Part shown: positions 1-64,000 of the stretch, one piece after another
Layout: the number at the start of each line of letters is the position of its first letter
How positions within the stretch are numbered: position 1 is the stretch's first letter
DNA from: an uncultured Solibacteraceae bacterium
Lineage (GTDB): Bacteria > Acidobacteriota > Vicinamibacteria > Vicinamibacterales > SCN-69-37
Reading direction: 5' to 3'
DNA: 64,000 bases
Assembly (NCBI GenBank): GCA_964471115.1
Contig: CAYYFE010000015.1
Span: 13,818 to 77,817, forward strand
Notes under the pieces: generated by a model
The model's database searches: none
The model's input: the letters and a program-made list of their open reading frames with translations, nothing else
What the model was told of the DNA's origin: nothing
Program-made: the position numbers and the translations under genes

Positions 1-2
1 AG

Positions 3-1286
3 GCGTTCGCCGTCCGGTATCGCGCCTTCGGCTGGCACACCATCGTGATCGACGGCCACGACATCGCGGCCATCCGCGCGGCGCTGGCGGAAGCCCGTGG
101 CATGTCGGGCCGGCCGACGATGATCGTGGCGAAGACGCTGAAGGGGAAGGGCTGTTCAATCTTCGAGGACAAGGACAACTGGCACGGCAAACCCCTCAAG
201 AAGGGCGCCGAGGCCGACGCCGCCGTGGCCGAACTGCAGGCGCAGATGATTCCGACGTCCGACCCGGCGCCCGTGATTCGCAAGCCCGCCTCGCGTCGAT
301 CGGAAGGGCCGCTGCCGGACTTCGTCGCGGCCATGCCCGCGCCCGCCTACAAGGCCGGCGATCTGGTGGCCACGCGGGAAGCCTACGGCACGGCGCTGGC
401 CGCGCTGGGCGGCCTCGACGCTCGCATCGTCGCGCTGGATGCCGACGTGAAGAACTCCACCTTCAGCGAACGTTTCGAGAAGGTGTACCCCGAGCGGTTT
501 TATCAGACATTCATTGCCGAGCAGGCGATGATTGGCGTCTCGATGGGCCTGGCCAGCCGCGGCGCAATCGCGTTCCCGTCGTCGTTTGCGTGTTTCCTCG
601 AGCGCGGCGCCGACTTCATCCGCATGGCCGGCATCTCGATGCTCAACGTGAAGTTGTGCGGCTCACACGCCGGCATTTCCATCGGTGAAGACGGCCCGTC
701 GCAGATGGCGCTGGAAGACCTGGCCATGGCGCGCGCCGTGCCGAACTGCACCGTGTTGTATCCGTCGGATGCCGTTTCGGCCGAGCGCCTCGTGGCGGCG
801 GCCGCGGCCACCCATGGCCCGGTGTACATCCGCAGCTCGCGTCCCAAGACCCCGGTGTTGTACAGCGTGTCCGAGACGTTCCCGGTGGGGGGCTCGAAGG
901 TGCTTCGCCAGAGCGCGAAGGACGTGGCCACGGTCATCGGCGCGGGTGTCACGTTGCACGAAGCGCTCAAGGCGCACGACCTGCTGGCCAAGGACGGCAT
1001 CGCGATTCGCGTCATCGACGCGTACTCGGTGCAGCCCATCGATCGCGCCGGGCTCATCGCCGCAGGCAAGGCCACCGGCGGCCGGCTCATCGTCGTGGAA
1101 GATCACTACGCGCAGGGCGGCCTGGGCGACGCCGTGTCGGAAGCCGTCTGGGACCAGGGCTTCACCGTGCAGCGCCTGGCCGTCCGCGAGATCCCGCGCT
1201 CCGGCGGGCCCGAAGAACTGCTCGATCGCTACGGCATCTCCGCGTCCGCGATCGCGGCGCAGGTGGTGGCAAGGAGCGGCGAGTAG
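3..1286 (+). CDS. tkt: transketolase, C-terminal part (5' end lies upstream of the window)
   Basis: Frame 3 is open from base 3 (AFAVRYRAFGWHTIVIDGHD...), so the track start at 45 is internal. Transketolase pyrimidine-binding and C-terminal domain sequence is present (FIAEQAMIGVSMGLA, CGSHAGISIGEDGPSQMALEDLAMARA). Confidence 0.9.
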   Translation, partial: AFAVRYRAFGWHTIVIDGHDIAAIRAALAEARGMSGRPTMIVAKTLKGKGCSIFEDKDNWHGKPLKKGAEADAAVAELQAQMIPTSDPAPVIRKPASRRSEGPLPDFVAAMPAPAYKAGDLVATREAYGTALAALGGLDARIVALDADVKNSTFSERFEKVYPERFYQTFIAEQAMIGVSMGLASRGAIAFPSSFACFLERGADFIRMAGISMLNVKLCGSHAGISIGEDGPSQMALEDLAMARAVPNCTVLYPSDAVSAERLVAAAAATHGPVYIRSSRPKTPVLYSVSETFPVGGSKVLRQSAKDVATVIGAGVTLHEALKAHDLLAKDGIAIRVIDAYSVQPIDRAGLIAAGKATGGRLIVVEDHYAQGGLGDAVSEAVWDQGFTVQRLAVREIPRSGGPEELLDRYGISASAIAAQVVARSGE

Positions 1287-1307
1287 CGGCAAGTGGCGGC
1301 AAGTAGC
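1268..1307 (+). repeat. tandem decamer array, 4 units (GGCRAGKRGC)
   Basis: Read directly: ggcaaggagc ggcgagtagc ggcaagtggc ggcaagtagc. It spans the tkt stop codon and the tkt/ggt spacer. Confidence 0.85.
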
Positions 1308-1361
1308 GCGGCCGGATCTGCCGGCCGCGATCGAACGCCAGTGCTCTTGTATCATCCCCGG

Positions 1362-4319
1362 ATGTTCCGAACGACCCGTGTCACCCGGGCGGCCGTCGTC
1401 CTGTCGGCCGTCTCCGCTTTCATCGTCACTGCGTTTGCCGCGCAAACGCCGGTCTCGCTGACGGGCATGCGCGATCCCGCGTTCGCCCCGGATGGCCGGC
1501 GGGTGGCCGTGTCCTGGTTCGAACAGTTATGGACGATGACGCCGGACGGGCGCGATCAGAAGCGCGTCGTCAGCGGCGGCGGCACATGGGTGAGTGAACG
1601 CGATCCTGCGTGGTCACCCGATGGCCGGCAGATCGCGTTTGCCGCGGACACGAACGGCGCGTTTGATGTGTACGTCGTGCCCTCCGGCGGCGGCACACCG
1701 CGCAAGGTGACGAGCCTGGCCGGCGACGAACGATGGCCGTCATGGACACGCGACGGACGGCTGTTGTTCTCGCACCGTCCGCCGGCCGGCGACTGGTCGT
1801 TGCATCTGGTGAGCGCCGACGGCAGCGGCGAACCGGCACGACTGACGACCGGCGACCACGCCGAGTGGTTCGGCCGCGTGTCGCCGGATGGCCGTCGCGT
1901 CGTGTATCTGTCGAACGCCGATCCCGACGGCGCTGACACGGCTGATGTGTTCGTGCGCGCGCTTGACGCAGCGGAGGCGGCACCGGTGCGCCTGACCCGC
2001 GGCGGCGGCCCGGAGCGCTGGCCCGCGTGGGCGCCCGACAGCGCGCGCGTCTCGTTTGCGGCCGCGCGCCAGGGTGTGGCCACAGGCGTGTGGGTCGTGG
2101 AGGCCGCGGCGCCGGCACCATCAGCCGCGCCTGGACGCGCGGGCGGTCCCGCGGGCCGGGGTGGTGGTGGCGCGGCGCAGCCGCTCGCGCAACTGGCATC
2201 GCGGCATGCGGGCCTCTCCGCGTGGTCACCGGACGGCGAGACGCTGCTCGTCGCCACCGAACCGGCACCGTCGACGCAGTACAACGGGAATCCGGTGCGC
2301 AACGATGACGATGCGGCGGCGGTGTTTGTCGCGGCCGAAGACCTGCAGGTGTGGCGCGTACCCGCGCCGCGCGCCATTGACGCCAACGCGCGCGCGATCG
2401 CCGCGCCGCCGCCGGGCCGCAGTCAGTGGGTGACGCAGTTCGATCGCACGTGGCAGACGCTCAAGTCGCTGTATTACCGGGAGGGGCCGTCGGCGGCGGC
2501 GTGGGACGCGTTGCGCGAGAAACACCGGCCGGCCGCGCTGGCCGCGACGTCGGCGAGCGACGTGGAAGATGTCATCGATGTGATGCTGGCCGAGCAGCCG
2601 CTGATGAAGCCGGCGGTCGAGAAGACGACCGGCGTGATTTCGTCGGGCCACCCGCTGGCGTCGGCCGCCGGCGCGCGAATCCTCGACATGGGCGGCAACA
2701 TCGTGGATGCGATCGTCGCCACGTCGTTTGCGCTCGGTGTCGTCGAGCCCGATGCGTCGGGCATCGGCGGTGACGGGCAGGCCATCCTTTTCCTGAAGGG
2801 GATGAGCGAGCCGGTCATCATCGAATACAAGGACATGACGCCCGCGCGGGCGACGTTCGACAACCCGAAGATCTTCGGCCCGAACGGACAGCGCACGGCG
2901 GGTGATGGACCGACGGTCGTGAACATTCCCGGTGTCGTCGCCGGGCTGGACCTGCTCTTCCAGAAGTACGGCAGCAAGAAGGTGACCTGGGAGCAGGTGC
3001 TGGCGCCCGCGATTGAACTGGCGGAGAACGGGTACATCCTCGACGAAGCGCTGCCGACGACCATCGCAATCGGCCGCGACCGGTTCGCCAAGTACCCGGA
3101 GGCCGCGAAGATCTATCTGCCTGGCGGGAAGGTGCCCAGACCCGGCGATCGGTTCATCAACAAGGACTATGCCGAAACGCTGAAGGTGCTGGCGAAGGAA
3201 GGCGGCCAGTCGTTCTACCGCGGCAGCATCGCGCGCCGGATTGCCGACGACATGGCAGCCAACGGCGGCATCATCTCGCTGGAGGATCTCGCGCAGTACC
3301 GCGCGATGGAGCGCAAGCCGTTGTCAGGCACCTTCCGCGGCCATCTGGTGTATTCGGTGGCGCCGCCTGTCTCGACCGGTCTCACGCTCATCGAGACCCT
3401 GCAGATTCTCGACAACTACACACCGAAGCCAGGCGCCACGGTGTTCAACGACCCCGAGTACCTGCATTACGCGATCGAAGCCTGGCGTGTGCGTGATGGC
3501 GGCGCGCAGATTGCGGATCCCGAGCGCTGGCCGATCAATCTCGGCAATCACCTCGAGCGCAATCACGCGCTCGATCGCTTCAAGCTCATCAATCCGTCGA
3601 AGGCCTGGGTCGCGCCGCAGGCCGCCGGCCGTGGCCGCGGCGCCGGCCCGCTGGACCCTGGGACCCTGGACCCTGGGACCCTGGACCCTGGACCCTCGGA
3701 CCCTGGACCCATTGAGATCCTTACAGGCACCACCTCCTTCGCCGGCGCGGACACCGACGGCAACATGATCGCCGTCACGCAGACGTTGTCCACCTGGGGC
3801 GGCAACTTCTACGTGTCGAAGGGGCTCGGCTTCCTCTACAACGATCACTTCCGCGGCGGACGCGGCACCGGGTACGGGTCGATGCTGCCGCTGCAGCGGC
3901 ATTCGTCGGTCAGTGTGCCGACGCTGCTGTTTGCGCCCAGCGACGTGGACCCCGGCCGGTACGGCATTCCCGGGTTCACGCCGCGGCTGGCCGTGGGCGC
4001 CGCGGGCAACGCGTGGATTCCCGCGTCGGTCTACAACATCATCCTCAACGTCGTCGACGGCGGGCTCGACGCGCAACGCGCCATCGAGGGGCCGCGCATG
4101 CTCATCGGCAACGGCCCCGGCGGCACGTCGCGTGTGCAGCTCGAGGATCGCATCCCCCGGGCGCTGCTCGAGAAACTGGAAGCCATGGGCCACACGTTCG
4201 CCAAGACCGGCCGGAAGGGCGAGGTGGTGCAGGGCTACGCGGCCGTCGCGCTGATCAATGCGTCGAAAGGAACGGTCGAGGGCGGATCCGAGCCTCGACG
4301 TACCCATGGCGCGCGTTGA
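1362..4319 (+). CDS. ggt: secreted TolB-like (PD40/WD40-like) beta-propeller fused to gamma-glutamyltranspeptidase
   Basis: Start re-picked at MFRTTRVTRAAVVLSAVSAFIVTAFAAQ (signal-peptide-like). The N-terminal third has repeated WSPDG/SPDG propeller motifs (AWSPDGRQIAFAAD, PSWTRDGRLLFS, VSPDGRRVVYLS, AWAPDSARVSFAA, AWSPDGETLLVA). The rest is GGT (SSGHPLASAAGARILDMGGNIVDA, SGIGGDGQAILF, putative nucleophile in LTGTTSFAGADTDGNMIAVTQTLSTWGG). Confidence 0.85.
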   Translation: MFRTTRVTRAAVVLSAVSAFIVTAFAAQTPVSLTGMRDPAFAPDGRRVAVSWFEQLWTMTPDGRDQKRVVSGGGTWVSERDPAWSPDGRQIAFAADTNGAFDVYVVPSGGGTPRKVTSLAGDERWPSWTRDGRLLFSHRPPAGDWSLHLVSADGSGEPARLTTGDHAEWFGRVSPDGRRVVYLSNADPDGADTADVFVRALDAAEAAPVRLTRGGGPERWPAWAPDSARVSFAAARQGVATGVWVVEAAAPAPSAAPGRAGGPAGRGGGGAAQPLAQLASRHAGLSAWSPDGETLLVATEPAPSTQYNGNPVRNDDDAAAVFVAAEDLQVWRVPAPRAIDANARAIAAPPPGRSQWVTQFDRTWQTLKSLYYREGPSAAAWDALREKHRPAALAATSASDVEDVIDVMLAEQPLMKPAVEKTTGVISSGHPLASAAGARILDMGGNIVDAIVATSFALGVVEPDASGIGGDGQAILFLKGMSEPVIIEYKDMTPARATFDNPKIFGPNGQRTAGDGPTVVNIPGVVAGLDLLFQKYGSKKVTWEQVLAPAIELAENGYILDEALPTTIAIGRDRFAKYPEAAKIYLPGGKVPRPGDRFINKDYAETLKVLAKEGGQSFYRGSIARRIADDMAANGGIISLEDLAQYRAMERKPLSGTFRGHLVYSVAPPVSTGLTLIETLQILDNYTPKPGATVFNDPEYLHYAIEAWRVRDGGAQIADPERWPINLGNHLERNHALDRFKLINPSKAWVAPQAAGRGRGAGPLDPGTLDPGTLDPGPSDPGPIEILTGTTSFAGADTDGNMIAVTQTLSTWGGNFYVSKGLGFLYNDHFRGGRGTGYGSMLPLQRHSSVSVPTLLFAPSDVDPGRYGIPGFTPRLAVGAAGNAWIPASVYNIILNVVDGGLDAQRAIEGPRMLIGNGPGGTSRVQLEDRIPRALLEKLEAMGHTFAKTGRKGEVVQGYAAVALINASKGTVEGGSEPRRTHGAR
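3653..3710 (+). repeat. tandem 7/8-mer array (GGACCCT / GGGACCCT), about 8 units, in frame inside ggt
   Basis: Read directly: ggaccctgggaccctggaccctgggaccctggaccctggaccctcggaccctggaccc. It is translated as GPLDPGTLDPGTLDPGPSDPGP. Confidence 0.9.
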
Positions 4320-4328
4320 GGTTGCTGC

Positions 4329-6737
4329 ATGCCCACTGAACTTCGCTACGTCATCCGTCAGCTCGCCAAGTCACCCGGCTTCACGGCGGTCGCCGTCCTC
4401 GGCCTGGCTCTGGCCATTGGGGCGAACACCGCGCTGTTCAGCGTCGTCAACTCGGTGTTCCTCCGCCCGCTGCCGTACCACGAGTCCGACCGCCTGGTGC
4501 GCCTGAGTTCCACCGACCAGTCACGAGAGGTCGATCGATTCGGGTTTTCGTACACGCGGTACCAGGCTGTGCTCGCCCAGCCTGGCGTGTTCAGCGCGTT
4601 GGCGTTTTCGGCGCCAAACGCCTTCACCCTCACTGGCCGTGGCGATCCCGAACAACTGACGGCGCTGCAGGCGTCGGCGACGATGTTGCCGACGCTCGGT
4701 CTCGAGGTGGCGGCGGGCCGGAACTTCTCGATCGACGAAGATCAGCCGGGCGGCGCCCGCGTGGTGCTCATCAGTCACGGCTTCTGGCGCCAGCGGTTCA
4801 ACGGCGAGCCGTCCGCGCTCGGGCAGACGCTGCAGCTCGACGGCGTGCTGCACACCATCGTCGGCGTCCTGCCGGAGGCCGCCACCGCCGCGCCGCTGGA
4901 CGATTTCGAGATCTGGGTGCCGCGCCCGGCGGAGGTGCCCTATCTGGTGCCGTCGCAACTGCACGGCGGCGGGTACTTCTTCCAGGTCGTCGGCCGGCTT
5001 GCGCCCGGCGTCTCGCTGACGCAGGCGCAGCAGGCGATGGACCTGACGGCGGCGGCCTACCGAGCCGAGTACCCCACGAACGTCGATGCGCCGACCAGCA
5101 TCGAGCTGGTGCCGCTGCTCGACGACGTCGTGCAGAACGCACGCCAGAGTTATCTCCTCTTGTTCGGAGCGGTCGGGTGTGTGTTGCTGGTGGCCTGCGC
5201 CAACGTCGCCAATCTGCTGCTGGCGCGTTTTGCGTCCCGTCGCAAGGAGATTGCGGCGCGCTTCGTGCTGGGCGCGAGCCGCGCGGACATCGTACGCCAG
5301 CTGCTCCTCGAGAGTCTGGCCGTGGCGGTGCTGGGCGGCGCCCTCGGGTTGTGGCTGGCGGCCTGGGCGCTGCGGGTCGTGGTCGCATTCAGCGCCGACT
5401 TGATTCCGCGAGCGGCTGAGATCGCGCTCGATCCGGTGGCGGTCCTCTTCACCGTGGGCGTGACGCTGGTCACCGGCCTGGCCATCGGCGTCTTTCCGGC
5501 GATGCAGGCGTCGAGTGTCCACGTGCGCGAGGCGCTGAACGAAACGAGCCGCGGCTCCACGGGCACCGGCAAGCGCCTGCGCGCCGGGTTGCTCGTCGCC
5601 GAGGTGGCGCTGTCGCTGACGCTGCTCATCGCCGCGGGGCAATTGCTCACCAGCTTCGCGCGGCTCCAGCGGGTGGATCCGGGTTTTGATCCCGGCCAGG
5701 TCTTCACCGCGCAGCTCGTGCTGCCGCCCCAGCGGTACGCCGGCCCGGAACTGGTCGCGGCCTACGAACGGCTCTACGAGCGTCTGTCCACGCTGCCGGG
5801 CACGACGTCGGCCGCATTGACCGATCGGGTACCGCTGACGGGGGCCACGACCCCCGCGCCCGTCGCGGTGTCGAACCGGCCCGTGCCCCTCAGCGAGCGG
5901 CCCTACGCCAACCGGCACCTGGTCTCACCGCGGTATTTCGAGACGCTCGGAATCCCGTTCCGCGCGGGTCGCGATTTCGATACCCGTGACAATGCCAACG
6001 TGCCACACGTGGTCATCATCAACGAAACGTTCGCCCGGCAGTTCTTCCCTGGCGAAGATCCGATCGGGCGGACGTTGATCACCGGAATGGGGCAGCTGCC
6101 ATCGCAGGTCGTGGGCGTCGTCGCCGACGTTCGCGGCGCGACGCTGAACACACCGCCCGCGCCGGACTACTTCCTGCCGGCGCTGCAGCGACCGGAGGGC
6201 TTCACGAACATCCTGATCCGCACCATCGCGCATCCGTCGACGTTGACGCCGGCCGTGCGCGAGGCGCTCAAGGACATCGACGCCGATCTGCCGCTGCTGC
6301 AGCCCCAACCGCTGACGGCGCGCGTGGAAGAAACGGTCGCCGACCGGAAGCTGGCCCTCGTCCTGCTCGGTGGCTTCGCAGGCCTGGCGCTCGTCCTGGC
6401 CCTGCTTGGCGTTTACAGCGTGATGGCGCATCTGGTGGCCTACCGGACAGCGGAGATCGGGATTCGGATGGCCCTCGGGGCGAGCCGCGGCTCGGTGCTG
6501 CGGATGGTGCTGGGGCATGGTCGCCGGCTCACGCTGGTGGGGATCGTCGCCGGCGGGCTCGGTTCCTTCTGGGTCACCCGGCTCATGCAGCAATCCCTCT
6601 TCGAGGTGGATGCCGCCGATCCCACGATTTACCTGGTGTTGTCGCTGATGCTGCTGGTCGTGGCCGAGTGCGCATGCTGGTTCCCGGCGAGGCGGGCGAC
6701 CCGCATCGATCCGCTGGTCGCGATGCGCGCGGACTGA
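4329..6737 (+). CDS. MacB/FtsX-type duplicated ABC permease, ADOP-like (no adjacent ATPase)
   Basis: N-terminus MPTELRYVIRQLAKSPGFTAVAVLGLALAIGANTALFSVVNSVFLRPLPY is typical of the ADOP family. There are two FtsX-like 4-TM modules separated by large periplasmic domains, and no ABC ATPase gene next to it. Confidence 0.85.
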   Translation: MPTELRYVIRQLAKSPGFTAVAVLGLALAIGANTALFSVVNSVFLRPLPYHESDRLVRLSSTDQSREVDRFGFSYTRYQAVLAQPGVFSALAFSAPNAFTLTGRGDPEQLTALQASATMLPTLGLEVAAGRNFSIDEDQPGGARVVLISHGFWRQRFNGEPSALGQTLQLDGVLHTIVGVLPEAATAAPLDDFEIWVPRPAEVPYLVPSQLHGGGYFFQVVGRLAPGVSLTQAQQAMDLTAAAYRAEYPTNVDAPTSIELVPLLDDVVQNARQSYLLLFGAVGCVLLVACANVANLLLARFASRRKEIAARFVLGASRADIVRQLLLESLAVAVLGGALGLWLAAWALRVVVAFSADLIPRAAEIALDPVAVLFTVGVTLVTGLAIGVFPAMQASSVHVREALNETSRGSTGTGKRLRAGLLVAEVALSLTLLIAAGQLLTSFARLQRVDPGFDPGQVFTAQLVLPPQRYAGPELVAAYERLYERLSTLPGTTSAALTDRVPLTGATTPAPVAVSNRPVPLSERPYANRHLVSPRYFETLGIPFRAGRDFDTRDNANVPHVVIINETFARQFFPGEDPIGRTLITGMGQLPSQVVGVVADVRGATLNTPPAPDYFLPALQRPEGFTNILIRTIAHPSTLTPAVREALKDIDADLPLLQPQPLTARVEETVADRKLALVLLGGFAGLALVLALLGVYSVMAHLVAYRTAEIGIRMALGASRGSVLRMVLGHGRRLTLVGIVAGGLGSFWVTRLMQQSLFEVDAADPTIYLVLSLMLLVVAECACWFPARRATRIDPLVAMRAD

Positions 6738-6750
6738 CGGCGCCGGCGGC

Positions 6751-7509
6751 TTACGCCTGGTCCGGGCGCGCCGGGGGCTGGCGTTTGTGTTCGCTGGTTG
6801 ACCGCAGTTGCTCGATCCGGCGGGCGACGTCGGGCGGCACGGCGGACGGGCCGTCGTTGAGGTACGCCTCGAGCATGTCGTACGAGAAACCCATCTCCGC
6901 CTCGTCGGTCTGGCCGATCCACAGGCCCGCGGACGGCGCCTTGTCGATGATCGGCGCCGGCACGCCCAGCGCGCGCGCCAGGGCGCGCACCTCGCTCTTG
7001 ACGAGGTTGGCGATGGGCAACACGTCGCAGCCGCCGTCGCCGAACTTCGTGAAGTACCCCAGCGTGATCTCGCTGCGGTTGCCCGTGCCCGCCACCAGGT
7101 AGTTGAGCGAATTGGCGATGAAATAGAGCGACGTCATCCGCAGACGCGGCTTGATGTTGGCCTCGGGCATCTGCTGTTTGATGTCCGCCACGTGCACCGA
7201 CTGCGGCAGGCCCTTCAGCACCTGATGCAGTTCGCCGATGAGCGCGTCGAACACCGGCGACAGGTCGATGCGCGCCGTTGGAATGCCGAACGTCCGCGCC
7301 AGCAGCCGCGCATCCGCTTCATCCTGCGCATGGCTGTAACACGGCAGAATCACGCCCAACACCCGGTTGGGCGTCGCCATCTGACACAGGCGCGCCACCA
7401 CCGCCGAATCAATGCCGCCGCTCAGCCCCACGACATACCCATGCGCACCCGCCGCCTGCGCGCGGTCTCGAAGAAACTGGACGATGGAATCGGGGGACGG
7501 GGAGGACAT
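6751..7509 (-). CDS. nadE: NH3-dependent NAD+ synthetase
   Basis: PP-loop motif GLSGGIDSAVVARLC, then later LVAGTGNRSEITLGYFTKFGDGG. Length about 250 aa. Confidence 0.9.
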   Translation of the reverse strand: MSSPSPDSIVQFLRDRAQAAGAHGYVVGLSGGIDSAVVARLCQMATPNRVLGVILPCYSHAQDEADARLLARTFGIPTARIDLSPVFDALIGELHQVLKGLPQSVHVADIKQQMPEANIKPRLRMTSLYFIANSLNYLVAGTGNRSEITLGYFTKFGDGGCDVLPIANLVKSEVRALARALGVPAPIIDKAPSAGLWIGQTDEAEMGFSYDMLEAYLNDGPSAVPPDVARRIEQLRSTSEHKRQPPARPDQA

Positions 7510-7515
7510 GGTGTA

Positions 7516-7571
7516 AAGGATAAGGGATAAGGGATAAGGGATCAGGGATCAGGGACAAGGGACCAGGGACC
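7516..7571 (+). repeat. tandem heptamer array, 8 units (AGGGAYN)
   Basis: aaggata agggata agggata agggatc agggatc agggaca agggacc agggacc, starting 7 nt upstream of the nadE start codon. Confidence 0.9.
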
Positions 7572-7587
7572 ATTTGGAACCGCTCCC

Positions 7588-7647
7588 AATGATCCCTGGT
7601 CCATTGTCCATGTCGCCCTTCCAATGATCCCTTATCCTTGATCCTTT
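7588..7647 (+). repeat. degenerate heptamer array in inverted orientation to 7516-7571
   Basis: caatgat ccctggt ccattgt ccatgtc gcccttc caatgat cccttat ccttgat. Its reverse complement has the GGAYNNN type of the left array. The inner units are near-complementary (ggaccagggacc vs gatccctggtcc). It overlaps the last codons of the upstream membrane-protein gene. Confidence 0.75.
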
Positions 7648-8591
7648 CGTAAATTCCGAATCCCTTCCGCCGCCGGGGAGTCGGGCCAGAGGGGCAGCGG
7701 AGCCGCGGTGTAGGTCGCGTGCGCGAGTTCGCCCTGGAAGAACACGATGAGCGACGCCGTCCACCAGAGGCTCGCCGCGACGCGCAGGACGATGTAGAGC
7801 ATGACGACGGTGACGTAGTAGTCGAGGCCCTCATCGCTGACCGGCGCGGCGCCGAACCAGAGGCGAATGACGACCACGGACGGCAACGCGCTCAGCGCGT
7901 ACAGGCCGGCCGTGCGCAGCGGGCGCCGGCGCATGAACCGAAGCCCCGCCATGAGGCCGCCGAGCGCGCTGTGGCGGTCCTCCACCACCATGCGAATGCG
8001 CGCGAAGTCGCCCGCCATCGCGACCAGGCCCAGCGCCGCCGCGAACATGAGATGCATCGACACTTGTACGACGAGCAGGTCGGTGCGGTCGGTCAGGCCC
8101 TGCGTCCGGTTCGCCATGACCGTGCCCAGCCACCAGGGCTGGGCATAGATAAGCAGCACCCACCAGGCCGGAGCCATCAGGACCGCCAGTCGAAGGAATC
8201 GCCAGAAATGGACGCCGCAGGCGGAGAAAAACGCCGCGGTGTACGTGGCGCGTCCTCGCGCGAAGCGATCGATGATGCCGCCGGAGAGAAACAACGACAG
8301 CGCCAGGGCGGCCAGTGCGGCGCCCATCGCCGCCGGCGCGGCGGGCGGCGTGCGATGGCCCAGCGCCAGCGCCCAGCCACCGTGCCACTGCCACATCAGG
8401 CGTTCGAGCGCGGTTCGCAGGCCGAGCCGGTCCGACATCGGCCCGAAGACGTCGCCGGCAAACGGCGCCAGCACGACCACCGCCAGCACCGCCAGTGCCA
8501 CACCCATCACCGGCGCCTGCCACACCCGCCGCCCGCCCTCGAGGAACGCGCCGAGGATGGTGGCTCGCTGCGTGGTGGGTGCACCGGTCAT
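7632..8591 (-). CDS. polytopic membrane protein, unknown function
   Basis: 319-aa ORF with several long hydrophobic segments (VMGVALAVLAVVVLAPFAG, LMFAAALGLVAMAG, VTVVMLYIVLRVAASLWWTASLIVFF). I recognise no family. Confidence 0.55.
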   Translation of the reverse strand: MTGAPTTQRATILGAFLEGGRRVWQAPVMGVALAVLAVVVLAPFAGDVFGPMSDRLGLRTALERLMWQWHGGWALALGHRTPPAAPAAMGAALAALALSLFLSGGIIDRFARGRATYTAAFFSACGVHFWRFLRLAVLMAPAWWVLLIYAQPWWLGTVMANRTQGLTDRTDLLVVQVSMHLMFAAALGLVAMAGDFARIRMVVEDRHSALGGLMAGLRFMRRRPLRTAGLYALSALPSVVVIRLWFGAAPVSDEGLDYYVTVVMLYIVLRVAASLWWTASLIVFFQGELAHATYTAAPLPLWPDSPAAEGIRNLRKDQG

Positions 8592-8615
8592 GACCGTGGC
8601 ATCCTATCTCAACCC

Positions 8616-10526
8616 ATGGAATTGCTCTTTGTCCTGTATCTGACGCTCCAACTGCCCACGCCTCCCGCGCCGCCCCCGCAACCGCCGGTCGAGATTGAAG
8701 AAGAAATCATCGTCACCGCCACCCGCACCGGCCGGCTCGCCACCGACCAGGCGATGCGCGTGGAAGTGGTGGGACGCGAAGAGATTGAAGAGAAACTGCT
8801 GATGACGCCCGGCGACATCGCGATGCTGCTCAACGAGACCAGCGGCATCCGGCTGCAGCCGACGTCGCCGGCCCTGGGCGCCGCGGCCGTGCGAGTACAG
8901 GGCCTGCCCGGCCGCTTCACTGCGGTGCTGACCGACGGCCTGCCGATCAACGGCACGCAGGTCGCGTCGATCGGCCTGCTGCAGATCCCACCAATGGACC
9001 TTCAGCAGGTCGAAGTCATCAAGGGCGCCGCCTCGGCGATGTACGGACCCTCGGCGCTTGGGGGCGTCATCAACCTGGTGACGCGCCGGCCCACGCCCGA
9101 ACACGAGGGCGAACTGCTGCTCAACGCCACCACCCGTTCGGGTGGTGACGCGGTGGTGTTTGCCGCTGGACCGGCCTCGGCGTCGGCGGGATACACGCTG
9201 CTGGCCGGCCTCCACGGCCAGCGGATTGACGATGTGGATGGGGATGGGTGGGCGGACCTGCCGCGGTATCAGCGCGTCATTGCGCGGCCGAAGGTGTCGT
9301 GGACGGCCGGCGCCACCAGTCTGGACGCGACCGTCGGCGTGACGCGCGAGGACCGTCGGGGCGGACTCTTCGACTCCGCCGACGGCCGTCAGGCGGTCGA
9401 CACCCTGCGTGTGGATGCGGGGCTGGCCGCGCGGCGTCCGGTGTCGACCGGCGTGTTCGTCGGCAAGGCCGCGTTCGTGCGTCTCGACCACGATCATCGC
9501 TACAACACCGAGACCTTCTCCGATGCGCACGACGCGCTGATGCTGGAAGGGTCGTACCTGTGGTCACGCGGCCGCCACACGCTGGTGGCCGGGGGTGGTC
9601 TCGACTGGCAGCGGTACGACGGATCCCGAGACGACCTGAACTACTCGTGGGTCACCCCCGCCGTCTTCGTACAGGACGATGTCGACGTGGGGGACCGGAT
9701 GCGGATGTCGCTCAGCGCGCGGGTGGATCGCCATCCCGAGTTCGGATGGCTGTGGAGCCCGCGGGCGTCGGTCCGCTGGGCGCTCGATCCGTGGGACGTG
9801 CGGGTGTCGGCCGGGCGCGGCGCGTTCGCCCCGACGCCGTTCATCGATGAGGTCGAAGAAATCGGCGTGCATCAGGTGACGCACAACCGGATCGATCGCG
9901 CCGAGACGGCCGAGACGGTGTCGGTCGACGTCAGTCGCGAGGTCGGCCCGGTGTCGGTCTCGTTGACGGGGTTTGGCGCGGCGATTCATCACCCGGTGCG
10001 GCTCTCGGCGGTGGTCGATCGTGGTCTGCGGGTGGCCGTGTTCAACGAGGACCGCGCCGATTCGGCGATTCGGATTCTCGGCGCCGAAGCGTTTGCGCGT
10101 GTGCGATCAGGCCCGTGGGTGGCGACCGCCACACACGTGTGGCTGCGCGCGACGGAATTGAGCGAGGCGGGCGCGCGTGAGGACGTCGCCTACACCCCGC
10201 GCCGCACGTTCAGCCTGGTGGCGGCGTGGGAGCAGCACGGGACGGCGCGTGTGGGGCTGGAGGTGTATTACACCGGCCGGCAGGCGCTCGAGGAGAATCC
10301 GTACCGGACCGAGTCCGCGCCGTACACGATCGTGGGTCTGCTGGCGGAACGGCGGTTCGGCCGCGTGCGCGCGTTCATCAACCTCGAGAACCTGACCGAC
10401 GTACGCCAGTCCGACTACGACCCGCTGCTGCTGCCGTCGGCCACGTTCCTGGGCAAACGCGCGGTCAGCGCGTGGGCGCCGCTCGAAGGGCGCACGATCA
10501 ACGCGGGCGTCAGGATCGGGTGGTGA
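8616..10526 (+). CDS. TonB-dependent receptor
   Basis: Start re-picked at the in-frame ATG 8616 (MELLFVLYLTLQ...); the upstream part of the track ORF is antisense to the 7632-8591 gene. Plug region IIVTATRTG...GIRLQPTS...VRVQGLPGRFTAVLTDGLPING. Beta-barrel with terminal aromatic (...NAGVRIGW). Confidence 0.85.
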   Translation: MELLFVLYLTLQLPTPPAPPPQPPVEIEEEIIVTATRTGRLATDQAMRVEVVGREEIEEKLLMTPGDIAMLLNETSGIRLQPTSPALGAAAVRVQGLPGRFTAVLTDGLPINGTQVASIGLLQIPPMDLQQVEVIKGAASAMYGPSALGGVINLVTRRPTPEHEGELLLNATTRSGGDAVVFAAGPASASAGYTLLAGLHGQRIDDVDGDGWADLPRYQRVIARPKVSWTAGATSLDATVGVTREDRRGGLFDSADGRQAVDTLRVDAGLAARRPVSTGVFVGKAAFVRLDHDHRYNTETFSDAHDALMLEGSYLWSRGRHTLVAGGGLDWQRYDGSRDDLNYSWVTPAVFVQDDVDVGDRMRMSLSARVDRHPEFGWLWSPRASVRWALDPWDVRVSAGRGAFAPTPFIDEVEEIGVHQVTHNRIDRAETAETVSVDVSREVGPVSVSLTGFGAAIHHPVRLSAVVDRGLRVAVFNEDRADSAIRILGAEAFARVRSGPWVATATHVWLRATELSEAGAREDVAYTPRRTFSLVAAWEQHGTARVGLEVYYTGRQALEENPYRTESAPYTIVGLLAERRFGRVRAFINLENLTDVRQSDYDPLLLPSATFLGKRAVSAWAPLEGRTINAGVRIGW

Positions 10527-12063
10527 GCCGCCGCGTCAGTGCGCTGACCATGCCGTCGATCGTGTACGGGTCCGCGGTCACGACCGAGGTGATGCCGAGC
10601 GCCTCGGCCGCGGCCGCCGTCACGGGGCCGATCGCCACGGCCAGCGTCTGGTTGAGCAGGTCGGCGACCTGATCGCGGCCGATGAGATCCGCAAATCGCT
10701 GCACGGCCGTCGGCGTGGTGAAGGTCACCGCGTCCACGCGGCCGTCGAGCAGCTGTCGATAGATCGCCTGCGCCGCCGCCGATTCCGGCGCGCCGGGGAC
10801 GGTCCGATACGCGATCAGGTCCGTGGCCTCCGCGCCGCGCCGGCCGAGTTCGGCCGCCAGGCCGTGCCCCACGCCTGCATGGCCGTGATCCGGGCGGACC
10901 ACCAGCACGCGCGCGCCGCGCAGGTCGCCGGCGGCCTCCAGCGCCCGAATCGTGGCGTCGGTGCCCGACTCGGGAACGATCACATCGGCGCGCAGGCCGA
11001 ATGCGGCGAGCCGATCAGCCGTCGATGGGCCGATGGCCGCCACGCGTACGCCGCCCAGCGCGCGCAGATCGCGCGAGCCCGACAGCAGCGCGTTCAGGAA
11101 CCGGCCCGCGGCATTCGCTGATTCGATCACGATCCAGCGGAACTGCGACGCGGACGCGGCCGCGCGATCGATCGCTTCGGGATCGTCGGGCGGCACGAGG
11201 CGGAACGTCGGCGCTTCGATCGTCTGCGCGCCGAGGCCTTCGAGTTGTTCGACCAGGCCGCGGGCCTGTTCCCGCGACCGCGTGACCACAATCCGCTTGC
11301 CGAACAGCGGACGCTGGTCGTACCAGCGCAGATGCGCGCGCAGGCCCGCCACGTCGCCCACCACGAGCAGCGCCGGCCGGTCGCCGCCGTCGGCGCCCGC
11401 GGCCAGTTCCGCCAGCGTGCCGGTGACGGTCTGCTGCTGCGGCAGCGTGCCGTCATAAATGAGCGCCGCCGGGCTGCTCGCCGGGCGGCCGTGTTTGATC
11501 AGCCGCTCCAGAATCGCGGCGGCCTGCCGGCCGTTGGTGTACGCCGCAATCGTGCCGTCGAGCCGCGCCAGCGCCTCCCAGTCGACGTCGGGTCCCGTGT
11601 CTCCCGCCGTTTCGTGGCCGCGCAACAACACCAGCGCATCCTGTCCGCCGGGATACGTGATCGGCACACCGGCGTACGCGCTGCCCATGGCCAGCGGCAC
11701 GCCCGGCACCACCTCGAACGGCACCCGCTGCTCGTACAGGAACAGCGCTTCCTTCGCGCCCGACCCGAACAGGAACGGGTCGCCCCACTTCAGCCGCGCC
11801 ACCAGGCGCCCGTCGCGCGCGTGGTCGGCGATCAACATCGCGATCGCGTCCTGCGCGGTCGCGCCTTCGGCCGGCGCGCCGACCTCGATGCGTTCGCTGT
11901 CGGGCCGCGCCAGATGCAGCAGCCGCGCGACGTCGCGGTCGTAGACCACCACGTCCGCTTCGGCCAGCACCTGCCGGCCGCGCATCGTCAACAGGCCGGG
12001 ATCGCCGGGACCGGCGCCAATGAGGACTACTCGGCCTCGGGGGGATGTGTCGGATGTCGTCAT
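10510..12063 (-). CDS. cobA: uroporphyrinogen-III C-methyltransferase / uroporphyrinogen-III synthase fusion
   Basis: N-terminal SUMT motif VVLIGAGPGDPGLLTMRGRQVLAEADVVVYD. The C-terminal half is HemD-like (two Rossmann-like halves, RIVVTRSREQA...). The 3' end overlaps the convergent receptor gene by 17 nt. Confidence 0.85.
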   Translation of the reverse strand: MTTSDTSPRGRVVLIGAGPGDPGLLTMRGRQVLAEADVVVYDRDVARLLHLARPDSERIEVGAPAEGATAQDAIAMLIADHARDGRLVARLKWGDPFLFGSGAKEALFLYEQRVPFEVVPGVPLAMGSAYAGVPITYPGGQDALVLLRGHETAGDTGPDVDWEALARLDGTIAAYTNGRQAAAILERLIKHGRPASSPAALIYDGTLPQQQTVTGTLAELAAGADGGDRPALLVVGDVAGLRAHLRWYDQRPLFGKRIVVTRSREQARGLVEQLEGLGAQTIEAPTFRLVPPDDPEAIDRAAASASQFRWIVIESANAAGRFLNALLSGSRDLRALGGVRVAAIGPSTADRLAAFGLRADVIVPESGTDATIRALEAAGDLRGARVLVVRPDHGHAGVGHGLAAELGRRGAEATDLIAYRTVPGAPESAAAQAIYRQLLDGRVDAVTFTTPTAVQRFADLIGRDQVADLLNQTLAVAIGPVTAAAAEALGITSVVTADPYTIDGMVSALTRRLTTRS

Positions 12064-12992
12064 GGTTGTCGCAGGGGAGTCTTGGGCACCGACGGCGCGA
12101 AATACCCGCGTTTGGTCCGGGCCTGGGTGTTCGGCCGCTCGACCCGGACGACGATGGCGCGCCAGGCGCCGTCGCGTCTCAGGTTCTTCGGCGTGTAGGC
12201 AATCGTGTACTGGTTGGCGAGTTCGTCGGCGATGCGCTGGTAGACGGCCGGCAGTTCGCCGATGTTCTCGACGAAGAACAGGCGGCCGCCCGTTTCGGTC
12301 GACAACGTGCGCAGCACGAACTCCGCCTCGTTGAAGCCCCGCGTGGGCCGGTCGGTCTTCGAGCGCAGGCCGATCGCATACACGGCCACGTCCGCGCGTT
12401 TGGCCGACTCGAGCACGTCTTCGTAGGCAATCAGGCTGGACGTGTCTTCGCCGTCCGACAGGATCACGATGGCCTGGCGGCGGATCTGGTCGGCCGACGC
12501 CGCGCGCACCCGGCGCAATTCGGAGAGCGCGACATACAGCGCGTTGTAGAGCGAGGTGGAGCCGCCCACCTGGGTGCGGCGGATGGCCGATTCGAGCAGC
12601 AGCGGATCGTTGGTGAACGGCTGCAGGATCTCGACGCGGCTGTCAAAGTCGATGATCTGCGCCGTGTCCGACCCGGTCAGCCGCCTGGCGAATCCGATCG
12701 CGCCTTCCTGCGCCACCGGCAGCTTGATCTCCATGCTCGTGCTGGTGTCGATGAGCAGCGACAGGGCGATGGGCTGCGCCGCGCGCGAGAAAAACGAGAT
12801 GTCCTGCTGCACCCCGTCTTCGTAGACGCCGAAGAGCGCCTGGTCGAGGCCCGCGACCAGCCGGTCGCCTTCCGTCACCGTGACCTGGAGCGACACCACG
12901 TCGATGCCGCCGCGGAAGACCTGCGCGGACAGCGACCACGCGGCGGACACCACGAGCGCGCCCGCCACGAGGCTGGAGCGCCACCGGGTCAT
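12060..12992 (-). CDS. secreted VWA-domain protein (acidobacterial VWFA-related type)
   Basis: Start re-picked at MTRWRSSLVAGALVVSAAWSLSAQ (signal peptide). MIDAS-like LLIDTSTSM and ILSDGEDTSS. ATGA start/stop overlap with the upstream paralogue at 12989-12992. Confidence 0.8.
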   Translation of the reverse strand: MTRWRSSLVAGALVVSAAWSLSAQVFRGGIDVVSLQVTVTEGDRLVAGLDQALFGVYEDGVQQDISFFSRAAQPIALSLLIDTSTSMEIKLPVAQEGAIGFARRLTGSDTAQIIDFDSRVEILQPFTNDPLLLESAIRRTQVGGSTSLYNALYVALSELRRVRAASADQIRRQAIVILSDGEDTSSLIAYEDVLESAKRADVAVYAIGLRSKTDRPTRGFNEAEFVLRTLSTETGGRLFFVENIGELPAVYQRIADELANQYTIAYTPKNLRRDGAWRAIVVRVERPNTQARTKRGYFAPSVPKTPLRQP

Positions 12993-13882
12993 TTGTTCGT
13001 CCAGCGCGGCGCGGCCAGGCGGTAGCCGTCTTTCGACAGCCGGACCTCGAGGCGCTCGGGGGGAATCAGCGACTCCGGCCGGCCGTACGTCACGGCGAAC
13101 TGGCCGAGCAGTTGCGCGGCGATGTCGCCAAACCGCGCCTTGAGCGCCGACGGCGCGAAGATCATGGCGTTCTGGCCGCCCGACCGCTGCGTCACGTCGC
13201 CCAGCACGAGCGATCGTTCGCGCGTCTCGCTGACCATCGGGTTGTCGTTGAAGCTCTCCCGCGCGATGGTCCACAACGACGCGCGGGCGGCGGCCACGGC
13301 GGCCATGGCCTGGTCGTGCCGGCGGGTGCTGAACTCGGGGCCGTTTTCGTCGACGAACGCCACGATGGCGGCGCGCGCCGGTTTGCGGCGCGCCAGGGCG
13401 TTGGCGGCCTCGACCACGGCTTCGACGAAGTACGCGCCCGACCCGCTCACTGCAAAGAGGCGGTCGACCCCCCGGCCCAGCGCGACGGCCGACGTCGTGA
13501 AGTCGGCCTGAAGCGTCGGCCGTTCACCGAAGGTGTACAGCGCGATTTGGGACTCGGGGCTGGCTTTCCAGATGGCCGCGGCAAACGTGGAGATGGCCTC
13601 CCGCAGGTCCGGAGTGGCGCCCTGGGTCACATCGCTGGAATCAATGAGGACCGCAATTTCGAGCGGGGCCGTGGCCTTCTCGACCTTCAGGATTTCGCGG
13701 GCGTTGCCGTCCTCGCGGATGGTCAGTTCGCTGGCCAGGAGGGCCTCGGCGGGCCGGCCCTGCCGGTCGGTCACCGACACAAAAATCGTCTGGTCGCGCA
13801 GGGCGCGCTGGGCCTCGGGCAGGGCGGATCCGGCCAGCCAAACGGCCAGCGCCGCCACGAGCAGTCGGGGGAAGTGGCCCAT
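12989..13882 (-). CDS. secreted VWA-like protein, paralogue of 12060-12992
   Basis: Start re-picked at MGHFPRLLVAALAVWLAGSALPEAQ. The architecture matches its neighbour (IFVSVTDRQGRP..., VLIDSSDV, IVAFVDENG). Confidence 0.75.
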   Translation of the reverse strand: MGHFPRLLVAALAVWLAGSALPEAQRALRDQTIFVSVTDRQGRPAEALLASELTIREDGNAREILKVEKATAPLEIAVLIDSSDVTQGATPDLREAISTFAAAIWKASPESQIALYTFGERPTLQADFTTSAVALGRGVDRLFAVSGSGAYFVEAVVEAANALARRKPARAAIVAFVDENGPEFSTRRHDQAMAAVAAARASLWTIARESFNDNPMVSETRERSLVLGDVTQRSGGQNAMIFAPSALKARFGDIAAQLLGQFAVTYGRPESLIPPERLEVRLSKDGYRLAAPRWTNK

Positions 13883-13950
13883 GTCGGCAGTATAGCCCCC
13901 GCGTGATATATTTCCGAGGTTCGCCCGGCGGCACAGAGGCCCACAGTAGA

Positions 13951-14214
13951 ATGGGCTGCTTGGCGAAGGGGCAGAGTCCGCGGCAAGGGCTGGAACAAGC
14001 CCTGCGGGCGTTCCAGGAGAACGTCCACCGGTCGGGTCCGGCCGCCTCCGCCAGCTACACGCTGATTGGCGGCATCCTGGTGCTCGGCGGGCTGGGATAC
14101 GGGTTCGACCTGTGGCGCGGCACCGAGCCGTGGGGGCTGCTCGTGGGATTGTTTCTGGGCATCGCGACGGGGTTTTACGCCATCGTGATGTCCACACGGC
14201 CCCGGTCGCGCTGA
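13951..14214 (+). CDS. AtpZ/AtpR-like small membrane protein of the F-ATPase operon
   Basis: SASYTLIGGILVLGGLGYGFDLWRGTEPWGLLVGLFLGIATGFYAIV resembles the ATPase_gene1 family. Start uncertain (ATG 13951 or GTG 13903). TGATG overlap with the next ORF. Confidence 0.6.
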   Translation: MGCLAKGQSPRQGLEQALRAFQENVHRSGPAASASYTLIGGILVLGGLGYGFDLWRGTEPWGLLVGLFLGIATGFYAIVMSTRPRSR

Positions 14215-14561
14215 TGCTCTGGACCATGCTGGCGGTGACGCTGGCGGCCGGGCTGGCCGGCTGGGCGGCGGGATGGCCGGAAGTGCTGGCGGGTGTCGCG
14301 GCGCCGGTGGTCACCACCGCGGGGTCGTGGATGCTGATGACGCGCACGTGGGCGTCGGCGCCGGCCACGTTGTTGCCGGTGATGATTCGGGCGTTTGTCG
14401 CGAAGAGCGGGCTCTACCTCGCGTACGTGACGATCGTCCTCAAGGGCACGAACGCCAGACCCGAGCCATTCGTGGCCGGCCTGGTGGGAGCGTTCCTGGT
14501 GCTGCACTTCACGCAGGCCTGGGCGCTCAAACGGTTGATGGACGGCAAGCAGGGGAACTGA
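14214..14561 (+). CDS. atpI: ATP synthase protein I-like membrane protein
   Basis: About 115 aa with 4 hydrophobic segments, sitting directly upstream of atpB. Called on position and topology only. Confidence 0.5.
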   Translation: MLWTMLAVTLAAGLAGWAAGWPEVLAGVAAPVVTTAGSWMLMTRTWASAPATLLPVMIRAFVAKSGLYLAYVTIVLKGTNARPEPFVAGLVGAFLVLHFTQAWALKRLMDGKQGN

Positions 14562-14566
14562 CGGGC

Positions 14567-15493
14567 ATGAACGCAGTGGATCCAGGAACCGAGCAGGCGG
14601 CCAAGGAAGGCTTCAACGCCGCCGACACGATCATCGGACACGTGGCCAACACCGGCCTCGATCATCCGATCCTGCACCTGCCGCCGATCTTCGGCATCGA
14701 CTTCTCGGTCACCAAACACGTGTTCATGGTGTGGCTGATGGCCACGGTCGTGTTTGTCACCGTCACGCTGCTGGTGCGCCGGTATCTGGCGCAGGGCCGG
14801 CTGGTGCCCACCGGCGGCATGAACGCGCTCGAGGCCCTCGTCGAATTCATTCGCGACTCCATCGCCCTGCCCAACGTCGGCAAGAAGTGGGTGATGGCGT
14901 GGACGCCCCTGCTGCTGACGTTTTTTGTCTTCATCTTCGCGGCCAACGCCATCGGCCTGGTGCCGGTGTTCGACCTGATTGCGCTGGTCGACAAGCTGGT
15001 GCTGCACACCGGCGACCATTCGTTCCTCAAGAACCTCACCCACGGCGGCACGACGGCCACGGCCAACTTCAACGTGACGGCGGCGCTGGCCAGCATCACG
15101 TTCGTGGCGATCATCGCCGCGGGCACCAAGGCGCACGGGTTCATCCAGCACTGGAAGAACCTGGTGCCGCACGGGCTCAATCCGGCGCTGTACGTGCTGC
15201 TGATTCCGCTGGAAGTGATCGGCATGTTCGTGCGGCCCTTCGCGCTCACCATGCGTCTTGCGGCCAACATGGCGGGCGGCCACATCGCCATTCTCGCGAT
15301 CATCTCGTTCGTCTTCATCTTCGCGGAGATGACGCAGAGCGCGCTGGTGGGCGTCGGCATCGGCGTGGGGTTCTCGCTGCCGCTGGCGGTCGCCATCTCC
15401 GCCCTCGAGATCATCGTCGTCCTCGTGCAGGCCTACGTGTTCACCTTGCTGTCGGCCGTGTTCATCGGCATGGCCATTCACGCTCACCATTAA
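14567..15493 (+). CDS. atpB: F0F1 ATP synthase subunit a
   Basis: Start re-picked at MNAVDPGTEQ. Conserved Arg region ALTMRLAANMAGGHIAILAI. Polytopic. Confidence 0.9.
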   Translation: MNAVDPGTEQAAKEGFNAADTIIGHVANTGLDHPILHLPPIFGIDFSVTKHVFMVWLMATVVFVTVTLLVRRYLAQGRLVPTGGMNALEALVEFIRDSIALPNVGKKWVMAWTPLLLTFFVFIFAANAIGLVPVFDLIALVDKLVLHTGDHSFLKNLTHGGTTATANFNVTAALASITFVAIIAAGTKAHGFIQHWKNLVPHGLNPALYVLLIPLEVIGMFVRPFALTMRLAANMAGGHIAILAIISFVFIFAEMTQSALVGVGIGVGFSLPLAVAISALEIIVVLVQAYVFTLLSAVFIGMAIHAHH

Positions 15494-15532
15494 TTCAACC
15501 GTCGTCACTCACTCAGGAGAAGGAACGTAGTC

Positions 15533-15802
15533 ATGGATCAGGCAGCTAACCTCACCGTCGAACAGCTCCAGCTTATGAAGCCCGTGTGGCACTACATGGG
15601 AGCCGCGATTGGCTTCGGTCTCACGGTCATCGGCGCCGGGCTCGGCATCGGCAAGCTCGCGGCGGCGGCGGCGGAAGGTGTCGCGCGTCAGCCCAGCGCG
15701 TCGGCGCAGATCACCGCGGCGGCCAACCTGCCGCTCTTCCTGCTGGAAGGCGCCACGATTCTCGCGCTGGTGTTCGGTCTGCTCGTCATCTTCCTGGCGT
15801 AA
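15533..15802 (+). CDS. atpE: F0F1 ATP synthase subunit c
   Basis: 89-aa two-helix hairpin protein: GAAIGFGLTVIGAGLGIG...ARQP...LPLFLLEGATILALVFGLLV, with the carboxylate Glu in helix 2. Confidence 0.9.
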   Translation: MDQAANLTVEQLQLMKPVWHYMGAAIGFGLTVIGAGLGIGKLAAAAAEGVARQPSASAQITAAANLPLFLLEGATILALVFGLLVIFLA

Positions 15803-15824
15803 CCGCCGGGAGTAAGGAGCCGAC

Positions 15825-16322
15825 GTGGAGAATCTGGTCCGGCCCGATCTCGGGCTGTATGTCTGGACGCTCCTGACGTTCCTTGTGCTCGCGTTCCTGC
15901 TGCGGAAGTTCGCGTGGGGACCGTTGCTCAAGGCGCTCGAGGAGCGGCGCGCGACGATCGAGAAGTCGGTCGAGGACGCGAAGAAGGCGACCGCCGAACT
16001 GCAGCGCGTGCAGGAGGAATCCGCGCGCCTGATGGCGGAGGCCCGGTCGGAAGCCGCGGCCATCGTCACGCGCAGCCGCGCCGACGCCGACCGCTTCCGC
16101 GAAGAGATGCGGAAGAAGGCGGCCGAGGACGCGCAGGCGATCGTCAAGAACGCCGAGAAGGAGATCCAGCTCGAGACGGCGCGCGCGGTGGCGCAGCTCC
16201 GGACCGAAGCGGTCGACCTGTCGGTGGCCATCGCGTCGAAGCTGCTGCGGAAGAACATCTCCGCGGCCGACAACGACGCGCTGATCCAGGACGCGATCTC
16301 GAAGTTCAAACGAGTCCAGTGA
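15825..16322 (+). CDS. atpF: F0F1 ATP synthase subunit b
   Basis: A single N-terminal TM (LYVWTLLTFLVLAFLL) followed by a long Ala/Glu/Lys/Arg coiled coil. Confidence 0.85.
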   Translation: MENLVRPDLGLYVWTLLTFLVLAFLLRKFAWGPLLKALEERRATIEKSVEDAKKATAELQRVQEESARLMAEARSEAAAIVTRSRADADRFREEMRKKAAEDAQAIVKNAEKEIQLETARAVAQLRTEAVDLSVAIASKLLRKNISAADNDALIQDAISKFKRVQ

Positions 16323-16416
16323 CATCAGGGCACAGGGCTCAGGTTGCAGGGCACAGGGGCGGACAACAGCACCTTCCGTCCCTGTGGCTTGTGACCTGTC
16401 GCCTGTAGCCTGCAGG
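16323..16416 (+). repeat. two heptamer arrays in inverted orientation (NNNCAGG x5, about 20 nt spacer, CCTGNNN x5)
   Basis: Left arm: catcagg gcacagg gctcagg ttgcagg gcacagg. Right arm: cctgtgg cttgtga cctgtcg cctgtag cctgcag. Perfect complementary core CACAGGG (16352-16358) / CCCTGTG (16380-16386). It fills the atpF-eamA spacer. Confidence 0.8.
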
Positions 16417-16421
16417 CGCGT

Positions 16422-17348
16422 TTGTCCCGGGTCGATGTCCTGCTGGTGCTGATGGTCCTCATCTGGGGGGCCAACTTCAGCGTCATCAAGTGGGCATTCG
16501 TCGAAATCCCGCCGCAGCCGTTTAACGCCCTTCGTCTGGTCATCGCGTCAGCCGTCTTCCTGGCGGCCATCCGGTGGGCCCGCCGCCGCGCCCAGGCCGG
16601 CGACGCCGTCTCGTCGATCCTGCACACGCCCCATCCGCTGACGCGCCGCGACCGGCGTGACCTCGTCTGGCTCGGCCTGGTGGGGCATCTCGGGTATCAG
16701 TTCTTCTTTGTCGGCGGCGTGGCGCTGTCCACCGCGTCGAACGCCGCCCTGATCGTCGGCACGACGCCGACGGTGCTGGCCGTGGTGTCGGCGCTGCTGG
16801 GCCGCGAACGCATCAGCGGTTTCCACTGGGCCGGCGCGTTGCTGGCGGTCACCGGTATTGCGTTCGTCGTCGGGCCGGGCGCCTCGTTTGGCGGCGCGAC
16901 GTGGCGCGGCGACCTCATGGTGATGTGTTCGGTGGCCTGCTGGACCACGTTCACGCTGGGATCGGCGCGGCTCATCGAACGCCATTCGCCGTTGTACGTC
17001 ACGGGCATGACCATGGTCTACGGCGGCATCCCCTATGTGGCGCTGGCGCTGCCGGCCATCCTGCGGGTGGACTGGGCGGCGGCCTCCTTCGGCGCGCTCG
17101 TCGCACTGGTGCTGTCGGCGCTGCTGGCGCTCAACCTGGCCTACGTGATCTGGTACACGGGCGTGCAACGCCTGGGCCCGGCGCGGACGTCGATTTACTC
17201 GAACGGTGTGCCCATCGTCGCGATGTTCGTGGCGGCCATCTGGCTGGGCGAGTCTTTGACCTGGACGAAAATCGCCGGCGCCTCGGCGGTGCTGGGCGGG
17301 GTGGCGCTGACCCGGGTGGGGCGACGGCTGTTGCTGCAGTCAAGCTGA
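16422..17348 (+). CDS. EamA/DMT-family transporter
   Basis: Ten-TM-like profile with two EamA-like halves. N-terminus VLMVLIWGANFSVIKWAF. Confidence 0.85.
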   Translation: MSRVDVLLVLMVLIWGANFSVIKWAFVEIPPQPFNALRLVIASAVFLAAIRWARRRAQAGDAVSSILHTPHPLTRRDRRDLVWLGLVGHLGYQFFFVGGVALSTASNAALIVGTTPTVLAVVSALLGRERISGFHWAGALLAVTGIAFVVGPGASFGGATWRGDLMVMCSVACWTTFTLGSARLIERHSPLYVTGMTMVYGGIPYVALALPAILRVDWAAASFGALVALVLSALLALNLAYVIWYTGVQRLGPARTSIYSNGVPIVAMFVAAIWLGESLTWTKIAGASAVLGGVALTRVGRRLLLQSS

Positions 17349-17359
17349 TCAGAGCGAGT

Positions 17360-17421
17360 GCCGGGGTTGGGCGTCCCCCTCGCCGCGCCCGGCCCGGCTT
17401 CGCCGGGCCCCCAACCCCGGC
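17360..17421 (+). terminator. nested GC-rich stem-loop downstream of the EamA gene
   Basis: Outer 12-bp perfect inverted repeat gccggggttggg / cccaaccccggc (17360-17371, 17410-17421). Inner stem gcccggc-ttc-gccgggc (17392-17408). No T-tract follows, so a terminator function is uncertain. Confidence 0.4.
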
Positions 17422-17430
17422 ATACGTCTT

Positions 17431-17458
17431 CCTTCATGGCCCTTCATGTCCTTCATGG
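17431..17458 (+). repeat. three tandem copies of CCTTCATG(G), period 9-10 nt
   Basis: ccttcatgg c ccttcatg t ccttcatgg. Each copy carries an ATG (17436, 17446, 17455). The array overlaps the annotated desaturase start. Confidence 0.8.
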
Positions 17459-18435
17459 TGAATAATCCGGATAAGGCCATGTCGCACTACTACAGCCAGC
17501 ACGCGACGGCGTTACGGGCCGAACTGGGCCGCGCGATCACGCGCGAAGAGATGCGGGTGCTGCACACCAAACATCCGTGGCGCCACTTCGTGGTCGCCGC
17601 GCGGCAGTTCCTGATCCTGGCGCTGACCACGTGGGCGCTGATCCGGTTCGAGGCGTGGTACGTCTGGCTGCCGCTGGCCGTCGTCCAGGGCTTCACGGTG
17701 TTCAACTTCACGGTGCTGCTGCACGAAGTGCTGCACCACCTGGTGTTCAACAAGCCGCACAAGCGCATCGAACGCGCGCTGGGTTTCCTGTACGCGATCC
17801 CCAGCGGCATCTCCCCGTCGCAGTTCACGCGGTGGCATCTCGATCATCACGCCGAGCTCGGGTCCGATACCGACGACCCCAAGCGGCACCATCTCTCACC
17901 GAAGCGGAACGCCCGCTGGTACAAGCTGCTGTACGCCACGCCGGCGTTGTTTCCGATCTACTTCCGGGCGGCGCGCCTCGAGTCGTCGACCTACCCGGAG
18001 GCCCTGCAGCGCCGCATCGGGTGGGAGCGCCGCGCCGCGATCCTGTTTCACCTGAGTGTGCTGGGCGGTCTGTGGTGGGCCTTCGGCGGCGCCGCGGCGT
18101 TTCGCGCCCACGCGTTTCCGGTGTTCTTCATCTTCCCGATCGCCTTCACGCTGAACCGCCTGGGCCAGCACTACGACATTGACCCGAGCGACCCGGCCAA
18201 GTGGGGCACACTCATGCGCAGCCACTGGTTCTGGAACTTCGCGTTCCTCACCTCGAACCTCCACCTGGAGCACCACTACTTTCCAGGCGTGCCGTTTTAC
18301 CACCTGCCCGCATTGCAGCGCGCGCTCGGCCCCTTCTACGCCCGAAAAGGGATGCGGTGGCAGACCTATCGCGGCCTGTTGTACGGCTGGATCATCCAGA
18401 ACAAGCGACCGCACTCGAACTGGTCACTGGTCTGA
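17446..18435 (+). CDS. membrane fatty-acid desaturase family protein
   Basis: Three His boxes: HEVLHH, HLDHHAELG, HLEHHYFPGVPFYHLP. Start ambiguous (17446, 17455 or MSHYY at 17479). Confidence 0.85.
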   Translation: MSFMVNNPDKAMSHYYSQHATALRAELGRAITREEMRVLHTKHPWRHFVVAARQFLILALTTWALIRFEAWYVWLPLAVVQGFTVFNFTVLLHEVLHHLVFNKPHKRIERALGFLYAIPSGISPSQFTRWHLDHHAELGSDTDDPKRHHLSPKRNARWYKLLYATPALFPIYFRAARLESSTYPEALQRRIGWERRAAILFHLSVLGGLWWAFGGAAAFRAHAFPVFFIFPIAFTLNRLGQHYDIDPSDPAKWGTLMRSHWFWNFAFLTSNLHLEHHYFPGVPFYHLPALQRALGPFYARKGMRWQTYRGLLYGWIIQNKRPHSNWSLV

Positions 18436-18510
18436 TTCACGCCCGGCACGAAGGGCAAAGATGAACGCGAGAGAACAGACCATGACAAAACCGACCACGG
18501 TCGTCAACAT
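18424..18510 (-). CDS. possible 28-aa single-TM peptide (too short for the ORF track)
   Basis: My own translation of the minus strand: gaaAGGAAGacagaccATG then MLTTVVGFVMVCSLAFIFALRAGRESDQ*. It starts 41 nt downstream of the RHH gene stop. Low-GC codons match the local islet. It overlaps the desaturase 3' end by 12 nt. Confidence 0.3.
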   Translation of the reverse strand: MLTTVVGFVMVCSLAFIFALRAGRESDQ

Positions 18511-18551
18511 GGTCTGTCTTCCTTTCTGACAAGGCTCGCTGGCATCATCAC

Positions 18552-18755
18552 CTACGCCGGATAAGACTTCTTTGTTTCCAGAAAAGCCGGGTCCACCAGC
18601 CGGGGCAGGACCAGCGGACGATGCCGCAGCCGCTCGGCCTTGATCAGCCGGCGAATCACCCCGGAGACGGAATCCCTGGTGACCTGGGCCTCCTCGCGCA
18701 GCAGACGATAGTCACTCTCAGTAATCCACACGTGAATCTGGCGGTGCTGAAACAT
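18552..18755 (-). CDS. ribbon-helix-helix (CopG/Arc-like) small DNA-binding protein
   Basis: IHVWITESDYRLLREEAQVTRDSVSGVIRRLI fits a beta-strand/helix/helix RHH pattern. Strong SD (GGAGGAGG) 8 nt upstream of the ATG. Visibly lower GC than the flanks. Confidence 0.6.
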   Translation of the reverse strand: MFQHRQIHVWITESDYRLLREEAQVTRDSVSGVIRRLIKAERLRHRPLVLPRLVDPAFLETKKSYPA

Positions 18756-18783
18756 TGGCCCGTCCTCCTCCGCGCCTCGGACA

Positions 18784-18801
18784 TAGCAAGAGCGGTGCCA
18801 G
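18784..18801 (-). promoter_or_regulatory. sigma-54 (-24/-12) promoter
   Basis: Minus strand reads cTGGCAC-CGCTC-TTGCTa, matching TGGCAC-N5-TTGCW. It lies 30 nt upstream of the RHH gene ATG. Confidence 0.55.
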
Positions 18802-18860
18802 CGCTTGAGGCTGCCGCACAGAGTCTTGAAGTGATTGTGAGTGGTGAGTGGATGGGCCTG

Positions 18861-18911
18861 TGGGTCACTTGTGACCCGGCGATAACTCCCGTGTGGGTCA
18901 GTTCTGACCCA
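18861..18911. promoter_or_regulatory. two copies of the palindrome TGGGTCA-N4-TGACCC(A), candidate enhancer (UAS) sites
   Basis: 18861-18878 TGGGTCActtgTGACCCg and 18894-18911 TGGGTCAgttcTGACCCA. Centres are 33 bp apart, roughly 95 and 130 bp upstream of the predicted sigma-54 start site. The second copy also lies 12 nt past the GT87 gene stop. Confidence 0.45.
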
Positions 18912-18923
18912 CGCAGACCGCCT

Positions 18924-20066
18924 TCAGGCCAGCTTGCTCAGGCGAATCTGCGCCAGCGTAAAGACCAGTGTGAGCGCGCAGACCGACACGATGGACCACG
19001 CCATGAATTGCTGGTACGCGGTGCGTCCCATCAGGTCGAAAAGTGACAGGCCCATGACCATCAGCGCTGCGCCGGAAGCCCAGCGCCAACCGGTGCCCAG
19101 TTCGCGCCAGCGGTCGATGATCAGGACCACGGCCGGCGTGCCCAGCAGCAGCACGTAGTCCCAACCCTGCGGTGAAATCAGAGGAATGAGCAGCAGGAGC
19201 AGGGCAAACTCGAGGTAGTCGGGGTCGCTCACCGTGGGCCGGCGCCGCCAGGTGGCCGCCGCCACGGCCAGCAGCAGTCCGACCGTGAGGGTGGCCAGGG
19301 CCGCGGCCGTCGTGCCCGGGCCCAGCCACTTCGCCCACATCGCCGCCATCGAGATGTTGTCGGCGCCGAGCAGGTTGGGCGCGGTCGACGACGACACGAT
19401 GTGCCACCAGCCCTGGAGCTGATCGAGGTTGCCGGCCCAGCCATACAGGATCAGCGGCAGCAGGAGCCCCCCTGCGATGACGGCCGCACCCACCACGCCG
19501 GCGGCCACGCCGTACGACGCCGCCAGCCACGGCAGCAGGATGAGCGCGTACGGCTTGACGAACACCGCCAGCCCGATGCTGACGGCCGCCAGCCTGGGGG
19601 CGTCCAGCTGCAACGCGCCGAGACCGGCGACCAGCAGGACACCCAGGAGCAGGTTGGACTGGCCCAGCGTCAGCTCGTGGGCGTAGAACTTCGCCATCAG
19701 GACGAGCGTCAGCACGATGATCGTGCGGTCCGACCAGCGGCGCGCCGGCAGCGCCACGACCGACCAGCGCAGCAGGATGACCAGGCACGCGCACGACAGG
19801 GCGAACCAGCCGACGCGCGCGGCGTCGCGGCCGAGGATGGCCCACGGGGCCATCGCCACGGCGAATGCCGGCATGTACTTGAACGTATAGTGGCCGTCCG
19901 CCTCCTGGTACAGGGGTTGGGCGGCGAGGGCTCGGTGGCCGGCGGTGCGATACACCTCGAAGTCGACCATCTCCTGGCTGACCCGCAGGTTGTAGATCGT
20001 CAGCGCCAGGGCGATCAGGGCGACCGGAAGGATCAGCGCACGCAGGTGGGCCGGCAGTCGGGCCAT
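18924..20066 (-). CDS. GT87/DUF2029-like polyprenol-phosphate-dependent membrane glycosyltransferase
   Basis: EMVDFEVYRTAGHRAL...GHYTFKYMPAFAVAMAPW near the N-terminus, then about 10 TM segments. Confidence 0.7.
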   Translation of the reverse strand: MARLPAHLRALILPVALIALALTIYNLRVSQEMVDFEVYRTAGHRALAAQPLYQEADGHYTFKYMPAFAVAMAPWAILGRDAARVGWFALSCACLVILLRWSVVALPARRWSDRTIIVLTLVLMAKFYAHELTLGQSNLLLGVLLVAGLGALQLDAPRLAAVSIGLAVFVKPYALILLPWLAASYGVAAGVVGAAVIAGGLLLPLILYGWAGNLDQLQGWWHIVSSSTAPNLLGADNISMAAMWAKWLGPGTTAAALATLTVGLLLAVAAATWRRRPTVSDPDYLEFALLLLLIPLISPQGWDYVLLLGTPAVVLIIDRWRELGTGWRWASGAALMVMGLSLFDLMGRTAYQQFMAWSIVSVCALTLVFTLAQIRLSKLA

Positions 20067-20097
20067 GTCGGTGTGCCGTGGTTAGACACCACGCCCG

Positions 20098-21957
<1,860 letters not shown>

Positions 21958-21966
21958 TCATGCGCG

Positions 21967-23421
21967 ATGCGGGGTTGTCTCAAGTGGGTTCCGCTGCTGG
22001 TGGGGGTGGCGACGTGCCTGGCGTGGGCGGCGCCGGCGCGCGCGCAGCGGGGCGCCACCGGGCCGGTGGCCGATCTGAACGCCCAGGCGAAGGCCCTGCA
22101 CGAGTCGGATCCGGCCCGTTCCCTCGAACTCGCCCGGCAGGCCCTGGCGGCGGCCCAGGCGGCCGGCGACGTCCGGGGCCAGGCCGAGGCCCTCAATTAC
22201 GTCTCGTACGGCTACCGGCAGCAAAGTCTGCTCGACCTGGCGCGTGAACACGGGCTGGAATCGGAGCGGCTGGCCGCGCAGGCCGGCGACCCCTACGGCG
22301 AATCCCAGGCCTACAACACGCTGGGCCTGATCGAAGCCGATGACGGCCGGTTTCCCGAGGCGCTGGAGTACCACCTCAAGGCGCTGGCCATCCGCCAGCA
22401 GACCGGCGACAAGGAAGGGTTGTCGTACACCTACAACAACCTGGGGAACGCCTACCGCAACATGGGGGACTATCCCCGCGCGCTCGACTACCACCAGCGC
22501 GGCCTGGCGCTGAAGATCGAACTGGGCAACCGCGAAAGCGAGGCCTACTCCCATCACAACATCGGCCTGGTGTATTTCGCGATGAAGGATTTCCCGCAGG
22601 CCCTGGCGGCGTACCGGCGGGGACTGGCGATTCGCGAGGCGCTGGGCGACACACGCGGCATGGCGGTGTCGCTCAACGGCATCGGCTCGGTCGAGGCGCA
22701 GACCGACCCGGTCGCCGCGCTGCGGACCTACGAGCGCGCGCTGGGGATGCGCCGGCAGGTGGGGGATGAACGCGGGGAGATGGCCACGCACCTGAACATG
22801 GGCGATGTCCATCGCCGGCTCGGCCGTCCGGGCGAGGCGATTGCCGCGTACGGCCGCGCGCTGGCGATTGGCGGCCGCATCGACGCGCCGCTGATGCGCT
22901 CCAACGCGCTCAAGGGGTTGGCCGAGGCCGAGGCCCAGCGCGGGGACTACCGCGCCGCCTACGAACATCAGCTGGAACACCAGCAGGTGCGCGACGAGAT
23001 GTTCAACCAGGAGAACGCTGCGCGGCTGGCGCGCCTCCAGGTGACCCACGAGACGCAGCAGCAACAGCGGCAGATTCAGCTGCAGGACGCCGAACTCGCG
23101 CGCGTCCGCACCACGCGCACCGCGCTGATCGTCATCGTGGCGCTCGTGATCCTGAGCCTCGTGCTGGTGCTGGCGCGTTTCCGCCTCAAGCAGCAGTCCG
23201 AGGCGCGGCTGCAGGTCCAGGCCGACGCCCTGCGTGAGGCGCTCGACAAGGTCCAGACCCTCAAGGGCCTCTTGCCGATCTGCGCGTCGTGCAAGAAAAT
23301 CCGGGACGACAACGGCTATTGGACGCAGGTGGAACAGTACGTCTCGGCGCACAGCGCCGCCGAGTTCACGCATTCCATCTGCCCGACGTGTTTTGACGGG
23401 CTGTATACGGAGCGCACGTGA
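21967..23421 (+). CDS. TPR-repeat transmembrane sensor with C-terminal four-Cys module
   Basis: Signal peptide MRGCLKWVPLLVGVATCLAWAAPARAQ. About 8 TPR units (repeated AxxYxNLGxxY-type motifs). TM TALIVIVALVILSLVLVLARF. C-terminal LLPICASCKKIRDDNGYWTQVEQYVSAHSAAEFTHSICPTC. Confidence 0.7.
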   Translation: MRGCLKWVPLLVGVATCLAWAAPARAQRGATGPVADLNAQAKALHESDPARSLELARQALAAAQAAGDVRGQAEALNYVSYGYRQQSLLDLAREHGLESERLAAQAGDPYGESQAYNTLGLIEADDGRFPEALEYHLKALAIRQQTGDKEGLSYTYNNLGNAYRNMGDYPRALDYHQRGLALKIELGNRESEAYSHHNIGLVYFAMKDFPQALAAYRRGLAIREALGDTRGMAVSLNGIGSVEAQTDPVAALRTYERALGMRRQVGDERGEMATHLNMGDVHRRLGRPGEAIAAYGRALAIGGRIDAPLMRSNALKGLAEAEAQRGDYRAAYEHQLEHQQVRDEMFNQENAARLARLQVTHETQQQQRQIQLQDAELARVRTTRTALIVIVALVILSLVLVLARFRLKQQSEARLQVQADALREALDKVQTLKGLLPICASCKKIRDDNGYWTQVEQYVSAHSAAEFTHSICPTCFDGLYTERT

Positions 23422-23900
23422 CGATGCACGATGAGGAGTCTCAGGAGCCACGCCGGGCGTTCCTCGCCCGGCTGGTGATGGGCGCCGCCGGCCTGGTGGG
23501 CGCGGCCATCGCCGGCCTGGCCGGCGCGGTCGCCACCCCCCGCGCGCGCGCCGCGGCCGCCCGCTGGCGTCCGGCCGCCTCGATGTTCGACCTGCCGCCC
23601 ACCGGCCCGTTCGTCGCCACCATCGCCGAGCGTCATGCCGACGGCTGGCACGAGACCCGCAAGGAAACCGTCGTGTTCATCGACAAGATGGGCGACGACT
23701 ACGTGGCGATGTCCGCCACGTGTACGCACCTGGGCTGCCGTGTGGCGTGGGACGCCGCCGCCACGCAGTACAAATGTCCGTGCCACGGCGGCGTGTTCAA
23801 CCGTGAAGGGCAGGTGGTGGCCGGCCCGCCGCCCGAAGGGTTGCGGCGCGTGCCCGTCAGGCTCAACCCCGAGACCGCGAACATCGAGGTCGAGATCTGA
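23418..23900 (+). CDS. Rieske [2Fe-2S] subunit of a cytochrome bc-type complex (Tat signal)
   Basis: RRAFLARLVMGAAGL twin-arginine leader. CTHLGCRV...CPCHGGVF cluster-binding boxes. Confidence 0.85.
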   Translation: MTMHDEESQEPRRAFLARLVMGAAGLVGAAIAGLAGAVATPRARAAAARWRPAASMFDLPPTGPFVATIAERHADGWHETRKETVVFIDKMGDDYVAMSATCTHLGCRVAWDAAATQYKCPCHGGVFNREGQVVAGPPPEGLRRVPVRLNPETANIEVEI

Positions 23901-25465
23901 TGCGCGGGGTGTTCGACTGGCTCGACCACCGTACGGGATTCCGCGCGCTGCGTCACCATCTGCTCGACGAGCGCCTGCCGGCCGGCACCGGCTGGTGGTT
24001 CACCTTCGGCAGCCTGCTGCTGTTCGGGCTGACGCTGCAGGTGGTCACCGGCACGCTGCTCGCGCTCTTCTACGCGCCGACGCCCGATCACGCCTGGGAC
24101 AGCGTGCGGTACATCACGACGGAGGTGCGCGGCGGCCACCTGCTGCGCGGCCTGCACCACTGGGGCGCCAGTCTCGTGGTGGTCACCGCGGTCCTGCACC
24201 TGATTCGTGTGGTCTTCTTCGGGTCGTACAAGGCGCCGCGTGAACTCAACTGGATCGTCGGGCTGGTCCTGCTGCACGTGATCCTCGCGTTCGGCCTCAC
24301 GGGCTACCTGCTGCCGTGGGACCAGCGCGCGTACTGGGCGACGGTCGTCACGATCAACATGGCCAAGCTGGCGCCCGGCGCCGGCGAGTTCATCGCCGAT
24401 CTGCTGCGCGGCGGCCCCGACATCGGCGCGCTGACGTTGACACGCTGGTACGCCGTGCACGTGCTCGTGTTGCCGCCGGTGTTGTTCGGGCTGATTGGCC
24501 TGCACCTCTACCTCATGCGCCGCCATGGGATCTCCGGGCCCATCCGGCCGCGGCCGGGGCCCACGCAGACGTTTTTCCCCTATCAGGCCGGGCGGGATCT
24601 GACCGTCGCCGTCGTCGTGGGCATCGGCCTGGCGTGGATGGCCTGGCAGGGCGCCCCGCCGCTCGAGCCGCCGGCCGACCCGACGTCGAGTGATTACATT
24701 CCCCGGCCGGAGTGGTATTTCCTGGGCCTCTTCCAGTTGTTGAAGTATTTCCCCGGCCGGCTCGAGATCGTCGGCGCCATCATCATCCCCGGCGTCGTCA
24801 TGACGCTGCTGGCGCTGCTGCCGTGGATCGATCGCGCGCAGTCGCGCGGCCTCCGTGAACGGCGTGTGGTGCTGGGGGTGTTCGCCGCCGGGCTGGCGAC
24901 CATCACGACGCTGACCGTCCTGGGCGCCATGGACAAGCCGCCGTTGAGCGGCACGGCGTGGAACGTGCGCGAGCAGGCCGGCGCCGTGTTGCTGCAGTCC
25001 GGCTCGTGCAGCACCTGTCACAACCCCGACGGGATCGTCGCGCCCATCAACCCGGTGCGCGTGTCACGGCCCCGGGACTGGGTGGCGTCTCATCTCGTGG
25101 ATCCCGAGATGATCGCGCCCGGCCTGCGGCCCGCGCCGGCGGCAATCGACCAGCACGACCAGGCGGCGATCCTCGCGGCCCTCGCGCGTGGCCGCGTGGG
25201 GACGGCGTTGCCCGCCGTGGATGAGGACGGCCGGATGGCCGTGCAGTTCAACCGGCACTGTCTGCGGTGCCACGTGCTCGGCGCCGTCGGCGGCACCGAG
25301 GGCCCTGAGTTGACCGCCATCGGTCTCGAATTCGACGAGGCCCGGCTGATCCGGCAGATCACCGATCCCCGGTCGCTCAAGGCTGATGGGGACATGCCGC
25401 CGTTTGCCGACAAACTGACCACCGACGAGATCGCCGCGCTGGCGCGTTGGCTGATGCGGCAGTAA
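23900..25465 (+). CDS. cytochrome b (b6 + subunit IV-like) fused to a dihaem cytochrome c domain
   Basis: Cytochrome b N-terminal region WWFTFGSLLLFGLTLQVVTG...RGLHHWGASLVVVTAVLHLIRV...GYLLPWDQRAYWA. Two CxxCH motifs lie in the C-terminal third (CSTCH, CLRCH). TGATG overlap with the Rieske gene. Confidence 0.85.
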   Translation: MRGVFDWLDHRTGFRALRHHLLDERLPAGTGWWFTFGSLLLFGLTLQVVTGTLLALFYAPTPDHAWDSVRYITTEVRGGHLLRGLHHWGASLVVVTAVLHLIRVVFFGSYKAPRELNWIVGLVLLHVILAFGLTGYLLPWDQRAYWATVVTINMAKLAPGAGEFIADLLRGGPDIGALTLTRWYAVHVLVLPPVLFGLIGLHLYLMRRHGISGPIRPRPGPTQTFFPYQAGRDLTVAVVVGIGLAWMAWQGAPPLEPPADPTSSDYIPRPEWYFLGLFQLLKYFPGRLEIVGAIIIPGVVMTLLALLPWIDRAQSRGLRERRVVLGVFAAGLATITTLTVLGAMDKPPLSGTAWNVREQAGAVLLQSGSCSTCHNPDGIVAPINPVRVSRPRDWVASHLVDPEMIAPGLRPAPAAIDQHDQAAILAALARGRVGTALPAVDEDGRMAVQFNRHCLRCHVLGAVGGTEGPELTAIGLEFDEARLIRQITDPRSLKADGDMPPFADKLTTDEIAALARWLMRQ

Positions 25466-25504
25466 CGCAGCGCGGCTGGGCCGGCCGGCCGCGGAGGGAC
25501 GACG

Positions 25505-27082
25505 ATGACCGCCACCACCTTCAGTCTCGCCCACCTGCTGGACCAGACCGCGCGACTCACCCCGTCACGCGAAGCCGTCGTGATGGGGCAGACGCGCCTG
25601 ACCTGGGCGCAGCTGGACGCCATGGTGAGTCAGGTCGCCAACGGCCTCCGCAGCCTGGGGCTGCGCCCCGGGGATCACATCGCGTTGTCGTGCCCCAACG
25701 TGCCGTATTTCCCGATGGCGTATTACGGCATCCTCCGGATGGGCGGCGTGGTGGTGCCCCTCAACGTGTTGCTCAAGCCGCGCGAGATTGCGTACCACCT
25801 CAAGGACGCGCAGGCCAGGGCGCTGCTGGTGTTTGAAGGCACGGCGGAACTGCCGATGGCGACGATGGCGCGGGCCGCCTGTGACGAGGCCGGCCTGTCG
25901 ATGCCGGTGATCGTGATGACCGCCAATCCCGCGGCGCCCAGTCCGGTCGACCGCGCGCTGTCGTTTGGCCAGCTCGTCCACGGACAAGCCCCGCGGTGCG
26001 CCACCCATCCGGCCGCACCCGGCGACACGGCGGTCATTCTCTACACCTCCGGGACGACCGGACAGCCCAAGGGCGCCGAACTGACGCACTTCAACATGGT
26101 GACCAACGCGCTGGTGTCGCGCGACATGTTGTCGCCGCTGGTCGACAGCCCGATCGCCGGCACCACCCGCCACCTGATCACGCTGCCGTTGTTCCACTCG
26201 ACCGGGCAGACCGCGCAGATGAACGCCAGCGTGGCTGGCGCCTCCACGATGGTACTGATGCCTCGGTTCGAGGCGGCGGGCGTGCTCAAGACGATGGTCG
26301 ACGAGCGGATTACGTGCTGGGTGGGCGTGCCCACGATGTACTGGGCGCTGCTTCAGCATGCGCGCCAGCACGGCGTCGACACGTCGGCCATCGCGGCGCG
26401 GCTGCGCGTCTGTGCGTCGGGCGGCGCGCCGATGCCGGTCGCCGTGTTGCAGGATTTCGAGCAGACCTTCGGGGTGCGCGTGCTCGAGGGGTACGGCCTG
26501 TCCGAGACGGCGCCGGTCGCCTGTTTCAACCAGGTGTTCCTGCCGTCCAAACCCGGCACCGTCGGCTTGCCCGTCCTCGGCTGCGAGGTGCGCGTCGTCA
26601 ACGATCAGGACGAACCGCTGCCCTCCGGTGAACGCGGCGAAATCGTCATCCGCGGCCACAACGTGATGAAGGGGTACTTCAACCGCCCGGCCGACACGGC
26701 CGAGGCGCTGCGGGGCGGGTGGTTCCACACCGGCGACATCGGCGTCATCGATGCCGATGGCTTCGTGTCGATTGTCGATCGCAAGAAGGACATGGTGCTG
26801 CGCGGCGGCATGAACGTGTATCCACGCGAGATCGAGGACGTGTTGATGACGCACCCGGCGGTGTCGCTGGCGGCCGTCATCGGCGTGCCCGACGAACGCC
26901 TGGGCGAAGAAGTGAAGGCGTATGTCGTGCTCAAGCCGGGCGCGACGCTGACGCCCGAGGCACTGGTGGACTGGAGCCGCGAACAACTGGCCGCCTACAA
27001 GTACCCCCGGATCGTCGAGATTCGGGAGTCGCTGCCGGTCGGGCCCACCGGCAAGGTGTTCAAGCGGGCGTTGCGCGAGTAG
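25505..27082 (+). CDS. long-chain fatty-acid--CoA ligase (AMP-dependent synthetase)
   Basis: AMP-binding motif ILYTSGTTGQPKGAELTH, with WFHTGDIG...DRKKDMVLRGGMNVYPREIE later. Confidence 0.9.
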   Translation: MTATTFSLAHLLDQTARLTPSREAVVMGQTRLTWAQLDAMVSQVANGLRSLGLRPGDHIALSCPNVPYFPMAYYGILRMGGVVVPLNVLLKPREIAYHLKDAQARALLVFEGTAELPMATMARAACDEAGLSMPVIVMTANPAAPSPVDRALSFGQLVHGQAPRCATHPAAPGDTAVILYTSGTTGQPKGAELTHFNMVTNALVSRDMLSPLVDSPIAGTTRHLITLPLFHSTGQTAQMNASVAGASTMVLMPRFEAAGVLKTMVDERITCWVGVPTMYWALLQHARQHGVDTSAIAARLRVCASGGAPMPVAVLQDFEQTFGVRVLEGYGLSETAPVACFNQVFLPSKPGTVGLPVLGCEVRVVNDQDEPLPSGERGEIVIRGHNVMKGYFNRPADTAEALRGGWFHTGDIGVIDADGFVSIVDRKKDMVLRGGMNVYPREIEDVLMTHPAVSLAAVIGVPDERLGEEVKAYVVLKPGATLTPEALVDWSREQLAAYKYPRIVEIRESLPVGPTGKVFKRALRE

Positions 27083-27153
27083 CGGCGAGTGGCGGCGAGT
27101 GGCGGCGAGTGGCGGTGAGTAGCGGTGAGTAGCGGCGAGTAGCGGGGAGTGGA
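27075..27153 (+). repeat. tandem decamer array, about 8 units (GCGAGTRGCG)
   Basis: gcgagtagcg gcgagtggcg gcgagtggcg gcgagtggcg gtgagtagcg gtgagtagcg gcgagtagcg gggagtgg. It spans the ligase stop codon and the whole spacer up to the HD gene. Confidence 0.9.
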
Positions 27154-27157
27154 CATC

Positions 27158-27721
27158 ATGGAGCGGCAACTGGCGTTCATTCGTGAGGCCGATCGGTTGA
27201 AGACGGTCCTGCGCCGGACGTCGGTGGGCGACCGATCCCGGCTCGAGAATTCGGCGGAGCATTCGTGGCACCTGGCGCTCATGGCCCTGGTGTGGGCCGG
27301 ACAGGCGCCGCCTGGTGTCTCGGTGGATCGTGTGGTGCGCATGCTCGTGGTGCACGACCTGGTCGAGATTGACGCGGGCGATACGTTTGCGTTTGACGCC
27401 GCGGCCAACGGCGACAAGGCCGAGCGCGAGCGCGCGGCCGCCGACCGCCTGTTTGGAATGCTGCCCGCGGACGTGGGGGCCGAACTCCGGGGGCTGTGGG
27501 AGGAGTTCGAGGCCGGCGACAGCGCCGACGCGCGGATGGCCAACGCGCTCGACCGGTTCGGCGCGCTCGTGCAGAACACGCAGCAGCCCGACGGCGGGAC
27601 CTGGGCGGCCCACGGCATCTCGCGCGAGGCGATCCTGCGCCGGATGGATCCCATTCGCGAGGGGTTGCCGGCTCTGTGGCCGTATGTGATGTCGGTGGTG
27701 GACGAGGTCAGTCGCAGGTAA
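27158..27721 (+). CDS. HD-domain phosphohydrolase (YfbR-like 5'-nucleotidase family)
   Basis: ENSAEHSWHLALMAL ... VVHDLVEIDAGDT ... metal-ligand pattern. Start at ATG 27158, or GTG 27149 inside the repeat. Confidence 0.8.
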   Translation: MERQLAFIREADRLKTVLRRTSVGDRSRLENSAEHSWHLALMALVWAGQAPPGVSVDRVVRMLVVHDLVEIDAGDTFAFDAAANGDKAERERAAADRLFGMLPADVGAELRGLWEEFEAGDSADARMANALDRFGALVQNTQQPDGGTWAAHGISREAILRRMDPIREGLPALWPYVMSVVDEVSRR

Positions 27722-27732
27722 CGCCACCCGTC

Positions 27733-29052
27733 ATGCGAGTGAAACTGCCGCACCCTTTCATGCTTCTGCTCGGTGGCGTGGTCGTCGCCGTGATGCTCAC
27801 GTGGATCGTGCCCGCCGGGCGGTACGACAGGCGTGAAGACGCCGCCACGGGACGGCAGGTCGTGGTGCCGGGAACGTATACGCGCGTGGACGCCACACCC
27901 GTCGGCCCGATGGCCGGGCTGCTCACGGTGCCGCGAGGCATCGTCGACGGCGCCGACGTGATGCTGGTGGTGCTGCTGGTCGGCGGTGTGTTCACACTCC
28001 TCGATCGCACGGGCGCGCTGGGTCGGCTGGTCGGCTCGCTGGTTGGCGGGGGGCTTGGGCCACGCACGATCGTGATCCTGGTCTCCCTGGGGTTCGCCAC
28101 ACTCGGAGCGCTCGAGAACATGGGCGAGGAGATCGTCGCCATGGTGCCGGTGTTGCTCGTGTTGTCGCGCGGACTGGGGTGTGGCGCGGTCACGGCGGTG
28201 GCGATGAGCGCAGGGGCCGCCGCGATCGGCGCCGCGTTTGGTCCGATGAACCCGTTTCAGACCGGCATCGCGTTGAAGCTGGCCGAGCTGCCGCCGCTCA
28301 GTCAGGCGGGCCTGCGCTTCTCGCTGCTCGCCGTGGCCGTCACGCTCTGGATTTCGTGGACGCTGGCGATGGCGGGCCGCGATGACGTACGCCCGACGAT
28401 GGCCGCGCCGGCACCGGACGCGCCCGACCGGCGCGATTGGCTGATGCTCGCGCTGGCCTTGCTGCCGTTTGTGCCGTATGTCTACGGCGTCCTGGCCTGG
28501 GACTGGGGCTTCAACGAACTCTCGGCCCTGTTCCTGGTGTCGGGGCTCGCCATCGGCGTGGCTGCAGGCGCGTCGCCCTCCGACGCCGGCGCCCGGCTGC
28601 TGAAGGCGATGGAAGGGATGGTCGCGCCCGCGCTGTTCGTCGGCGTCGCACGCGCCATCTCGCTGGCGCTGTCGGATGGACAGATCCTCGACACGATTCT
28701 CCATGCGCTGGCGTCGCCATTGGCCGAACTGCCCGCGGCCGCGGCGGCGATCCTGATGGTGCCGGTCCACGCGCTGTTGCACATCCCGGTGCCGTCGGTC
28801 AGCGGCCAGGCGGTGTTGACGATGCCGATCATGGCGCCGCTGTCGGACCTGATTGGCCTGTCGCGTGACGCGGCCGTCATCGCCTACCAGACCGGCGCGG
28901 GCCTCTGCGAACTGTTCACGCCGACCAACGGGGGGTTCATGGCCGTCTTGCTCGCTGCCGGTGTGAGCTGGCAGCGATGGGTGCGGTTCGCGCTGCCCGG
29001 GGCGTTGCTGGTCGCGTTGGTCGGCCTTGCGGGTATCCTGCTGGCAGCGTAA
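27733..29052 (+). CDS. YfcC/DcuC-like anion (C4-dicarboxylate-type) transporter family protein
   Basis: Start re-picked at MRVKLPHPFMLLLGGVVVAVMLTWIVPAGRYDR, a typical YfcC N-terminus. Polytopic. Confidence 0.75.
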   Translation: MRVKLPHPFMLLLGGVVVAVMLTWIVPAGRYDRREDAATGRQVVVPGTYTRVDATPVGPMAGLLTVPRGIVDGADVMLVVLLVGGVFTLLDRTGALGRLVGSLVGGGLGPRTIVILVSLGFATLGALENMGEEIVAMVPVLLVLSRGLGCGAVTAVAMSAGAAAIGAAFGPMNPFQTGIALKLAELPPLSQAGLRFSLLAVAVTLWISWTLAMAGRDDVRPTMAAPAPDAPDRRDWLMLALALLPFVPYVYGVLAWDWGFNELSALFLVSGLAIGVAAGASPSDAGARLLKAMEGMVAPALFVGVARAISLALSDGQILDTILHALASPLAELPAAAAAILMVPVHALLHIPVPSVSGQAVLTMPIMAPLSDLIGLSRDAAVIAYQTGAGLCELFTPTNGGFMAVLLAAGVSWQRWVRFALPGALLVALVGLAGILLAA

Positions 29053-29063
29053 CGGAGGACGGG

Positions 29064-31427
29064 ATGCGACGAACGACTGTGGGCCTGTTGATGGTGCTCG
29101 TGGGGGGGCTGGCCACCAGCTGGCACCTCACCGCTGATGCGCGAGCGCAGCAACCCTCCGAACCACTGCGCGCGATGGCGCGGGCGTCGCTGGCGCGCAT
29201 CGAAGGCGACCAGACCCTGACCGGACTGCGCGCGCCGGTGGAAGTCATTCGTGACCGGTGGGGCACGCCGCACATCTATGCGCAGAACACGGAGGACCTG
29301 TTTTTTGCGCAGGGCTACGTGATGGCGCAGGACCGCCTGTGGCAGATGGAACTGTGGCGCCGGCAGCGCGAGGGCCGCATGGCCGAGATCGTCGGCCCCG
29401 GCGCGGTGAACGCCGACCGGCAGGCGCGCCTGCTCAAGTACCGCGGCCCCATGGACGATCGTGAATGGACGTCGTACCACCCCGAGGGCCGCCGGATCTT
29501 CGAGGCGTACGCCGCCGGCGTCAACGCCTTCATCGCCGCCCACCGCGCGAACCTGCCGCTCGAGTTCCAGCTGACCGGCGTCACCCCGGATCCGTGGACG
29601 GCCGAGACCGTCGTGCTGCGGTCGGCGACCTTTGGCGACGCCACCAACGAACTCAATCTCGCCCGCGCCGTGGTGCGCGACGGCCGCGAGGCGGCCAATC
29701 GATCGCGTGCGCCCGATCCGTGGGACGACCTGGCGCTGCCGGAGGGCCTGGACCTCTCGATCATCGATGAGAACGTGACGACCACCGGGGCCCGCGCCGG
29801 CGGGGCCGGTCGTGGCGGACGCGGCGGCGCGTCACTGCCGGAGATCCTGCCGCAGTATCGCGAGCTGGTGGGCGCCGCGCGAGGCCGCGGCGGCGCCGTC
29901 GAGCCCGGGCTGCAGTCCTCCGCGCCGCCCGATCCGCCCGGGTCGAACAACTGGGTCGTGAGCGGCAGACTCTCGGCCACCGGCAAGCCCGTGGTCGTCA
30001 ACGATCCGCATCGGACCGTCGGTCATCCCTCCCTCCGTTACATCGTCCATCTCAACGCGCCGGGGTGGAACGTGATCGGGTCGGGCGAGGTGCCGTTTGT
30101 GGGCGTGGCGATCGGGCACAACGATCGACTCGGCTGGGGCCTCACCATCGTCGGCACCGACATGGAGGATGTGTACGTCGAGGATGTGAATCCCGCCAAC
30201 GGCACGGAGACGCGGTACCGCGGCCAGTGGGAGCCGATGCGCGTCGTGCGCGAGACCATTCGCGTGAAGGGCGGCGCGGACGAGGTGATCGAGCTGAAGT
30301 TCACGCGGCACGGCCCGGTGTTTTATGAGGATCGCGGACGCAACAAGGCCTACGTGTTGCGCAGCGCCTTGCTCGAGCCTGGCACCGCGCCGTATCTGGC
30401 CGGTCTGCGGTTGTCGCAGGCGAAGGACTGCAAGGAGTTCCTCACGCAGGCGATGTATTGGAAGGCGCCCAGCGAGAACCTCATCTGCGGCGATGTGGAC
30501 GGCAACATTTCGTGGCAGGCGTCGGCGAACACGCCCGACCGCCGGGCGCAGGGCCCGGATGGCCACTCGTGGGTCGGGCGTCTGCCGGTGCCCGGCACCG
30601 GCGCGTACGAGTGGAACGGGTTCCGCCGCGACCTGCCGCGTGAGCTCAATCCGGCGCGCGGCTTCATCGCCACGGCCAATCACAACATCCAGCCGAAGGA
30701 CTACCAGCCGCCGCTGATGTTCAAGTCGTCGGCGAACCTGCCGTACGACCGCATCACGCGGCTCCTGCAGTTGTTCGACGCGCCGCGGGCGTTTACGCTC
30801 GAGGACCATCGCCGGATGCAGCTGGACGCGAAACACCTGCGGGCCGAGGCGGAGATCGCGCTGTTCCGCGGGTGGACGTCGAGCGACGCCGCGGTCGAGC
30901 GCGCGCGGCAGTTGCTGGCGGCCTGGGACGCGACGTTGACGAAGGACAGCGCCGCCGCGGCGATCCACGACGTGTGGCGCGGCGCATCGTCGGCGGCCGA
31001 ACGCGACGCGTCGAGGCCGGTTGAGGCGCGCCGCGCCGAACACGAGGCCTCCCTGCGCAAGGCGATTGCCGAGCTCACCGCCGAAATGGGCGCCGACTGG
31101 TCGCAATGGCGGTGGGGCCGGATGCACACGCGCGCGTTCACGTTCCCGCTCGTGCCGGCGTACAGCCTCCCGACGGTGGAACGGCCCGGAGGCACCGGGA
31201 CGCTCGCCGCCGACGGCGCGAGCTTCCGCGAGATCCTCGACGTGGCGGACTGGGATCGCTCCATCGTCACGAACGTCCCCGGTCAGTCCGCGCAGCCCGA
31301 GAGTCCGTTCTTCGGCAACCTGCACGGCCTGTGGGCCAACGATGAGTACTTTCCGCTCGTCTACTCGCGCACGCGCGTCGAGCAGGAGCGCATGTACACA
31401 CTGACGCTGCGCCCGGGCCGTCAGTAG
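29064..31427 (+). CDS. penicillin/AHL acylase family (Ntn hydrolase, S45)
   Basis: Start re-picked at MRRTTVGLLMVLVGG. Alpha/beta junction with nucleophile Ser: PPGSNNWVVSGRLSATGKPVVVNDPH. Confidence 0.85.
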   Translation: MRRTTVGLLMVLVGGLATSWHLTADARAQQPSEPLRAMARASLARIEGDQTLTGLRAPVEVIRDRWGTPHIYAQNTEDLFFAQGYVMAQDRLWQMELWRRQREGRMAEIVGPGAVNADRQARLLKYRGPMDDREWTSYHPEGRRIFEAYAAGVNAFIAAHRANLPLEFQLTGVTPDPWTAETVVLRSATFGDATNELNLARAVVRDGREAANRSRAPDPWDDLALPEGLDLSIIDENVTTTGARAGGAGRGGRGGASLPEILPQYRELVGAARGRGGAVEPGLQSSAPPDPPGSNNWVVSGRLSATGKPVVVNDPHRTVGHPSLRYIVHLNAPGWNVIGSGEVPFVGVAIGHNDRLGWGLTIVGTDMEDVYVEDVNPANGTETRYRGQWEPMRVVRETIRVKGGADEVIELKFTRHGPVFYEDRGRNKAYVLRSALLEPGTAPYLAGLRLSQAKDCKEFLTQAMYWKAPSENLICGDVDGNISWQASANTPDRRAQGPDGHSWVGRLPVPGTGAYEWNGFRRDLPRELNPARGFIATANHNIQPKDYQPPLMFKSSANLPYDRITRLLQLFDAPRAFTLEDHRRMQLDAKHLRAEAEIALFRGWTSSDAAVERARQLLAAWDATLTKDSAAAAIHDVWRGASSAAERDASRPVEARRAEHEASLRKAIAELTAEMGADWSQWRWGRMHTRAFTFPLVPAYSLPTVERPGGTGTLAADGASFREILDVADWDRSIVTNVPGQSAQPESPFFGNLHGLWANDEYFPLVYSRTRVEQERMYTLTLRPGRQ

Positions 31428-31462
31428 AGGCCTCGGCGCCCGGCGTGCGAGATAATGCCGGC

Positions 31463-31975
31463 ATGCCAGTCTCCAAGCGCGCCTCTGCCGCGACGCCCTA
31501 CGAAGCGGCGCAGCGGGCGTTGTCCGACCGGATCGTCGAACTCGCGAAGCAGTATCAGATGCGCAGCCGGAATCGCGTCTGCCGCCACGGCATCACCGTG
31601 TCGCAGTGTTATGCCCTCGACGTGTTGCTCAAGACCGGCGGCGTGCTGGTGACGGAGCTGGCGCGGGCGCTGGCGCTCGACAAGAGCACGGCCAGCCGGG
31701 TCGTGACGTCCCTGGGGCAGCTGGGACTCATCCGCGTGGTGGATGTCGCGGGGAACGAGCGGAAGAAGCGGGTCATCCCGACCGCCGCCGGCCGGACGCT
31801 GGGTACGCGAATCGCGCGCGAGATCCGCGACGAACACCGGGCCGCGCTGGCGTCGTTCAGTCGAGGCGACCTCGAGGCGTGCGGCCGCATGCTCGATGCG
31901 CTGCTGGCCTCCCGTCCCCTCGGGAACCCGGGGCGGCCCCGCGCCGAGCGCGCCCGGCGCGCGGCGTCGACGTAA
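31463..31975 (+). CDS. MarR-family transcriptional regulator
   Basis: Winged-HTH core ITVSQCYALDVLLKTGGVLVTELARALALDKSTASRVVTSLGQLGLI. Confidence 0.8.
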   Translation: MPVSKRASAATPYEAAQRALSDRIVELAKQYQMRSRNRVCRHGITVSQCYALDVLLKTGGVLVTELARALALDKSTASRVVTSLGQLGLIRVVDVAGNERKKRVIPTAAGRTLGTRIAREIRDEHRAALASFSRGDLEACGRMLDALLASRPLGNPGRPRAERARRAAST

Positions 31976-31982
31976 CGGATTC

Positions 31983-32537
31983 CTACCGCCCTTCAGGGCG
32001 GCCGGGCCGGCGGACCGGGATGAACCGCGCGTGCGACGGCATCACGATGCGCGACAGACCCTGTGCGTCGAGGGCTGAGTCGGGCGCGATGATCCGGTTG
32101 CGCGCGAGCAGGAATGCGAGCAGGGCGTACACCTCGTCATCGGACAACGACCAGGGAGCCGCCGGCGGCATGGTTCGACGGATGTAGTCGAAGAGCGGCG
32201 GGGCATACGGCCAGTGGGTCGCGATGTTCCGTCGCGGCCGTCCCTCAACCACGGCTGGTTGAATCAGCTGCGGCCCGGCCCCGCCTTCGCCGTGTGCGCC
32301 GTGACACGCCGCGCAGGCCGTGTCGTACAGACGCGCGCCCTCGGCATACGTCCCGCGGCCGGGTGGCAATCCGTCACCCTCACCATTGACGTCGGTGTCC
32401 CACGCCGCAATCTCTTCGGCCGTCGCCGGCCGGCCCGCATCGAACCGTTCCGGCACCGCCGGGGCGGTGTGCCGGGCGCACCCGGCGGCGACCACGAGTC
32501 CGGCGAACAGGACGACAGCCGCGCGTCCGCCGATCAC
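31983..32537 (-). CDS. cytochrome c subunit of a sulfite dehydrogenase-type enzyme (SoxD/SorB-like)
   Basis: CAACHGAHGEGG haem motif. Lipoprotein-like leader ...VVLFAGLVVAAGC. GTGA overlap with the upstream molybdoenzyme gene. Confidence 0.7.
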   Translation of the reverse strand: MIGGRAAVVLFAGLVVAAGCARHTAPAVPERFDAGRPATAEEIAAWDTDVNGEGDGLPPGRGTYAEGARLYDTACAACHGAHGEGGAGPQLIQPAVVEGRPRRNIATHWPYAPPLFDYIRRTMPPAAPWSLSDDEVYALLAFLLARNRIIAPDSALDAQGLSRIVMPSHARFIPVRRPGRPEGR

Positions 32538-33769
32538 CGCCAGGGTTCCTCTTTGACCGACAGGCGTCCGTCCGCCGCGACGCGCCAGCCGACGATGGGA
32601 TTCATGTGGTACGACGGCGAGGCCACGCCGCGTTCGGCCAGCAGTTGGGCGACGGTGGGTTGCACGTACCCGGTGTCGTCGATCGCGCGGCTCAGCAGGG
32701 TGGCCGGAGTGCCGTCCCATCGCCACGGGAGACGGAAGCGCACATGGGCGCGCGGGAGCACCGGGCCGTCCAGCGCGGCGTCACGCCACCGCCGGCCATC
32801 GTCCGTGCTGATTTCGACACGGGCGATCCGTCCCCGTCCGCTCCAGGCGAGGCCCCTGATCTCCACGTATCCGGGCCGCATGGTTGCCGGTGGGGCGGGC
32901 GCGGTGATGATGGATCGGGCGTCCAGTTCAAGGCTGAACTGCCGGATCGTGCCGTCCGCCATTTCTTCGGTGTACCGCGACGTTTCCTCGCGGGTCATGA
33001 ACGGCCCCGTGCCGACGTCGAGACGCCGCAGCCATTTGACGCTGGCGACGCCCTCCCAGCCCGGCAGCAGGAGCCGCACGGGGAATCCCTGCGCCGGCCG
33101 GAGCGGTTCGCCGTTCTGCGCGTACGCCAGCATCCCGCCGATGCGGATGGCCTCCTCGATCGGCGCGCTTCTGGTCATCGCGACGCCGTCCTGTCCTTCG
33201 GCCAGGAACCATCCGGCCTCCGGCCGAAGGCCGACCTCGCCGAACAACACCGAGAGCGGCACGCCCGTCCATTCACTCTGGCTCGTCAGCCCCGCCATCG
33301 TCTGCGGGGTGACGGCGCCGGTGGCATTGCGCGGGTAGTTGCCGCCGCATTCGAGGAAACACGTGCGGGTGATCGCCGGCAGGCGCTTCAGGTCCTCGAG
33401 GGTGAACACACGCGGACGATCCACCAGGCCATGCACGAGCAGCCGGTAGGCGACCGGGTCGACGGCGGGGATGCCCGCGCGGTGGACTTCATAGTGGAGG
33501 TCCGACGGCGTGATCGTGCCCTCCAGGGCGTGCAGCGGTGTCGCCGAGATCATGCCCGAGACCGCGCGGGTCAGCAGGACCGAAGGCGCACGCGTCCCGG
33601 CGGCCGAGGCGGGTGCGCCGGGGCCGCGGGTGGTGTCGGGCGCGCCCGGGGGCGCGAGGGACGCCGGCGCGGGCGGCTGCGCCTGCAGGCCGGCCACCGC
33701 CGCCGCGATCGGCACGCCGAGCAGCCGGCGCCGGGTGATCGAGAGGCCGCGGTCAGTGCGCGCTCGCAT
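32534..33769 (-). CDS. sulfite-oxidase-family molybdopterin oxidoreductase (SoxC/SorA-like), Tat-exported
   Basis: Start re-picked at MRARTDRGLSITRRRLLGVPIAAAVAG. Mo-ligand Cys context CFLECGGNYPRN. C-terminal dimerisation/Ig-like domain. Confidence 0.8.
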   Translation of the reverse strand: MRARTDRGLSITRRRLLGVPIAAAVAGLQAQPPAPASLAPPGAPDTTRGPGAPASAAGTRAPSVLLTRAVSGMISATPLHALEGTITPSDLHYEVHRAGIPAVDPVAYRLLVHGLVDRPRVFTLEDLKRLPAITRTCFLECGGNYPRNATGAVTPQTMAGLTSQSEWTGVPLSVLFGEVGLRPEAGWFLAEGQDGVAMTRSAPIEEAIRIGGMLAYAQNGEPLRPAQGFPVRLLLPGWEGVASVKWLRRLDVGTGPFMTREETSRYTEEMADGTIRQFSLELDARSIITAPAPPATMRPGYVEIRGLAWSGRGRIARVEISTDDGRRWRDAALDGPVLPRAHVRFRLPWRWDGTPATLLSRAIDDTGYVQPTVAQLLAERGVASPSYHMNPIVGWRVAADGRLSVKEEPWR

Positions 33770-33784
33770 GTCCGGCAGCGTAGC

Positions 33785-33855
33785 GCAACTATGTTGCACC
33801 GTGCAACTATATTGCCACCGACGGCCTGGTGCGTTAATGTTGCTCAATGCAACAT
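33785..33855. promoter_or_regulatory. three GCAAC/GTTGC palindromes in an AT-rich divergent promoter region
   Basis: GCAAC-tat-GTTGC (33785-33797), GCAAC-tata-TTGC (33803-33815), atGTTGC-tcaat-GCAACat (33837-33855, overlapping the MBL ATG). Confidence 0.45.
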
Positions 33856-34953
33856 CACACGAGCCTGGCGCGCGCGGCCGTGACGCTGGCCGGCGTGCTC
33901 CTGGCCGCCGGCCTTGGCGGGGCGGCGGCGCAGCGTCCGTTGATGCAACCCGACGCGTTCGACGTCGTCGCGCTGGGCGAGGGCCTCCACGCCGTGGTGC
34001 GCCGCGACCCGCCCGACGATGCGGCGAATGCCAATGTGCTGATCATCATCAACGCCCACGACGTCGTGGTCGTGGATGGCGGCCTCACCACCGCCTCCGC
34101 GGACGCCGTGATCCGGACCATCCGCCGGCTGACCCCGCATCCGGTCCGGTACGTCGTGAACACGCACTGGCACGACGACCACGTGCTGGGCAACGGCGCG
34201 TACGCCGCGGCGTTCCCCGGAGTCGAGTTCATCGGGCATCCCGTCACGCGGGAGATGGTGATCGGGAGTGTGGGACCCGCCCTGCAGCGCAACCAGACCG
34301 ACTATGCGGACGCGGCCACGGCCATCGAGGCGCGCCTGCGGGCCGGGAGGCGTGCCGACGGCCAGCCGATGTCGGACGCCGATCGGACCCGGGCGCGGCG
34401 GCTCAGTGAACTGTATCGGGCCTTCGTGGCGGAGATCCCTCGCATCAACGTGACGCCGCCCGCGGTGCTGGTGGACCAGTCGCTGACCCTTTGGCGCGGA
34501 TCCCGCGAGATCCGGGTGATGCACATCGGCCGGGGCAATACCGCTGGCGACCTGGTGGTCTTCCTGCCGAAGGAAGGTGTGATGGCGGCCGGCGATCTGC
34601 TGGTCCGTCCGATTCCGTACGCGTACGGGTCGTACATTGGCGACTGGATCGGCGCTCTGGATCGCTTCGAAGCGCTCGCGCCGCGTGTGATCCTGCCCGG
34701 ACATGGTGCGGTGATGACCGACACCGGGTATGTCACGGCGGTACGCGACCTGCTGGTGACGGTGAGGGATCACATGCGCCAGGCGGTGGCACAGGGCCTC
34801 ACCCTCGAGGCCGCTCGGGCGTCACTCGATCTCGATCGGCATCGTGCCTGGTTTGCCGGAGACGATCCGGGGCGACGGCAATCGTTTGACTCGGTGTTCG
34901 TGACACCGGCCACCGAGCGCGCCTACCTCGAGGCGCGTGGGGAGCTGAAGTAG
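33847..34953 (+). CDS. secreted metallo-beta-lactamase-fold hydrolase
   Basis: HWHDDHVLGN (HxHxDH) motif. Signal peptide ARAAVTLAGVLLAAGLGGAAAQ. Confidence 0.8.
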   Translation: MQHHTSLARAAVTLAGVLLAAGLGGAAAQRPLMQPDAFDVVALGEGLHAVVRRDPPDDAANANVLIIINAHDVVVVDGGLTTASADAVIRTIRRLTPHPVRYVVNTHWHDDHVLGNGAYAAAFPGVEFIGHPVTREMVIGSVGPALQRNQTDYADAATAIEARLRAGRRADGQPMSDADRTRARRLSELYRAFVAEIPRINVTPPAVLVDQSLTLWRGSREIRVMHIGRGNTAGDLVVFLPKEGVMAAGDLLVRPIPYAYGSYIGDWIGALDRFEALAPRVILPGHGAVMTDTGYVTAVRDLLVTVRDHMRQAVAQGLTLEAARASLDLDRHRAWFAGDDPGRRQSFDSVFVTPATERAYLEARGELK

Positions 34954-34959
34954 CGTGAC

Positions 34960-36768
34960 CTACTGCGCCCGCAGCCACTCGAGCACCTGCTGCTCGAGCA
35001 GGTCCAGCGGCAGCGGGCCGTGGCGCAGCACCGCATCGTGGAACGCGCGGATGTCGAAGCGCGGCCCCAGCGTCGCCTCGGCTTTCGCGCGCAGCTCGGC
35101 GATCTTCAGCAGACCGAAGGTGTACGCCAGCCCCTGGCCGGCCTCGGTGATGTGGCGGTCGGTTTCGGCCGTCGCCGGCCCGCGCTGGAAGCCCGTGTTG
35201 TCGGCCATGTACGCGATGGCCTGTTCACGCGTCCACCCGAGTGCGTGGACGCCGCTGTCGACCACCAGCCGCACGGCGCGCCAGATCTCGTACGTCAGCC
35301 GGCCGAAGTCGCTGTAGGGGTCCTCGTAGAACCCGACATCGCGCCCCAGGCGCTCCGCGTACAGGCCCCAGCCTTCCGTGAACACCGTGATCCCCAGCCC
35401 GCGCCGGAACGGACTGAGCGACCGGTTCTCCTGCGTCAGCATGATCTGCAGGTGATGGCCGGGCACCCCTTCGTGAAACGCGAGCGCTTCGACGACGTAC
35501 AGCGGCCGCGCCGGCAGGTCGGACGTATTGATGTTCACCCAGCCCGCGCGGCTGCCGTCAGCCGCGCCGGCGTCGTAATAGCCCGCCGACTGCCGGATCG
35601 CAATCCGCTCGGGAATGGCGCGCACCCCGTACGGCGCGCGGGGCATCGTCGAGAACAGCCGGGGCAACACGCCATCCATTCGCTTGGCGGCATACGAGAC
35701 GGCCTTCAGATACTCCTCTTCGCTCGTGGCTCTGAACCGTGCGTCGGTCTGAAGAAACCGGAAGAACTCGGCGAGCGTGCCGGTGAATCCCGCGCGCGCC
35801 TTGACGGCCTCCATCTCGGCGCGCAGCCGCGCCACTTCACGCAGACCGATGTCGTGCACCTCCTGCGGCGACAGGTCGAGCGTCGTGTGCATCCGGATGC
35901 GATGCCGGTAGAACGCGCCGCCGTCGGCCAGTGCCGAGAGGCCCAGCGTGGTGCGCGCGCCCGGGATGTACTCGCGCTGCAGGAACTCCAGGAACGCGCG
36001 CAGACCGGGCATCACCGAGGTCTGCAGCGCCGCCGTGCCGTCGCGGCGGATACGCTCGCGATCCGCGGCCGGGAACGCCTCGGGAATGCGTGTGAAGGGC
36101 TCGAACAGGCCGCTGCGCGTGACGTCCTCGACGATCTGCGCCCGCACCGGCGCGTCGTACCCGTCGAGCAGCGCGCGGGGCATCGTCCGGCCGGCGCGCA
36201 GCCCCGCACGCATCGCGGCGATGCGCTGGTCCACATGGAGCGCGAACGACTGCAGACGGGCGATGTAGCCGTCGTACTGTCCGACGGTCGTGAACGCAGA
36301 GCGGTCCGGCCACGCCGGCAGGTCGAAGTGGAAACCCTCGCGGCTGCCGATCGGAATTTCGTACGCGCGATGGCGGATCTCCTCGCGCCGACCGCGGAGC
36401 TGCCTGAAGAGGATTTCGGCGTCCACCTGTACCGCGGCCGGCAGTTGCGCGCGGTCGATCTGGGCCAGACGCGCGGCGAACGCATCGAGCGCCGCCGCTT
36501 CCCGTTCGAACCGCTCGGCAGAGACGTCCTCGAGGCGCCCGGCGTACCGTCGATCGACGCCCTCCGGAAGCGGCAGCGTAAATCCCCGGCCTCGAAACGC
36601 CTGTACGTCCTGCAGCAGCCGTTCGAAGGTGTCCTGGGCCGGCGCCGTCGATGCGTCGAGCCGTGGTGGGAGACCAGCCGCCGCGGCGCTGCACACCAGG
36701 CCGGCGATGGCCACGCACCAGACCGTCCGCGCCCTCATCCTCATGCTCATGGGGCCAGATGATGGCAC
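34960..36768 (-). CDS. DUF885-family secreted protein
   Basis: ALAFHEGVPGHHLQ motif and overall length are typical of DUF885. N-terminal signal-like segment VWCVAIAGLVCSAAAAG. Confidence 0.75.
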   Translation of the reverse strand: MPSSGPMSMRMRARTVWCVAIAGLVCSAAAAGLPPRLDASTAPAQDTFERLLQDVQAFRGRGFTLPLPEGVDRRYAGRLEDVSAERFEREAAALDAFAARLAQIDRAQLPAAVQVDAEILFRQLRGRREEIRHRAYEIPIGSREGFHFDLPAWPDRSAFTTVGQYDGYIARLQSFALHVDQRIAAMRAGLRAGRTMPRALLDGYDAPVRAQIVEDVTRSGLFEPFTRIPEAFPAADRERIRRDGTAALQTSVMPGLRAFLEFLQREYIPGARTTLGLSALADGGAFYRHRIRMHTTLDLSPQEVHDIGLREVARLRAEMEAVKARAGFTGTLAEFFRFLQTDARFRATSEEEYLKAVSYAAKRMDGVLPRLFSTMPRAPYGVRAIPERIAIRQSAGYYDAGAADGSRAGWVNINTSDLPARPLYVVEALAFHEGVPGHHLQIMLTQENRSLSPFRRGLGITVFTEGWGLYAERLGRDVGFYEDPYSDFGRLTYEIWRAVRLVVDSGVHALGWTREQAIAYMADNTGFQRGPATAETDRHITEAGQGLAYTFGLLKIAELRAKAEATLGPRFDIRAFHDAVLRHGPLPLDLLEQQVLEWLRAQ

Positions 36769-36771
36769 GAA

Positions 36772-37803
36772 TCAGGAGAGGTCGTAGGTGTAGCAGCCGG
36801 GCAGGACCAGCGCCCGGGTGACGCCGGGCACGCGGCTGAACGACAGACTCTCGGGCGCCTGGTTGCCCGTGCCGTCAAACGTGACGACCCGCCGCTTGTC
36901 GCCGTACTGGTCGTAGACGTACGTGAAGGGCGCGGCCAGGCTGACCCAGAGGTGGCCGTTCGGATCGAGCGCCGCCGTGCGAATCATCGGCGGGATCACC
37001 GGGTACGTCCCGTCCCCCGTCTTGCGCGTGGGCCACGTCGTCGGCAACGTCTGCAGGTACGGATCGAGATGGGATCCCTCGATGTGGCGCTCGAAGACCA
37101 GTTGCCCCGCGGCGTCGTACTTCTGGAACTTCGGCACGCCGGTCTGAAAGACAAACGTCACGCTGCCGTCACGACCGCGCAACGCCAGGCCCACGTTGAG
37201 CGCCATGTGCACGTTGCGGTCGTGTTCGTGGCCCGTCGCTCGCAGCCGCCCGATCTGCCGGATCGGATTGCCGTTGAGGTCCAGCTCGGTGATCAGCGCG
37301 CCGTTGTCCGGCTCGTTGAGCAGGAATCCCGATCCGGTGAACTGCAGCGCGCCCACGCCGTTGAGGATGACCGCGCCCATGATGAGCCGGGGCGCCACCA
37401 CGCCCGGCCGCAGAAACGCGCGAATCTGCGCGCCGGCCGCGGTGAACACCTGGATTCGCTCCTGACGGAAGGGCGCATCCGAAATCGCATACGCGCCATC
37501 GTCGGCCAGGCTGAGGGCGCCCGGCTGCAGCGTCTCGCCCTTTTCGAGCCCGGCCTGCACCAGCCGCGTGAGACGTGTCCCGGTGCGGTCCACCGCGTAC
37601 AACGTGTGCGCGCGACGGTCGAGCAGCAGGTACCGCCCGGAGGCGTCCTGCACGAATCCGATGGGATGAATCAGCGAATCACAGACCTGCTGCGACAGGC
37701 CGCCGGTGGGGCGCAGGACTTCGACGGGCAGCTGCGATGCCGTGAGTGTGGTCGACAGGAAAAGTGCGGCGCCCCACAGACCATGGCGCCCTACGCAAGT
37801 CAC
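36772..37803 (-). CDS. secreted hypothetical protein, possibly beta-propeller (NHL-like)
   Basis: The ORF is followed 3 nt downstream by the DUF885 gene. Repetitive beta-rich sequence. Start uncertain: GTG 37803 lies at the edge of the decamer array. Confidence 0.45.
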   Translation of the reverse strand: MTCVGRHGLWGAALFLSTTLTASQLPVEVLRPTGGLSQQVCDSLIHPIGFVQDASGRYLLLDRRAHTLYAVDRTGTRLTRLVQAGLEKGETLQPGALSLADDGAYAISDAPFRQERIQVFTAAGAQIRAFLRPGVVAPRLIMGAVILNGVGALQFTGSGFLLNEPDNGALITELDLNGNPIRQIGRLRATGHEHDRNVHMALNVGLALRGRDGSVTFVFQTGVPKFQKYDAAGQLVFERHIEGSHLDPYLQTLPTTWPTRKTGDGTYPVIPPMIRTAALDPNGHLWVSLAAPFTYVYDQYGDKRRVVTFDGTGNQAPESLSFSRVPGVTRALVLPGCYTYDLS

Positions 37804-37877
37804 TCGCCGCCACCCGCCGCTACTCGCCGCCACTTGCCGCCACTTGCCGCCACTCGCCGCCACTCGCCGCTACTCGC
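37801..37877 (-). repeat. tandem decamer array, about 7.7 units, same unit as 27075-27153 but on the minus strand
   Basis: Plus strand reads cactcgccgc cacccgccgc tactcgccgc cacttgccgc cacttgccgc cactcgccgc cactcgccgc tactcgc. It fills the spacer between two minus-strand genes. Confidence 0.9.
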
Positions 37878-39967
37878 TAATACCTTGCTGTCTCAAGCAC
37901 CGCCGCCAGCACATCGGCCGAGCCGGGCAGGATGACCTCTTCCAGATCGGGGCAGTAGGCGACCGGGCAGTCCATCGCCGCCACACGGCGCACCGGCGCG
38001 TCGAGGTATTCGAACAGGTCGCTCGCGGTGCGGGCGGCCAGCTCGGCGCCGAAGCCGCAGGTCAGCTGATCTTCGTGCGCGATGACCAGACGGTTCGTCG
38101 CCTTGACCGCGTCGGCGATCGCGTCGAAGTCGTACGGCATGATCGTGCGCAGGTCGATCACCTTCACGCTCACGCCCTCTTTTTCCGCCTGCTGCGCCGC
38201 CAGCAGGGTGCGCTGCACCAGCGCGCCCCAGGTGACCACCGTCACGTCCGTGCCCTCGCGCCGCACCGCCGCCTTGCCGAACGGAATCATGTATTCCGCG
38301 CCGGGGTACTCGCCCTTGTTGTACGTCTGGCGGTACAGGTGTTTGTGCTCGAGGAACATCACCGGGTCGTCGCACCGGATGGCCGTGCGCAGCAGCCCGG
38401 CCGCGTCCTGTGCGTTCGACGGGAACGCGATGCGGATGCCGGGGCAGTGCGCAAAGATGCTTTCGCCCGACTGGCTGTGGTACGGCGCGCCGCCGCGCAG
38501 GTACCCGCCAATCGCCGTGCGCACCACCATCGGGCACGAGAAGAAGTTGCCCGACCGGTACCGCATCATCGACATCTCGTCGCGCAGCTGCATCATCGCG
38601 GGCCAGATGTAGTCGAAGAACTGAATCTCGACGATGGGTTTGATGCCGCGCGTGGCCATGCCGACGCCCCGGCCGACGATGTTGGCCTCCGCCAGCGGCG
38701 CGTTGAACACGCGCGTGCCGCCGTACGCCTTCTGCAGGCCGTGCGTCACCTTGAACACGCCGCCCTTGCCCTGGACCTGCGCCAGGTTGGCCTCGTGCGT
38801 GGCATCCGCCACGTCTTCGCCGAAGACGACGATGCGCGGGTTGCGCGCCATTTCATCCTTCATCGTGCGGTTGATGGCGGCCACCATCGTGTCGGGTTTG
38901 CCCTCGGGCTGCGCCGGCGTGTCAAACGCCGCGCCGGCCGGATCCACGTCCGGTGAATACACGTACAGGCCGGCCGTCTCGCGCGCGGGTTTGGGCGCCT
39001 TGATGGCCGCGTCGGCCGCGGCGTTGATCGTGGCGTCCACGTCTTTCGCGATGGCCGCCAGATCCTCGTCGGTGGCCAGGCCCTCGGCCTTGAGCCACGC
39101 GGCGAACTTCGGCAGCGGGTCGCGCGTCGCTTCCTCCGCGCGTTCGGCCGGCGTCTTGTACAACTTCTCGTCGTCGGAGAGCGAGTGGGAGTACGGCCGG
39201 ATGACCTTGGCGTGAATCAGCGCCGGTCCCTTGCGGCTGCGGCAGTAGTCCAGCGCCTGCGCGGCCGTGCGGTAGCTCTCCATGAAGTCGGTGCCGTCGC
39301 AGCGGAACACGCCGAGGCCCGGGAAGCCTTCCACCAGCTTCGACATGTCGCCGCCGGGCGTCTGCACCTCGACCGGCACCGAAATGGCGTAGCCGTTGTC
39401 CTCAATCATGAAGAGGACGGGCAGCTTGGCGACGCAGGCCGCGTTGAGTGACTCCCAGAACTCGCCTTCGCTGACCGTGCCATCGCCGACGGACACGTAC
39501 GTGACTTCGTCGGGTTGGTACTTCGACTCGCGATCGGGAATGTCGGTGACGCGTTCATACAGCCGGCCGGCTTCCGCGCAGCCCACGGCCTGCAGGCACT
39601 GGGTGCCCGTCGGGCTGCCCTGCGAGACGATGTTGAGCCGCTTGTGGCCCCAGTGCGAGGGCATCTGGCGGCCGGCGCTGTTGGGATCGTCGGCCGCGCC
39701 CACCGCGCTCAGGAACATCTCGAGCGGCGTCATGCCCAGCGCCAGACACAACGCGCGGTCGCGGTAATACGGGTAGAACCAGTCGTGCCCGGGCTTCATC
39801 TGCATGCCCGTGGCCGTGAGGATGGCCTCGTGGCCGGCCCCGCTGATCTGGAAAAAAATCAGGCTCTGATTCTTGAGCTGAATCTCCTTGTCGTCGATGC
39901 GCCGCGAGGTCAGCATCGTCCGATAGGCCGTCAGCAGGTCATCCCGGGTCAGTCCATCGTGGGCCAT
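37877..39967 (-). CDS. fused E1 alpha+beta component of a 2-oxoacid dehydrogenase (TPP-dependent)
   Basis: Start re-picked at [12 protein letters not shown]. Alpha part with TPP motif [18 protein letters not shown]. Beta part [36 protein letters not shown]. Confidence 0.85.
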
Positions 39968-39994
39968 ACAACCACTCGATTCTATACTGGCCAG

Positions 39995-40327
39995 GTGGAC
40001 ACGCCGGCCGTTTTCCGTTGGGAGGAACTGCCCCTGGAACGGGTGACCGAGATGGTGGCGCGCAAGGTGGCGCAGACCCCGGCGCACGTGGTGGCGCAGG
40101 TGTACCTCAAGCGGGGTGCGCTGGTGCCGCGGCACCAGCACGAGGCCGAACAACTGCTGTACGTGCTGCAGGGCGCGCTGGCGTGCCGCATCGGCGACCG
40201 GACACGGATCATCAGGCAGGGCGAGATGGTCGCGGTGCCGGCCGGTGTGCCGCACCAGGCCGAGGCCCTCGACGACACCTTCGTGATGTCAATGCACGCG
40301 GCGGATGTAATCGGGCCGGGGCGGTGA
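39995..40327 (+). CDS. small cupin-domain protein
   Basis: [22 protein letters not shown]...[17 protein letters not shown] cupin motifs. The upstream part of the track ORF is antisense to the E1 gene and was trimmed to GTG 39995. Confidence 0.55.
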
Positions 40328-40972
40328 GGGCCGCGACCGCGGCCGCGGGGTCTTGAGGTAGAACCAGCCGGCCACCAGGCCCGACAGATGGGCCACGTGG
40401 GCGATGCCGCTGTTGCCGCCGCTGCTGACCGCCTGCGCCAGCGCGATGGCGCCCGCGATCAGGGCAAACACCCGCGCGGTCAGCGGAAACAACCCGAAGA
40501 AGTACACCGTGCGGTGCGGAAACACGATGGCCCACGCCATCATCAGGCCGTAGCCGGCGCCCGAGGCGCCCACGGTGAGCGCGAAGTACGACGGGGCCGT
40601 GGCGGCCAGCGGCAGCAGCGAGGTCACGACGGTCGCCAATCCGGCGGTGGTGCCGACGATCAGGTAGTACTTCGTAAACGCGATCGTGCCCCAGCGGCGT
40701 TCGAGGTCGACCCCGAACATCCAGACGAACAACATGTTGAAGAGCAGGTGGAACACGTCGAGGTGCACGAACTGGTAGGTGAACACCTGCCAGACATACC
40801 CCTCGGTCAACACGAGCTCCGGCACCAGGCCCACCCAGTCGGCCAGGCGGGCCATGATGAGCACGATCACGTACACCGCGACGTTGGCGATCACGATCGC
40901 CTTCACGGCCGGGGTCATCGGTCCGGGACCCAGGGTGTAGGTCATGTGCGGCGCGGGCGCGTAGCGGCTCAC
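40289..40972 (-). CDS. rhomboid-family intramembrane serine protease
   Basis: Catalytic GASGAGYGLM and HVAHLSGLVAGW. Six TM segments. Start/stop overlap with murJ. Confidence 0.85.
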   Translation of the reverse strand: MSRYAPAPHMTYTLGPGPMTPAVKAIVIANVAVYVIVLIMARLADWVGLVPELVLTEGYVWQVFTYQFVHLDVFHLLFNMLFVWMFGVDLERRWGTIAFTKYYLIVGTTAGLATVVTSLLPLAATAPSYFALTVGASGAGYGLMMAWAIVFPHRTVYFFGLFPLTARVFALIAGAIALAQAVSSGGNSGIAHVAHLSGLVAGWFYLKTPRPRSRPSPPRPDYIRRVH

Positions 40973-42582
40973 GGTCTGATCCTAGCCGACACTTTTTGCC
41001 AGGCGTCCAGGAACTCCCGCAGGCGCAGCGCCCATGCGGCCGCCGCGAGCGTCAGCAGCGCCACGCTGATGGCGCCGCACACCCGGAGGCCGGCGCCGAT
41101 CGTGTGCGCGATCGACGGTGACAGCCCGGGCCACCACGCGCGCGGATCGGGCAACGCCGCGCCGATCCACTGCGCCGAGGCCCAGGCGGCCGCCCCCATT
41201 GCCGCCGAGGCCGCCAGGATCTTCAGCGCGGCCACCAGCACGCGGCTGCCGTCCAGGCCTCCGAGCCGTCGCGCCAGCAGCACGAACAACAGGGCGGCAT
41301 TAAAGAGAGCCGACAGCGCCGTGCTGAGCGCCAGGCCCGGGAAGCCCATCACCCGCACGAGTGTGAGACTGAGAACGAGGTTCAGGGCGATCGACGCCAT
41401 GCTGACCGCCACCGGCGTCCGCGCGTCGCCCAGCGCGTAAAACGCCGGCGAGGCAATCTTGACCGCCGAGTAGCCAAGCAGACCTGGCGCGTAACAGAGC
41501 AGGGCCTGCGCGGTCATCCGGGTGCTGGTGGCGTCAAAGGCTCCGCGCTCGAAAATGAAGGCGATGATCGGCGATGCCAGCACCATCAGGCCAACGGCCG
41601 ACGGCACGTTGAGCATCAGCATCATGCGTACCGCGCTCGAGATCGTCCGGCGCATCTCCGCGGCGCTCCCGGCCGCGGCCTGGCGCGCCAGGTCGGGCAA
41701 CGCGGCCGTCGCCACTGACACGCCGAAGATGCCGATGGGCAGGTACATGAGCCGGAACGCATACCCCAGCGAGGACACGGCCCCTTCACCCTCGCCGACG
41801 GCCAGCACCGTGTTGACCACGACGTTGACCTGCGCGGCGGCCAGGCCCAGCGTGCCCGGCCCCATCAGCATCAGGATCTCGCGCACGCCCGGATCGCGGA
41901 AGTCCACGATGGGCCGGTAGCGGAAGCCCTCCCGATAGAGCAGCGGCAGTTGCACCAGAATCTGCCCCAGACCGCCCAGCAACGTCCCCCACGCGATGCC
42001 CACGATGGGATGCCAGCCCAGCTGCCGCGCCAGCGGCACAAAGGCCACCGCGCTGATGAGGATGCCGACGTTGTACGCGGCCGGCGACACCGCCGGGATG
42101 AAGAACTTCCGCAGCGCGTTGAGCATGCCGCCCAGCGCGACGGCGATTGCCACCAGCGTCAGAAACGGCATCACCCATCGCGCCAGCTCCACCGTCAGCG
42201 ACAGTTGCGCGACATTGTCGGTATCCGGCGCGTCGGGCAACAACTGCAGCAGGGGCTCGGCGAACACGATCCCCAGCACCACCAGCGCGCCGGTGACGAC
42301 GATGAGCGCATTGAGGACGAGGTTGCCCAGCCGCCAGGCGGCCTCTCGGCCCTGCTGCTTGAGGACCTTGGTGAACGTGGGCACGAACGCGGCGCTCATG
42401 GCGCCTTCCGCGAACAGGTCGCGCACCAGGCTCGGCACCCGCATGGCCACCTGGTAGGCGTCGTTGGCCAGGCCGGTGCCGAAGAGTCCGGCCATGACCT
42501 GGTCGCGCACCACGCCCAGCAGCCGGCTGGACATGACGGCGGCGCCCACCGTGCCCGCGGACCGGGCCAGACGTTCAGACAT
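40969..42582 (-). CDS. murJ: lipid II flippase MurJ
   Basis: VMSSRLLGVVRDQVMAGLFGTGLANDAYQVAMRVPSLVRDLFAEGAMSAAFVPTF is the canonical MurJ N-terminus. 14-TM MOP fold length. Confidence 0.9.
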   Translation of the reverse strand: MSERLARSAGTVGAAVMSSRLLGVVRDQVMAGLFGTGLANDAYQVAMRVPSLVRDLFAEGAMSAAFVPTFTKVLKQQGREAAWRLGNLVLNALIVVTGALVVLGIVFAEPLLQLLPDAPDTDNVAQLSLTVELARWVMPFLTLVAIAVALGGMLNALRKFFIPAVSPAAYNVGILISAVAFVPLARQLGWHPIVGIAWGTLLGGLGQILVQLPLLYREGFRYRPIVDFRDPGVREILMLMGPGTLGLAAAQVNVVVNTVLAVGEGEGAVSSLGYAFRLMYLPIGIFGVSVATAALPDLARQAAAGSAAEMRRTISSAVRMMLMLNVPSAVGLMVLASPIIAFIFERGAFDATSTRMTAQALLCYAPGLLGYSAVKIASPAFYALGDARTPVAVSMASIALNLVLSLTLVRVMGFPGLALSTALSALFNAALLFVLLARRLGGLDGSRVLVAALKILAASAAMGAAAWASAQWIGAALPDPRAWWPGLSPSIAHTIGAGLRVCGAISVALLTLAAAAWALRLREFLDAWQKVSARIRP

Positions 42583-42585
42583 GGG

Positions 42586-42627
42586 GGGAAAAAAGAAGGG
42601 GCCTCAACCCCTGCGATTGAGGCCCCT
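42586..42627 (-). terminator. rho-independent terminator-like hairpin with T-tract (minus strand)
   Basis: Minus strand reads AGGGGCCTCAA-tcgcagggg-TTGAGGCCCCT-TCTTTTTTCCCCCC: an 11-bp perfect stem (42597-42607 / 42617-42627) followed by a T run. It ends 3 nt before the murJ ATG. Confidence 0.6.
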
Positions 42628-42723
42628 GCCCGGAGGATGGATGAGAGGCACTTGCGTGCCTTTCATGGGGATTAGACTGCGGACCCCGCAAAAAAGTTTG
42701 GTCGCCGGTCCGCGCCACGGCTG

Positions 42724-43179
42724 TCAGCGCCCGCCTGAGAGCCGCGCCTTGACCGCATCCGCCAGCACCTTGCCGTCCACGGTCTGGCCGGCCAGAGCGG
42801 CCTGCACGGCTTTCATCACCTTGCCCATGTCCTTCACGGACGTGGCTCCGGTTTCGGCCACCGCGGCGTCCACCGCCGCCGCGACGGCGGCCGGGTCGGC
42901 GGCCGGCGGCAGGAAGGTTTCGAGGAACGTCAGCTCGGCCTGTTCCTTGTCGGCCAGGTCGGCGCGGCCGCCCGCGCGGAACTGGTCGATCGAGTCACGG
43001 CGCTGCTTGACGAGCTGGCTGACGACCTGCAGGGATTCGGCCTCGTCGAGCGCGCGGCCTTTTTCGACTTCGCGGTTCATCAGCGCGGCCTTGAGCATGC
43101 GCAGCGGCCCCAGCGACGCCTGGTCGCGCTGCTTCATGGCGTCGGCAATCGCGGCGGTGACTCGGTCGAGCAGGCTCAT
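42724..43179 (-). CDS. GatB/YqeY-domain protein
   Basis: MSLLDRVTAAIADAMKQRD...LRMLKAALMNREVEKG...VSQLVKQRRDSIDQF is typical of YqeY. Confidence 0.85.
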   Translation of the reverse strand: MSLLDRVTAAIADAMKQRDQASLGPLRMLKAALMNREVEKGRALDEAESLQVVSQLVKQRRDSIDQFRAGGRADLADKEQAELTFLETFLPPAADPAAVAAAVDAAVAETGATSVKDMGKVMKAVQAALAGQTVDGKVLADAVKARLSGGR

Positions 43180-44318
43180 GGCGCAAGCATACCGCGATAG
43201 AGCGCTTCGTATTGACCGGCGACCGCCTCGGGCCCGAAGCGCGCGCGCAGGGTCTCGGCCGTCGCCTGGCTGGTCCGGCGCGGACGGGCCAGCGCGTCAG
43301 TCAGCGCGCCGGCCAGCGCGTCGACGGCCTTGCGTGGCACCACCCGCACATCGTCGCCAAACAGCGCGTGCAGCTCGACGCCGCCGGGATGATCGGCCGA
43401 GACGACCGGCGTGCCCGCCGCCAGCGCCTCGACGGCGACCGTCGGCAGGGCTTCGAGCAGGGACGGCAGCGCGAAGACGTCGGCCGCGGCCACGTACCGC
43501 GCCACCTCGTCATTGGGCACCAGCCCGGCGAAGGTGACCCGCTCGGCGACGCCCAGCGCGCGGGCTTGCGCTTCGAGCGTCGCCTTCAGCCCGCCCGTGC
43601 CGCAGATGATCAGGCGGGTGTCGGGATGGGCCTGCAACACGGCCGGCATCGCCTGAATCAGATACGTCTGCCCGGCCAGTTCATGCAGGCGTTTGACGTT
43701 GAGGATCAGCCGCGACTCGGTGATGCCCAGCGCCCGGCGCACGCCCTGCCGCGCCTCCTCGGACAGCGGGTGAAACGCCGGGGAGACGGCCGGATACACG
43801 ACCGTCAGGCCGGGGCGATCCAGCTGCAGTTCGCGCGCGCGGTCGAGCAGCCCCTGGCTGTAGAACGTGACCGTCGCGGCGCGCCGATAGGCCGCGCGGA
43901 AGAAGTCGACGGGCCAGCGGCGCTGATAGTGCCAGATCTCCGTGCCGTACAAGGTGAGCACGTACGGCACGCCGTGGCCGCGCGCCCAGCGCGCGCTCGT
44001 CTCCACCAGCAGGCCGTTCGAGTGCAGGTGCAGCGCGTCGGCGCCATCGGCCACTTCATCGAGCACGCGGGTGTACTGGCGCGAGAGCAGCGCCGCGTCG
44101 ATCCGGAGCGCGCCGGCCAGGCCCGCGCGCACCCGGCGGGGCACCCAGGTGACGCCGCCGGCCGCCGGTGCCTCGGGGGCGCCGCCCTGCGCGGGCGGAT
44201 GCGCGATGTAGATCACTTCGTGTCCATGCGCCACGGACCATTCGCCGAGCTGCGCCGGCAGGATGGCGTTGGCCGCCTGATCCGGCGGCAGATGCGGCGT
44301 GACGTGAATGATCCTCAT
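43176..44318 (-). CDS. GT4-family (GT-B) glycosyltransferase
   Basis: MRIIHVTPHLPPD... N-terminus. C-terminal EALPTVAVEALAAGTPVVS (EX7E-like) region. Confidence 0.85.
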   Translation of the reverse strand: MRIIHVTPHLPPDQAANAILPAQLGEWSVAHGHEVIYIAHPPAQGGAPEAPAAGGVTWVPRRVRAGLAGALRIDAALLSRQYTRVLDEVADGADALHLHSNGLLVETSARWARGHGVPYVLTLYGTEIWHYQRRWPVDFFRAAYRRAATVTFYSQGLLDRARELQLDRPGLTVVYPAVSPAFHPLSEEARQGVRRALGITESRLILNVKRLHELAGQTYLIQAMPAVLQAHPDTRLIICGTGGLKATLEAQARALGVAERVTFAGLVPNDEVARYVAAADVFALPSLLEALPTVAVEALAAGTPVVSADHPGGVELHALFGDDVRVVPRKAVDALAGALTDALARPRRTSQATAETLRARFGPEAVAGQYEALYRGMLAP

Positions 44319-45301
44319 GCCGGCCCCTGAACCCTGGACCCTCGGACCCTGGACCCTGCGTACGCTTCAAACGTCATTCCCTCGGCGCCCAGTTCCTTCG
44401 TGGCGTACGTCAGGAAGGCGCCCAGCCGTTCGTAGAAGGCGTCCAGCTCGGCCTCGGTGCGGTTGTACGGACTGCCGCCGACGATGGCCTCCGAGGAATG
44501 GAAGAGCAGGTTGAGAATCGGGACGCCGGCGTCGACCAGCTGCCGTCCCAGCGCGCACATGTCCTGCGTCGAGCTGTACGACGGGCGCAGCCAGCGGACC
44601 TGCGCGACCCCCGACAGACGCAGCAGGCGCTTGGTGGTGTAGTTGAACGGCGCGCGCGCGTAGGCGTGCGCCAGCCACGCCGGGACGCGCCGGTTGAGTG
44701 CGGCCGAAATCGGCAGCTCCAGCACCTGGCTCGAGCCCGGCCGCGTCGCGTTGTCGTAGGCGAGGAAGTACGGCGTCAACGGGGCCTCGACGAAGTCGGG
44801 CCCGCCCTTGTGCGCCTCGTAGAACAGGGGAGCCACGCTCGAGTCGACCAGGTAGCCGGCGCGTTCGAGTGACGAAACGTGGGAGGCCGAAAATCCGAAG
44901 CGGCCCGAACGATACGACACCGGCCGCACGCCGACCGCGGCGGTGATCGCGTCGGTCAACGACGCCAGCTGGGCGTCGAATTGATCGAGGGGCAGCTGCA
45001 GGGCGTACGGGTGCCGGCGGATGTCCGCCTCGGTGCACGGCGGCGTTTCCCACGCGTGATGATGCGCGCCGATTTCACAGTCGCCCGCCTCGTGCAGCCG
45101 GCGCAGCACCTCGGCCGAGCGGGGATCGGTGGCGACCGGATGGGTGATGACGTACGTCGGCCGGACGCCGTGACGCCGGAAGAACTCGTGCAGCCGATCG
45201 AGCGCGTAGATGTTCTCGAAGCGCTGGTGCAGGCGCGCCTGGGCGTCCCACTGGTTGTCGCCTTCGGTGTCGATTGCGACCAGCAGGGCGGGCCCGGTCA
45301 T
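44315..45301 (-). CDS. polysaccharide deacetylase-like protein (WalW-type)
   Basis: LLVAIDTEGDNQWD...VRPTYVITHPVA...EIGAHHHAWETPP resembles the divalent-metal deacetylase fold. ATGA overlaps at both ends. Confidence 0.7.
   Translation of the reverse strand: MTGPALLVAIDTEGDNQWDAQARLHQRFENIYALDRLHEFFRRHGVRPTYVITHPVATDPRSAEVLRRLHEAGDCEIGAHHHAWETPPCTEADIRRHPYALQLPLDQFDAQLASLTDAITAAVGVRPVSYRSGRFGFSASHVSSLERAGYLVDSSVAPLFYEAHKGGPDFVEAPLTPYFLAYDNATRPGSSQVLELPISAALNRRVPAWLAHAYARAPFNYTTKRLLRLSGVAQVRWLRPSYSSTQDMCALGRQLVDAGVPILNLLFHSSEAIVGGSPYNRTEAELDAFYERLGAFLTYATKELGAEGMTFEAYAGSRVRGSRVQGPA
44329..44357 (+). repeat. tandem 7/8-mer array (GGACCCT type), 4 units
   Basis: gaaccct ggaccct cggaccct ggaccct. 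It encodes the last residues (GSRVRGSRVQGPA) of the minus-strand deacetylase gene and sits just upstream of the GT4 start. Confidence 0.85.
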
Positions 45302-46341
45302 CGGTCCTGGTCCGAGTCGCCGAGTGTGACGTGCCAGGTCTCGGTGGAGTCGTAGAAGGCCTTCGGCACGTCAATGGCATTGATCTTGGCCACGAACTCC
45401 ATCGTGGACTTCACGGCGAAGTACCCCTCGGCCTTCAGGTGCTTGCGATACCCGGCGTGCATGGCAAACGCGCGAATCTTGTCGGAGTTCGCCGTCCGCG
45501 CCTCGCGATCCACCCAGCGGAGCAGCGTGAGGAACCCGGAGGCATCCTGGGGGTCGGTGAGCCAGTCCACCACCAGCGTGACGCGCCCGCGCGGTTCCTG
45601 CACGTGGCGGTAGACCACGTAACCGCCCAGCTCGCCGTCGCGTTCGAGCATGGCAATGCTGTACCGCACGTGCGGCGCCTGGATGTATTTCCAATTGAGG
45701 TACGCCGCGTCGCGGCGCACGGCGAACGCGAACTGGGGGGCCACGCGCGCCCACAGGGCGTCACAGCGCGCGTCGAACTGCCGGACCACGCGCACCTCGC
45801 CCTGCAGCGGACGCGTCCGCGCAATGAGCCGGATCCACGGCAGCGTCAGCGCCGACAGCAGCTTGTTGGCGCCCACCGACCAGCCGGGCCGCCGCAGCGC
45901 GCGGCGCGTCAGCGGCTTGACCAGGCACGGCACCGGACCCACGTCCGGCCAGCGCAGTTTGCCGAAGAGCCGATACGACGAGTCGGACAGGCCCAGGCCC
46001 AGCGACGCGCCCACGTTGCGGTCCCACGTGCGGAACAACACTTCGCCCAGCCCCTGGCGCTGACGTTCGGGGGCCACCATGACGTCCATGCCCCAGGCGG
46101 CATCGATCTCGCGGCCCTGCACCCACAACTTCACCGGCATCGTCGCGTACTGCCCGACGATGGTCTGGCCCTCCCGGGCCAGCCAGATGAGGGGCCCCTC
46201 GGCGGGCATGTGCGGATTGCGCCGGTACTGCCAGTCCCAGCGCAGCCGGTTGGCTTCGGCCGAATCGGTGCCGAACACGCGCCGGTACAACGCCTCGACG
46301 TGGCGCCGGTCATCCTCGCGGTAGCGGTCGATGTCAGCCAT
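45298..46341 (-). CDS. GNAT-family acyltransferase, two-domain
   Basis: GMDVMVAPERQRQGLGEVLFRTW matches acetyl-CoA binding motif A (Q/RxxGxG/A). About 350 aa, suggesting a GNAT plus an accessory domain. Confidence 0.65.
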   Translation of the reverse strand: MADIDRYREDDRRHVEALYRRVFGTDSAEANRLRWDWQYRRNPHMPAEGPLIWLAREGQTIVGQYATMPVKLWVQGREIDAAWGMDVMVAPERQRQGLGEVLFRTWDRNVGASLGLGLSDSSYRLFGKLRWPDVGPVPCLVKPLTRRALRRPGWSVGANKLLSALTLPWIRLIARTRPLQGEVRVVRQFDARCDALWARVAPQFAFAVRRDAAYLNWKYIQAPHVRYSIAMLERDGELGGYVVYRHVQEPRGRVTLVVDWLTDPQDASGFLTLLRWVDREARTANSDKIRAFAMHAGYRKHLKAEGYFAVKSTMEFVAKINAIDVPKAFYDSTETWHVTLGDSDQDR

Positions 46342-46343
46342 GC

Positions 46344-47204
46344 CTATTCCAGAACGTATTCCATATTACTGATGAAGATGTCGCGCGTGGCTTCGCTGTC
46401 GCGCAGCCAGCGCCCCAGCGGGCCGGGCAACCGGCGCACCGTCGCCGTCGAGTGCAGTTCCTCGCGGACGATGCGCAGGCCGGCGTCGGCGATCTGCCGG
46501 CGCAGGCGCGTCACCGTGACCAGTTCAAGCAGGTCGTCTTCCTTCCAGATGCCATTGCGCGCGTCCCGGATGAACGAGTTCTCGTGGGCGGGCTCCTTCA
46601 GCGTCCACGGCGCGTACCGCGCCAGCAGCCGGAACGTGCGGAACGCGATCCAGCGGCCCGTGATCAGGTGCAGCGGGATCTGAATCTTCAGGCGCGGCAG
46701 GTGCGCGCCGGCAAACGACAGGTACGGCGCGGTCGACAGCAGGCACCGCGCGCCGGGAGCCATCACGCGCCGGATCTCCCGCAGGTACAGCGGTGCGTCG
46801 GCGACGTGTTCGATCACGGCGTGTGACAGGACGAGATCAAACGACGCGTCGGCAAACGGCAGATACATGCCGTCGGCCTGCAGGAAGTGCAGGTGCGCCA
46901 GACCGCGTTCGCGCGCCAGCCGGACGCCGGCATCGCCGAACCGGTTGATGGGATCGATGCCCACGACGAACCGCGCGTGTTCGGCCAGTGACAGCGGCAT
47001 GCCGCCGCCGCCGCACCCGGCATCCAGCACGCGCCCTTCCACCTGCACGCCGGCGCGGTCGAGGAAGGCCAGCACCTTGGCGGACCGGTAGTACTCGAAA
47101 AGCGCGTAGTCGTACTCGGACCGGAACCGGCGGTCCGCATGCTGCTTGATCAGGGCGTCATTTATCTCGCGCACGCGGGTCGGGTCCGTCGGGAAACTTG
47201 TCAA
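46344..47204 (-). CDS. class I SAM-dependent methyltransferase
   Basis: Motif I VLDAGCGGGGM. Start uncertain (TTG 47204 or GTG 47174); it overlaps the upstream gene's 3' end. Confidence 0.8.
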   Translation of the reverse strand: MTSFPTDPTRVREINDALIKQHADRRFRSEYDYALFEYYRSAKVLAFLDRAGVQVEGRVLDAGCGGGGMPLSLAEHARFVVGIDPINRFGDAGVRLARERGLAHLHFLQADGMYLPFADASFDLVLSHAVIEHVADAPLYLREIRRVMAPGARCLLSTAPYLSFAGAHLPRLKIQIPLHLITGRWIAFRTFRLLARYAPWTLKEPAHENSFIRDARNGIWKEDDLLELVTVTRLRRQIADAGLRIVREELHSTATVRRLPGPLGRWLRDSEATRDIFISNMEYVLE

Positions 47205-48990
47205 TGAGTGCAGCCCGGTCGCGGCCCGGCGTCTCCTGGACGTCGAACTCCATCACGAGTCGTCGCTGCGGGTAGTGCGCGAGCACGTCGAGGATGACGT
47301 CACCCTCGTAGCCTGGCTCGGGCCGTCCGTCGGCTTCCGTATAGGAGAGTATATAGCGCGCATCGTCGCGCGAGAGCCGGTCCGCGTAGTTGCCGAACCC
47401 CCGGCCCACGAAGACCGGGCGGATGCGATTCTCGAGCGCGAGGCCGTTGGCCAGCTTGCCGTGCACGAGGGTGCCGTCGGGCAACACTGCCCCCAGCGCC
47501 CGCGACGCGTCGACGTTGAGGTACGTGCGGGACGCGGCCCACCGGCCGAACAGCGTCAGGTCGGTCGCGACGGTCGCCACCACGACGAAGGCCAGCGCCA
47601 CGGGCGAGGGACGCCAGCCGGCCAGCCAGTCCGCGTAGCGCGCCCGGTACCACCAGGCCGCCAGCCCGGCCGCGACCGCAACCGCCGCCGAGACCCGGAC
47701 GGTCTGCTTCAACTCGCCCGCCAGGACGTCGTCGAGCCAGACCAGGCGCAGCAGACTGCCGGCGGCCAGATACGCCAGGGGCACCGCCGCGACGGCCACC
47801 ACCACGCCCCCCCATCGATCCATCGATCCATCGATCCATCGATCCATTGATCCATCGATCCATCGATCCATGGTTGTCATGCCGGCCAGTGCGATGAGCG
47901 CCGGCACGAACATCACGTAGCGACGTTCGTTGCCCGCGTCATGCACGATCAGTTCGAGCAGCCCGATGGCCAGCCAGAGCACGGCCAGCCGGGCCGCGGG
48001 CGGCGCGGCGGGCCAGCGTCGCACCACCGCGAGTGTCGTCACGGCCGCGACCAGCAGCACCAGCCACATGCGCGAGAACACGCCATGCACGACGGGCAGC
48101 CAGCTGGCGCGCTGGACGAAGTCGGCAAGGCCGTAGCTCGGCTTGCGCGTGACCGTCATCTCCCAGTTGTAGAACTGGAATTCGGTCCAGTACGGCACGA
48201 CGAACATCGCCAGCACGACGGCGGTGGCGAGTACGAGACCCGCGAGGGTGGCGAGGTGGCGAGATGGCGAGGTGGCGAGGTGGCCGGATGGCGAGGCGGC
48301 GAGGTGGCGGGATGAGCACCACCATGCGGTGGCCATCTCCAGTACGAGCGCGGCGATGAAAAACGCCGCGGCGGCCTTCGTGAAAAACGCGGCCACCGCC
48401 GCCGCGCCGGCGATGACGCCGAGCCAGGGGCGGCGCGCGCTGCCGGCGTACGCGGCCCAGCTCACCGTCATCAACGCCGTCATGGTGGACTCCATCAGCG
48501 CCGCGCGGTTCCACATGACGAACGTGAAACTGGTGGCCAGCAGCACGCCGCCCAGCAGCGCGGCCCGGCGCCCAGCCACGGCCAGCAGGCCGGCCATCAG
48601 CGCCGCCACCGCCACGACACCGGAGATCGCCGGCACCAGTCGCGCCTGCCACGTGCCGACGCCGAAGGCCTCAAACGACGCCCACTCGAGCGCGGTGAAC
48701 ACCGGCGCGATGAACACGGGGTTCCAGGCGTCGGTCCGCCACTCGCCCCACAACGCGGCGTTGCGCGCATTGTGCGTCCACGCACCTTCGTCGTGCCAGA
48801 CGATCCCGGTGTGCCCCACCGGAGGATCCGCCGTCAGCCAGACGCCGCGCAGGGCGATGGCGAGCAGCAGCAGGCCGGCGATGGCCGCCAGTGTCCGCAC
48901 GGACGAGGCTCCGCACTCCGCACTGCGCTCCGCGCACTCCGCACTTCGCACTCCGCACTGCGCACTGCGCACTCCGCACTGCGCACTCAT
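47158..48990 (-). CDS. GT-C fold, ArnT/PMT_2-like membrane glycosyltransferase carrying three in-frame repeat arrays
   Basis: Start fixed by an ATGA overlap with the upstream gene (48987-48990). First-loop acidic motif IVWHDEGAWTHNARNAALWGEW. At least 10 TM segments. Soluble C-terminal domain. Confidence 0.75.
   Translation of the reverse strand: MSAQCGVRSAQCGVRSAECAERSAECGASSVRTLAAIAGLLLLAIALRGVWLTADPPVGHTGIVWHDEGAWTHNARNAALWGEWRTDAWNPVFIAPVFTALEWASFEAFGVGTWQARLVPAISGVVAVAALMAGLLAVAGRRAALLGGVLLATSFTFVMWNRAALMESTMTALMTVSWAAYAGSARRPWLGVIAGAAAVAAFFTKAAAAFFIAALVLEMATAWWCSSRHLAASPSGHLATSPSRHLATLAGLVLATAVVLAMFVVPYWTEFQFYNWEMTVTRKPSYGLADFVQRASWLPVVHGVFSRMWLVLLVAAVTTLAVVRRWPAAPPAARLAVLWLAIGLLELIVHDAGNERRYVMFVPALIALAGMTTMDRWIDGSMDRWIDGSMDRWGGVVVAVAAVPLAYLAAGSLLRLVWLDDVLAGELKQTVRVSAAVAVAAGLAAWWYRARYADWLAGWRPSPVALAFVVVATVATDLTLFGRWAASRTYLNVDASRALGAVLPDGTLVHGKLANGLALENRIRPVFVGRGFGNYADRLSRDDARYILSYTEADGRPEPGYEGDVILDVLAHYPQRRLVMEFDVQETPGRDRAALIDKFPDGPDPRARDK
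47812..47872 (+). repeat. tandem octamer array (CCATCGAT), about 7.5 units, in frame inside the GT-C gene
   Basis: ccatcgat x3, ccattgat, ccatcgat x2, ccatgg. Translated on the minus strand as MDRWIDGSMDRWIDGSMDRW. Contains six GATC and five ATCGAT sites. Confidence 0.9.
48247..48311 (+). repeat. tandem octamer array (GGTGGCGA type), about 8 units, in frame inside the GT-C gene
   Basis: ggtggcga ggtggcga gatggcga ggtggcga ggtggccg gatggcga ggcggcga ggtggcgg. Translated on the minus strand as SRHLAASPSGHLATSPSRHLAT. Confidence 0.9.
48911..48987 (+). repeat. tandem heptamer array (SSGCACT), 11 units, forming the first about 26 codons of the GT-C gene
   Basis: ccgcact ccgcact gcgctcc gcgcact ccgcact tcgcact ccgcact gcgcact gcgcact ccgcact gcgcact. 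Minus-strand translation MSAQCGVRSAQCGVRSAECAERSAECG. Confidence 0.9.
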
Positions 48991-50588
48991 GGCTTTCGCC
49001 TCCAGACTTCGAAGCGATCGAGGTCGGCCTCGCGCGTGTAGTGCGCCGTGAGCCACGTCTCGAGGAGCGGCGTGTCGTGGAAGTAGTCGGCCGAATGGCG
49101 ATCGGGACCAGCCCACGAGTCGCGTTGCAGGGCCACGAGCGCGGGGGTGTGCTGTTGCAGCTCCGCCAGCAGGCCCGCGGGGCCGTACCCGGGGCGGTCA
49201 ACCTCGAAGTCGCTCACGATGGGCTGGCTCCAGTGAAAACGCGACGCACTGCGGCGCCCGGCCAGCACCGGGACGCCGGGCGAGAAGCCGAACACGTAGA
49301 TGGTGTCGGTCGGGGCCGTGGTGGCGCGCACCAGACGCACCAGCTCGTCGATGGCGCCGGCCACGAACTTGTCCTGCGGCCGGCCTCCGAAGTCCGCGAG
49401 ATACCGCGCGCGATCGACCGGGCCGGTCAGCGCCTGCCAGTCCAGTCGGGTGCGGCTCAGGAGGTCGTCGTAGCTGGTGGCGCGTTCGGCGCCCACCAGC
49501 ACGAGGGCGCCGGCCACCCACGGGAGGATCCGGTGCCGCTGGCCGAGTCGACGGCCCAGCAGGACAAGGCCGACGCCCGCCGCCAGCGCGAGCGCGGGCC
49601 AGGCCTGCACGAAATACTGCGGCAGGTGCCGCGCGCCGTTGATGAGGATGGACAGCCACGCGCCGGCCAGCCACGCGGCGGCGACGGCGGCGCTTCGCCG
49701 GGCCGGGCGGTCCGCCGTCCACACGGTGGCCAGTGACGCCAGCACGCCCAGGCCGCCGAGGAACCAGAGCGCGTCATTGCGCGCGCGTTCGACCGGAAAC
49801 TGCGCCGCGTACCGCAGCACGCCCAGCAGTCCGTCGTAGGTGTCGCCGGCGTACCGCGCGTTGTAGGTGATTGTCGCCAAGTAGAGATCGGATAACGATC
49901 CGGTCAGGGCCAAGAGCGCGATCGGCGCCAGCACCATCACCAGTCCCGCGGCCGACACGGTCGCCAGCTCCCGCACCCATGCGCGCGGTTCGAAGGTCAT
50001 CCCCCGTGGCCAGCACGCCAGCGCGACGGCGGCGGTGACGGCGTACGCGGCCGCGTTGTATTTCAGCCAGAACGCCGCGCCCAGCAGGACGCCGATGCCC
50101 AGCAGGTGTCCACGCCGGCGATCGTGGGTGGCAGCCAGGGCGAGGGCGCCGGTGATCGCGAGTGCGATGAACGTCTCGCACTGCCCGCGTACGAAGACGC
50201 CGCCCAGCCGCTGGGTCAGGGCCGGATTGCCGAAGAACAGATACACGGCGGCCGCGGCGACGCCGGTCGCCTCGTCGAGCCGGCGGCGTCCGATGATGAC
50301 CAGCAACCAGGCCACGGCGCCCGCCGCCGCCATGTCGGCCGCCGCGACGACCGACTGGTGCGGCCAGACCGCCCACAACACGCCGTAGATGACATGAATG
50401 CCCGGCGGCTTCTGATCCCACGCGCCGGCGTACGGCGCGTCGCCCGCCATCAGACGCTGGCCGGCGTAGGCGTACAAGCCCTGGTCGGAGGCCATGGGCT
50501 GCGCCAGCGACGGAACCCGCAGGAGCCAGAGCGCCGCCAGCAGCACACACCACGCCAATCGCTGGGTTGACGGCCCCCGTGCGGACAC
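48987..50588 (-). CDS. GT-C fold, ArnT/PMT_2-like membrane glycosyltransferase
   Basis: MASDQGLYAYAGQRLMAGDAPYAGAWDQKPPGIHVIYG first-loop region, then about 12 TM segments and a C-terminal soluble domain. Confidence 0.75.
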   Translation of the reverse strand: MSARGPSTQRLAWCVLLAALWLLRVPSLAQPMASDQGLYAYAGQRLMAGDAPYAGAWDQKPPGIHVIYGVLWAVWPHQSVVAAADMAAAGAVAWLLVIIGRRRLDEATGVAAAAVYLFFGNPALTQRLGGVFVRGQCETFIALAITGALALAATHDRRRGHLLGIGVLLGAAFWLKYNAAAYAVTAAVALACWPRGMTFEPRAWVRELATVSAAGLVMVLAPIALLALTGSLSDLYLATITYNARYAGDTYDGLLGVLRYAAQFPVERARNDALWFLGGLGVLASLATVWTADRPARRSAAVAAAWLAGAWLSILINGARHLPQYFVQAWPALALAAGVGLVLLGRRLGQRHRILPWVAGALVLVGAERATSYDDLLSRTRLDWQALTGPVDRARYLADFGGRPQDKFVAGAIDELVRLVRATTAPTDTIYVFGFSPGVPVLAGRRSASRFHWSQPIVSDFEVDRPGYGPAGLLAELQQHTPALVALQRDSWAGPDRHSADYFHDTPLLETWLTAHYTREADLDRFEVWRRKP

Positions 50589-50620
50589 CGGGGAATTATA
50601 CGTTCCGGTATAGTGCTGGG

Positions 50621-51397
50621 GTGACGACCGCCCGGCCGGCTGACCTGTCGATGGTCGTGCCCACCTACAACGAACGCGAACGGTTGACCGGGCTGGTGGA
50701 CGCCGTGTTTGCCGCGGCCTCGGCGTCGGGCCTGCGCCTCGAGCTGATCGTTGTCGACGACAACTCGCCGGACGGCACCGGGGCGCTGGCCGACGACCTC
50801 GCCGCGACCCGCCACATGCGCGTGGTGCATCGCGCCGGCAAGCTGGGGCTGGGCACCGCGGTGGTCGAAGGGTTCTCGGTGGCGTCGGCGCCGATCGTCG
50901 GCGTCATGGACGCGGACTTCAGCCATCCGCCGGCGCTGATTCCGGTGTTGTATCGCGCCTTCACCGACGCGCAGGCCGATGTGGTGGTCGCGAGCCGGTA
51001 CGTGCCCGGCGGCTCGACTCCCGACTGGCCGTTCAAGCGCCGGCTGCTGTCACGGGTCGCGTGCCTGCTGGCGCGCGGGTTGTCGCCGATTCGGGATGCC
51101 GCCTCGGGGTTCTTCCTGATTCGCGCGGACCTGGCGCGCGCGACCACGATCAAGGCGGGCGGCTTCAAGATCTGTCTCGAACTCATCGTCCGCGGCGGCG
51201 CGCGGCGCCTCGTGGAACTGCCGTATCGCTTCGATGACCGTGAGCTGGGCGAAAGCAAGATGAGCCTGCGCGAAGCCGCGGGGTACCTGGTGCAGTTGCG
51301 CGACCTGTACGGCGAACGTCTCACCGGCGCGCCGCGTGTGCGGCGCGACTACCGCCGCCTGTCGGTCTCCGACGTCGAGGCGCTGCATCGGCGATGA
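50621..51397 (+). CDS. GT2 polyprenol-phosphate sugar synthase (Dpm1/Ppm1/ArnC-like)
   Basis: VVPTYNERERL, VVDDNSPDGT, MDADFSHPP, RYVPGG. Start uncertain (TTG 50567, GTG 50621 or ATG 50650). Confidence 0.85.
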   Translation: MTTARPADLSMVVPTYNERERLTGLVDAVFAAASASGLRLELIVVDDNSPDGTGALADDLAATRHMRVVHRAGKLGLGTAVVEGFSVASAPIVGVMDADFSHPPALIPVLYRAFTDAQADVVVASRYVPGGSTPDWPFKRRLLSRVACLLARGLSPIRDAASGFFLIRADLARATTIKAGGFKICLELIVRGGARRLVELPYRFDDRELGESKMSLREAAGYLVQLRDLYGERLTGAPRVRRDYRRLSVSDVEALHRR

Positions 51398-52503
51398 CGG
51401 GCCGGGCCGGACGCCTCGTCCTGTTCGGCACCATGGTCGCCGCGCAGTTCGTCGCCCTCGAGGCCGGGATGCGCGTGTGGGGCGGGTCCGAGGCGTCGCC
51501 GGCGTTCCAGCAACTGTTCATGCAGGACCCCGCCGTCGGGCACCGGCTCCGGCCGGGCGCCAGCGTCCGCTACACCACGCCCGAGTTCAGCGCGTTCATC
51601 AACATTGCGCCCGAGGGCGTGCGCGCCGCTGGGGCTGTGGGACCGAAAGCGCCGGGCGAGACGCGCATCGTCGTCCTCGGCGACTCCCTGGTGCTGTCGG
51701 TGCAGGTCGACCTCGAGGCGTGGTTCGGCACCCATCTGGAGCGTGCCCTCAACGCCTCGGCGCCGCCCGGGCGGACGTTCCGTGTCATCAACGCCGGCGT
51801 GCAGGGGTACGGGCCGGTCGACGAGTGGCTGTTCTACAAACACGTGGTCGAACCGCTCGAGCCCGACCTGGTCCTGACCGTCGTGTTCGTGGGCAATGAC
51901 GCGGTGGAGGCCTTCGACAAGGCCGCGTGGATCGAGGCGGACGGCCCGCCGGCCGACACGCGCAGTGCCCAGGCCGCCACGGCGCTGCGCCGGGTGGTGC
52001 GATCCAGCATGGTGCTGCAGAACGTGCGCCTGCGCTGGGATCTGCTCAAGGCGTCGTTTGAGGGACCCGGCACCGAACGCCCGTTGACCAGTTACCTCGC
52101 GGACCCGCCCGCGGATGTCAACGAGGGTCTGGCGGTGGCGCGCCGCGCGTACGGACTGCTGGCCGCGCGCGCGGCCGATCGGGGCGCGGCCACGGCCCTG
52201 GTCCTCATGCCGGCGCGTTTCCAGACCGACGATGCCGACTATGGCCGTCTGCGTGACATCGTGCAGGCCGCGGGGGGCACACTCGTGCGCGATGCGGCCA
52301 CGGAGCGGTTTGCCGGCGCGCTCGCGCCGCTGGGCCTGCCCACGCTGGACCTGCTGCCCGCGTTGCGCGCCGAGCCGGATCGCATCGAGTTGTTCTTCCA
52401 GCAGAACGTGCACCTCACGCCGCGCGGGCATCGGGTTGTGGCCCGGGCGCTCGAGGGGTTCGTGCGGCCGCTCGTGGAGACGGCGCCGGCCGGCCGCGAC
52501 TGA
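51394..52503 (+). CDS. SGNH/GDSL-fold hydrolase/acyltransferase (AlgJ/AlgX/DltD-like partner of MBOAT)
   Basis: Block I IVVLGDSLV, block III VFVGNDAVEAF, block V-like QQNVHLTPRGH. N-terminal TM. Start/stop overlaps with both neighbours. Confidence 0.7.
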   Translation: MTGRAGRLVLFGTMVAAQFVALEAGMRVWGGSEASPAFQQLFMQDPAVGHRLRPGASVRYTTPEFSAFINIAPEGVRAAGAVGPKAPGETRIVVLGDSLVLSVQVDLEAWFGTHLERALNASAPPGRTFRVINAGVQGYGPVDEWLFYKHVVEPLEPDLVLTVVFVGNDAVEAFDKAAWIEADGPPADTRSAQAATALRRVVRSSMVLQNVRLRWDLLKASFEGPGTERPLTSYLADPPADVNEGLAVARRAYGLLAARAADRGAATALVLMPARFQTDDADYGRLRDIVQAAGGTLVRDAATERFAGALAPLGLPTLDLLPALRAEPDRIELFFQQNVHLTPRGHRVVARALEGFVRPLVETAPAGRD

Positions 52504-53909
52504 TGGTCTTCACCTCCCTGCACTTCGTCGCGTTTTTCCTCGTCGTCTACACGGCGTACCGCGTGTTGCCGCACCGCGCGCAGAACGGGTTGCTCGTGCT
52601 GGCGAGTTACTACTTCTACGCGGCGTGGGACTGGCGGTTCCTGTCACTGCTCGTGGCCTCCACGGTGATCGACTACGCCGTGGCCCGGGTGATCGAGCGG
52701 CAGGACGATCCGGTGGCACGGCGGCGGTGGTTGTGGGTGAGCCTGGCGTTCAACTTCGGAATGCTGGGGTTCTTCAAGTACTTCAACTTCTTCGCGGACG
52801 GCCTGCGCGACCTGGCCGCGCTGGCGGGCTGGCATCTCGACGCGGTGACGCTGCACGTGATGCTGCCGATCGGCATTTCGTTCTACACGTTCATGACCGT
52901 CAGTTACGTCGTCGACGTGTACCGGCGCGAGATACCGGCCACGCGGTCGCTGCTCGATTTCGCGGTGTTCGTGGCGTATTTCCCGCATCTGGTGGCCGGT
53001 CCGATTCTCCGCGCCTCGTTGCTGCTGCCGCAGATCAGTCAGCCGCGCCGGATTGCGTCGGCGCAGATCGTCGAGGGCCTGTGGCTGATGGCCTGGGGCG
53101 CGTTCCAGAAGCTGTTTGTCGCCGACAACCTCGCCCGTCTGGTCGACACCGTGTATGGCGCCGGCGCGACGCCCACCGGCGGAGACGTGCTGGTGGCCAC
53201 CTGGGCCTTTGCCTTCCAGATCTACGGCGATTTCGCCGGGTACTCGAACATGGCGCGGGGCATGTCGAAGCTCATGGGCATCGAGCTCAACGTCAATTTC
53301 CGGTATCCGTATTTCGTGACCTCGCCGCAGCAGTTCTGGCGGCACTGGCACATCAGCCTGTCCACGTGGCTGCGTGACTATCTCTACATTCCGCTGGGCG
53401 GCAATCGCGGGTCCGCCCTGGCCACCAAACGCAATCTGTTCCTCACCATGGTGCTGGGCGGCTTGTGGCATGGGGCCGCGTGGACGTTCGTGATCTGGGG
53501 CGTCTATCAGGGGCTCGTGCTGGCGGCCGGCCGCGCGATTGCCGATCTCGGAATTCCTCTGCGCGCCGCCTGGCAGCGGGTCCTGCTGGCGCTGGTCATG
53601 TTCCAGGTCACCTGTTACGGCTGGCTCATCTTCCGCGCACAGTCAGCCGGTCAGATCAGTGACTTCACGCGCCGCCTCGTCACGGATCTCACCTTCACGC
53701 CCACGACGCTGTACGCGCTGCTCGTGCCGCTGCTGCTGGTGGTGCTGCCGCTGCTCATCGTTCACAGCTGGCAGGCCCGTCAGGATGACGACGGGGCGGT
53801 GGTGCGGCTGCCCCTCGTGCCGCGGTACGCGGTGTATGCGGGGGTGTTCTGGCTGACGCTGGTGTTCGGCAACTTCGAAGGCGCCGAGTTCATCTACTTC
53901 CAGTTCTGA
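52503..53909 (+). CDS. MBOAT-family membrane O-acyltransferase (AlgI/DltB-like)
   Basis: FWRHWHISLSTWLRDYLYIPLGGNRG with the catalytic His. N-terminus MVFTSLHFVAFFLVVY is typical of AlgI/DltB. Confidence 0.9.
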   Translation: MVFTSLHFVAFFLVVYTAYRVLPHRAQNGLLVLASYYFYAAWDWRFLSLLVASTVIDYAVARVIERQDDPVARRRWLWVSLAFNFGMLGFFKYFNFFADGLRDLAALAGWHLDAVTLHVMLPIGISFYTFMTVSYVVDVYRREIPATRSLLDFAVFVAYFPHLVAGPILRASLLLPQISQPRRIASAQIVEGLWLMAWGAFQKLFVADNLARLVDTVYGAGATPTGGDVLVATWAFAFQIYGDFAGYSNMARGMSKLMGIELNVNFRYPYFVTSPQQFWRHWHISLSTWLRDYLYIPLGGNRGSALATKRNLFLTMVLGGLWHGAAWTFVIWGVYQGLVLAAGRAIADLGIPLRAAWQRVLLALVMFQVTCYGWLIFRAQSAGQISDFTRRLVTDLTFTPTTLYALLVPLLLVVLPLLIVHSWQARQDDDGAVVRLPLVPRYAVYAGVFWLTLVFGNFEGAEFIYFQF

Positions 53910-53931
53910 GCCAGCAGACCCCGCCGGGGTG

Positions 53932-55383
53932 TCAGCGCGTGGCCGGCGGCCGGCTGCCGAAGATCATCCGCGTCCCGATCTCCCAGGCCACCGGGAACTT
54001 CGTGGTCGCCAGACGGACCACGTCGCCGAAGTGGGTCGCCAGGTACCGCGGCCGCAGGAAGAAGCGCCGTTTCGCCCGGTTGATCGCATCCATGACCACC
54101 CGCTCGTTCAGGCCGTTGCCCTCGAGCAGGTAGTACGAATACTCCATCTTCGACCAGTCCTCGCTGGCGAGCAGACCCTCGCGCTTGGCCTTGGCGTACA
54201 GATCCGTGCCGGGATAGGGCACGGCCGGGTAGAAGTTGGCGAAGTCGGGATTGAGGTCGATCGCGTACGCAATCGTTCGGTCGAGCGCCTGGGCATCTTC
54301 GCCCGGGTACCCCAGGATGAAGAAGCCGAACGACTTGATGCCGGCCTGGCGCATGTTGACCAGCGCCGTGCGGATCTTCTCGCCTTCGAGCCGCTTCATC
54401 ATGTCCTTGCGCGTGTCGTCCGATTCGGTTTCGATGCCCAGCGCCAGCATCCAGCAGCCGGACTTCTTCAGCCGCGCGACAAACGCCGGATCCTGCAGAT
54501 TGTCCGCGCGCGCGTTGCCGAACCACTGGATGTCCAGCCCGCGCGTGATGATTTCCTCGCAGATGGCGCTGAACGACTTCACGTTGAGCGTGACCGTGTC
54601 GCCCCAGAGGTAGAAAAACTTCACGCCGTGTTGCCGCACCATGTGCGCCATCTCGTCGACGATGGCCGCCGCCGAGCGCTCGCGGAACTTGTGGCCCTGA
54701 TGAATCGGCGCCACACAGAAGTCACAGGTGTACGGACACCCGCGTGACGTCTCGACGATGACGTAGGACTGGTTGACGAGCGGCAGCGAATACTGCGACA
54801 GGTCTAGCAGGTCCCACGCCGGCACGGGCGCCGTCAGGAATCCCGTGAAGCTGCCGTGGGCGCGGTGTGGCACCACCGCGCCGCCGCGCCGGAAGGTGAG
54901 CGACGGCACGGAGTCCAGCTCGTCGACCGAGGCCAGCGCCCCCAGCGCGAGCGCGCCGTCCTCGGGCTCGCCCACGAACATGCCGTCGACCTCCGGCACC
55001 CGCGCCATGGACTCGGCCGGCGTCGTCGAGGCATGCGGCCCGAAGCAGAACATGGGCGCGCCGTAGCGCGCCTTGAGCCGGGCGATGGCCGCCACGTCCG
55101 CGTCGAGTGTGGGGGTGGTGCTGGGGAACAGGATGAGCGTCGGGACGAACCCTTCGCGATCGAGGTCGGCGATGAGGTCGTCCACGCTGCGGCGGCTGGC
55201 GGTCAGATCGACCAGGCGCACCTGCTGCCCGCGCTGCCGCAGCAGGGCCGCGATCAACGCCAGCGTCAGCGGCGGCTTGGTGGTCCCCAGGACTTCTTCG
55301 CGCTCCTGGCAGCGTCCCTGCCGCGTGAACGCAATGCCGCCCACGAGGGGCGGGTTCACGAGCAGTGTGCGGTCACCCAGCAT
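53932..55383 (-). CDS. B12-binding-domain radical SAM enzyme (class B)
   Basis: Start re-picked at MLGDRTLLVNPP (1-nt TGATG overlap with the upstream gene). N-terminal cobalamin-binding-like Rossmann segment. Cluster motif SRGCPYTCDFCVAP. Confidence 0.85.
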   Translation of the reverse strand: MLGDRTLLVNPPLVGGIAFTRQGRCQEREEVLGTTKPPLTLALIAALLRQRGQQVRLVDLTASRRSVDDLIADLDREGFVPTLILFPSTTPTLDADVAAIARLKARYGAPMFCFGPHASTTPAESMARVPEVDGMFVGEPEDGALALGALASVDELDSVPSLTFRRGGAVVPHRAHGSFTGFLTAPVPAWDLLDLSQYSLPLVNQSYVIVETSRGCPYTCDFCVAPIHQGHKFRERSAAAIVDEMAHMVRQHGVKFFYLWGDTVTLNVKSFSAICEEIITRGLDIQWFGNARADNLQDPAFVARLKKSGCWMLALGIETESDDTRKDMMKRLEGEKIRTALVNMRQAGIKSFGFFILGYPGEDAQALDRTIAYAIDLNPDFANFYPAVPYPGTDLYAKAKREGLLASEDWSKMEYSYYLLEGNGLNERVVMDAINRAKRRFFLRPRYLATHFGDVVRLATTKFPVAWEIGTRMIFGSRPPATR

Positions 55384-56567
55384 CACAGTGCACTCCCGGC
55401 CGGCTGGCCGTCCAACTCCACCTTGCAGCAGCGGCGGCACACCGGGAACAGGCGGGCCTCCACCAGCTTCTTGCGCAGGGCCACGTACCGTGGCCCCGTC
55501 CACACCTCTTCCAGCGACTGCTGAGTCAGGTCGCCCACTTCCAGGCGGATGAAGGGGCAGAAGTACGCCTTGCCGGAGAACGACACCCGCGCGTAGAGGA
55601 ACGGATACAGGCAGCGGCCGGCCAGCGGTGTGCCCGGCGTGTAGTACTCATCGAGGATCGCGGGCTTGACCTTGGGCCGCATGTCGAACCGGATCCCCCG
55701 ATCGCGGCACTTCGCGATGAGCGCGTCCACCTGCGCGCGGACCCGCGCGGCGTCCAGCCCGGGGTCGTCGGTCACATACGTCGAGATCACCTTCGGGTCG
55801 TCGGTGCCCAGCTGGCGAATCGTGTCCTGCACCTCGGCCGGGGTGCTGAACATCAGGTGATTGAGGCCGATGGCGTCCACGCCCAGTTCCGCGGCCACGT
55901 CGACCATCTGGTCGAGCACCTCGAGCGTCTCGTGCGCGACCGTCGTGTTGATGCTGACGCGCAGGGGCGCGTGTGTGCGCCGCGCGGCCTCCTGCAGCCG
56001 CCGCAGGCCCGCCGACGTCCGCTCGAACGTGCCTTTGACGCCCCGGGCCTTGTCATGCATCTCGCCGGGGCCGTCAATCGACACACTGATGTGTTTGAGG
56101 AATCCGCGCGACGCCAGGTCGGCCAGCGCGTCGGCGCGTTCATCGGTGATGATCGTGCCGTTGGTGGTGAGGTAGCCGCAGACGTAGCCCTTGCCCTGAA
56201 AGACCTCCATCACGTCGAGGATGTCTTTCCGCATGAAGATTTCGCCGCCGGTGAGGCTGACCTGCAGCCCGTCCTGATCCGGAAACGCGCGGCGCAACGT
56301 GTCCATCGGCAGCTCCTGCCGCCATTCGCCCTCGATGTTGAGCAGGTCGCCGACGTAGCAGAACTCACACGTCAGGTTGCACCGCATCGTCGCTTCGTAC
56401 ACCACGCCCATGGGCAGGCGGCCGGCGTCGCCGGTGCGCTCGCGCTCGAAGCGTTCGACCTGCCGCGCGTACTTCCGTTTGCGGTACTTCGCCCACAGGC
56501 TGGTGAGGGCCGGCACGCCCCGGGCGCGGCGCGCAACGGCTTCACGGAGGTGGGCTGTCAGGGACAT
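55383..56567 (-). CDS. radical SAM enzyme with C-terminal SPASM/twitch-like Cys cluster
   Basis: CNLTCEFCYV (CxxxCxxC). C-terminal CLYPFLYARVSFSGKAYFCPF ... FPVCRRCCKVE. Confidence 0.8.
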   Translation of the reverse strand: MSLTAHLREAVARRARGVPALTSLWAKYRKRKYARQVERFERERTGDAGRLPMGVVYEATMRCNLTCEFCYVGDLLNIEGEWRQELPMDTLRRAFPDQDGLQVSLTGGEIFMRKDILDVMEVFQGKGYVCGYLTTNGTIITDERADALADLASRGFLKHISVSIDGPGEMHDKARGVKGTFERTSAGLRRLQEAARRTHAPLRVSINTTVAHETLEVLDQMVDVAAELGVDAIGLNHLMFSTPAEVQDTIRQLGTDDPKVISTYVTDDPGLDAARVRAQVDALIAKCRDRGIRFDMRPKVKPAILDEYYTPGTPLAGRCLYPFLYARVSFSGKAYFCPFIRLEVGDLTQQSLEEVWTGPRYVALRKKLVEARLFPVCRRCCKVELDGQPAGSAL

Positions 56568-56572
56568 GTGGG

Positions 56573-58246
56573 TCAGTGGATGCGCCAGACTTCGATGACC
56601 GGACCGGGCCGCGCCAGCGCCGGATGCCGAAGGGCATCCTCGTTGTGCTCGAACGGCGCCACCATGGCGCGCGCCTCTTCCCCGGCCTCGAGGCGATAGG
56701 GCAGAACCGTGGTGATCAGCTGCCCTTCACGCGCCAGCGCCCGGTCAAAGGACGTCAGCGACGGATTCGGGACATTGTACCGCTTCATCGCCACCCACTG
56801 CACGCCGCGGGCGCGCAACGGCGCCAGGCCGGAGGCATCGGTCACCTCTGAGGGCGACAGGTAGATCTTGTCGGCGTCCAGGCCGCCATCGCCCAGGTAC
56901 AGCAGCCGGTAGGCCGGCGCCGGATACGGCTCCAGCGCCAGCTGCTTCTGGAACCGGACGGAAGCCCGCGCCGCATCCCCGAGCCGCGCGCGCAGCGCCT
57001 CCAGCAGGCCGTCACGCGACTGTCTGAGCGGGACGCTGTAGGGCTGCACCAGCACGGTGGCGCCCGGTGCCACGTTCGCTTCGATCCAGCGTTGCGCCAG
57101 CGTCCGGGTGTCGTCCTGCCGGAAGAACTGGCCCAGGTGGACACTCTCGCGCGCCGCGCCCACCACCACCAGCACTCCCGCCATGACCAGGGCGCCCAGC
57201 CGGCTGAGTTGAGCGGCCCAGGCGAGTGAGGCGCCGGCCAGCACGGCCAGGAACGGCAGCACCGGATTCAGATACCGCGTCGCGGGCACGGTGTTGGCGA
57301 GGAACAGCAGAAACGCCACGGGGAAAACCACGAGCAGCAGGCCGCGGCGCCACGTCTGATGAAAGGTCAGGACACCCACGGCGGCCAGCCACGTGGTGAT
57401 GCCGCTGCCCAGCGCGTGATCGCTGGTGAGCCACCGCAGGTAGGTGCCGAGGTAGCCAAAGGCGCCGGCGGAGGACGTCGCGCGGTCCATCACGATCGCC
57501 CGGTTCTGCGTGATGTCCACCCACGCGGTGCGCCACTCCGGCAGCAGAAACGGCGAGGCCGCCAGGAAGACCACGGCCGCCGCCACCCCCGCCTGCATCA
57601 GGCCCGTCACCCGCGCCCGCCACGATTCCTCGGCCGTCAGGCGTTCGGCAGTGATGACGAGCGCGGCGAACACCGCGTAGTAATGCGTCGACATCGCCAG
57701 ACCGGCGGCCGCGCCCGCCCACCACAGCCGCCGCGGCGACGAGGAGGTGAGCGCCAGCGGGACGAGCATGATCAGCAGCGTGACCGGCACGTCATGTTTG
57801 ACGTAGTGCGCATCCTGCACCGCAAACGGCGCCACGGCCAGCAGCGCCGCGCCGATGAGGCCCGCTGTGGCGCCGCGCAGCCGCGCGCCGATCAGGTAGA
57901 CCACGACGATCGTCAGCGTGCCGCACAGCGCCGAGAGCAGGCGGCCCGACAGATACAGCGGTGTGGGGTCCACGAAGAACTGGCGCTCGAAGTCCGCCAG
58001 CGACCCCCACCAGCCCAGGGCCAGGCCGGCCAGCGCCGTGAGGCCCTCCCAGGCGAACAACGCGTAGAAGTAAAACGTGGGATACAGGAAGTTGCCGGGA
58101 TTGAGCGTGCCGGTGCCGAACGTCAGGGCGCGATTCATGATCGCGACCTCGTCCATGTTGTAGACCGCGGGCAGTCCGTAGCCAATCGCCTGAATCCTGA
58201 GCCAGAAACCGACTGCGACGATGGCCGCCAGGGCGATTCGGGTCAT
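56573..58246 (-). CDS. GT-C fold, ArnT/PMT_2-like membrane glycosyltransferase
   Basis: Start re-picked at MTRIALAAIVAVGFWLRI (ATGA overlap with the flippase gene). First-loop motif AVYNMDEVAIMNRAL. About 12 TM segments plus a C-terminal soluble domain. Confidence 0.75.
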   Translation of the reverse strand: MTRIALAAIVAVGFWLRIQAIGYGLPAVYNMDEVAIMNRALTFGTGTLNPGNFLYPTFYFYALFAWEGLTALAGLALGWWGSLADFERQFFVDPTPLYLSGRLLSALCGTLTIVVVYLIGARLRGATAGLIGAALLAVAPFAVQDAHYVKHDVPVTLLIMLVPLALTSSSPRRLWWAGAAAGLAMSTHYYAVFAALVITAERLTAEESWRARVTGLMQAGVAAAVVFLAASPFLLPEWRTAWVDITQNRAIVMDRATSSAGAFGYLGTYLRWLTSDHALGSGITTWLAAVGVLTFHQTWRRGLLLVVFPVAFLLFLANTVPATRYLNPVLPFLAVLAGASLAWAAQLSRLGALVMAGVLVVVGAARESVHLGQFFRQDDTRTLAQRWIEANVAPGATVLVQPYSVPLRQSRDGLLEALRARLGDAARASVRFQKQLALEPYPAPAYRLLYLGDGGLDADKIYLSPSEVTDASGLAPLRARGVQWVAMKRYNVPNPSLTSFDRALAREGQLITTVLPYRLEAGEEARAMVAPFEHNEDALRHPALARPGPVIEVWRIH

Positions 58247-59712
58247 CGCCGCATCACCTGCAACAGCAGCGCGCGCTCGGTCGGCCGCAGAAAGCCGGTG
58301 ACCGCGAGCCAGCCGCCGAAGATCGCGCACACGGTGGCCCCCCGCAGGAGCACACCGGTCAGGGGCGTCACGTCGGGGATCCACCGACCCGCCGTGGCCG
58401 CGATCACCCCCGCCAGGACGACCTGCGCCAGCCGCCGCCACTCATACGTCATCGGATATTGCCGGCGCGAGAACCACCCGGCCACCAGCGCCAGGGTCAC
58501 GTACGACAACACAAACGCGACGGCGGCGCCGACGGTGCCCCACGCGGGCATCAGCACCGCGCCGCTGCCCAGGCCCACTGCGGCTGAGGCAAACGTGGCC
58601 ACCGGGTAGTACTGCGTCTGACTGGTGAGATTGAGGCCGATCGAGGTCAGCAGATACACGCCCTGCCACACCAGGCCGGCCGCAATCAGGGGGACGACAA
58701 TGCCCGCCTGGGTATAGGCCGTCTCGCTCCACGGTGTGGCGGTCGTGAGCAGGCGCACCAGGTCCTCGGCAATCGCGGTCAGGCCGGCGGCCAGCAGCAC
58801 CAGCACCGCCACGCCGTAGGTCGTGATCTTGCGGAAGACCTCCCGGGCGTCCGGTTGTTTCGCCGTGGCGTAATAAAACGGCGCCCAGCCGGTCTCGAAG
58901 GCCGACAGGAACAGTTTGACCGCCTGGCCGATCGTCCCGCTGATCTGATACACGCCCAGGCTGCTGAGCGGCACGAACAGGTTGAGCAGCACCTTGTTGC
59001 CGCCGTCGAGCGCCTGCTGCGCCAGGCCGTGCGGCAACCTCGGCAGCCCGAAGCGCAGGCAGCGCCGCAGCACCTCGGCCGACCAGCGTCCCCCGATGAC
59101 CCGCCGCGTCCACGGCCAGAGCAGCGGCAACACGCCCACCGTGACGATCAGGTCGGCTACGAACAGGCCCGTGACGCCCCACTGCCACCACAACACCAGC
59201 AGAATGCGCAGCAGCAGCGTGCCGATCGACCGGCCGAACGTGAAGGCCGCAAACGTGGGGGCCGCCTTCTCCATCCGCATGACGTGGAACGGGATGAACG
59301 TGAAGGTCAGCAGGAAGATGTTGAGCAGCACGAGCCGCAGCGCGGGCAGATACCGGGCGGCGAGATCGCCGAAGAGCCAGCCCGCGATCGCCGGCGCGGC
59401 CAGTTGCCCGGCCGCCAGCAACGCGCCGCTGGCGACCAGAAGGAACCCGGCGAGCGTCCCGCCCAGCACCCGACGGGACGCCTCGTCGGCGCAGTCCAGG
59501 TAGAACCGCATGAACGCGCCGTCCAGGCCGAACCGGAAGAGGATCTTCGCGATCGTCTCCACGGCCAGCAGCAGCGCCAGCGCGCCGTAGTCCTCCTGCG
59601 TCAGGACGCGGAAGTAGAGCGGCAGCAGCAGATAACTGACGGCCGTGACACCGATGTCGCCCGCGCCGTAGATGGCGACGTCCCTGGACAGCGATCCGAG
59701 CGGTTTGCGCAC
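58243..59712 (-). CDS. Wzx-like oligosaccharide flippase (MOP superfamily polysaccharide biosynthesis protein)
   Basis: About 14 TM segments. N-terminus LSRDVAIYGAGDIGVTAVSYLLLPLYFRVLTQEDYG is typical of the family. Confidence 0.8.
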   Translation of the reverse strand: MRKPLGSLSRDVAIYGAGDIGVTAVSYLLLPLYFRVLTQEDYGALALLLAVETIAKILFRFGLDGAFMRFYLDCADEASRRVLGGTLAGFLLVASGALLAAGQLAAPAIAGWLFGDLAARYLPALRLVLLNIFLLTFTFIPFHVMRMEKAAPTFAAFTFGRSIGTLLLRILLVLWWQWGVTGLFVADLIVTVGVLPLLWPWTRRVIGGRWSAEVLRRCLRFGLPRLPHGLAQQALDGGNKVLLNLFVPLSSLGVYQISGTIGQAVKLFLSAFETGWAPFYYATAKQPDAREVFRKITTYGVAVLVLLAAGLTAIAEDLVRLLTTATPWSETAYTQAGIVVPLIAAGLVWQGVYLLTSIGLNLTSQTQYYPVATFASAAVGLGSGAVLMPAWGTVGAAVAFVLSYVTLALVAGWFSRRQYPMTYEWRRLAQVVLAGVIAATAGRWIPDVTPLTGVLLRGATVCAIFGGWLAVTGFLRPTERALLLQVMRR

Positions 59713-59721
59713 GGCGAGGTG

Positions 59722-60420
59722 TCAGGGGCGCTCGAAGCGCATCAGGTTCAGGAAACACCAGCCCGGGATGGGCAACAGGCGCGTGAGCGCGCGGTGCAGC
59801 GGCCGGAGCCGGGCCGGATGCCGGCGGATGTATTTCGTCAGCACCGGCACGGTCGGAAAGATGCCGCGCCGCTCCACCAACCGGAATCCCGCGCGCCGGG
59901 CGAGATCGATGTAGTCACCGGCCGGCCGGTCGCCAGGGTGTTTCTCCAGGCTCGCCGTGTGAATCAGCCGGCCCGTCAGGATGAAGTGCACCCGCGACTG
60001 CAGGTGCGCCAGGTTCGGCACCGAGACATACAGCTGTCCGCCGGGGCGAATCACGCGGAACAGCTCGCGCAACGCCTTTGGCTGATCGTCGAACGTGAGA
60101 TGTTCAAGCACGTCCAGGCACGTCGCGCAGTCGAACGCGCCGTCCGGATACGGCAGCGGAATGAGTGAGCCCCGCTTGACGAAACGCGACTCGTAATTGG
60201 GGTCGACGCCTTCAATGGCCAGTCGCGGGTGGAATTCCTCGACGAGCACGCCTTCACCGCACCCGGCGTCGAGCACCCGCGTCCCGTCAGGCAGCGACCG
60301 CAGGAACGCGCGCACACGCTCGAGCTTGGCGAGATACGTCGGATAGAACTCCCAGTCCGGAGAGAGGTTCCGGTGGTAGTCGCCGCGCAGCGCGTATTCC
60401 CCGGTTGCGTCAGCGCCCAT
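59722..60420 (-). CDS. class I SAM-dependent methyltransferase
   Basis: Motif I VLDAGCGEGVL, post-I DVLEHL, RPGGQLYVSVPN. Confidence 0.8.
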   Translation of the reverse strand: MGADATGEYALRGDYHRNLSPDWEFYPTYLAKLERVRAFLRSLPDGTRVLDAGCGEGVLVEEFHPRLAIEGVDPNYESRFVKRGSLIPLPYPDGAFDCATCLDVLEHLTFDDQPKALRELFRVIRPGGQLYVSVPNLAHLQSRVHFILTGRLIHTASLEKHPGDRPAGDYIDLARRAGFRLVERRGIFPTVPVLTKYIRRHPARLRPLHRALTRLLPIPGWCFLNLMRFERP

Positions 60421-60459
60421 CGGGCCGAAATTGTATCAGCGCGGGTATACACTTCGCCG

Positions 60460-62310
60460 ATGCCCGCCACCGCCACGTCACGAGCCGTGTACGGGGCGGT
60501 GACCGCGGTGCTGGCGGCCCTGGCCGTGATGGCGACCCGGCCCGCGCAGGCCGGCTTCGACTTTGGCACCCTGCTGCCGCCCGGGTTGGTCGACGGAGTC
60601 TACGACGTCGAGCGCGGCCCGGACGGGCTGACCTACGCGTGGACCCGGCCGGTGTTCACGGTGCGGCTCGACGCGATTGACCGCGCCGGCCCCTGGGGCT
60701 TGAGGCTCAGGATGCGTGCCGCGAGGCCGGACGGATCCGAACCCGAACTGACCACGGCCGTCGACGGCATTGTCGTCGATCGCAGCCGCCTGTCCGCCGA
60801 GTTCGAGACGCGCCGCGTGCCGTTGCCGCCGCGCGCCAGCCCCGGCCCGACGCACATTACGTTCACGGTGACACCGGCCTATGTCCCAGCCGGTGATCCG
60901 CGACCGCTGGGCGCGATGGTGGACTGGCTGGCCGTCGAGCGTCCGCCGGGCGTGTGGTGGGCGGCGTCGTTTCGCGGCTGGGTGGTGCTCGTGCCCGTCG
61001 TGCTCCTCGCCGCGCTGACGGCGCTGGTGTTCGGCGCGCCCGGCATCCTCGGTGGCGCGGCGCTGTCGGGGCTGGCGGCGTGGAGCCTCACCCGTGGACT
61101 GGGGCCGCTGGTCGACTGGCCCGTGGTCAGTCTGACCGCCGCGGCAGTTGCGGCCGGGGGAGCCGTTGCGCTCGTCAGCGCCGGCCGCCGGCTGGGTGCA
61201 ATGCTGGGCGTCGTGGCCGCCGTGGCCGTGATGCTCAAGTTGCTGATCCTCGCGCATCCGGACACGCCCATCGGCGATGCGATGTTCCATGCCCATCGAT
61301 TCCAGACGGTGCTGGCCGGCAATCTGCTCTTCACTTCGATCACGCCAGGCAACTACGACTTTCCGTACGCCCCCGGGTTGTACGTCCTGTCGACGCCGCT
61401 GGCGTTCCTGACCGAGACGTCACTCGACAAGGTCTGGCTCCTGCGCATCGTCACCACGGTGGCCGAGGCGGTGGCCGCCGGCGCGGTCGGCTGGTGGGTG
61501 GGCCGCGGCGGGCAGACGGGACTGGCGGTGACGACCGCCGCGGTGTGCCATCTGCTGCCGTTGTCGATGACCGTGCTCGTCGTGGGGAACCTCACCAACG
61601 CCTTCGCGCAGGCGGCGGCGGCTCTGGCGCTGGCCGTGATGGCCCGGAGCACCGGCTCGCGCGGGTCCACCGTGGCGGCGGTGGCGCTTGTGTTGACGGC
61701 CCTGCTCTCACACACCGGGACCGCCGTGTTGTTGACGACCCAGCTGCTGGCGATTGGGGCGTGGCTCGCGTGGAAGGGCGCAGACGGCAGCGGCCCCAGC
61801 GGCCGCTGGTGGATGGGCGTGGCCACGGTCTGCGCCTTGATCGCGACGGTGGCGTACTACGCGCACTTCTGGCCGGTGTACGAGACCGCGTTGACGCGCG
61901 CGGCGGCGGAAACAGGCGCGGCCGCCTCCACCGCGGGCTTTCGCACGCCGGGGCAGCGGCTGCGCGACATTCCGGTGCTGCTGTCGCTGTACTACAGCAC
62001 CGCCGGTGTGGTGCTGGGCATGGCCGGTGTGTGGTGGTGGCGCCGCTCCGGCCTCGCGAGCAGCGACCGTGTGGTCGTGGCGGCCGGCGGCCTGGTGCTC
62101 GCGGGGTTTCTCCTCGTCGGCGTGATCACGCCGATCGACTTCCGGCACTACCTGGCGGCCATTCCCCTGGTGGCGATTGTCATCGCGATCGGGACACACG
62201 CGCTGTGGTCGACGGGCCGCCTGGGGCAGGTGGCCGTGGCGTGTGTGTGGTCGGTTCTGGTGTGGTCAGCGCTGCGCAACGCGCTTCAGGGAATCGGGGC
62301 GACGGACTAA
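60460..62310 (+). CDS. polytopic membrane protein with N-terminal extracytoplasmic domain (possible GT-C-like transferase or polymerase)
   Basis: Start re-picked at MPATATSRAVYGAVTAVLAALAVMATRPAQA. About 170-aa beta-rich domain, then at least 11 TM segments. Loop HPDTPIGDAMFHAHRF. I recognise no family. Confidence 0.55.
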   Translation: MPATATSRAVYGAVTAVLAALAVMATRPAQAGFDFGTLLPPGLVDGVYDVERGPDGLTYAWTRPVFTVRLDAIDRAGPWGLRLRMRAARPDGSEPELTTAVDGIVVDRSRLSAEFETRRVPLPPRASPGPTHITFTVTPAYVPAGDPRPLGAMVDWLAVERPPGVWWAASFRGWVVLVPVVLLAALTALVFGAPGILGGAALSGLAAWSLTRGLGPLVDWPVVSLTAAAVAAGGAVALVSAGRRLGAMLGVVAAVAVMLKLLILAHPDTPIGDAMFHAHRFQTVLAGNLLFTSITPGNYDFPYAPGLYVLSTPLAFLTETSLDKVWLLRIVTTVAEAVAAGAVGWWVGRGGQTGLAVTTAAVCHLLPLSMTVLVVGNLTNAFAQAAAALALAVMARSTGSRGSTVAAVALVLTALLSHTGTAVLLTTQLLAIGAWLAWKGADGSGPSGRWWMGVATVCALIATVAYYAHFWPVYETALTRAAAETGAAASTAGFRTPGQRLRDIPVLLSLYYSTAGVVLGMAGVWWWRRSGLASSDRVVVAAGGLVLAGFLLVGVITPIDFRHYLAAIPLVAIVIAIGTHALWSTGRLGQVAVACVWSVLVWSALRNALQGIGATD

Positions 62311-63035
62311 CGCTGGTTGCCGCCGCCACCGCCGCCGCCGCCGCGACCTGGCCGCGGACCCGTGCCGCCCGGCCCTGCGGGAGGCCCACCGGCGCGTCCG
62401 GCGTCCGGCCCGGGAATGACCACGCCCGGGATCGTCGACGTCACCGTGCCGCCGGGGCCTGAGCGCAGATTCGGATTCGTCGAACCCGATCCCCCCGGGG
62501 TCGACGGCGGCAACTCGCCAATCTGACGCGCCGGCGGAATTTCGGAATCCGGCGACGGCGCGGGAGGCGGCACCAGCTGCGGCGGCTGAGGCGGTGGTGC
62601 CTGCTGTGGCGCCTGTGGAACCGGCGTCGAGGCGGCCGGCCCGCTGGCCACCGGCACGGTGCGCGAGGCCAGGATGAACACCGCGGCAATGGTGGAGGAC
62701 GAGGCGTCGGGGGCGATTCGCGGAGCCGCGCCGTAACCGGGCACGTCCCGCAGCAGGCTGCGCAACACCGCGGCCTCAGGCTCGTCGCGGAACTCCAGCA
62801 CGGGCACCGGCGCGCCGCTCAGCTTGTCCGCGTTCACGATCCGGGATCCGCCCTTGCGGCCCCATTCCTGCAGCACTTCCCGCACCGTGACGTTTTCGGC
62901 AACGATCGTCACCTTGCCGTCCTGGAAGCTGACTTCAAGCTTGCGCGGGCCCTGTGCCAGGGTGGGCCACGAGCCCGCCAGCACGATCGCAGCACTCACG
63001 CCGACGACGAATCCGGATCGGGTCAGGGACATCAC
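62307..63035 (-). CDS. secreted protein with STN-like N-terminal domain and Pro/Gly-rich tail
   Basis: Signal peptide ...VSAAIVLAGSWPTLAQ. VSFQDGKVTIVAENVTVREVLQEW resembles secretin/TonB short N-terminal domains. C-terminal half is low complexity, ending in GGGGGGGG encoded by a (GCC)n run. Confidence 0.5.
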   Translation of the reverse strand: MMSLTRSGFVVGVSAAIVLAGSWPTLAQGPRKLEVSFQDGKVTIVAENVTVREVLQEWGRKGGSRIVNADKLSGAPVPVLEFRDEPEAAVLRSLLRDVPGYGAAPRIAPDASSSTIAAVFILASRTVPVASGPAASTPVPQAPQQAPPPQPPQLVPPPAPSPDSEIPPARQIGELPPSTPGGSGSTNPNLRSGPGGTVTSTIPGVVIPGPDAGRAGGPPAGPGGTGPRPGRGGGGGGGGNQR

Positions 63036-63081
63036 AGGCCTCCAGAGGGGACGATTTCAGTATACGCCCCGTCGGCTTGCT

Positions 63082-63137
63082 CCGCACTGCGCACTGCGCA
63101 CTCCGCACTGGGCACTGCGCACTGGGCACTCCGCACT
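63082..63137 (+). repeat. tandem heptamer array (SSGCACT), 8 units
   Basis: ccgcact gcgcact gcgcact ccgcact gggcact gcgcact gggcact ccgcact. It lies in the spacer between two minus-strand genes, 15 nt past the radical SAM stop codon. Confidence 0.9.
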
Positions 63138-63151
63138 GCTTATGACGCTCG

Positions 63152-64000
63152 TCAGCGCAGTTTGGTCACCCAGAGCGGCGAATCTTTCTTGGGCAGGTCG
63201 CAGGACCGGCAAATCTCGGGTCCGCCGCTTTCCAGGTGCTGGCGCCGCACGTCGAGATAGGCCGGCGAGTTCCACACCTGCGCGATGGACTGCGTCCGCA
63301 GGTCGCCGAGGATGTGCCGGCCGTCGAAATCCGCGCAGCACAGCGACACCCGGCCGTCCCACAACACCGTGAACGTCTGCCACATCCGGTAACACGGATA
63401 GGTCACGTTCGACGTGGCATTCAGCGTCCCGGCCCAGTTGTGCAGGTCGGTGATGTGAATCTTGTCGGCCACCTGCCGCCAGTGATCGATGAAGGCCTGT
63501 TCGTCGGCGGAGTTGTCCTGGCGCACGAACGACAGGATGAGTTTGGGCCGCACCTTGCCGGCGGCCTTGCGCAGCCGCACCAGCGTCTCGATGTTCCGGA
63601 TCACATCGTCGTAGCTGAGGTTGAGGCGGGTGCTCTCGAAGACCTCCTTGCCCGACGCATCGACGCTGATGTTGATGGCGTCCAGGCCCGCGTCGATCAT
63701 CCCCTGCGCGATCTCCTCGGTGATGAGCGACCCGTTGCTGATCATGCCGACCTCGGCGATGCCGCGCTGCTTCGCATAGCGCACCTTCTCGACCAGCTGA
63801 CGGTCGAGGAACGGTTCGCCGTAGTTGTGCACGCGGACGTGGGTGATCCCCAGCGCGGCGCATTCATCCACGACCTTGCGGAACAGGTCCATGTCCATGA
63901 CGCCCTGCCGCCGGTACATGTCGTCGCGCGGGCAGAACACACACTTGGCGTTGCAGAGATTCGTGCTCTCGATCTGGACGATGTCGGGCCAGCGCACCGC
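63152..64000 (-). CDS. radical SAM enzyme with SPASM-like C-terminus (N-terminus at or beyond the window edge)
   Basis: ESTNLCNAKCVFCPRDD (CxxxCxxC) at the window edge. C-terminal CYRMWQTFTVLWDGRVSLCCADF ... ICRSCD. Confidence 0.75.
   Translation of the reverse strand, partial: AVRWPDIVQIESTNLCNAKCVFCPRDDMYRRQGVMDMDLFRKVVDECAALGITHVRVHNYGEPFLDRQLVEKVRYAKQRGIAEVGMISNGSLITEEIAQGMIDAGLDAINISVDASGKEVFESTRLNLSYDDVIRNIETLVRLRKAAGKVRPKLILSFVRQDNSADEQAFIDHWRQVADKIHITDLHNWAGTLNATSNVTYPCYRMWQTFTVLWDGRVSLCCADFDGRHILGDLRTQSIAQVWNSPAYLDVRRQHLESGGPEICRSCDLPKKDSPLWVTKLR

Follow-up and report, generated by a model that had tools for sequence, protein, structure and literature searches.

According to two later papers (PMC4679880, PMC4692102), the survey of Mrázek, Guo & Shah from 2007 described a class of long bacterial repeats with units of 5-11 nt, heptamers being the commonest, which occur in large, high-GC genomes of free-living organisms and for which slippage was proposed as the origin. 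In the same accounts, the described genomes richest in long repeats are those of Burkholderia, cyanobacteria, actinobacteria and Xanthomonas, and coding regions contain mainly repeats with units that are multiples of a triplet. For the heptamer repeats of Xanthomonas and Nostoc, it was shown that 65-70% are located between aligned genes, 16% between convergent and 7-8% between divergent genes. Their units were given as GGGAATC / GGGANTN or GGGGA(C/T)T, with a preference for four copies, the minimum number for a quadruplex (Rehm et al. 2015, PMC4692102).

This paper describes repeat arrays in a stretch of 64 kb, referred to as the window. The host is a soil bacterium of the Vicinamibacterales (Acidobacteriota), and the arrays are chromosomal. 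An earlier inspection of the window (the sequence-only reading) had rightly taken the host to be Acidobacteria-like. It also knew of no description of such repeats for this group, in agreement with our literature search, which found no paper on such arrays in Vicinamibacter or Acidobacteria.

Census of the arrays

Arrays were detected with Tandem Repeats Finder, and chance was modelled by 30 dinucleotide-preserving shuffles of the window, using a period of 6-11, at least three copies and a score of at least 50 as criteria. Ten loci of the window contain clear arrays, with scores of 52-119, while none of the 30 shuffles reached a score of 50 (top scores 36-48). The units are 7, 8 or 10 nt long, abut head-to-tail and match each other at 81-96% within an array; adjoining units inside one array carry common variants. 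The arrays consist of 4-11 copies (4.1-11.4, without a mode at four). The array density is about 1.6 per 10 kb and above that of GC-matched controls: eight arrays of 7-8 nt and three decamer arrays in the 64 kb compare with none in 100 kb of Ralstonia, none in 50 kb of Rhodococcus and three in 50 kb of Cupriavidus.

Two further loci are weak by score and fall inside the shuffle range, namely 16326-16358 with a score of 38 and 17431-17458 with one of 42. The first is rescued by its hairpin, described below. The second, consisting of three copies of the 9-mer CCTTCATGG on the plus strand at the start of a fatty-acid desaturase gene (shuffle maximum 48), is not distinguishable from chance. The sequence-only reading had counted 14 arrays at 12 loci as one dispersed family; ten loci stand above the shuffles, the 9-mer does not, the array at 16326 has a weak score, and several unrelated unit families are present instead of one.

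CRISPR arrays are composed of repeats of 23-50 nt with unique spacers of similar length between them. A CRISPR array was ruled out for the window, where units of 7-10 nt abut directly without spacers, and the earlier view that the arrays are neither CRISPR nor REP-like was upheld. Neither Rfam nor a tRNA scan produced a match in the window, and no genes for a transposase, reverse transcriptase, integrase or nuclease were identified there.

Arrays at gene boundaries

Genes were called with our own codon log-odds model, complemented by translation and Pfam. Three decamer arrays are associated with TAG stop codons. On the plus strand, GGCRAGTRGC is present in 4.1 copies at 1268-1308 (score 61; direct reading of sequence and frame, Pfam), where a transketolase-like E1-beta gene ending at 1286 uses the TAG of the second unit (1284-1286) as its stop codon and is followed by a PD40-GGT gene. 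At 27075-27150 (plus strand; score 110, Pfam), 7.6 copies of GCGAGTRGCG provide with the TAG of their first unit (27080-27082) the stop codon of an AMP-binding enzyme gene and reach the start of an HD_3 gene (27149 or 27158). The same decamer, in sense orientation and 7.7 copies, is found on the minus strand at 37801-37877 (score 119, Pfam). The TAG that terminates an E1 dehydrogenase gene (37877-37879) marks its in-phase beginning, and the array occupies the whole spacer up to the next gene.

At 7514-7572 on the minus strand, eight copies of a heptamer (score 70-77) change along the plus strand from TAAGGGA to CAGGGAT and AGGGACC. [quoted passage not shown] The 5' arm, identified by folding, is a degenerate inverted copy at 7586-7650 (minus strand), in which Tandem Repeats Finder gave a score of only 30, at 7625-7646. 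This copy overlaps the stop codon (7632-7634) of a membrane-protein gene, 7632-8591 on the minus strand. In a first gene map, based on GC3, the junction had appeared divergent. This was rejected by local codon-position composition, translation and the codon log-odds caller; because 7632-8591 is a real gene, the junction is co-directional.

A similar architecture was found downstream of atpF. Here, the weak heptamer CAGGGCA (16326-16358, plus strand, 4.7 copies) begins 4 nt past the atpF stop codon and forms the 5' arm of a hairpin, and its inverted partner CCCTGTG.. CTTGTGACCTG at 16374-16405 (plus strand) was identified by folding as the 3' arm, with an EamA transporter gene downstream. The arrays that had been reported at 7588 and 16378 are not clean tandem arrays but degenerate inverted partners, which do form hairpins.

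Two further heptamer arrays lie on the minus strand. The sense unit CAGGGTC, the reverse complement of GGACCCT, is present in 4.7 copies at 44325-44358 (score 52), lying in the last 14 codons of a polysaccharide deacetylase ORF, 6 nt ahead of an ATGA stop/start overlap with a GT4 gene. At 63083-63139, 8.1 copies of sense GCAGTGC/GGAGTGC (score 86) are located 13 nt past the stop codon of a radical-SAM/SPASM gene and upstream of a gene for a secreted protein.

After careful gene calling, the placement described by the sequence-only reading, in frame in ORFs or at co-directional boundaries, holds for the window. Arrays inside or at the ends of ORFs amount to about 40%. Three arrays (3651, 47812, 48242) are clearly in frame inside ORFs, the one at 44325 is at the end of its ORF, the one at 48909 directly follows a start codon, and the remaining arrays lie between co-directional genes. 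As a pattern, the restriction to co-directional junctions is statistically weightless, because about 78% of the junctions in the lineage are co-directional anyway. In the window and 80 related loci, junction arrays are distributed over 27 co-directional, 6 convergent and 2 divergent sites, in line with the abundance of these junctions (p = 0.62). Convergent junctions with arrays do exist in relatives; divergent spacers alone are depleted of arrays relative to their length (p = 0.004). Most co-directional junction arrays begin no more than about 20 nt from the upstream stop codon, and many stop a few nucleotides short of the next start codon.

Arrays inside reading frames

On the plus strand at 3651-3710, eight copies of the heptamer GGACCCT (score 93-100) are in frame in a PD40/gamma-glutamyltranspeptidase (GGT) gene. 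By translation, they encode LDPGTLDPGTLDPGPSDPGP, directly before the catalytic-Thr motif TGTTS. The Pfam match to G_glu_transpept spans the array, and the alignment of the GGT to solved large subunits stops just upstream of it, with the array in the tail.

Three arrays belong to the locus of a GT39/PMT_2 membrane glycosyltransferase on the minus strand. The sense octamer ATGGATCG (47812-47871, 7.5 copies, score 113) is in frame and encodes MDRWIDGSMDRWIDGSMDRW, which was placed in inter-helix loop 2 by translation and homologue alignment. In the same gene, 8-9 copies of the sense octamer CACCTCGC (48242-48314, score 92-116) are translated in frame into SRHLAASPSGHLATSPSRHLAT in loop 1, a loop that was also compared at the DNA level among related species. 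The third array, 11.4 copies of sense AGTGCGS at 48909-48988 (score 104-116), directly follows an ATG that overlaps the TGA of the upstream gene, and represents an N-terminal tail of GT39 or, alternatively, spacer DNA before a downstream GTG start. Both loops are variable in the homologue alignment and were modelled with low confidence; the pLDDT is 52 for the block in loop 2, 60 for the coil block in loop 1 and 44-55 for the N-terminal stretch from 48909.

In close relatives, loop 1 contains related units of differing length, namely CCACCTCG, CCCACCAR, CATCTCCC and the 9-mer CCACCTCTG. Clusters of GT39 proteins that are at least 90% identical contain three internal indels. Two of these lie inside repeats, with a length of 15 aa in loop 2 and of 48 aa (4 x 12 aa) in an array at the C-terminus; the remaining one, of 2 aa, affects a conserved region. 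Metagenome contigs that are identical in all other respects were found to differ in their decamer arrays, with 3 versus 4 and with 3 versus 5 copies. On the basis of such sequence comparisons, we infer that copy number probably slips in this organism. No frameshifted ('OFF') GT39 allele was found among 80 related loci, all genes being intact except one that is cut by a contig end.

Arrays in related species

The array pattern is lineage-wide, and non-triplet units are dominant. In 1.49 Mb of loci from the lineage, 37 arrays have a period of 7 nt, 16 of 8 nt, 12 of 9 nt, 10 of 12 nt and 7 of 6 nt. Most of them are intergenic, beside ordinary metabolic genes. At a given junction, about 80-99% of the related species are devoid of an array; the equivalent operon genes mostly overlap by ATGA or are separated by 0-5 nt, compared to 50-350 nt where an array is present. 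Even the richest junctions contain arrays in only 10 to 20% of the species, with units that mostly differ between species. Such a distribution agrees with arrays being filtered by tolerance. Repeated gain of arrays in different species was, however, seen at some operon junctions and in both GT39 loops, and could indicate that the presence of an array is selected for and not merely tolerated.

Inverted pairs are frequent across the 80 related loci, and 8 of 11 adjacent array pairs have a common unit. The hairpin formed by the 7514 array and its inverted partner (7510-7655) has a folding energy of -77.1 kcal/mol (z -8.1), and the one formed by the 16326 array and its partner (16320-16405) has -48.7 kcal/mol (z -5.05). 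Single arrays are not structured beyond chance (z -0.07 to -2.3); the value of -0.07 belongs to the decamer array at 27075, and no structure was seen at 17431 either (z +0.28). Intrinsic (Rho-independent) terminators consist of a GC-rich hairpin followed by a T-run. A scan of 7300-17600 identified no such signature at either hairpin locus. In two of the related loci, L006 and L008, an inverted array pair is located inside the GT39 ORF, which suggests that the hairpin architecture arises from the way in which arrays are formed and was not selected as a terminator. By direct reading, G3 tracts, four or more per array and connected by short loops, are present at 7514, 3651 (minus strand), 44325 (sense) and 16326.

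Recurrent units

The recurrence of units at distant sites, noticed already from the sequence alone, was confirmed, with GCGAGTRGCG at three loci, GGACCCT at two and GCACTSC at two. The first 32 nt of the arrays at 27075 and 37801 are identical, the arrays at 48909 and 63083 belong to one unit family with a common alternating GCAGTGC/GGAGTGC pattern, and the AGGGACC block at 7537-7572 is related to GGACCCT. None of the three recurrent units was found elsewhere in the window as a solitary copy that might serve as a seed. The STRR1-3 units of heterocystous cyanobacteria are CCCCAGT, TTGGTCA and CAACAGT; none of these was matched among the units found.

Within genomes, 7 of 26 pairs of distant arrays (27%) have a unit in common, compared to 86 of 1268 pairs (6.8%) between genomes (p = 0.0017). 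Identical heptamer pairs were observed 15 times, with 1.1 expected from random k-mers, and in one related locus, L041, a single heptamer is present at three junctions within 8 kb. This reuse of units at several loci per genome is not explained by pure local slippage and points to a step that copies or seeds units, or else to a genome-specific bias.

The decamer GCGAGTRGCG was also considered as a lineage-specific stop-codon element. This was rejected by a metagenome scan, in which it occurred in about 13 unrelated contig groups with a GC content of 43-73%, in mixed contexts and orientations; some of the apparent 'upstream ORFs' were antisense artefacts.

Origin and possible roles

We consider it probable, at roughly 0.6, that the arrays are long simple-sequence repeats of a class known in other bacteria, driven by slippage and surviving where they are tolerated. 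A short duplication would arise and then, through slippage during replication, be lengthened or shortened; MutS-type mismatch repair does not cover loops of 7-10 nt. Occasional intramolecular template switching may add an inverted second array, the two together forming a hairpin. The genome is about 93% coding, and purifying selection would spare arrays at harmless sites, such as those at or just past stop codons, former 0-5-nt operon spacers, protein termini, and loops where the total length remains a multiple of three. Since arrays would be left solely where they are harmless, most of them would be tolerated by-products and not dedicated signals. As a side effect, hairpin pairs and G-tract arrays may influence mRNA stability or translation.

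An unlikely alternative is that the arrays are functional cis-elements in transcripts, serving as 3'-end protectors or terminators, as spacers that uncouple translation or as G-quadruplexes that tune expression, as in the 'operon punctuation' proposed by the sequence-only reading. Such a role would fit the position of most co-directional arrays close to a stop codon and of many near the next start codon, the two strong folds directly after stop codons, one of which ends the atpBEF block, the G3 tracts of four arrays and the depletion of divergent, promoter-only spacers; the analogous repeats of Xanthomonas form G-quadruplexes in vitro (PMC4692102). However, most related species manage the same junction without an array, with overlapping genes or spacers of 0-5 nt, the units at one site vary by species, and single arrays are unstructured beyond chance. 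Further points against operon punctuation are the missing terminator signature at the two hairpin loci and the inverted pairs within an ORF, since termination inside a gene would be harmful, and a regulatory role was not identified by Rehm et al. either (PMC4692102). It appears highly improbable that the in-frame non-triplet arrays are contingency loci, in which adding or removing a single 7- or 8-nt unit would shift the frame of the GT39, polysaccharide deacetylase or periplasmic GGT gene and toggle envelope enzymes by phase variation, for example under phage pressure. While units of 7-8 nt in 5-11 copies in envelope-related ORFs, three arrays in one GT39 gene of a polysaccharide cluster, arrays in its two loops in many species and copy numbers that differ among close strains would fit such loci, the 80 related GT39 genes provided no frameshifted allele, the length variants observed are all in frame, and the arrays of the lineage lie mainly outside genes; Rehm et al. 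came to a likewise negative result for Xanthomonas (PMC4692102).

A third explanation is an active, sequence-specific spread by a mobile micro-element or by templated addition, which would seed a unit at gene boundaries while slippage only adjusts the length. The genome-specific unit vocabularies, the three unit families of the window at 2-3 loci each and never as single copies, the L041 heptamer and the occurrence of arrays at junctions that otherwise have zero-length spacers are in its favour, as is a published heptamer at >150 loci with 'no mechanism evident' (PMC4679880). We nevertheless regard it as quite unlikely: the window contains no candidate enzyme gene (reverse transcriptase, transposase or nuclease), arrays of one unit show neither common flanks nor target-site duplications, the decamer in about 13 unrelated organisms fits independent origin, and the counts are small. 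There is accordingly a small chance that a process in Vicinamibacterales seeds genome-specific units of 7-10 nt at gene boundaries and permissive loops and thereby splits overlapping operon genes. If true, a templated or copy-based 'microsatellite seeding' would also account for the spread of one heptamer to hundreds of sites in the genomes of Xanthomonas, cyanobacteria and Beggiatoa, and this lineage, with several young unit families per genome, would be suited to catching seeding at work.

The comparison among species makes visible how a compact genome tolerates the birth of repeats, by growth of spacers and by turnover of units at one protein loop. For annotation, it is of importance that arrays provide stop codons and fill spacers up to start codons, and that conserved enzymes gain repeat peptides of 20-26 residues. 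The assembly of metagenome-assembled genomes and strain typing are affected, since array length varies between close strains.

Comparison to known systems

With the class of Mrázek 2007, as far as it is outlined in the later accounts, the arrays have in common head-to-tail units of 5-11 nt, a length beyond chance and the prevalence of heptamers. In contrast to that outline, the non-triplet arrays of the window are more often in frame in genes of conserved enzymes, and the host belongs to a taxon for which the class had not been described.

Like the heptamers of Xanthomonas and Nostoc, the arrays are dispersed, mostly intergenic and near or overlapping the upstream stop codon. The split among junctions is nearly identical, with few divergent ones, inverted pairs capable of forming stem-loops are frequent, copy number and sequence differ among close relatives at one junction, and some units contain G3 tracts (PMC4692102). 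The window differs in having no dominant unit, with the families GCGAGTRGCG, GGACCCT, AGTGCGS, ATGGATCG and CACCTCGC, in lacking the preference for four copies, and in its higher share of arrays in or at the ends of ORFs, which is 7-11% in Xanthomonas and Nostoc (PMC4692102). Nearest to GGGANTN are GGGATAA, GGGATCA and GGGACCA at 7514-7572, none of which fits; the remaining arrays have unrelated units.

The cyanobacterial STRR, which the sequence-only reading had named as the closest analogue, are an apt comparison, with several families of tandem heptanucleotide units per genome at many dispersed loci (Mazel et al. 1990, as cited in PMC4692102). They belong to another phylum, and the window adds units of 8 and 10 nt; the repeats of Mrázek 2007 and the Xanthomonas and Nostoc heptamers (PMC4692102) are closer.

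The TAACTGA repeats of marine Beggiatoaceae, cyanobacteria and Bacteroidetes are likewise heptamer arrays at gene boundaries (MacGregor 2015, PMC4679880). Since their unit contains a stop, they overlap the stop codon of the upstream gene, as does the window decamer with its TAG. In both cases, repeats in ORFs are limited to protein termini or peripheral regions, and there is often too little space beside the arrays for a Shine-Dalgarno sequence (PMC4679880). TAACTGA is, however, a single unit at about 170 loci, mostly in 2-6 copies and directly upstream of start codons (PMC4679880), whereas the window has many units, more copies per array and mainly stop-adjacent placement.

For the repeats of Borg extrachromosomal elements, the account of Schoelmerich et al. 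(2023, PMC9879509) likewise describes rapid evolution, independent origin and new disordered protein segments. According to the same account, those repeats are carried by archaeal extrachromosomal elements and are virtually absent from the host genome; the arrays of the window, with their non-triplet units, are part of a bacterial chromosome.

The arrays are not a new kind of element, but a rich new example of repeats already described in Xanthomonas, cyanobacteria and Beggiatoa. They extend the heptamer-rich long-repeat phenomenon to the Acidobacteriota, a dominant, poorly studied soil phylum, and the comparative data bring the spread of one unit over several loci into sharper focus.

Identification of the Repeat Arrays

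With Tandem Repeats Finder (TRF), strong arrays were identified at 10 loci of the window. A 10-nt unit is present at 1268-1308 (4.1 copies), 27075-27150 (7.6 copies) and 37801-37877 (7.7 copies), 8-nt units at 47812-47871 (7.5 copies) and 48242-48314 (8-9 copies), and 7-nt units at 3651-3710 (8 copies), 7514-7572 (8 copies), 44325-44358 (4.7 copies), 48909-48988 (11.4 copies) and 63083-63139 (8.1 copies). These arrays are real, with scores of 52-119, whereas in 30 dinucleotide-preserving shuffles (period 6-11, at least 3 copies, score at least 50) none reached a score of 50, the maxima being 36-48. The list given by the sequence-only reading stood for these 10 loci; its arrays at 16326 (score 38) and 17431 (score 42) fall inside the shuffle noise, and those at 7588 and 16378 are degenerate inverted copies of the neighbouring arrays. 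For the inverted pairs, hairpins of -77.1 kcal/mol (7514/7588, z -8.1) and -48.7 kcal/mol (16326/16378, z -5.05) were predicted, while the unpaired arrays of the window fold like their shuffles or marginally better (z +0.7 to -2.3). An imperfect (GCT)13-like trinucleotide run (72% matches) was also seen at 53717-53755 in an MBOAT gene.

Three units recur in the window at two or three loci each, as had been reported: the decamer GCGAGTRGCG at 1268, 27075 and 37801, GGACCCT at 3651 and 44325 with a related block at 7537-7572, and GCACTSC at 48909 and 63083. No solitary copies of these units were found elsewhere in the window. The arrays at 27075 and 37801 are identical in their first 32 nt, and those at 48909 and 63083 have an alternating two-variant pattern in common. 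In a metagenome scan, the decamer was identified in about 13 unrelated groups with a GC content of 43-73% and in unrelated contexts, so that the unit as such is not lineage-specific. Most of six metagenome contigs (L085, L086, L093, L096, L097 and L098; GC 55-62%) have in common a conserved segment of roughly 60 nt (AAAGGCCAACGCTCAGAGCCCAGTGATTGCGCCACT...) adjoining a (GCGAGTGGCG)3-5 array, and in some of them GTGACAAAAGGTGCAAG repeats are present upstream. This element is unrelated and uncharacterised; its hosts may be marine bacteria.

Gene Context in the Window

Since the window has a GC content of 69%, three approaches were used to map genes: GC at third codon positions, a codon log-odds model trained on 282 long ORFs from the lineage, and Pfam matches. 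In a first gene map, the genes flanking the 7514 arrays had seemed divergent, which was overturned by codon-position composition and translation: 7632..8591(-) is a genuine gene for a membrane protein, and the TonB receptor begins near 8616. Likewise, 62307..63035(-) codes for a real secreted protein. With both genes confirmed, the earlier placement of each array, in frame inside an ORF or at a junction of co-directional genes, is correct within the window.

The 3651 array lies in frame in a gene for a gamma-glutamyltranspeptidase (GGT) fused to PD40, where it encodes LDPGT... directly ahead of the catalytic-Thr motif and C-terminal to the last residue alignable with solved GGT large subunits. 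The fusion protein (1341-4319, about 1000 aa) has an architecture unusual for GGT, with a TolB-like PD40 beta-propeller at the N-terminus plus a Tricorn C1-like segment. The arrays at 47812 and 48242 are both in frame in the gene for a GT39/PMT_2 membrane glycosyltransferase (GT39), and the 48909 array follows an ATG which overlaps the TGA of the upstream gene. The 44325 array makes up the final 14 codons of a polysaccharide deacetylase gene, just 5' of an ATGA overlap. In all three decamer arrays, the TAG of a unit, in sense orientation, is the stop codon of the upstream gene. Except for the short 1268 array, the arrays between co-directional genes take up most of the spacer.

A large envelope-polysaccharide region (40289-50546 and 50567-60420), with many ATGA or 4-nt gene overlaps, codes for rhomboid, MurJ, GT4, deacetylase, GNAT, methyltransferase, GT2, flippase, AlgX-like SGNH and MBOAT proteins, two radical-SAM enzymes and 2-3 GT39-like membrane proteins, and just one of the GT39-like genes contains arrays. 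The remaining content of the window is housekeeping and envelope genes; no genes for transposases, reverse transcriptases or integrases, no tRNA and no Rfam matches were found in the window. A molybdopterin oxidoreductase gene (32534..33769 -) and a metallo-beta-lactamase-fold gene (33847..34953 +) are divergently transcribed, and the spacer that separates them contains the AT-centred palindrome GCAAC-N3-5-GTTGC in three copies at 33785-33855 (GCAACTATGTTGC, GCAACTATATTGC and GTTGCTCAATGCAAC), which look like a candidate operator for a dimeric regulator.

Placement of the Arrays in Related Genomes

TRF was also applied to 80 related loci (1.43 Mb), which, judged by their record names, include MAGs of several independent projects. 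L001 and L002, the relatives closest to the window, were deposited as 'Acidimicrobiia bacterium' MAGs; by GT39 protein and gene neighbourhood they fall with Vicinamibacterales, so that these contigs are probably mis-binned or mislabelled. In the relatives and the window together (1.49 Mb), non-triplet units predominate, with 37 arrays of 7 nt, 16 of 8 nt, 12 of 9 nt, 10 of 12 nt and 7 of 6 nt. Inverted array pairs, 20-60 nt apart, are common in the relatives, and 8 of 11 adjacent array pairs have a common unit. Among GC-matched controls, Ralstonia (100 kb) and Rhodococcus (50 kb) yielded no arrays and Cupriavidus (50 kb) yielded 3, compared to 8 arrays of 7-8 nt and 3 decamer arrays in the 64 kb of the window.

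The placement only at co-directional junctions, which the sequence-only reading had proposed, is true for the window (7/7 junction arrays, p ~0.09-0.17) but does not hold as a rule. With improved gene calls, the junction arrays of window and relatives divide into 27 co-directional, 6 convergent and 2 divergent, and all junctions into 886, 125 and 130 (78%, 11% and 11%), so that no enrichment at co-directional junctions was identified (p = 0.62). Divergent spacers make up 25% of the intergenic bases but contain 6% of the arrays (p = 0.004), and most co-directional arrays overlap the upstream stop codon or begin within about 20 nt of it. Therefore, the real placement rule is 'downstream of a gene end'.

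By clustering the proteins from all loci, the same junction was compared across species. Without an array, the spacer is 0-5 nt or an ATGA overlap; with an array it is 50-350 nt. At the richest junctions, arrays are present in 10-20% of the species, mostly with different units, for example at 9/60 loci of one junction and at 10/57 loci of another, which includes the 44325 array. For the junction 5' of GT39, the median spacer length across 42 loci is -4 nt, versus 86 nt in the window, filled by the 48909 array. Arrays much longer than those of the window were seen in three relatives (L014, 11688-11876; L068, 12607-12798; L027, 15205-15322). The long junction arrays of the relatives have units of 8 nt (x25.6) and 7 nt (x16.9), and a long array of a 10-nt unit (x20.7) encodes C-terminal HGNTATRTHTET repeats of the GT39 protein, 48 aa of which are lost in one strain.

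Arrays within the GT39 Protein

The homologues of the window GT39 (555-600 aa; top match 73% identical) carry Vicinamibacterales or Acidobacteriota labels and cover the entire ORF, which therefore is one gene. Alignment with them identified the three arrays as insertions, at the N-terminus and in two loops. In the AlphaFold model (mean pLDDT 73.6), the arrays lie in inter-helix loops of locally lowest confidence, with block pLDDT values of 44-55, 60 and 52 for the three arrays. Other species have their own, different repeat peptides in the same two loops, namely PTHQPTNP from (CCAACCCA)3, PISPSPHL from CATCTCCC, MEDGGWR from ATGGAGG and GPWTLDP from GGACCCT. For loop 1, related units of unequal length were found in the closest relatives (CCACCTCG, CCCACCAR, CATCTCCC and the 9-mer CCACCTCTG), which fits a turnover of units in place; in distant homologues, this loop is mostly ordinary. 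Two relatives (L006 and L008) contain an inverted pair, (GGGTCCA)n...(GGACCCT)n, in loop 1 within the ORF. In clusters at least 90% identical, two of three internal indels are in repeats (15 aa and 48 aa, the latter 4 x 12 aa), and the remaining one is a gap of 2 aa where the sequence is conserved.

Origin of the Arrays

The best-supported mechanism, to which we assign a probability of about 0.6, is slippage, occasional template switching and purifying selection acting jointly. Arrays would be born, grow and turn over by slippage, as suggested by their length polymorphism; the decamer copy number differs by 1-2 between near-identical metagenome contigs. Inverted pairs would result from occasional template switching, and the pair inside a coding region supports this. 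The comparison between species shows that purifying selection spares arrays only at gene ends, in spacers formerly of zero length and in permissive loops.

The two hairpins and the G-tract arrays may have a dedicated regulatory role, but the data do not require one, and the lack of arrays at the same junction in most species speaks against it. There are four G-tract arrays, with the G-rich strands (TAAGGGA)n, (CAGGGCA)n and (AGGGTCC)n, the last of which is found in both the 3651 and the 44325 array. The in-frame arrays with non-triplet units would in principle allow phase variation, for which there is no direct support; all 80 related GT39 genes are intact, except one that is truncated at the end of its contig. 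Simple slippage does not account for the reuse of units within a genome. Identical heptamer units form 15 pairs compared to 1.1 expected for random k-mers, and a unit is common to 27% of distant array pairs of the same genome versus 6.8% between genomes (p = 0.0017). Of the readings still standing, the most interesting is that genome-specific units are actively seeded, which we consider improbable.

Comparison to Known Repeat Systems

A literature search found no published description of such arrays in Acidobacteria, in agreement with the sequence-only reading, which was aware of none. Rehm et al. (2015) described arrays of GGGAATC in Xanthomonas and of GGGGA(C/T)T in Nostoc; X. campestris has 186 such loci, of which 89-93% are intergenic (PMC4692102). 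The mean distance of these arrays to the upstream ORF is 28 nt, overlap with its stop codon is frequent, and the arrays are found between aligned genes (65-70%) and at convergent (16%) and divergent (7-8%) junctions; 70-75 inverted pairs were counted, length and sequence differ between close species, and no function was identified (PMC4692102). MacGregor (2015) reported heptamers which overlap stop codons since a stop is part of the unit itself, and in-ORF repeats limited to protein peripheries (PMC4679880). According to Mrázek (2007), as cited in these two papers (PMC4692102, PMC4679880), long repeats with 5-11-nt units are characteristic of large high-GC genomes, heptamers are the most frequent class, coding regions favour triplet-multiple units, and polymerase slippage was proposed as the cause. 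In every structural respect that could be tested, the window arrays belong to this known class of heptamer-rich long simple-sequence repeats, and the window represents a new, dense and multi-family example of it.

Follow-up and report, generated by a model that had tools for sequence, protein, structure and literature searches.

Three tandem arrays of a 10-bp unit lie in the window, the whole 64-kb stretch of DNA analysed here (69% G+C). They sit at the 3' ends of a dxs-like transketolase gene (array 1; ORF 45-1286, Pfam Transket_pyr/Transketolase_C), a long-chain acyl-CoA ligase gene (array 2; Pfam AMP-binding) and an E1 dehydrogenase gene coding for an alpha/beta fusion (array 3; Pfam E1_dh/Transket_pyr/Transketolase_C). 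All three had been named in the original prediction, and TRF recovers each of them at period 10 with the ends given in Table 1. The accompanying claim that the sense strand, taken relative to the flanking genes, reads GGCGAGTRGC holds for 3/3 arrays. A search for period 6-12 and at least four copies returns 11 rows (10 arrays) from the real window and 0 from 20 dinucleotide shuffles. Single decamers, on the other hand, occur at chance level (32 observed vs 31.6 expected), so that the signal lies in the tandem arrangement. Other array families also recur in the window, namely AGTGCGS at 48909 and 63083 and CTGGACC/GGTCCAG at 3651 and 44325.

The decamer family counts three copies, all drawn from the 64-kb window alone, with a probable fourth on a 1-kb metagenome contig (L036). 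In a pattern scan for three consecutive units, 185,579 species genomes gave 13 sporadic loci, with no genome carrying multiple decamer arrays; JGI metagenomes gave 27 loci and viral contigs two. A protein search with the peptides that the arrays would encode in the sense, (GEWRRVAASG)n, and in the antisense, (ATRRHSPPLA)n, direction yielded no further array candidates, and a literature search for tandem repeats in Acidimicrobiia or Vicinamibacter found no papers.

Table 1. Coordinates of the decamer arrays and of the associated features in the window
Feature	Position	Strand	Details
Decamer array 1	1268..1308	+	TRF period 10, 4.1 copies, 83% matches, score 61
TAG stop, dxs-like gene	1284..1286	+	Inside unit 2 of array 1; ORF 45..1286, stop map
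9-bp G+C hairpin, CGCGGCCGG-AUCUG-CCGGCCGCG	1307..1329	+	Directly 3' of array 1; RNA fold
Decamer array 2	27075..27150	+	TRF period 10, 7.6 copies, 92% matches, score 110
TAG stop, ligase gene	27080..27082	+	Inside unit 1 of array 2
GGGGAG, mutated last unit, Shine-Dalgarno-like	27144..27149	+	8 nt upstream of ATG 27158; from sequence
ATG start, HD_3 gene (187 aa)	27158..27160	+	Exact protein on record in collection
Decamer array 3	37801..37877	-	TRF period 10, 7.7 copies, 89% matches, score 119
TAG stop, E1 gene	37877..37879	-	Abuts first unit of array 3
Putative GTG start, downstream gene	37801..37803	-	Inside last unit of array 3; frame analysis, L043 orthologue

Array 2 fills the 75-nt spacer between the ligase gene and a gene for an HD-domain hydrolase (Pfam HD_3). 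It stops 7 nt short of the ATG of the latter, and its mini-ORFs terminate 16-40 nt before that codon. The GGGGAG of its mutated last unit probably serves as the Shine-Dalgarno (SD) site of the hydrolase gene, and the strongest anti-SD pairing within the array reaches -12.1 kcal/mol. The distal part of the array has an identical sequence in two independent Logan assemblies, and Logan contigs break inside the array. An exact-protein look-up of the ligase and E1 ORFs returned no record with the starts chosen here.

Array 3 occupies the whole 73-nt spacer between the E1 gene and a gene for a signal-peptide protein. The downstream gene appears to start at the GTG within the last unit of the array (GGCGAGTGAC), since this codon shares the frame of the ORF, is followed by a signal-peptide-like N-terminus and agrees with the start of the L043 orthologue, GTG ACN (GTG ACG). 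The ATG at 37784, by comparison, is out of frame. A 17-codon mini-ORF runs through the array, and its TGA overlaps the GTG (as GTGA), the upstream stop not being overlapped. In addition, a terminator-like match at 37778-37765 lies within the downstream coding region and was judged spurious.

Array 1 is arranged differently. Its units (GGCAAGGAGC GGCGAGTAGC GGCAAGTGGC GGCAAGTAGC) overlap the last six codons and the stop of the dxs-like gene, and the array begins 16 nt before the TAG. The stop codons agree with the original description: every array starts at a TAG or shortly ahead of it, the TAG lying in or abutting unit 1 in arrays 2 and 3 and falling in unit 2 in array 1. The hairpin that follows is likely a 3'-end or terminator hairpin lacking a U tract, the terminator role being putative; a consensus scan found no T-tract terminator at this hairpin and no intrinsic terminator at arrays 1 and 2. 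Another 53 nt separate it from the next ATG (1362), which is preceded by a -10-like hexamer, TATCAT. With the hairpin directly after it, array 1 is a 3'-UTR array, and the bridging of stop and start that had been proposed for all three arrays is seen at arrays 2 and 3.

The relatives closest to the window are MAGs labelled Vicinamibacterales, Acidobacteriota or Acidimicrobiia. The closest of them, L062 (GCA_050247015.1), is a Vicinamibacterales MAG (Acidobacteriota) with the same gene order and a ligase that is 85% identical, and both of its orthologous junctions contain degenerate decamer arrays, oriented as in the window. An assignment to Acidimicrobiia, suggested by one named homologue of the HD protein, gave way to Vicinamibacterales when the ligase was found to have its closest homologue, in full synteny, in this MAG. 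In L062 the ligase ends in the same terminal codons as that of the window, CGC GAG TAG, which are ancestral, and these lead into a 34-nt spacer with about two units (GGCGGCGAGA GGCGGCGATA); the E1 gene ends in a TAG that is followed by a period-10 array of 5.3 units with 73% match (GCAAGGGGCG...). An initial view that the arrays are not conserved, which came from the junctions without decamers in L043 and L057, was overturned by the arrays of L062. Copy number is 7.6 in the window vs about 2 in L062 at the ligase junction, and 7.7 vs 5.3 at the E1 junction. The arrays thus have the properties that define a VNTR: a short unit repeated head to tail, restriction to a lineage and a copy number that differs between related genomes. 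Among samples of the L043 species no copy-number variation was seen.

Comparison of these junctions shows that the arrays have enlarged formerly tight operon junctions, which overlap or abut in distant relatives (the ligase and HD genes as ATGA in L068, the E1 gene and the next gene as TAA ATG in L064), measure about 34 nt in the closest relative (spacers of 34-35 nt are found in L057 and L062) and reach 73-75 nt in the window. The bridging of stop and start by the arrays is a result of this expansion. The E1 stop is TAG in five orthologues, TAA in L064 and TGA in L068. Elsewhere the E1 junction holds other arrays, a 33-mer x2.2 in L043, 9-mers with a hairpin core in L065 and a 36-mer x5.9 in L068, and to judge from these sequences the position is a repeat hotspot with sequence turnover. 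Further syntenic relatives have different 7-9-mer arrays after stops, and in the sister elements of L064 and L065 arrays stand on both sides of a small hairpin core. An 8-mer family in L043 that is related to the decamer unit occurs in both orientations.

The two strands of the arrays differ greatly in composition. In the sense RNAs of arrays 2 and 3, G makes up 55-56% and C 16-19%, and 0 YC dimers occur over 76-77 nt; in the antisense RNAs C makes up 55-56% and G 16-19%, and the same length contains 19-20 YC dimers. The TAG-bearing units shut all three sense frames within 30 nt, the antisense strand having no stop in any frame; thus, the presence of a stop inside an array is partly automatic. 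A stable RNA structure is not supported, and neither is the G-rich structure that was among the roles first suggested for the arrays: the sense RNAs fold no better than shuffles (z 0.3-0.5), and the three decamer arrays, which have GG runs only, contain no canonical G-quadruplex ((G3+ N1-7)x4). G4-aware folding leaves array 2 unchanged and adds a marginal two-tetrad element to arrays 1 and 3. A consensus scan found neither a promoter nor a terminator-like site at any of the three arrays, and the Rfam 15 covariance models gave 0 matches at gathering score across both strands of the whole window.

One may argue that the arrays are positive cis-elements of the mRNA. They could be G-rich, SD-like tracts that retain terminating ribosomes or 30S subunits or act as standby sites, and the downstream cistron would then be translated efficiently despite a spacer of 73-75 nt; alternatively, they could form two-quartet RNA G-quadruplexes, or be the target of an oligomeric RNA-binding protein, that tune expression or stability. 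Sense arrays do pair with the 16S 3' tail above background (means of -4.3 to -6.7 kcal/mol vs -3.35 for background 12-mers) and antisense arrays do not, but this affinity is a trivial result of G-richness. Likewise, canonical G4s are found on the sense strand of several sister arrays ((GGGGAATC)n, (GGGTCCA)n and the E1 array of L062), whereas the decamers of the window lack a canonical PQS and G4-aware folding is marginal at best. The GGGGAG unit in front of ATG 27158, the mini-ORF that ends on the GTG of array 3 and the retention of arrays at two junctions in L062 also fit a positive role. However, unit sequences are wholly different between species and loci, so that no specific binding motif is conserved, array 1 has no coupled gene after it, and the same gene pairs overlap or abut in relatives without any array. 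Overall, we consider a positive cis-element unlikely.

The strand asymmetry also allows the opposite idea, that it is the antisense strand which functions, as a Rho loading (rut) site for backward transcripts, making each array a polar insulator against antisense or read-in transcription that is invisible to sense transcription. Rut sites are 60-80 nt of RNA that is single-stranded, rich in C and poor in G and is bound through YC dimers (PMC6144790), and the C-rich, YC-rich antisense strands of arrays 2 and 3 fit this minimal description, that of array 2 being unusually unstructured (z=+2.15) and that of array 3 not (z=+0.35). Moreover, the convergent spacers of L064 and L065 contain a sense-G-rich array behind each gene, and read-through would meet the opposite array as C-rich RNA. 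Nevertheless, no antisense promoters were found near the arrays by consensus scan, the low-skew sister families AATCGGC and GTNCCGRA would not work in this way, and it is speculative that the benefit would suffice to maintain arrays. Since a passive filter predicts the same facts, a functional antisense strand seems to us very unlikely.

Whether the arrays are oriented at all beyond chance is a matter of numbers. The original case for a role at the RNA or transcription level was built on three strand-matched copies, which do not suffice (3/3, binomial p=0.25, not significant alone). Taking the window and its syntenic relatives together, the sense strand is the G-rich one in 14/15 post-stop arrays with clear G/C skew (p ~0.001), these 15 sites coming from several unrelated unit families and not being fully independent, as they include orthologous junctions and pairs of arrays that share a spacer. 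Outside the decamer family the count is 11/12 (p=0.006). Arrays within coding regions show no such preference (three sense-G-rich, four sense-C-rich). As an out-of-sample set, L066 and L068 have almost no short-period arrays, and the sense skew of their array-free spacers runs from -0.24 to +0.36 with a mean of about zero.

These figures bear directly on neutral, microsatellite-like drift, under which there is no orientation constraint and both the orientation and the contacts with stops and starts result from chance plus stop-bearing sense units. The 3/3 count by itself is compatible with drift, as is the automatic closure of sense frames by TAG units. A (GGCGAGTAGC)5 array lies antisense between two co-directional genes in the unrelated organism L041, sporadic same-unit arrays in unrelated taxa show a weak trend (about 15 sense : 6 antisense, p=0.08), and the 8-mers of L043 run both ways. 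Drift is nonetheless quite unlikely, because the lineage's post-stop arrays are sense-G-rich across unrelated families while its coding arrays and ordinary spacers are unbiased; antisense post-stop arrays would be intergenic and detectable, and none was found except on the far side of one convergent spacer.

In L064 and L065 the arrays switch orientation together with gene strand over as little as 100-700 bp, so that orientation is not tied to replication; a replication-linked orientation was rejected for this reason and because GC skew tracks gene strand. The same observations count against a DNA-level element, be it phased sites for a nucleoid or regulatory protein or Chi-/KOPS-like recombination or replication signals. 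A period of 10, about one helical turn, and a G-rich, strand-asymmetric motif would suit such an element, but sister arrays at the same positions have periods of 7, 8, 9, 33 and 36, and GC skew in the window follows gene direction without an origin/terminus-like switch between arrays 2 and 3. We regard a DNA-level element as highly improbable.

Together with the arrays of L062, the 14/15 bias and the unbiased coding arrays and spacers, the shared orientation suggests that a constraint acts at the RNA or transcription level. This much of the original prediction gains support, although a demonstrated positive function is not supported. The data fit a selective filter on orientation no less well than they fit a dedicated function.

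The explanation that we prefer, while holding its chances to be about even, is that slippage repeats expanded tight operon junctions and that only the orientation harmless to the mRNA survives, so that the arrays are tolerated spacers and not sequence-specific regulatory elements. The decamer arrays would then be one among many 7-10 bp tandem-repeat families populating a high-G+C genome, and would have arisen from a short G-rich motif, located between a TAG stop and the next RBS, through replication slippage or unequal exchange. A repeat that stretches the untranslated intercistronic RNA to 70-120 nt may be tolerated only if it does no harm on the mRNA, which may be the cause of the bias. The sense strand would be harmless in that it is C-poor and devoid of YC dinucleotides, forms no hairpin and closes all frames at any copy number through its TAG/TGA units. 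Being C-poor and without YC, the naked RNA would offer no Rho loading site and cause no polarity; by analogy with E. coli-type Rho biology, we infer that Rho acts as the filter on array orientation. Sense G-richness is also found in some arrays that follow terminal genes (L064 6056), a position where polarity should not matter. Distal units may later have been co-opted, as the SD-like GGGGAG in array 2 and as the GTG start in array 3, and an array may tune the coupling between cistrons. Nevertheless, that homologous arrays are kept at two junctions across 15% protein divergence could reflect positive selection instead of tolerance.

A bolder reading is possible, if doubtful. A Vicinamibacterales-like clade may possess undescribed arrays that are anchored at stop codons and oriented with transcription, in which units turn over (10-mers; 7-, 8- and 9-mers with or without a hairpin core) and a composition rule is selected (mRNA G-rich without YC, antisense C-rich). 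Such arrays would be polar insulators of operon junctions: in the sense direction Rho would not see them and they might retain ribosomes, and in the antisense direction they would be Rho loading sites.

Among known systems, the closest analogue of the decamer arrays appears to be the MIRUs of mycobacteria, which share one orientation relative to genes. In the excerpts of PMC3184786 and PMC3635867 that concern them, MIRUs are tandem units in the intercistronic regions of operons, thought to be transcribed in polycistronic mRNA (Supply et al. 1997), their ends overlap the flanking stop and start codons, relatives lack them at the orthologous junctions, their copy number is variable, and their unit measures about 40-100 bp (PMC3184786). 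Similarly, the genes on either side of arrays 2 and 3 are co-directional and, in relatives, overlap or abut, and the three decamer arrays are all in the sense orientation. However, the decamer is a 10-bp unit without an inverted repeat, whereas MIRUs contain internal inverted repeats and small ORFs; among the decamer arrays, only array 3 has a mini-ORF that overlaps the downstream start, and this ORF does not overlap the upstream stop. MIRUs are also confined to Mycobacterium, while the decamer arrays occur in an Acidobacteriota-like genome, and the two are set apart by genus and unit size.

The STRRs of heterocystous cyanobacteria are heptamer tandem arrays that form several families, occupy many intergenic sites per genome and are lineage-specific. 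They resemble the present arrays in that several short-unit families exist as dispersed, lineage-specific intergenic tandem arrays, and differ from them in phylum, in period (10 here), in the 69% G+C and non-cyanobacterial gene content of the window and in the set of units; to our knowledge, neither stop-codon anchoring nor a rule of sense-strand G-richness has been described for STRRs. REP/BIME elements, too, are dispersed, oriented elements found just after stops inside operons, and hairpin cores are present in the sister elements of L064 and L065; in contrast to the stable palindromic hairpin of REP, the decamers of the window form no hairpin. Contingency loci of phase variation share slippage-prone short repeats of a non-triplet period, but their repeats are coding or promoter repeats, in which a gain or loss of copies switches expression, whereas arrays 2 and 3 come after a stop and array 1 spans one. 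Since all frames of the arrays are closed, no reading frame can be shifted when the copy number changes. With rut sites or C>G bubbles the arrays have in common 60-80 nt of unstructured RNA of extreme C/G asymmetry, but in the sense direction this asymmetry is inverted (G-rich, 0 YC) and rut-like RNA is made only on an antisense transcript. Finally, RNAs with (G/U)AG repeats carry NAG triplets spaced by 2-3 nt for TRAP or 4 nt for HutP. In the decamer, by contrast, GAG and UAG/UGG triplets are adjacent and are followed by 4 nt, which gives the 10-nt period.

If the bias reflects a passive filter only, the arrays are ordinary slippage products of modest interest. In practical terms, they break short-read assemblies, gene callers put starts inside them, and they could act as VNTR markers for strain typing in metagenomes. 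Should the orientation rule hold genome-wide, it would be natural-history evidence for compositional selection on long untranslated intercistronic RNA in a poorly studied phylum, with Rho-dependent polarity as the most likely cause, and sense-G-rich post-stop arrays would provide a signature for transcription direction and operon structure in uncultured Acidobacteriota.

The three decamer arrays of the window carry the unit GGCGAGTRGC on the strand of their flanking genes, as was originally observed, with the minor variants GGTGAG, GGCAAG and GGCGGG. Single decamers occur there at chance frequency (32 seen against 31.6 expected), whereas their tandem arrangement goes beyond chance, since arrays of period 6-12 with at least four copies account for 11 rows (10 arrays) in the window and for none in 20 dinucleotide shuffles. 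Array 2 is not an assembly artefact, because two independent Logan assemblies, each breaking within it, agree exactly on its distal part. These short-read contigs of the same organism (L001 and L002) end exactly within array 2 (position 1), and gene callers put starts within arrays, for example at 15966 of L062, a contig of the closest relative. Arrays of this kind also matter practically, as they fragment short-read assemblies.

Tandem arrays of the window and the genes upstream of the decamer arrays (TRF, Tandem Repeats Finder)
Feature	Position	Strand	Remark
Array 1	1268-1308	+	TRF: period 10, 4.1 copies, 83% matches, score 61
dxs-like transketolase, upstream of array 1	45-1286	+
TAG of dxs-like gene	1284-1286	+	within unit 2 of array 1
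Array 2	27075-27150	+	TRF: period 10, 7.6 copies, 92% matches, score 110
Long-chain acyl-CoA ligase, upstream of array 2	25505-27082	+
TAG of ligase	27080-27082	+	within unit 1 of array 2
Array 3	37801-37877	-	TRF: period 10, 7.7 copies, 89% matches, score 119
Fused E1 dehydrogenase (E1), upstream of array 3	end at 37877	-
TAG of E1	37879-37877	-	adjoins array 3
Heptamer array	3651-3710		(CTGGACC)x8
Heptamer array	7514-7572		(TAAGGGA/TCAGGGA)x7-8, telomere-like
Heptamer array	16326-16358		CAGGGCA x4.7
Heptamer array	44325-44358	-	(GGGTCCA)x4.7 on sense strand
Heptamer array	48909-48988	-	AGTGCGS
Heptamer array	63083-63139	-	AGTGCGS
Octamer array	47812-47871		(CCATCGAT)x7.5, 60 nt
Octamer array	48242-48314		(GCGAGGTG)x8.4-9, ~72 nt

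All three upstream genes stop with TAG, and the original observation is largely right, apart from the bridging at array 1. The position of the stop within the array is partly mechanical, since TAG-bearing units place a stop in all sense frames within 30 nt; the antisense strand is stop-free in every frame. The proposed bridging from stop to start holds for arrays 2 and 3 and not for array 1. Only 7 nt separate array 2 from ATG 27158, the start of an HD_3 hydrolase gene (HD); the last unit of the array has mutated to GGGGAG and stands 8 nt ahead of that ATG. Array 3 occupies the whole 73-nt spacer, and the next gene most likely starts inside its last unit at GTG 37803-37801, which is in frame, lies ahead of a signal-peptide-like N-terminus and agrees with the orthologue of a further relative (L043), which begins GTG ACN; ATG 37784 was rejected as out of frame. 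Array 1 is a 3'-UTR array, followed by a 9-bp G+C hairpin (1307-1329), with the ATG of the next gene (1362) 53 nt further on and preceded by a TATCAT hexamer. From this ATG, a single 985-aa ORF (1362-4319) joins PD40/tricorn-like N-terminal domains to a complete gamma-glutamyltranspeptidase domain, and could represent either one fused gene or a pair of genes with no stop separating them.

The arrays are lineage-specific, homologous between two species, and enlarged junctions that are tight in relatives. The nearest homologues of the HD protein are just 74% identical, and that of the ligase (85%) lies on L062, in a MAG labelled Vicinamibacterales (GCA_050247015.1), where the gene order is that of the window (cytochrome b, ligase, HD, DcuC and penicillin amidase, with a 345-aa gene, E1, rhomboid and MurJ on the opposite strand). 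L062 has homologous degenerate arrays at both the ligase and E1 junctions, in the same orientation, and the arrays are therefore older than the split of the two species. The last ligase codons, CGC GAG TAG, are identical in both, and the L062 spacer that follows, GACGCGGTAAGG GGCGGCGAGA GGCGGCGATA GG, keeps the decamer phase unchanged; its E1 ends in TAG GCAAGGGGCG GCACGGGGCG CCAGGGAGCG GCAGGGTGGCA GCAAGAGGCG... (TRF: period 10, 73% matches). The window arrays are recent expansions, since made uniform. The more distant syntenic contigs display the junctions in a decamer-free form, and the junction positions are tandem-repeat hotspots at which the repeat sequence turns over.

The two junctions in the window and on contigs of its relatives
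Contig	Ligase to HD	E1 to next gene
Window	75 nt, decamer x7.6	73 nt, decamer x7.7
L062	34 nt, ~2 units	35 nt, degenerate decamer x5.3
L068	HD overlaps ligase stop (ATGA)	36-mer x5.9 with hairpin
L064	no HD gene; ligase to penicillin amidase, 150 nt with 8-mer array	genes abut (TAA ATG)
L057	cytochrome b upstream of HD	34 nt, one hairpin
L043	cytochrome b upstream of HD	33-mer x2.2
L065	ligase to 130-aa ORF, not HD: 12 nt, array-free	9-mer arrays around hairpin core

The syntenic contigs L057 (P0015) and L062 (P0122) bear conflicting NCBI labels, Acidimicrobiia and Vicinamibacterales, and misclassification of one bin or more is probable. The atpF-to-EamA junction is another hotspot by position whose sequence turns over, with a tandem array in three genomes: the CAGGGCA array in the window and, in both L043 (1996-2044) and L062 (1-27), 8/16-mers belonging to the GTNCCGAA family. 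Composite elements were also seen. In L065 (17640-17775, 18232-18329 and 19326-19478), 9-mer arrays (GTAGGTGGC) flank a conserved ~40-nt core, GGGCGAAGTCCGCCGTAGCTCCGCAGGAGCGGAGGTGGATGG, with a CTCCGC/GCGGAG hairpin, past three different stops and in sense orientation each time. In L064 (3596-3745 and 10079-10408), (AATCTGR)n, a palindromic core and (AATCGGS)n follow the stops of ligase, cupin and rhomboid genes, all sense; the core is CGATTGTCGACAATCG after the ligase and degenerate at the other two sites, and two copies face each other in a convergent spacer. The 36-bp array of L068 (16841-17052, 96% matches) has a GGCACCCC...GGGGTGCC hairpin in each copy and was taken by the gene caller into the N-terminus of the downstream ORF.

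The decamers are one among many repeat families of the window. The AGTGCGS family (AGTGCGG/AGTGCGC) recurs at two minus/minus junctions: one copy begins right at the TGA of an ATGA overlap and could code for the first 27 residues of the PMT_2 gene described next, and the other lies 12 nt past the stop of a radical-SAM/SPASM gene. Both octamer arrays lie in a PMT_2-type membrane glycosyltransferase ORF (minus strand, 47158-48990) and have lengths that preserve the open frame; a one-unit change would shift it, so the gene looks possibly phase-variable, a contingency gene of an environmental bacterium. The CTGGACC array is in frame in the gamma-glutamyltranspeptidase domain, encoding LDPGT/LDPGP repeats immediately upstream of a TTS motif (GTTSF), which may contain the autocatalytic Thr and would then place the array at the C-terminal end of the large subunit. 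Its complement, GGTCCAG, recurs in the GGGTCCA array, which has a canonical G4 motif and supplies the C-terminal tail to a polysaccharide-deacetylase ORF whose end overlaps a GT4 glycosyltransferase gene (ATGA). The telomere-like array, also a canonical G4 motif, and an inverted degenerate copy that follows it (7590-7650) lie between two divergent genes, for an NAD synthase (minus) and a TonB-dependent receptor (plus); array and copy could together form a long hairpin.

An orientation census took in all TRF arrays that have a period of 6-12 and three or more copies, using the gene calls supplied with the relatives' loci and curated calls for the window; arrays past a stop or between co-directional genes were classed as post-stop and counted where their |G-C skew| reached 0.2. 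The clade's post-stop arrays are strongly biased to sense-strand G-richness, with 14 of 15 G-rich on the sense strand and 11 of 12 when the decamer family is excluded (p=0.006), the effective sample being nearer 9-10 because some sites are orthologous or lie in one spacer. The one departure is in L065, on the far side of a convergent spacer that the other gene's array fills completely. Arrays within coding regions are mixed (3 to 4), and array-free spacers of L066 and L068, contigs of further relatives, have sense skews of -0.24 to +0.36 with a mean about zero. Array orientation reverses together with gene strand over distances of 100-700 bp (L064, 10145 vs 10234; L065, 17636 vs 18295) and the window's GC skew follows gene direction, which rules out a replication-linked orientation. 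The post-stop families outside the decamers, AGTGCGS, GGGTCCA, CAATGAGG, GAATCGGG, GCGTAGGTG/GTAGGTGGC and AATCTGG, are without sequence kinship. We regard a phased binding site at the DNA level as extremely improbable.

For the decamers themselves, shared orientation in three of three arrays has p=0.25. Scanning 185,579 species genomes, JGI metagenomes and viral contigs for the pattern turned up just 42 sporadic loci, in unrelated taxa, and in no case did one genome have several copies; array-encoded peptides used as search queries had no matches. With gene strands called from GC3, about 15 of these loci are sense and 6 antisense (p=0.08). In an unrelated organism (L041), (GGCGAGTAGC)5 is clearly antisense to the two minus-strand genes that flank it. 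A 1-kb metagenome contig of 71% G+C (L036) has the same layout as the window: ...LRR TAG, four units, GGGGAG and a lipoprotein-like start. Pure drift could accommodate such figures; set beside the census it is quite unlikely. The RNA- or transcription-level cause that had been proposed is partly supported, as a constraint and not as a function.

On the sense strand arrays 2 and 3 are 55-56% G and 16-19% C, with no YC dimers in 76-77 nt; the antisense strand has 55-56% C, 16-19% G and 19-20 YC dimers. Folding against shuffles gave z of 0.3-0.5 for sense, and of +2.15 (array 2) and +0.35 (array 3) for antisense. The antisense composition would suit a rut insulator on that strand, which we consider very doubtful; consensus scans found no promoter or terminator at the arrays, the single terminator-like match (37778-37765), within the coding region downstream of array 3, being judged spurious. 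A positive mRNA element, acting by ribosome retention, a two-quartet G4 or protein binding, is unlikely. Pairing of the sense arrays with a generic 3' tail of 16S rRNA exceeds background, as it would for any G-rich sequence, G4-aware folding yields at most a marginal two-tetrad element, no Rfam family matched, and the canonical G4 motif of several sister arrays is absent from the decamers.

Slippage growth together with an orientation filter on intercistronic RNA, taken as one reading, has in our judgement about an even chance of being right. Slippage would enlarge a G-rich motif between the TAG stop and the next ribosome-binding site, and the orientation bias would reflect a filter on untranslated intercistronic RNA. 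Rho requires 60-80 nt of single-stranded C-rich, G-poor RNA and binds via YC dimers (PMC6144790). A spacer grown to 70-120 nt would cause polarity if its sense strand were C-rich and would go unseen by Rho if that strand were G-rich; short ordinary spacers would escape this effect, in keeping with their unskewed composition. The closed frames and the donated Shine-Dalgarno-like site or start codon would be secondary consequences or co-options.

Mycobacterial MIRUs, which keep a single orientation relative to genes, are the closest analogue. As described in two sources (PMC3184786, PMC3635867), they are intercistronic, overlap flanking stop and start codons, are missing at relatives' orthologous sites and vary in copy number. 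The decamer arrays are not members, with a unit of 10 rather than 40-100 bp and a different taxon, and the MIRU-type overlapping small ORF is present only in part. The arrays also have certain features in common with STRR heptamers, REP/BIME elements and contingency repeats, though not those that define these systems. Full-text literature searches found no description of a stop-anchored, transcription-oriented composition rule. This rule is the distinguishing feature of the decamer arrays, which are best filed as a new variant within the intergenic VNTR-like repeat families.

What the first reader, a model, noticed from the sequence alone, without database searches (positions are those of the whole stretch)
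43176..64000. Envelope-glycan cluster of at least 21 kb combining 3-4 GT-C transferases, a polyprenol-phosphate sugar synthase, SGNH+MBOAT, a flippase and three radical SAM enzymes
The gene content suggests a lipid-linked, periplasm-facing glycosylation pathway with heavy tailoring:
- GT4, a WalW-like deacetylase, a GNAT and two SAM methyltransferases;
- three ArnT/PMT_2-like GT-C enzymes plus one unclassified polytopic protein;
- a Dpm1/ArnC-like GT2, a Wzx-like flippase and an AlgI/AlgJ-like acyl-transfer pair;
- three radical SAM enzymes (one class B cobalamin-type, two SPASM-like) and a secreted STN-like Pro/Gly-rich protein.
Start/stop overlaps chain the minus-strand genes into operons (ATGA at 44315-44318, 45298-45301, 48987-48990 and 58243-58246; TGATG at 55383). 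A further overlap at 43176-43179 continues the chain into yqeY. After the terminator-like hairpin at 42586-42627 come murJ and a rhomboid gene.
Multiple GT-C enzymes together with radical-SAM chemistry do not match O-antigen, capsule, alginate, lipid A-Ara4N or teichoic-acid loci as I know them. The acceptor (protein, lipid, peptidoglycan or polysaccharide) cannot be deduced from sequence alone. The cluster also holds five of the repeat arrays.
Basis: partly seen in the sequence, partly recalled or inferred. Interest (0 to 1): 0.7.

Follow-up and report, generated by a model that had tools for sequence, protein, structure and literature searches.

The report
Conserved envelope-glycan locus with radical SAM tailoring
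This is a real gene cluster, conserved across a major group of soil bacteria (Vicinamibacteria), that most likely builds a cell-surface glycan from lipid-carried sugars modified by three radical SAM enzymes; no characterised pathway matches it.

Summary

In 80 Vicinamibacteria species genomes the chain SPASM2-SEC241-MT2-Wzx-GTC3-SPASM1-B12rSAM-(GT2)-GTC2-GTC1-MT1-GNAT-PDA-GT4-yqeY-murJ is syntenic. No NCBIfam equivalog cut-off is reached, and seven literature searches found no description of it.

New points:
- The cluster runs past the window end. Upstream of SPASM2, relatives always carry an SDR, usually followed by a large GT, a GT9 and more.
- MBOAT+SGNH is an accessory cassette in an insertion hot spot between B12rSAM and GT2.
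- The rSAMs look like sugar tailors. The closest solved relatives are AprD4 (for B12rSAM) and BtrN (for SPASM2), and SPASM1 and SPASM2 carry a one-cluster 'twitch' Cys pattern.
- The B12-type rSAM sits beside a Dpm1-like GT2 and a PMT_2 GT-C in 4 of 7 distant relatives (36-43% identity), including DPANN archaea.

Best reading: cytoplasmic GTs, a MOP flippase and periplasmic GT-C transfer from polyprenyl-phosphate sugars, with radical SAM remodelling of the sugar. The acceptor is unknown; an LPS core or lipid A type is the leading guess. I rate it a new variant of a known kind, interest about 0.6.

The parts
42586..42627 (-). Terminator-like hairpin between yqeY and murJ; marks the downstream end of the long minus-strand operon
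   Evidence: Read directly: GGGGCCTCAA-loop-TTGAGGCCCC then TTCTTTTTT on the minus strand, immediately before the murJ ATG at 42582
42724..43179 (-). yqeY, translationally coupled (ATGA) to GT4; last gene of the chain
   Evidence: Pfam YqeY 147 bits; ATGA at 43176-43179; GT4-yqeY-murJ order kept in relatives
43176..44318 (-). GT4-family (GT-B) cytoplasmic glycosyltransferase
   Evidence: Glycos_transf_1 112 bits, Glyco_trans_4_4; only sub-cutoff NCBIfam hits; no predicted TM helix
44315..45301 (-). Polysaccharide deacetylase-family protein (PDA), highly conserved (median 72% identity)
   Evidence: Polysacc_deac_1 30.1 bits; no PDB sequence relative; synteny
45298..46341 (-). GNAT-type N-acyltransferase with a 240-aa C-terminal extension
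   Evidence: Acetyltransf_9 39 bits; median 71% identity in relatives; no PDB relative
46344..47204 (-). SAM-dependent methyltransferase MT1
   Evidence: Methyltransf_11 74 bits; median 74% identity
47158..48990 (-). GT-C glycosyltransferase GTC1 (PMT_2/ArnT-like), carrying three short tandem arrays in variable loops and the N-terminus
   Evidence: PMT_2 27.9 bits, above the 26.1 gathering score. Invariant D55, H66-D67-E68 in the first loop. hhalign to GTC3 91.8%. Arrays lie where orthologues vary in length
48987..50588 (-). Probable GT-C glycosyltransferase GTC2
   Evidence: PMT_2 19.5 bits, below the gathering score. hhalign to GTC3 94.7%, E 6e-8. Invariant D35 near the N-terminus
50567..51397 (+). 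Dpm1/ArnC-like GT2, predicted polyprenyl-phosphate sugar synthase (likely start near 50651)
   Evidence: Glycos_transf_2 106 bits. Best NCBIfam hits include several polyprenyl-P glycosyl synthases (ArnC, AglJ, PpgS, halophilic Dol-P-hexose transferase), all below cut-off. 42% identical to the GT2 fused-in-operon with the rSAM homologue in L092
51394..52503 (+). SGNH/AlgX-like acyltransferase with N-terminal TM anchor; accessory
   Evidence: ALGX 33.9 bits; 1 TM; present in only 2 of 48 relatives with full flanks
52503..53909 (+). MBOAT (AlgI/DltB/PatA-like) membrane O-acyltransferase; accessory
   Evidence: MBOAT 80.9 bits; DltB model 141.9 vs cut-off 375; 3 of 48 relatives; sits in the insertion hot spot
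53932..55383 (-). Class-B-architecture (B12-binding domain) radical SAM enzyme
   Evidence: B12-binding + Radical_SAM. CX3CX2C at 216-223, invariant. Best NCBIfam HpnJ 172.7 and BchE 166.6, both far below cut-off. Nearest solved relative AprD4 by sequence and fold
55383..56567 (-). Radical SAM enzyme SPASM1 with one twitch-like auxiliary Cys set
   Evidence: Radical_SAM + SPASM; C63/67/70 and C319-X17-C337...C377-X2-C380 conserved at 98% or more; TGATG coupling to the B12 rSAM
56573..58246 (-). GT-C glycosyltransferase GTC3 (PMT_2)
   Evidence: PMT_2 47.7 bits; profile weakly hits Pmt4 9e61 and ArnT 5ezm; D32/E33 nearly invariant
58243..59712 (-). MOP-superfamily Wzx-like flippase
   Evidence: Polysacc_synt_3 46.3 bits, Polysacc_synt 38.7 bits; 45 of 48 relatives
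59722..60420 (-). SAM-dependent methyltransferase MT2
   Evidence: Methyltransf_23 67.8 bits; 46 of 48 relatives
60460..62310 (+). Polytopic membrane protein UNK616, probably a fourth GT-C-like enzyme; position varies among relatives
   Evidence: No Pfam or PDB sequence hit. About 11 predicted TM helices. hhalign to GTC2 91.3% over 320 columns and to GTC3 87% or 48% depending on the alignment. AF2 single-sequence model unusable
62307..63032 (-). Secreted protein SEC241: signal peptide, conserved 85-aa domain, Pro/Ser/Thr/Gly-rich tail ending in a Gly run
   Evidence: Alignment A4; no Pfam/NCBIfam hit; 39 of 48 relatives, always just after SPASM2
63152..64000 (-). Small BtrN-like radical SAM enzyme SPASM2 (N-terminus cut by the window end; about 319 aa in relatives)
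   Evidence: Radical_SAM + SPASM. Nearest solved relative BtrN, E 6e-12, both halves aligned. C202-X17-C220...C263-X2-C266 invariant. Always preceded by an SDR in relatives, 53/53
48909..48988 (-). Heptamer array (AGTGCSS on the coding strand) directly after the GTC2 stop codon
   Evidence: TRF; pattern search 15 hits vs 1.2 expected, only here and at 63083-63139
63083..63139 (-). Second AGTGCSS heptamer array, in the SPASM2-SEC241 spacer
   Evidence: TRF; pattern search; short-read contigs L001, L002, L005 and L006 all begin 77 bases upstream of the SEC241 start, within this array

Best explanation
The region is the larger part of a locus of 27 kb or more, conserved across the class Vicinamibacteria, that assembles a conserved cell-envelope glycoconjugate.

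Proposed mechanism (inferred unless marked otherwise):
1. Soluble enzymes work at the cytoplasmic face of the inner membrane. These are GT4, the deacetylase, the GNAT and MT1/MT2, plus, just beyond the window, an SDR, an aminotransferase, GT9 and further GT2/GT4 enzymes. They make unusual nucleotide sugars and build and trim a lipid-anchored glycan.
2. The Dpm1/ArnC-like GT2 loads a sugar onto polyprenyl phosphate.
3. The radical SAM enzymes remodel sugar carbons by oxygen-independent chemistry such as dehydrogenation/epimerisation, deoxygenation or C-methylation. These are the AprD4/HpnJ-like B12-domain enzyme with its coupled partner SPASM1, and the BtrN-like SPASM2 paired with the SDR. The B12-type enzyme most likely acts on the GT2 product or its precursor.
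4. The Wzx-like MOP flippase moves lipid-linked material to the periplasmic face.
5. Three or four GT-C enzymes transfer sugars from polyprenyl-phosphate donors onto the acceptor.
6. In this genome and its closest relatives, an inserted MBOAT+SGNH pair additionally O-acylates the product.

Shown: the families, the catalytic motifs, the translational coupling and the synteny.

Inferred: substrates, order of steps and acceptor. My leading guess for the acceptor is an outer-membrane glycolipid of the LPS core/lipid A type, at about 0.3-0.35 on its own.
For: Families and motifs:
- HMM assignments for all genes.
- CX3CX2C and the auxiliary Cys are conserved at 98% or more in all three rSAMs.
- Invariant acidic residues lie in the first loop of the GT-Cs.
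- GTC2 and UNK616 link to PMT_2 proteins by hhalign at 91-95%.

Operon structure: six start/stop overlaps on the minus strand and two more on the plus strand.

Co-conservation in 48 species genomes with full 10-kb flanks:
- MT2 46, Wzx 45, SPASM2 44, GT2 41, SPASM1 39, SEC241 39.
- GTC1 37, MT1 35, GNAT 35.
- At least two GT-C-like genes in 37.
- The enzymes are 70-80% identical.

Upstream extension: SDR 53/53, large GT 42/45, GT9 22/23.

Sugar chemistry of the rSAMs:
- Nearest solved relatives are AprD4 (E 6e-25; fold TM 0.6) and BtrN (E 6e-12).
- Both are carbohydrate-tailoring enzymes (my knowledge of those entries).

Functional link between the rSAM, GT2 and GT-C:
- B12rSAM and GT2 are tail-to-tail neighbours 27-270 bp apart in 37 of 59 relatives.
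- At 36-43% identity, 4 of 7 contexts carry PMT_2 plus a Dpm1-like GT2 beside the rSAM.
- In L092 the GT2 is 42% identical to the window's and overlaps the start of the rSAM gene.
- In an Undinarchaeales genome the order is PMT-rSAM-GT2-deacetylase with gaps of 0-7 bases.

GT2 identity: its best named relatives include several polyprenyl-P sugar synthases.
Against: - No initiating phosphoglycosyl transferase, Wzy, WaaL, PCP or OPX was recognised in the window or in about 14 kb upstream in a relative, so the acceptor and anchor are undefined.
- No protein reaches an equivalog cut-off, so every substrate assignment is by analogy.
- GTC2 and UNK616 rest on sub-threshold or profile-profile evidence between hydrophobic, GC-rich-encoded proteins, which can inflate scores. 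GTC1-UNK616 shows no relation.
- Two of seven distant rSAM relatives (L090, L096) sit in tandem rSAM pairs without any GT. A third (L097) has no recognisable GT.
- The B12rSAM model is only moderate (pLDDT 69), and cobalamin binding cannot be judged.
- GT9 scores below the heptosyltransferase cut-offs (108.5 vs 134.6).
Confidence: 0.6

Rival explanations
1. The locus specifically decorates LPS (lipid A and inner core), as the Arn, Lgm and Rgt systems do. Und-P-linked (amino)sugars made by the GT2 are deacylated and transferred by several ArnT-like GT-Cs onto lipid A or core. The GT9 and GT4 enzymes build the core. This is a narrower version of the best explanation, not exclusive of it.
For: - GT9 (heptosyltransferase family) is conserved upstream, 22/23.
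- The SDR is most similar to UDP-4-keto-pentose/UDP-xylose synthase and the ArnA C-terminal domain.
- An ArnB/PseC-like aminotransferase is present in L094.
- ArnC is the best NCBIfam hit of the GT2.
- The GTC3 profile touches ArnT 5ezm.
- Class-wide conservation at 70-80% identity fits a core structure better than a strain-variable O-antigen.
- A Wzm/Wzt ABC exporter cassette is inserted in the hot spot in L008.
- Several GT-Cs served by one GT2 is the Rhizobium RgtA-E pattern (my knowledge).
Against: - All Arn-related scores are far below the equivalog cut-offs: ArnC 54.8/529, ArnA 145/777, ArnB 200/631.
- There is no ArnT or ArnD model hit.
- No lpx, waaA or waaL gene was seen within about 45 kb.
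- A MOP flippase is not part of the known lipid A modification systems.
- No radical SAM enzyme is known in LPS core synthesis.
Confidence: 0.32
2. The GT-C enzymes are protein O-glycosyltransferases (PMT/TMEM260-like). They glycosylate the co-encoded secreted Pro/Ser/Thr-rich protein SEC241 and/or giant Ig-like surface proteins.
For: - PMT_2 is the family of bacterial and eukaryotic protein O-mannosyltransferases.
- The GTC3 profile's best PDB hit is Pmt4.
- SEC241 is conserved in the operon and has a P/S/T-rich tail.
- Giant Ig/fn3 proteins adjoin the locus in L008 and L091, and L091 has a TMEM260_N GT-C.
Against: - There is no PF02366 PMT core or MIR domain.
- The locus holds many GT2, GT4 and GT9 enzymes and nucleotide-sugar enzymes, more than a simple O-mannosylation system needs.
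- The giant proteins lie in variable cassettes, not the conserved core.
- The SEC241 tail is poorly conserved (36-60% identity).
Confidence: 0.12
3. The radical SAM genes are functionally unrelated passengers (lipid, cofactor or RiPP maturation) that merely lie among glycan genes. Alternatively, the whole region is a chance juxtaposition of independent operons.
For: - The best NCBIfam hits of the small rSAMs are heme, tungsten-cofactor and RiPP maturases.
- HpnJ, BchE and the ladderane-lipid model are among the hits of the B12 enzyme.
- Two distant relatives lack neighbouring GTs.
Against: - All those hits are 3- to 8-fold below the cut-offs.
- The rSAM genes are translationally coupled inside the GT-C/flippase operon.
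- Synteny holds over 44, 39 and 48 of 48 genomes for SPASM2, SPASM1 and B12rSAM.
- No precursor peptide, protease or transporter of the RiPP type is present.
- Subdivision-6 Acidobacteria lack shc and make no hopanoids (PMC5462960).
- The association with GT2 and PMT_2 recurs in unrelated lineages.
Confidence: 0.08

Closest known systems
Three-component extracytoplasmic glycosylation systems (GtrA/GtrB/Gtr-type; polyprenyl-P-sugar synthase + flippase + GT-C; see PMC11127046)
   Same: A Dpm1/GtrB-like GT2, a flippase and PMT_2-type GT-C enzymes are encoded together. The predicted logic, a polyprenyl-phosphate monosaccharide donor used at the periplasmic face, is the same.
   Different: - There are three or four GT-Cs for one or two GT2s.
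- The flippase is a 489-aa MOP/Wzx protein rather than a small GtrA or SMR protein.
- Three radical SAM enzymes, a deacetylase, a GNAT and methyltransferases are embedded, which is not described for these systems.
Lipid A/core modification pathways: Arn (Ara4N), Bordetella LgmABC, Francisella FlmF/NaxD/FlmK, Rhizobium RgtA-E
   Same: - A GT2 makes the Und-P-sugar.
- A deacylase acts on the lipid-linked sugar.
- One or several ArnT-like GT-Cs transfer it.
- An ArnA-C-like SDR and an ArnB-like aminotransferase are present in relatives.
- Several GT-Cs share one GT2, as in Rgt.
   Different: - No equivalog cut-off is reached.
- There is no formyltransferase and no ArnE/F.
- rSAM enzymes, a Wzx, GT4/GT9 and methyltransferases are present.
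- The acceptor is untested.
Hopanoid side-chain pathway HpnI (GT2) / HpnK (deacetylase) / HpnJ (B12-domain rSAM), and archaeal calditol synthase Cds (PMC13459092)
   Same: The triad of a GT2, a deacetylase and a B12-domain rSAM recurs. Examples are the window's locus and the archaeal operon PMT-rSAM-GT2-deacetylase in L093. HpnJ is the top NCBIfam hit. It gives a precedent for an rSAM remodelling a lipid-linked hexosamine.
   Different: - The HpnJ score is 172.7 against a cut-off of 577.6.
- The host lineage lacks squalene-hopene cyclase and hopanoids.
- The deacetylase family differs.
- GT-C enzymes have no role in the hopanoid pathway.
Aminoglycoside sugar-tailoring radical SAM enzymes AprD4 (6fd2) and BtrN (4m7t)
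   Same: They are the closest solved relatives of the B12-domain rSAM and of SPASM2 by sequence, and AprD4 also by fold. SPASM2 shares BtrN's small size and single auxiliary-cluster Cys spacing. AprD4 works with an SDR partner, and SPASM2 is always next to an SDR.
   Different: Identity is only about 20-25%. The context is an envelope-glycan locus with membrane GTs, not an antibiotic cluster. The substrates are unknown.
Mycobacterial LM/LAM and eukaryotic GPI assembly (GT4 priming, flipping, then GT-C extension from polyprenyl-P-sugars)
   Same: The overall topology is the same: cytoplasmic GT-B steps (in GPI also a de-N-acetylase), then several GT-Cs fed by a Dpm1/Ppm1-type synthase.
   Different: There is no sequence-level orthology, no phosphatidylinositol machinery was seen, and those pathways contain no radical SAM enzymes.

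Membership tests
Three-component polyprenyl-P-sugar glycosylation (GT2 + flippase + GT-C) | Dpm1/GtrB/ArnC-type GT2 that glycosylates polyprenyl phosphate | tested here: inconclusive
   GT2 domain at 106 bits. The best named hits include ArnC, AglJ, PpgS and the Dol-P-hexose transferase, but all are far below their cut-offs. The lipid acceptor is not testable in silico.
Three-component polyprenyl-P-sugar glycosylation (GT2 + flippase + GT-C) | GT-C fold transferase with an acidic motif in the first extracytoplasmic loop | tested here: met
   PMT_2 is above the gathering score for GTC1 and GTC3. Invariant D/E residues lie in the first loop.
Three-component polyprenyl-P-sugar glycosylation (GT2 + flippase + GT-C) | Small GtrA- or SMR-type flippase | tested here: not met
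   No such gene was found. The only flippase candidate is a 489-aa MOP/Wzx protein.
Arn lipid A-Ara4N pathway | ArnC, ArnT and ArnD orthologues | tested here: not met
   ArnC model 54.8 bits vs cut-off 529. No ArnT or ArnD model hit at E of 1e-3 or better.
Arn lipid A-Ara4N pathway | ArnA (formyltransferase + decarboxylase) and ArnB | tested here: not met
   Present only in relatives beyond the window: an SDR at 145 bits vs 777 with no formyltransferase domain, and an aminotransferase at 200 bits vs 631 whose better hit is PseC.
Wzx/Wzy-dependent O-antigen or EPS locus | Initiating phosphoglycosyl transferase (WbaP or WecA type) | tested here: not met
   No Bac_transf or Glycos_transf_4 domain in the window's cluster or in 14 kb upstream in L094.
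Wzx/Wzy-dependent O-antigen or EPS locus | Wzx flippase | tested here: met
   Polysacc_synt_3 46.3 bits vs 23; Polysacc_synt 38.7 bits vs 28.2.
Wzx/Wzy-dependent O-antigen or EPS locus | Wzy polymerase, chain-length regulator, OPX exporter or WaaL ligase | tested here: not met
   No Pfam hit of these families. UNK616 resembles the GT-Cs rather than Wzy_C.
Hopanoid side-chain pathway (HpnI/J/K) | HpnJ equivalog and a hopanoid-producing host | tested here: not met
   HpnJ 172.7 bits vs 577.6. Subdivision-6 Acidobacteria lack shc and hopanoids (PMC5462960).
Alginate-type O-acetylation (AlgI/AlgJ/AlgX) or PatA/PatB | MBOAT plus periplasmic SGNH partner | tested here: met
   MBOAT 80.9 bits and ALGX 33.9 bits, with the genes translationally coupled. 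The pair is present in only 2-3 of 48 relatives, and no AlgF or alginate synthase is present.
RiPP maturation by SPASM radical SAM enzymes | Seven-Cys SPASM domain with two auxiliary clusters, plus a precursor peptide | tested here: not met
   Only a CX17C...CX2C set is present. No precursor, RRE, protease or exporter was seen. The nearest solved relative of SPASM2 is BtrN.
Class B (cobalamin-dependent) radical SAM enzymes | N-terminal Rossmann B12-binding domain plus a CX3CX2C radical SAM core | tested here: met
   B12-binding 36 bits and Radical_SAM 70.9 bits. Fold matches are AprD4, TsrM, MgmA, OxsB and TokK.
Class B (cobalamin-dependent) radical SAM enzymes | Actual cobalamin binding and use | not testable with these tools
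   The closest relative, AprD4, has the domain but is reported not to use cobalamin (my knowledge). No diagnostic sequence motif exists.
LPS core (waa) locus | GT9 heptosyltransferase acting on Kdo-lipid A, with waaA/lpx/waaL nearby | tested here: inconclusive
   A GT9 is conserved upstream in relatives (22/23) but scores below the cut-off (108.5 vs 134.6). It lies outside the window, and no waaA, lpx or waaL was seen.
Protein O-mannosyltransferase (PMT, GT39) | PF02366 PMT core and MIR domain | tested here: not met
   Only PMT_2 matched.

The most novel reading that the evidence does not exclude
The B12-domain radical SAM enzyme, the Dpm1-like GT2 and the PMT_2 GT-C, often joined by a deacetylase and a twitch-type rSAM, form an ancient and so far unrecognised module. 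In it a radical SAM enzyme remodels a polyprenyl-phosphate-linked (amino)sugar before or after GT-C transfer. The remodelling could be C-methylation, deoxygenation, or an HpnJ/Cds-like ring contraction to a carbasugar. The module would be shared by Vicinamibacteria, other bacteria and DPANN archaea. It would give one of the most abundant soil bacterial classes a conserved envelope glycan containing a sugar type not yet described in cell envelopes.
Probability: 0.25. Interest if true: 0.8.

Novelty: new variant of a known kind. Interest (0 to 1): 0.6.

Why it matters
Vicinamibacteria (Acidobacteriota subdivision 6) are among the most abundant and least studied soil bacteria, and nothing is known about their envelope glycans. 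A locus this large, this conserved (70-90% identity for the enzymes across the class) and placed next to murJ probably makes a core surface structure. That structure would matter for soil aggregation, desiccation tolerance, and phage and predator recognition.

For enzymology, the repeated pairing of a class-B-type radical SAM enzyme with a polyprenyl-phosphate sugar synthase and a GT-C is a concrete, testable lead. The pairing appears in bacteria and in DPANN archaea. It points to radical chemistry on lipid-linked sugars, for which I found no description in the literature searched.

The locus also widens the known range of GT-C usage in Gram-negative bacteria beyond ArnT, Rgt and Gtr.

Tried and rejected
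- **Hopanoid side-chain pathway.** I rejected it. HpnJ is only a sub-cut-off best hit, and subdivision 6 lacks shc and hopanoids.
- **RiPP or cofactor maturase reading of the small rSAMs.** I rejected it on the Cys pattern, the absence of a precursor and the BtrN similarity.
- **Extending the source contig beyond 64000 by exact-protein look-up.** Only short Logan contigs that break at the heptamer array were returned. The extension was inferred from relatives instead.
- **AlphaFold model of UNK616 without an alignment.** The pLDDT was 43, so it was unusable and no fold search was made.
- **Profile search of UNK616 against PDB sequences and Pfam at E up to 1.** Nothing meaningful came back.
- **PDB sequence relatives of the deacetylase and the GNAT.** None were found.
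- **Looking for the locus in cultured strains (Vicinamibacter, Luteitalea)** through a second homologue search seeded from a Vicinamibacteraceae orthologue. The top 120 hits were all uncultured, so this is unresolved.
- **Literature.** Eight searches were run. Seven, aimed at this combination of families or lineage, found no description of this kind of locus. The eighth retrieved the HpnI/J/K literature used for the precedent.
- **Rfam scan of the whole window at gathering thresholds.** There were no riboswitches or other RNA families, including cobalamin.
- **Sigma-70 promoter scan of 44001-64000.** It found none, which is uninformative for this phylum.

Full report
**Source and gene map**

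The window is 69% G+C. Its proteins are closest to MAG proteins labelled Vicinamibacterales or Acidobacteria. A GC3 frame analysis and the ORF list give one clear gene per stretch from 40289 to 64000. Gene calls on identical short-read contigs fix several starts:
- B12rSAM is 483 aa.
- GTC3 is 557 aa.
- UNK616 is 616 aa.
- SEC241 is 241 aa.

**Check of the observation**

- GT4, Polysacc_deac_1, GNAT and two class-I methyltransferases.
- PMT_2 in three polytopic proteins. Two are above the gathering score; the third scores 19.5 bits against 26.1.
- A GT2, an SGNH/AlgX protein and an MBOAT.
- One B12-binding + Radical_SAM protein and two Radical_SAM + SPASM proteins.
- A Polysacc_synt (Wzx-like) protein.

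Two proteins have no hit: a polytopic 616-aa protein and a secreted 241-aa protein.

The other sequence features also check out:
- All the ATGA and TGATG overlaps are in the sequence, and two more couple GT2, SGNH and MBOAT.
- The hairpin with a T-run before murJ is present.
- TRF finds five short arrays in the region.

**Is it one unit?**

I aligned 14 orthologues of the B12-domain rSAM and scanned one genome per GTDB species. At least 471 stretches encode a relative. The best 80, at 66-88% identity, are almost all labelled Vicinamibacterales or Acidobacteria (a few carry other, probably mis-binned, labels). A tblastn of all window proteins against these loci shows the same order in most of them: SPASM2, SEC241, MT2, Wzx, GTC3, SPASM1, B12rSAM, then GT2 on the other strand, then GTC2, GTC1, MT1, GNAT, PDA, GT4, yqeY, murJ.

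Counts among the 48 loci with full 10-kb flanks:

| Gene | Loci with the gene |
|---|---|
| MT2 | 46 |
| Wzx | 45 |
| SPASM2 | 44 |
| GT2 | 41 |
| SPASM1 | 39 |
| SEC241 | 39 |
| GTC1 | 37 |
| MT1 | 35 |
| GNAT | 35 |
| GTC3 | 29 |
| PDA | 28 (at the edge of the flank) |
| GT4 | 28 (at the edge of the flank) |
| GTC2 | 25 |

Soluble enzymes are 70-80% identical to the window's. GT-Cs, Wzx and SEC241 are 40-50% identical.

**What is core and what is accessory**

MBOAT and SGNH occur in only 3 and 2 of the 48 loci. In 37 of 59 loci the B12rSAM and GT2 genes are tail-to-tail, 27-270 bp apart. In the other 22 a cassette of 0.9-8.7 kb is inserted there. The window's cassette is the 2.5-kb SGNH+MBOAT pair, shared with its closest relatives L011 and L012.

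Other cassettes hold the following:
- FkbM-type methyltransferases.
- A second Wzx-like gene.
- HEAT and FG-GAP proteins.
- UNK616-like proteins.
- In L008, a Wzm/Wzt-type ABC exporter, a GT4 and a giant Ig-like protein.

UNK616 homologues move about (17 of 48). So the locus has a conserved core and a variable tailoring slot.

**The cluster continues beyond the window**

In relatives, SPASM2 is always preceded by an SDR (53 of 53 loci with enough sequence). Further upstream come a GT-B-like protein of about 600 aa (42/45), a GT9 (22/23) and a protein of about 590 aa with no Pfam hit (7/8).

In L094 another 10 kb upstream holds four GT2s, a 400-aa PMT_2 protein, GT4s and a DegT-family aminotransferase. 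One of the GT2s is 42% identical to the window's Dpm1-like GT2.

NCBIfam places these proteins as follows, all below cut-off:
- The SDR is nearest to UDP-4-keto-pentose/UDP-xylose synthase (181.6 vs 294) and the ArnA C-terminal domain.
- The aminotransferase is nearest to PseC and ArnB.
- The GT9 is nearest to heptosyltransferase II (108.5 vs 134.6).

The full locus is therefore about 27 kb at least, and up to about 45 kb.

**The GT-C set**

GTC1 and GTC3 are PMT_2 members. The GTC3 profile weakly touches Pmt4 and ArnT among solved structures. Invariant acidic residues sit in the first loop: WHDEGAW in GTC1, D35 in GTC2, and D32/E33 in GTC3.

Profile-profile comparison:

| Pair | hhalign probability |
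|---|---|
| GTC2-GTC3 | 94.7% |
| GTC1-GTC3 | 91.8% |
| GTC2-UNK616 | 91.3% over 320 columns |
| GTC3-UNK616 | 87% or 48%, depending on the alignment |
| GTC1-UNK616 | unrelated |

I accept three GT-Cs and regard UNK616 as a probable fourth. A single-sequence AlphaFold model of UNK616 was useless (pLDDT 43).

**The radical SAM enzymes**

All three keep CX3CX2C. All further Cys are conserved at 98% or more, except C130 of SPASM1 (97%), C46 of SPASM2 (96%) and C113 of B12rSAM (82%).

- **Auxiliary clusters.** SPASM1 and SPASM2 have a single CX17C...CX2C auxiliary set. From memory, that is the spacing of the one-cluster 'twitch' domain of BtrN, not the seven-Cys SPASM motif.
- **SPASM2.** The nearest solved relative of the full-length orthologue is BtrN, with both halves aligned (E 6e-12).
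- **B12-domain enzyme.** Its nearest solved relative is AprD4, both by sequence (E 6e-25) and by fold (TM about 0.6). It is followed by TsrM, MgmA, OxsB, CysS and TokK (model pLDDT 69).
- **Reference chemistry.** AprD4 and BtrN both act on aminoglycoside sugars or cyclitols (my knowledge).
- **NCBIfam.** The top hits, HpnJ at 172.7 and BchE at 166.6, are far below cut-off.
- **Hopanoid role.** It is excluded, because subdivision-6 Acidobacteria lack shc and hopanoids (PMC5462960).
- **RiPP role.** Nothing RiPP-like (precursor, protease or exporter) is present.

**Link between the rSAM and the lipid-sugar machinery**

A search of 1.84 billion cluster representatives shows the Vicinamibacteria orthologues collapse into one cluster. 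The next relatives are only 36-43% identical. I looked at seven of their genomic contexts.

| Locus | Source | Context of the B12rSAM relative |
|---|---|---|
| L091 | metagenome contig, lineage not given | three PMT_2 proteins (one with TMEM260_N and TPR), GT4s, GT2s, methyltransferases |
| L092 | short-read assembly contig, lineage not given | GT2-B12rSAM-PMT_2-GT2-B12rSAM-rSAM-DUF2079-GT2, plus a SPASM rSAM and a GT4 |
| L093 | Undinarchaeales | PMT-B12rSAM-GT2-Polysacc_deac_1 with gaps of 0-7 bases, two more B12 rSAMs, a cis-prenyltransferase |
| L095 | Micrarchaeota | PMT_2-GT2, DUF6311, a methyltransferase, the rSAM, HGSNAT_cat, another GT2 |
| L097 | NCBI assembly GCA_033853995.1, lineage not given | resembles L095 but without recognisable GTs |
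| L090 | ENA metagenome contig, lineage not given | tandem rSAM pair without GTs |
| L096 | short-read assembly contig, lineage not given | tandem rSAM pair without GTs |

In L092 the GT2 overlapping the rSAM start is 42% identical to the window's GT2. So 4 of 7 distant contexts repeat the theme of a B12-type rSAM with a Dpm1-like GT2 and a PMT_2 GT-C. This is the strongest clue that the rSAM works on the GT2's substrate or product.

The hopanoid triad HpnI (GT2), HpnK (deacetylase) and HpnJ (B12-domain rSAM), and archaeal calditol synthase, are precedents. In both, a radical SAM enzyme remodels a lipid-linked hexose or hexosamine (PMC13459092).

**Mechanism proposed**

Steps are inferred unless marked as shown.
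1. Cytoplasmic GT-B and GT-A enzymes and nucleotide-sugar enzymes build a lipid-anchored glycan with amino and methylated sugars. The GT4-PDA-GNAT-MT1 sub-operon is tightly coupled, which is shown. It suggests addition of an N-acetyl-hexosamine, de-N-acetylation, re-acylation and methylation.
2. The Dpm1-like GT2 makes a polyprenyl-phosphate sugar.
3. The B12-domain rSAM with SPASM1, and SPASM2 with the SDR, carry out oxygen-independent C-H chemistry on sugars.
4. Wzx flips lipid-linked material.
5. GTC1-3, and perhaps UNK616, transfer sugars in the periplasm.
6. MBOAT and SGNH O-acylate the product in this lineage only.

The acceptor is not defined. GT9, the Arn-like SDR and aminotransferase, class-wide conservation and the Wzm/Wzt cassette point to an LPS core or lipid A type glycolipid. 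A protein acceptor (SEC241 or giant Ig-like proteins) is the main alternative. No initiating phosphoglycosyl transferase, Wzy, WaaL, PCP or OPX was recognised.

**Comparison with known systems**

The locus works like a three-component GT2/flippase/GT-C system and like the Arn, Lgm and Rgt lipid A and core decoration pathways. Its topology also resembles LM/LAM or GPI assembly. It fails the membership tests for Arn, Hpn, canonical Wzx/Wzy, PMT and RiPP systems (see the table).

Eight full-text searches were run. Seven, aimed at this combination of families or lineage, found no description of such a locus. The eighth retrieved the HpnI/J/K papers used for the precedent. No Rfam family is present in the window.

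**Verdict**

- I rate it a new variant of a known kind: GT-C-based extracytoplasmic glycosylation, here with embedded radical SAM sugar tailoring. It is conserved across an abundant, poorly studied soil class.
- Interest is about 0.6.
- It would be higher if the rSAM/GT2/GT-C module is shown to make a new kind of lipid-linked sugar.

Noticed in passing
window 48909-48988 and 63083-63139: Two arrays of the same heptamer (AGTGCSS on the coding minus strand; 11 and 8 copies) lie 14 kb apart. Each sits directly after a stop codon at a gene junction inside the cluster (after GTC2 and after SPASM2). The pattern occurs nowhere else in the window: 15 hits vs 1.2 expected. If GTC1 really starts after the array, both arrays are intergenic spacers. 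Short-read contigs start within the second array.
   Followed up: partly
window 3651-3710, 7514-7569, 27075-27150, 37801-37877, 47812-47871, 48242-48314: The window is unusually rich in 7-, 8- and 10-bp tandem arrays (periods not divisible by 3), often at gene junctions. Seven arrays score 80 or more in 64 kb. The 80 related loci together hold only six such arrays in about 1.4 Mb. This looks like a peculiarity of this genome. Slipped-strand changes would shift reading frames.
   Followed up: partly
window 47812-47871 and 48242-48314 (inside GTC1): Two 8-bp arrays are read through in frame as 8-aa peptide repeats (MDRWIDGS x2.5; SxxHLATSP x3). They sit in loops where orthologues vary in length. 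Orthologues in L020, L011 and L085 carry their own unrelated repeat peptides at variable positions. These are possible phase- or length-variable loops of a GT-C.
   Followed up: partly
L093 (Undinarchaeales, GCA_030750015.1) 3783-13014; L095 (Micrarchaeota, GCA_043797525.1) 3329-13115: DPANN archaea carry compact operons that combine PMT/PMT_2, a Dpm1-like GT2, a deacetylase or an HGSNAT-type transmembrane acetyltransferase, methyltransferases and one to three B12-domain radical SAM enzymes. In L093 these lie next to a cis-prenyltransferase and a carbamoyltransferase.
   Followed up: partly
L008 17136-21455; L091 17128-21437: Giant surface proteins with Ig-like, fn3 and Big_1 domains lie next to the rSAM/GT-C loci in two otherwise different genomes. 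They are more than 1600 aa in L008 and more than 2300 aa in L091. They are possible glycosylation targets.
   Followed up: no
L010 (BTVE01000018.1): The closest genome-collection relative (88% identity, same synteny) is labelled 'Acidimicrobiia bacterium'. L089 is labelled 'Bifidobacteriaceae' and L012, L022 and L033 'Solibacteraceae'. These labels look like binning or taxonomy errors rather than transfer.
   Followed up: no
window 53909-53932: The convergent MBOAT and B12rSAM genes end 22 bp apart, around a short GC palindrome (ACCCCGCCGGGGT). It may serve as a bidirectional terminator without a T-run.
   Followed up: no
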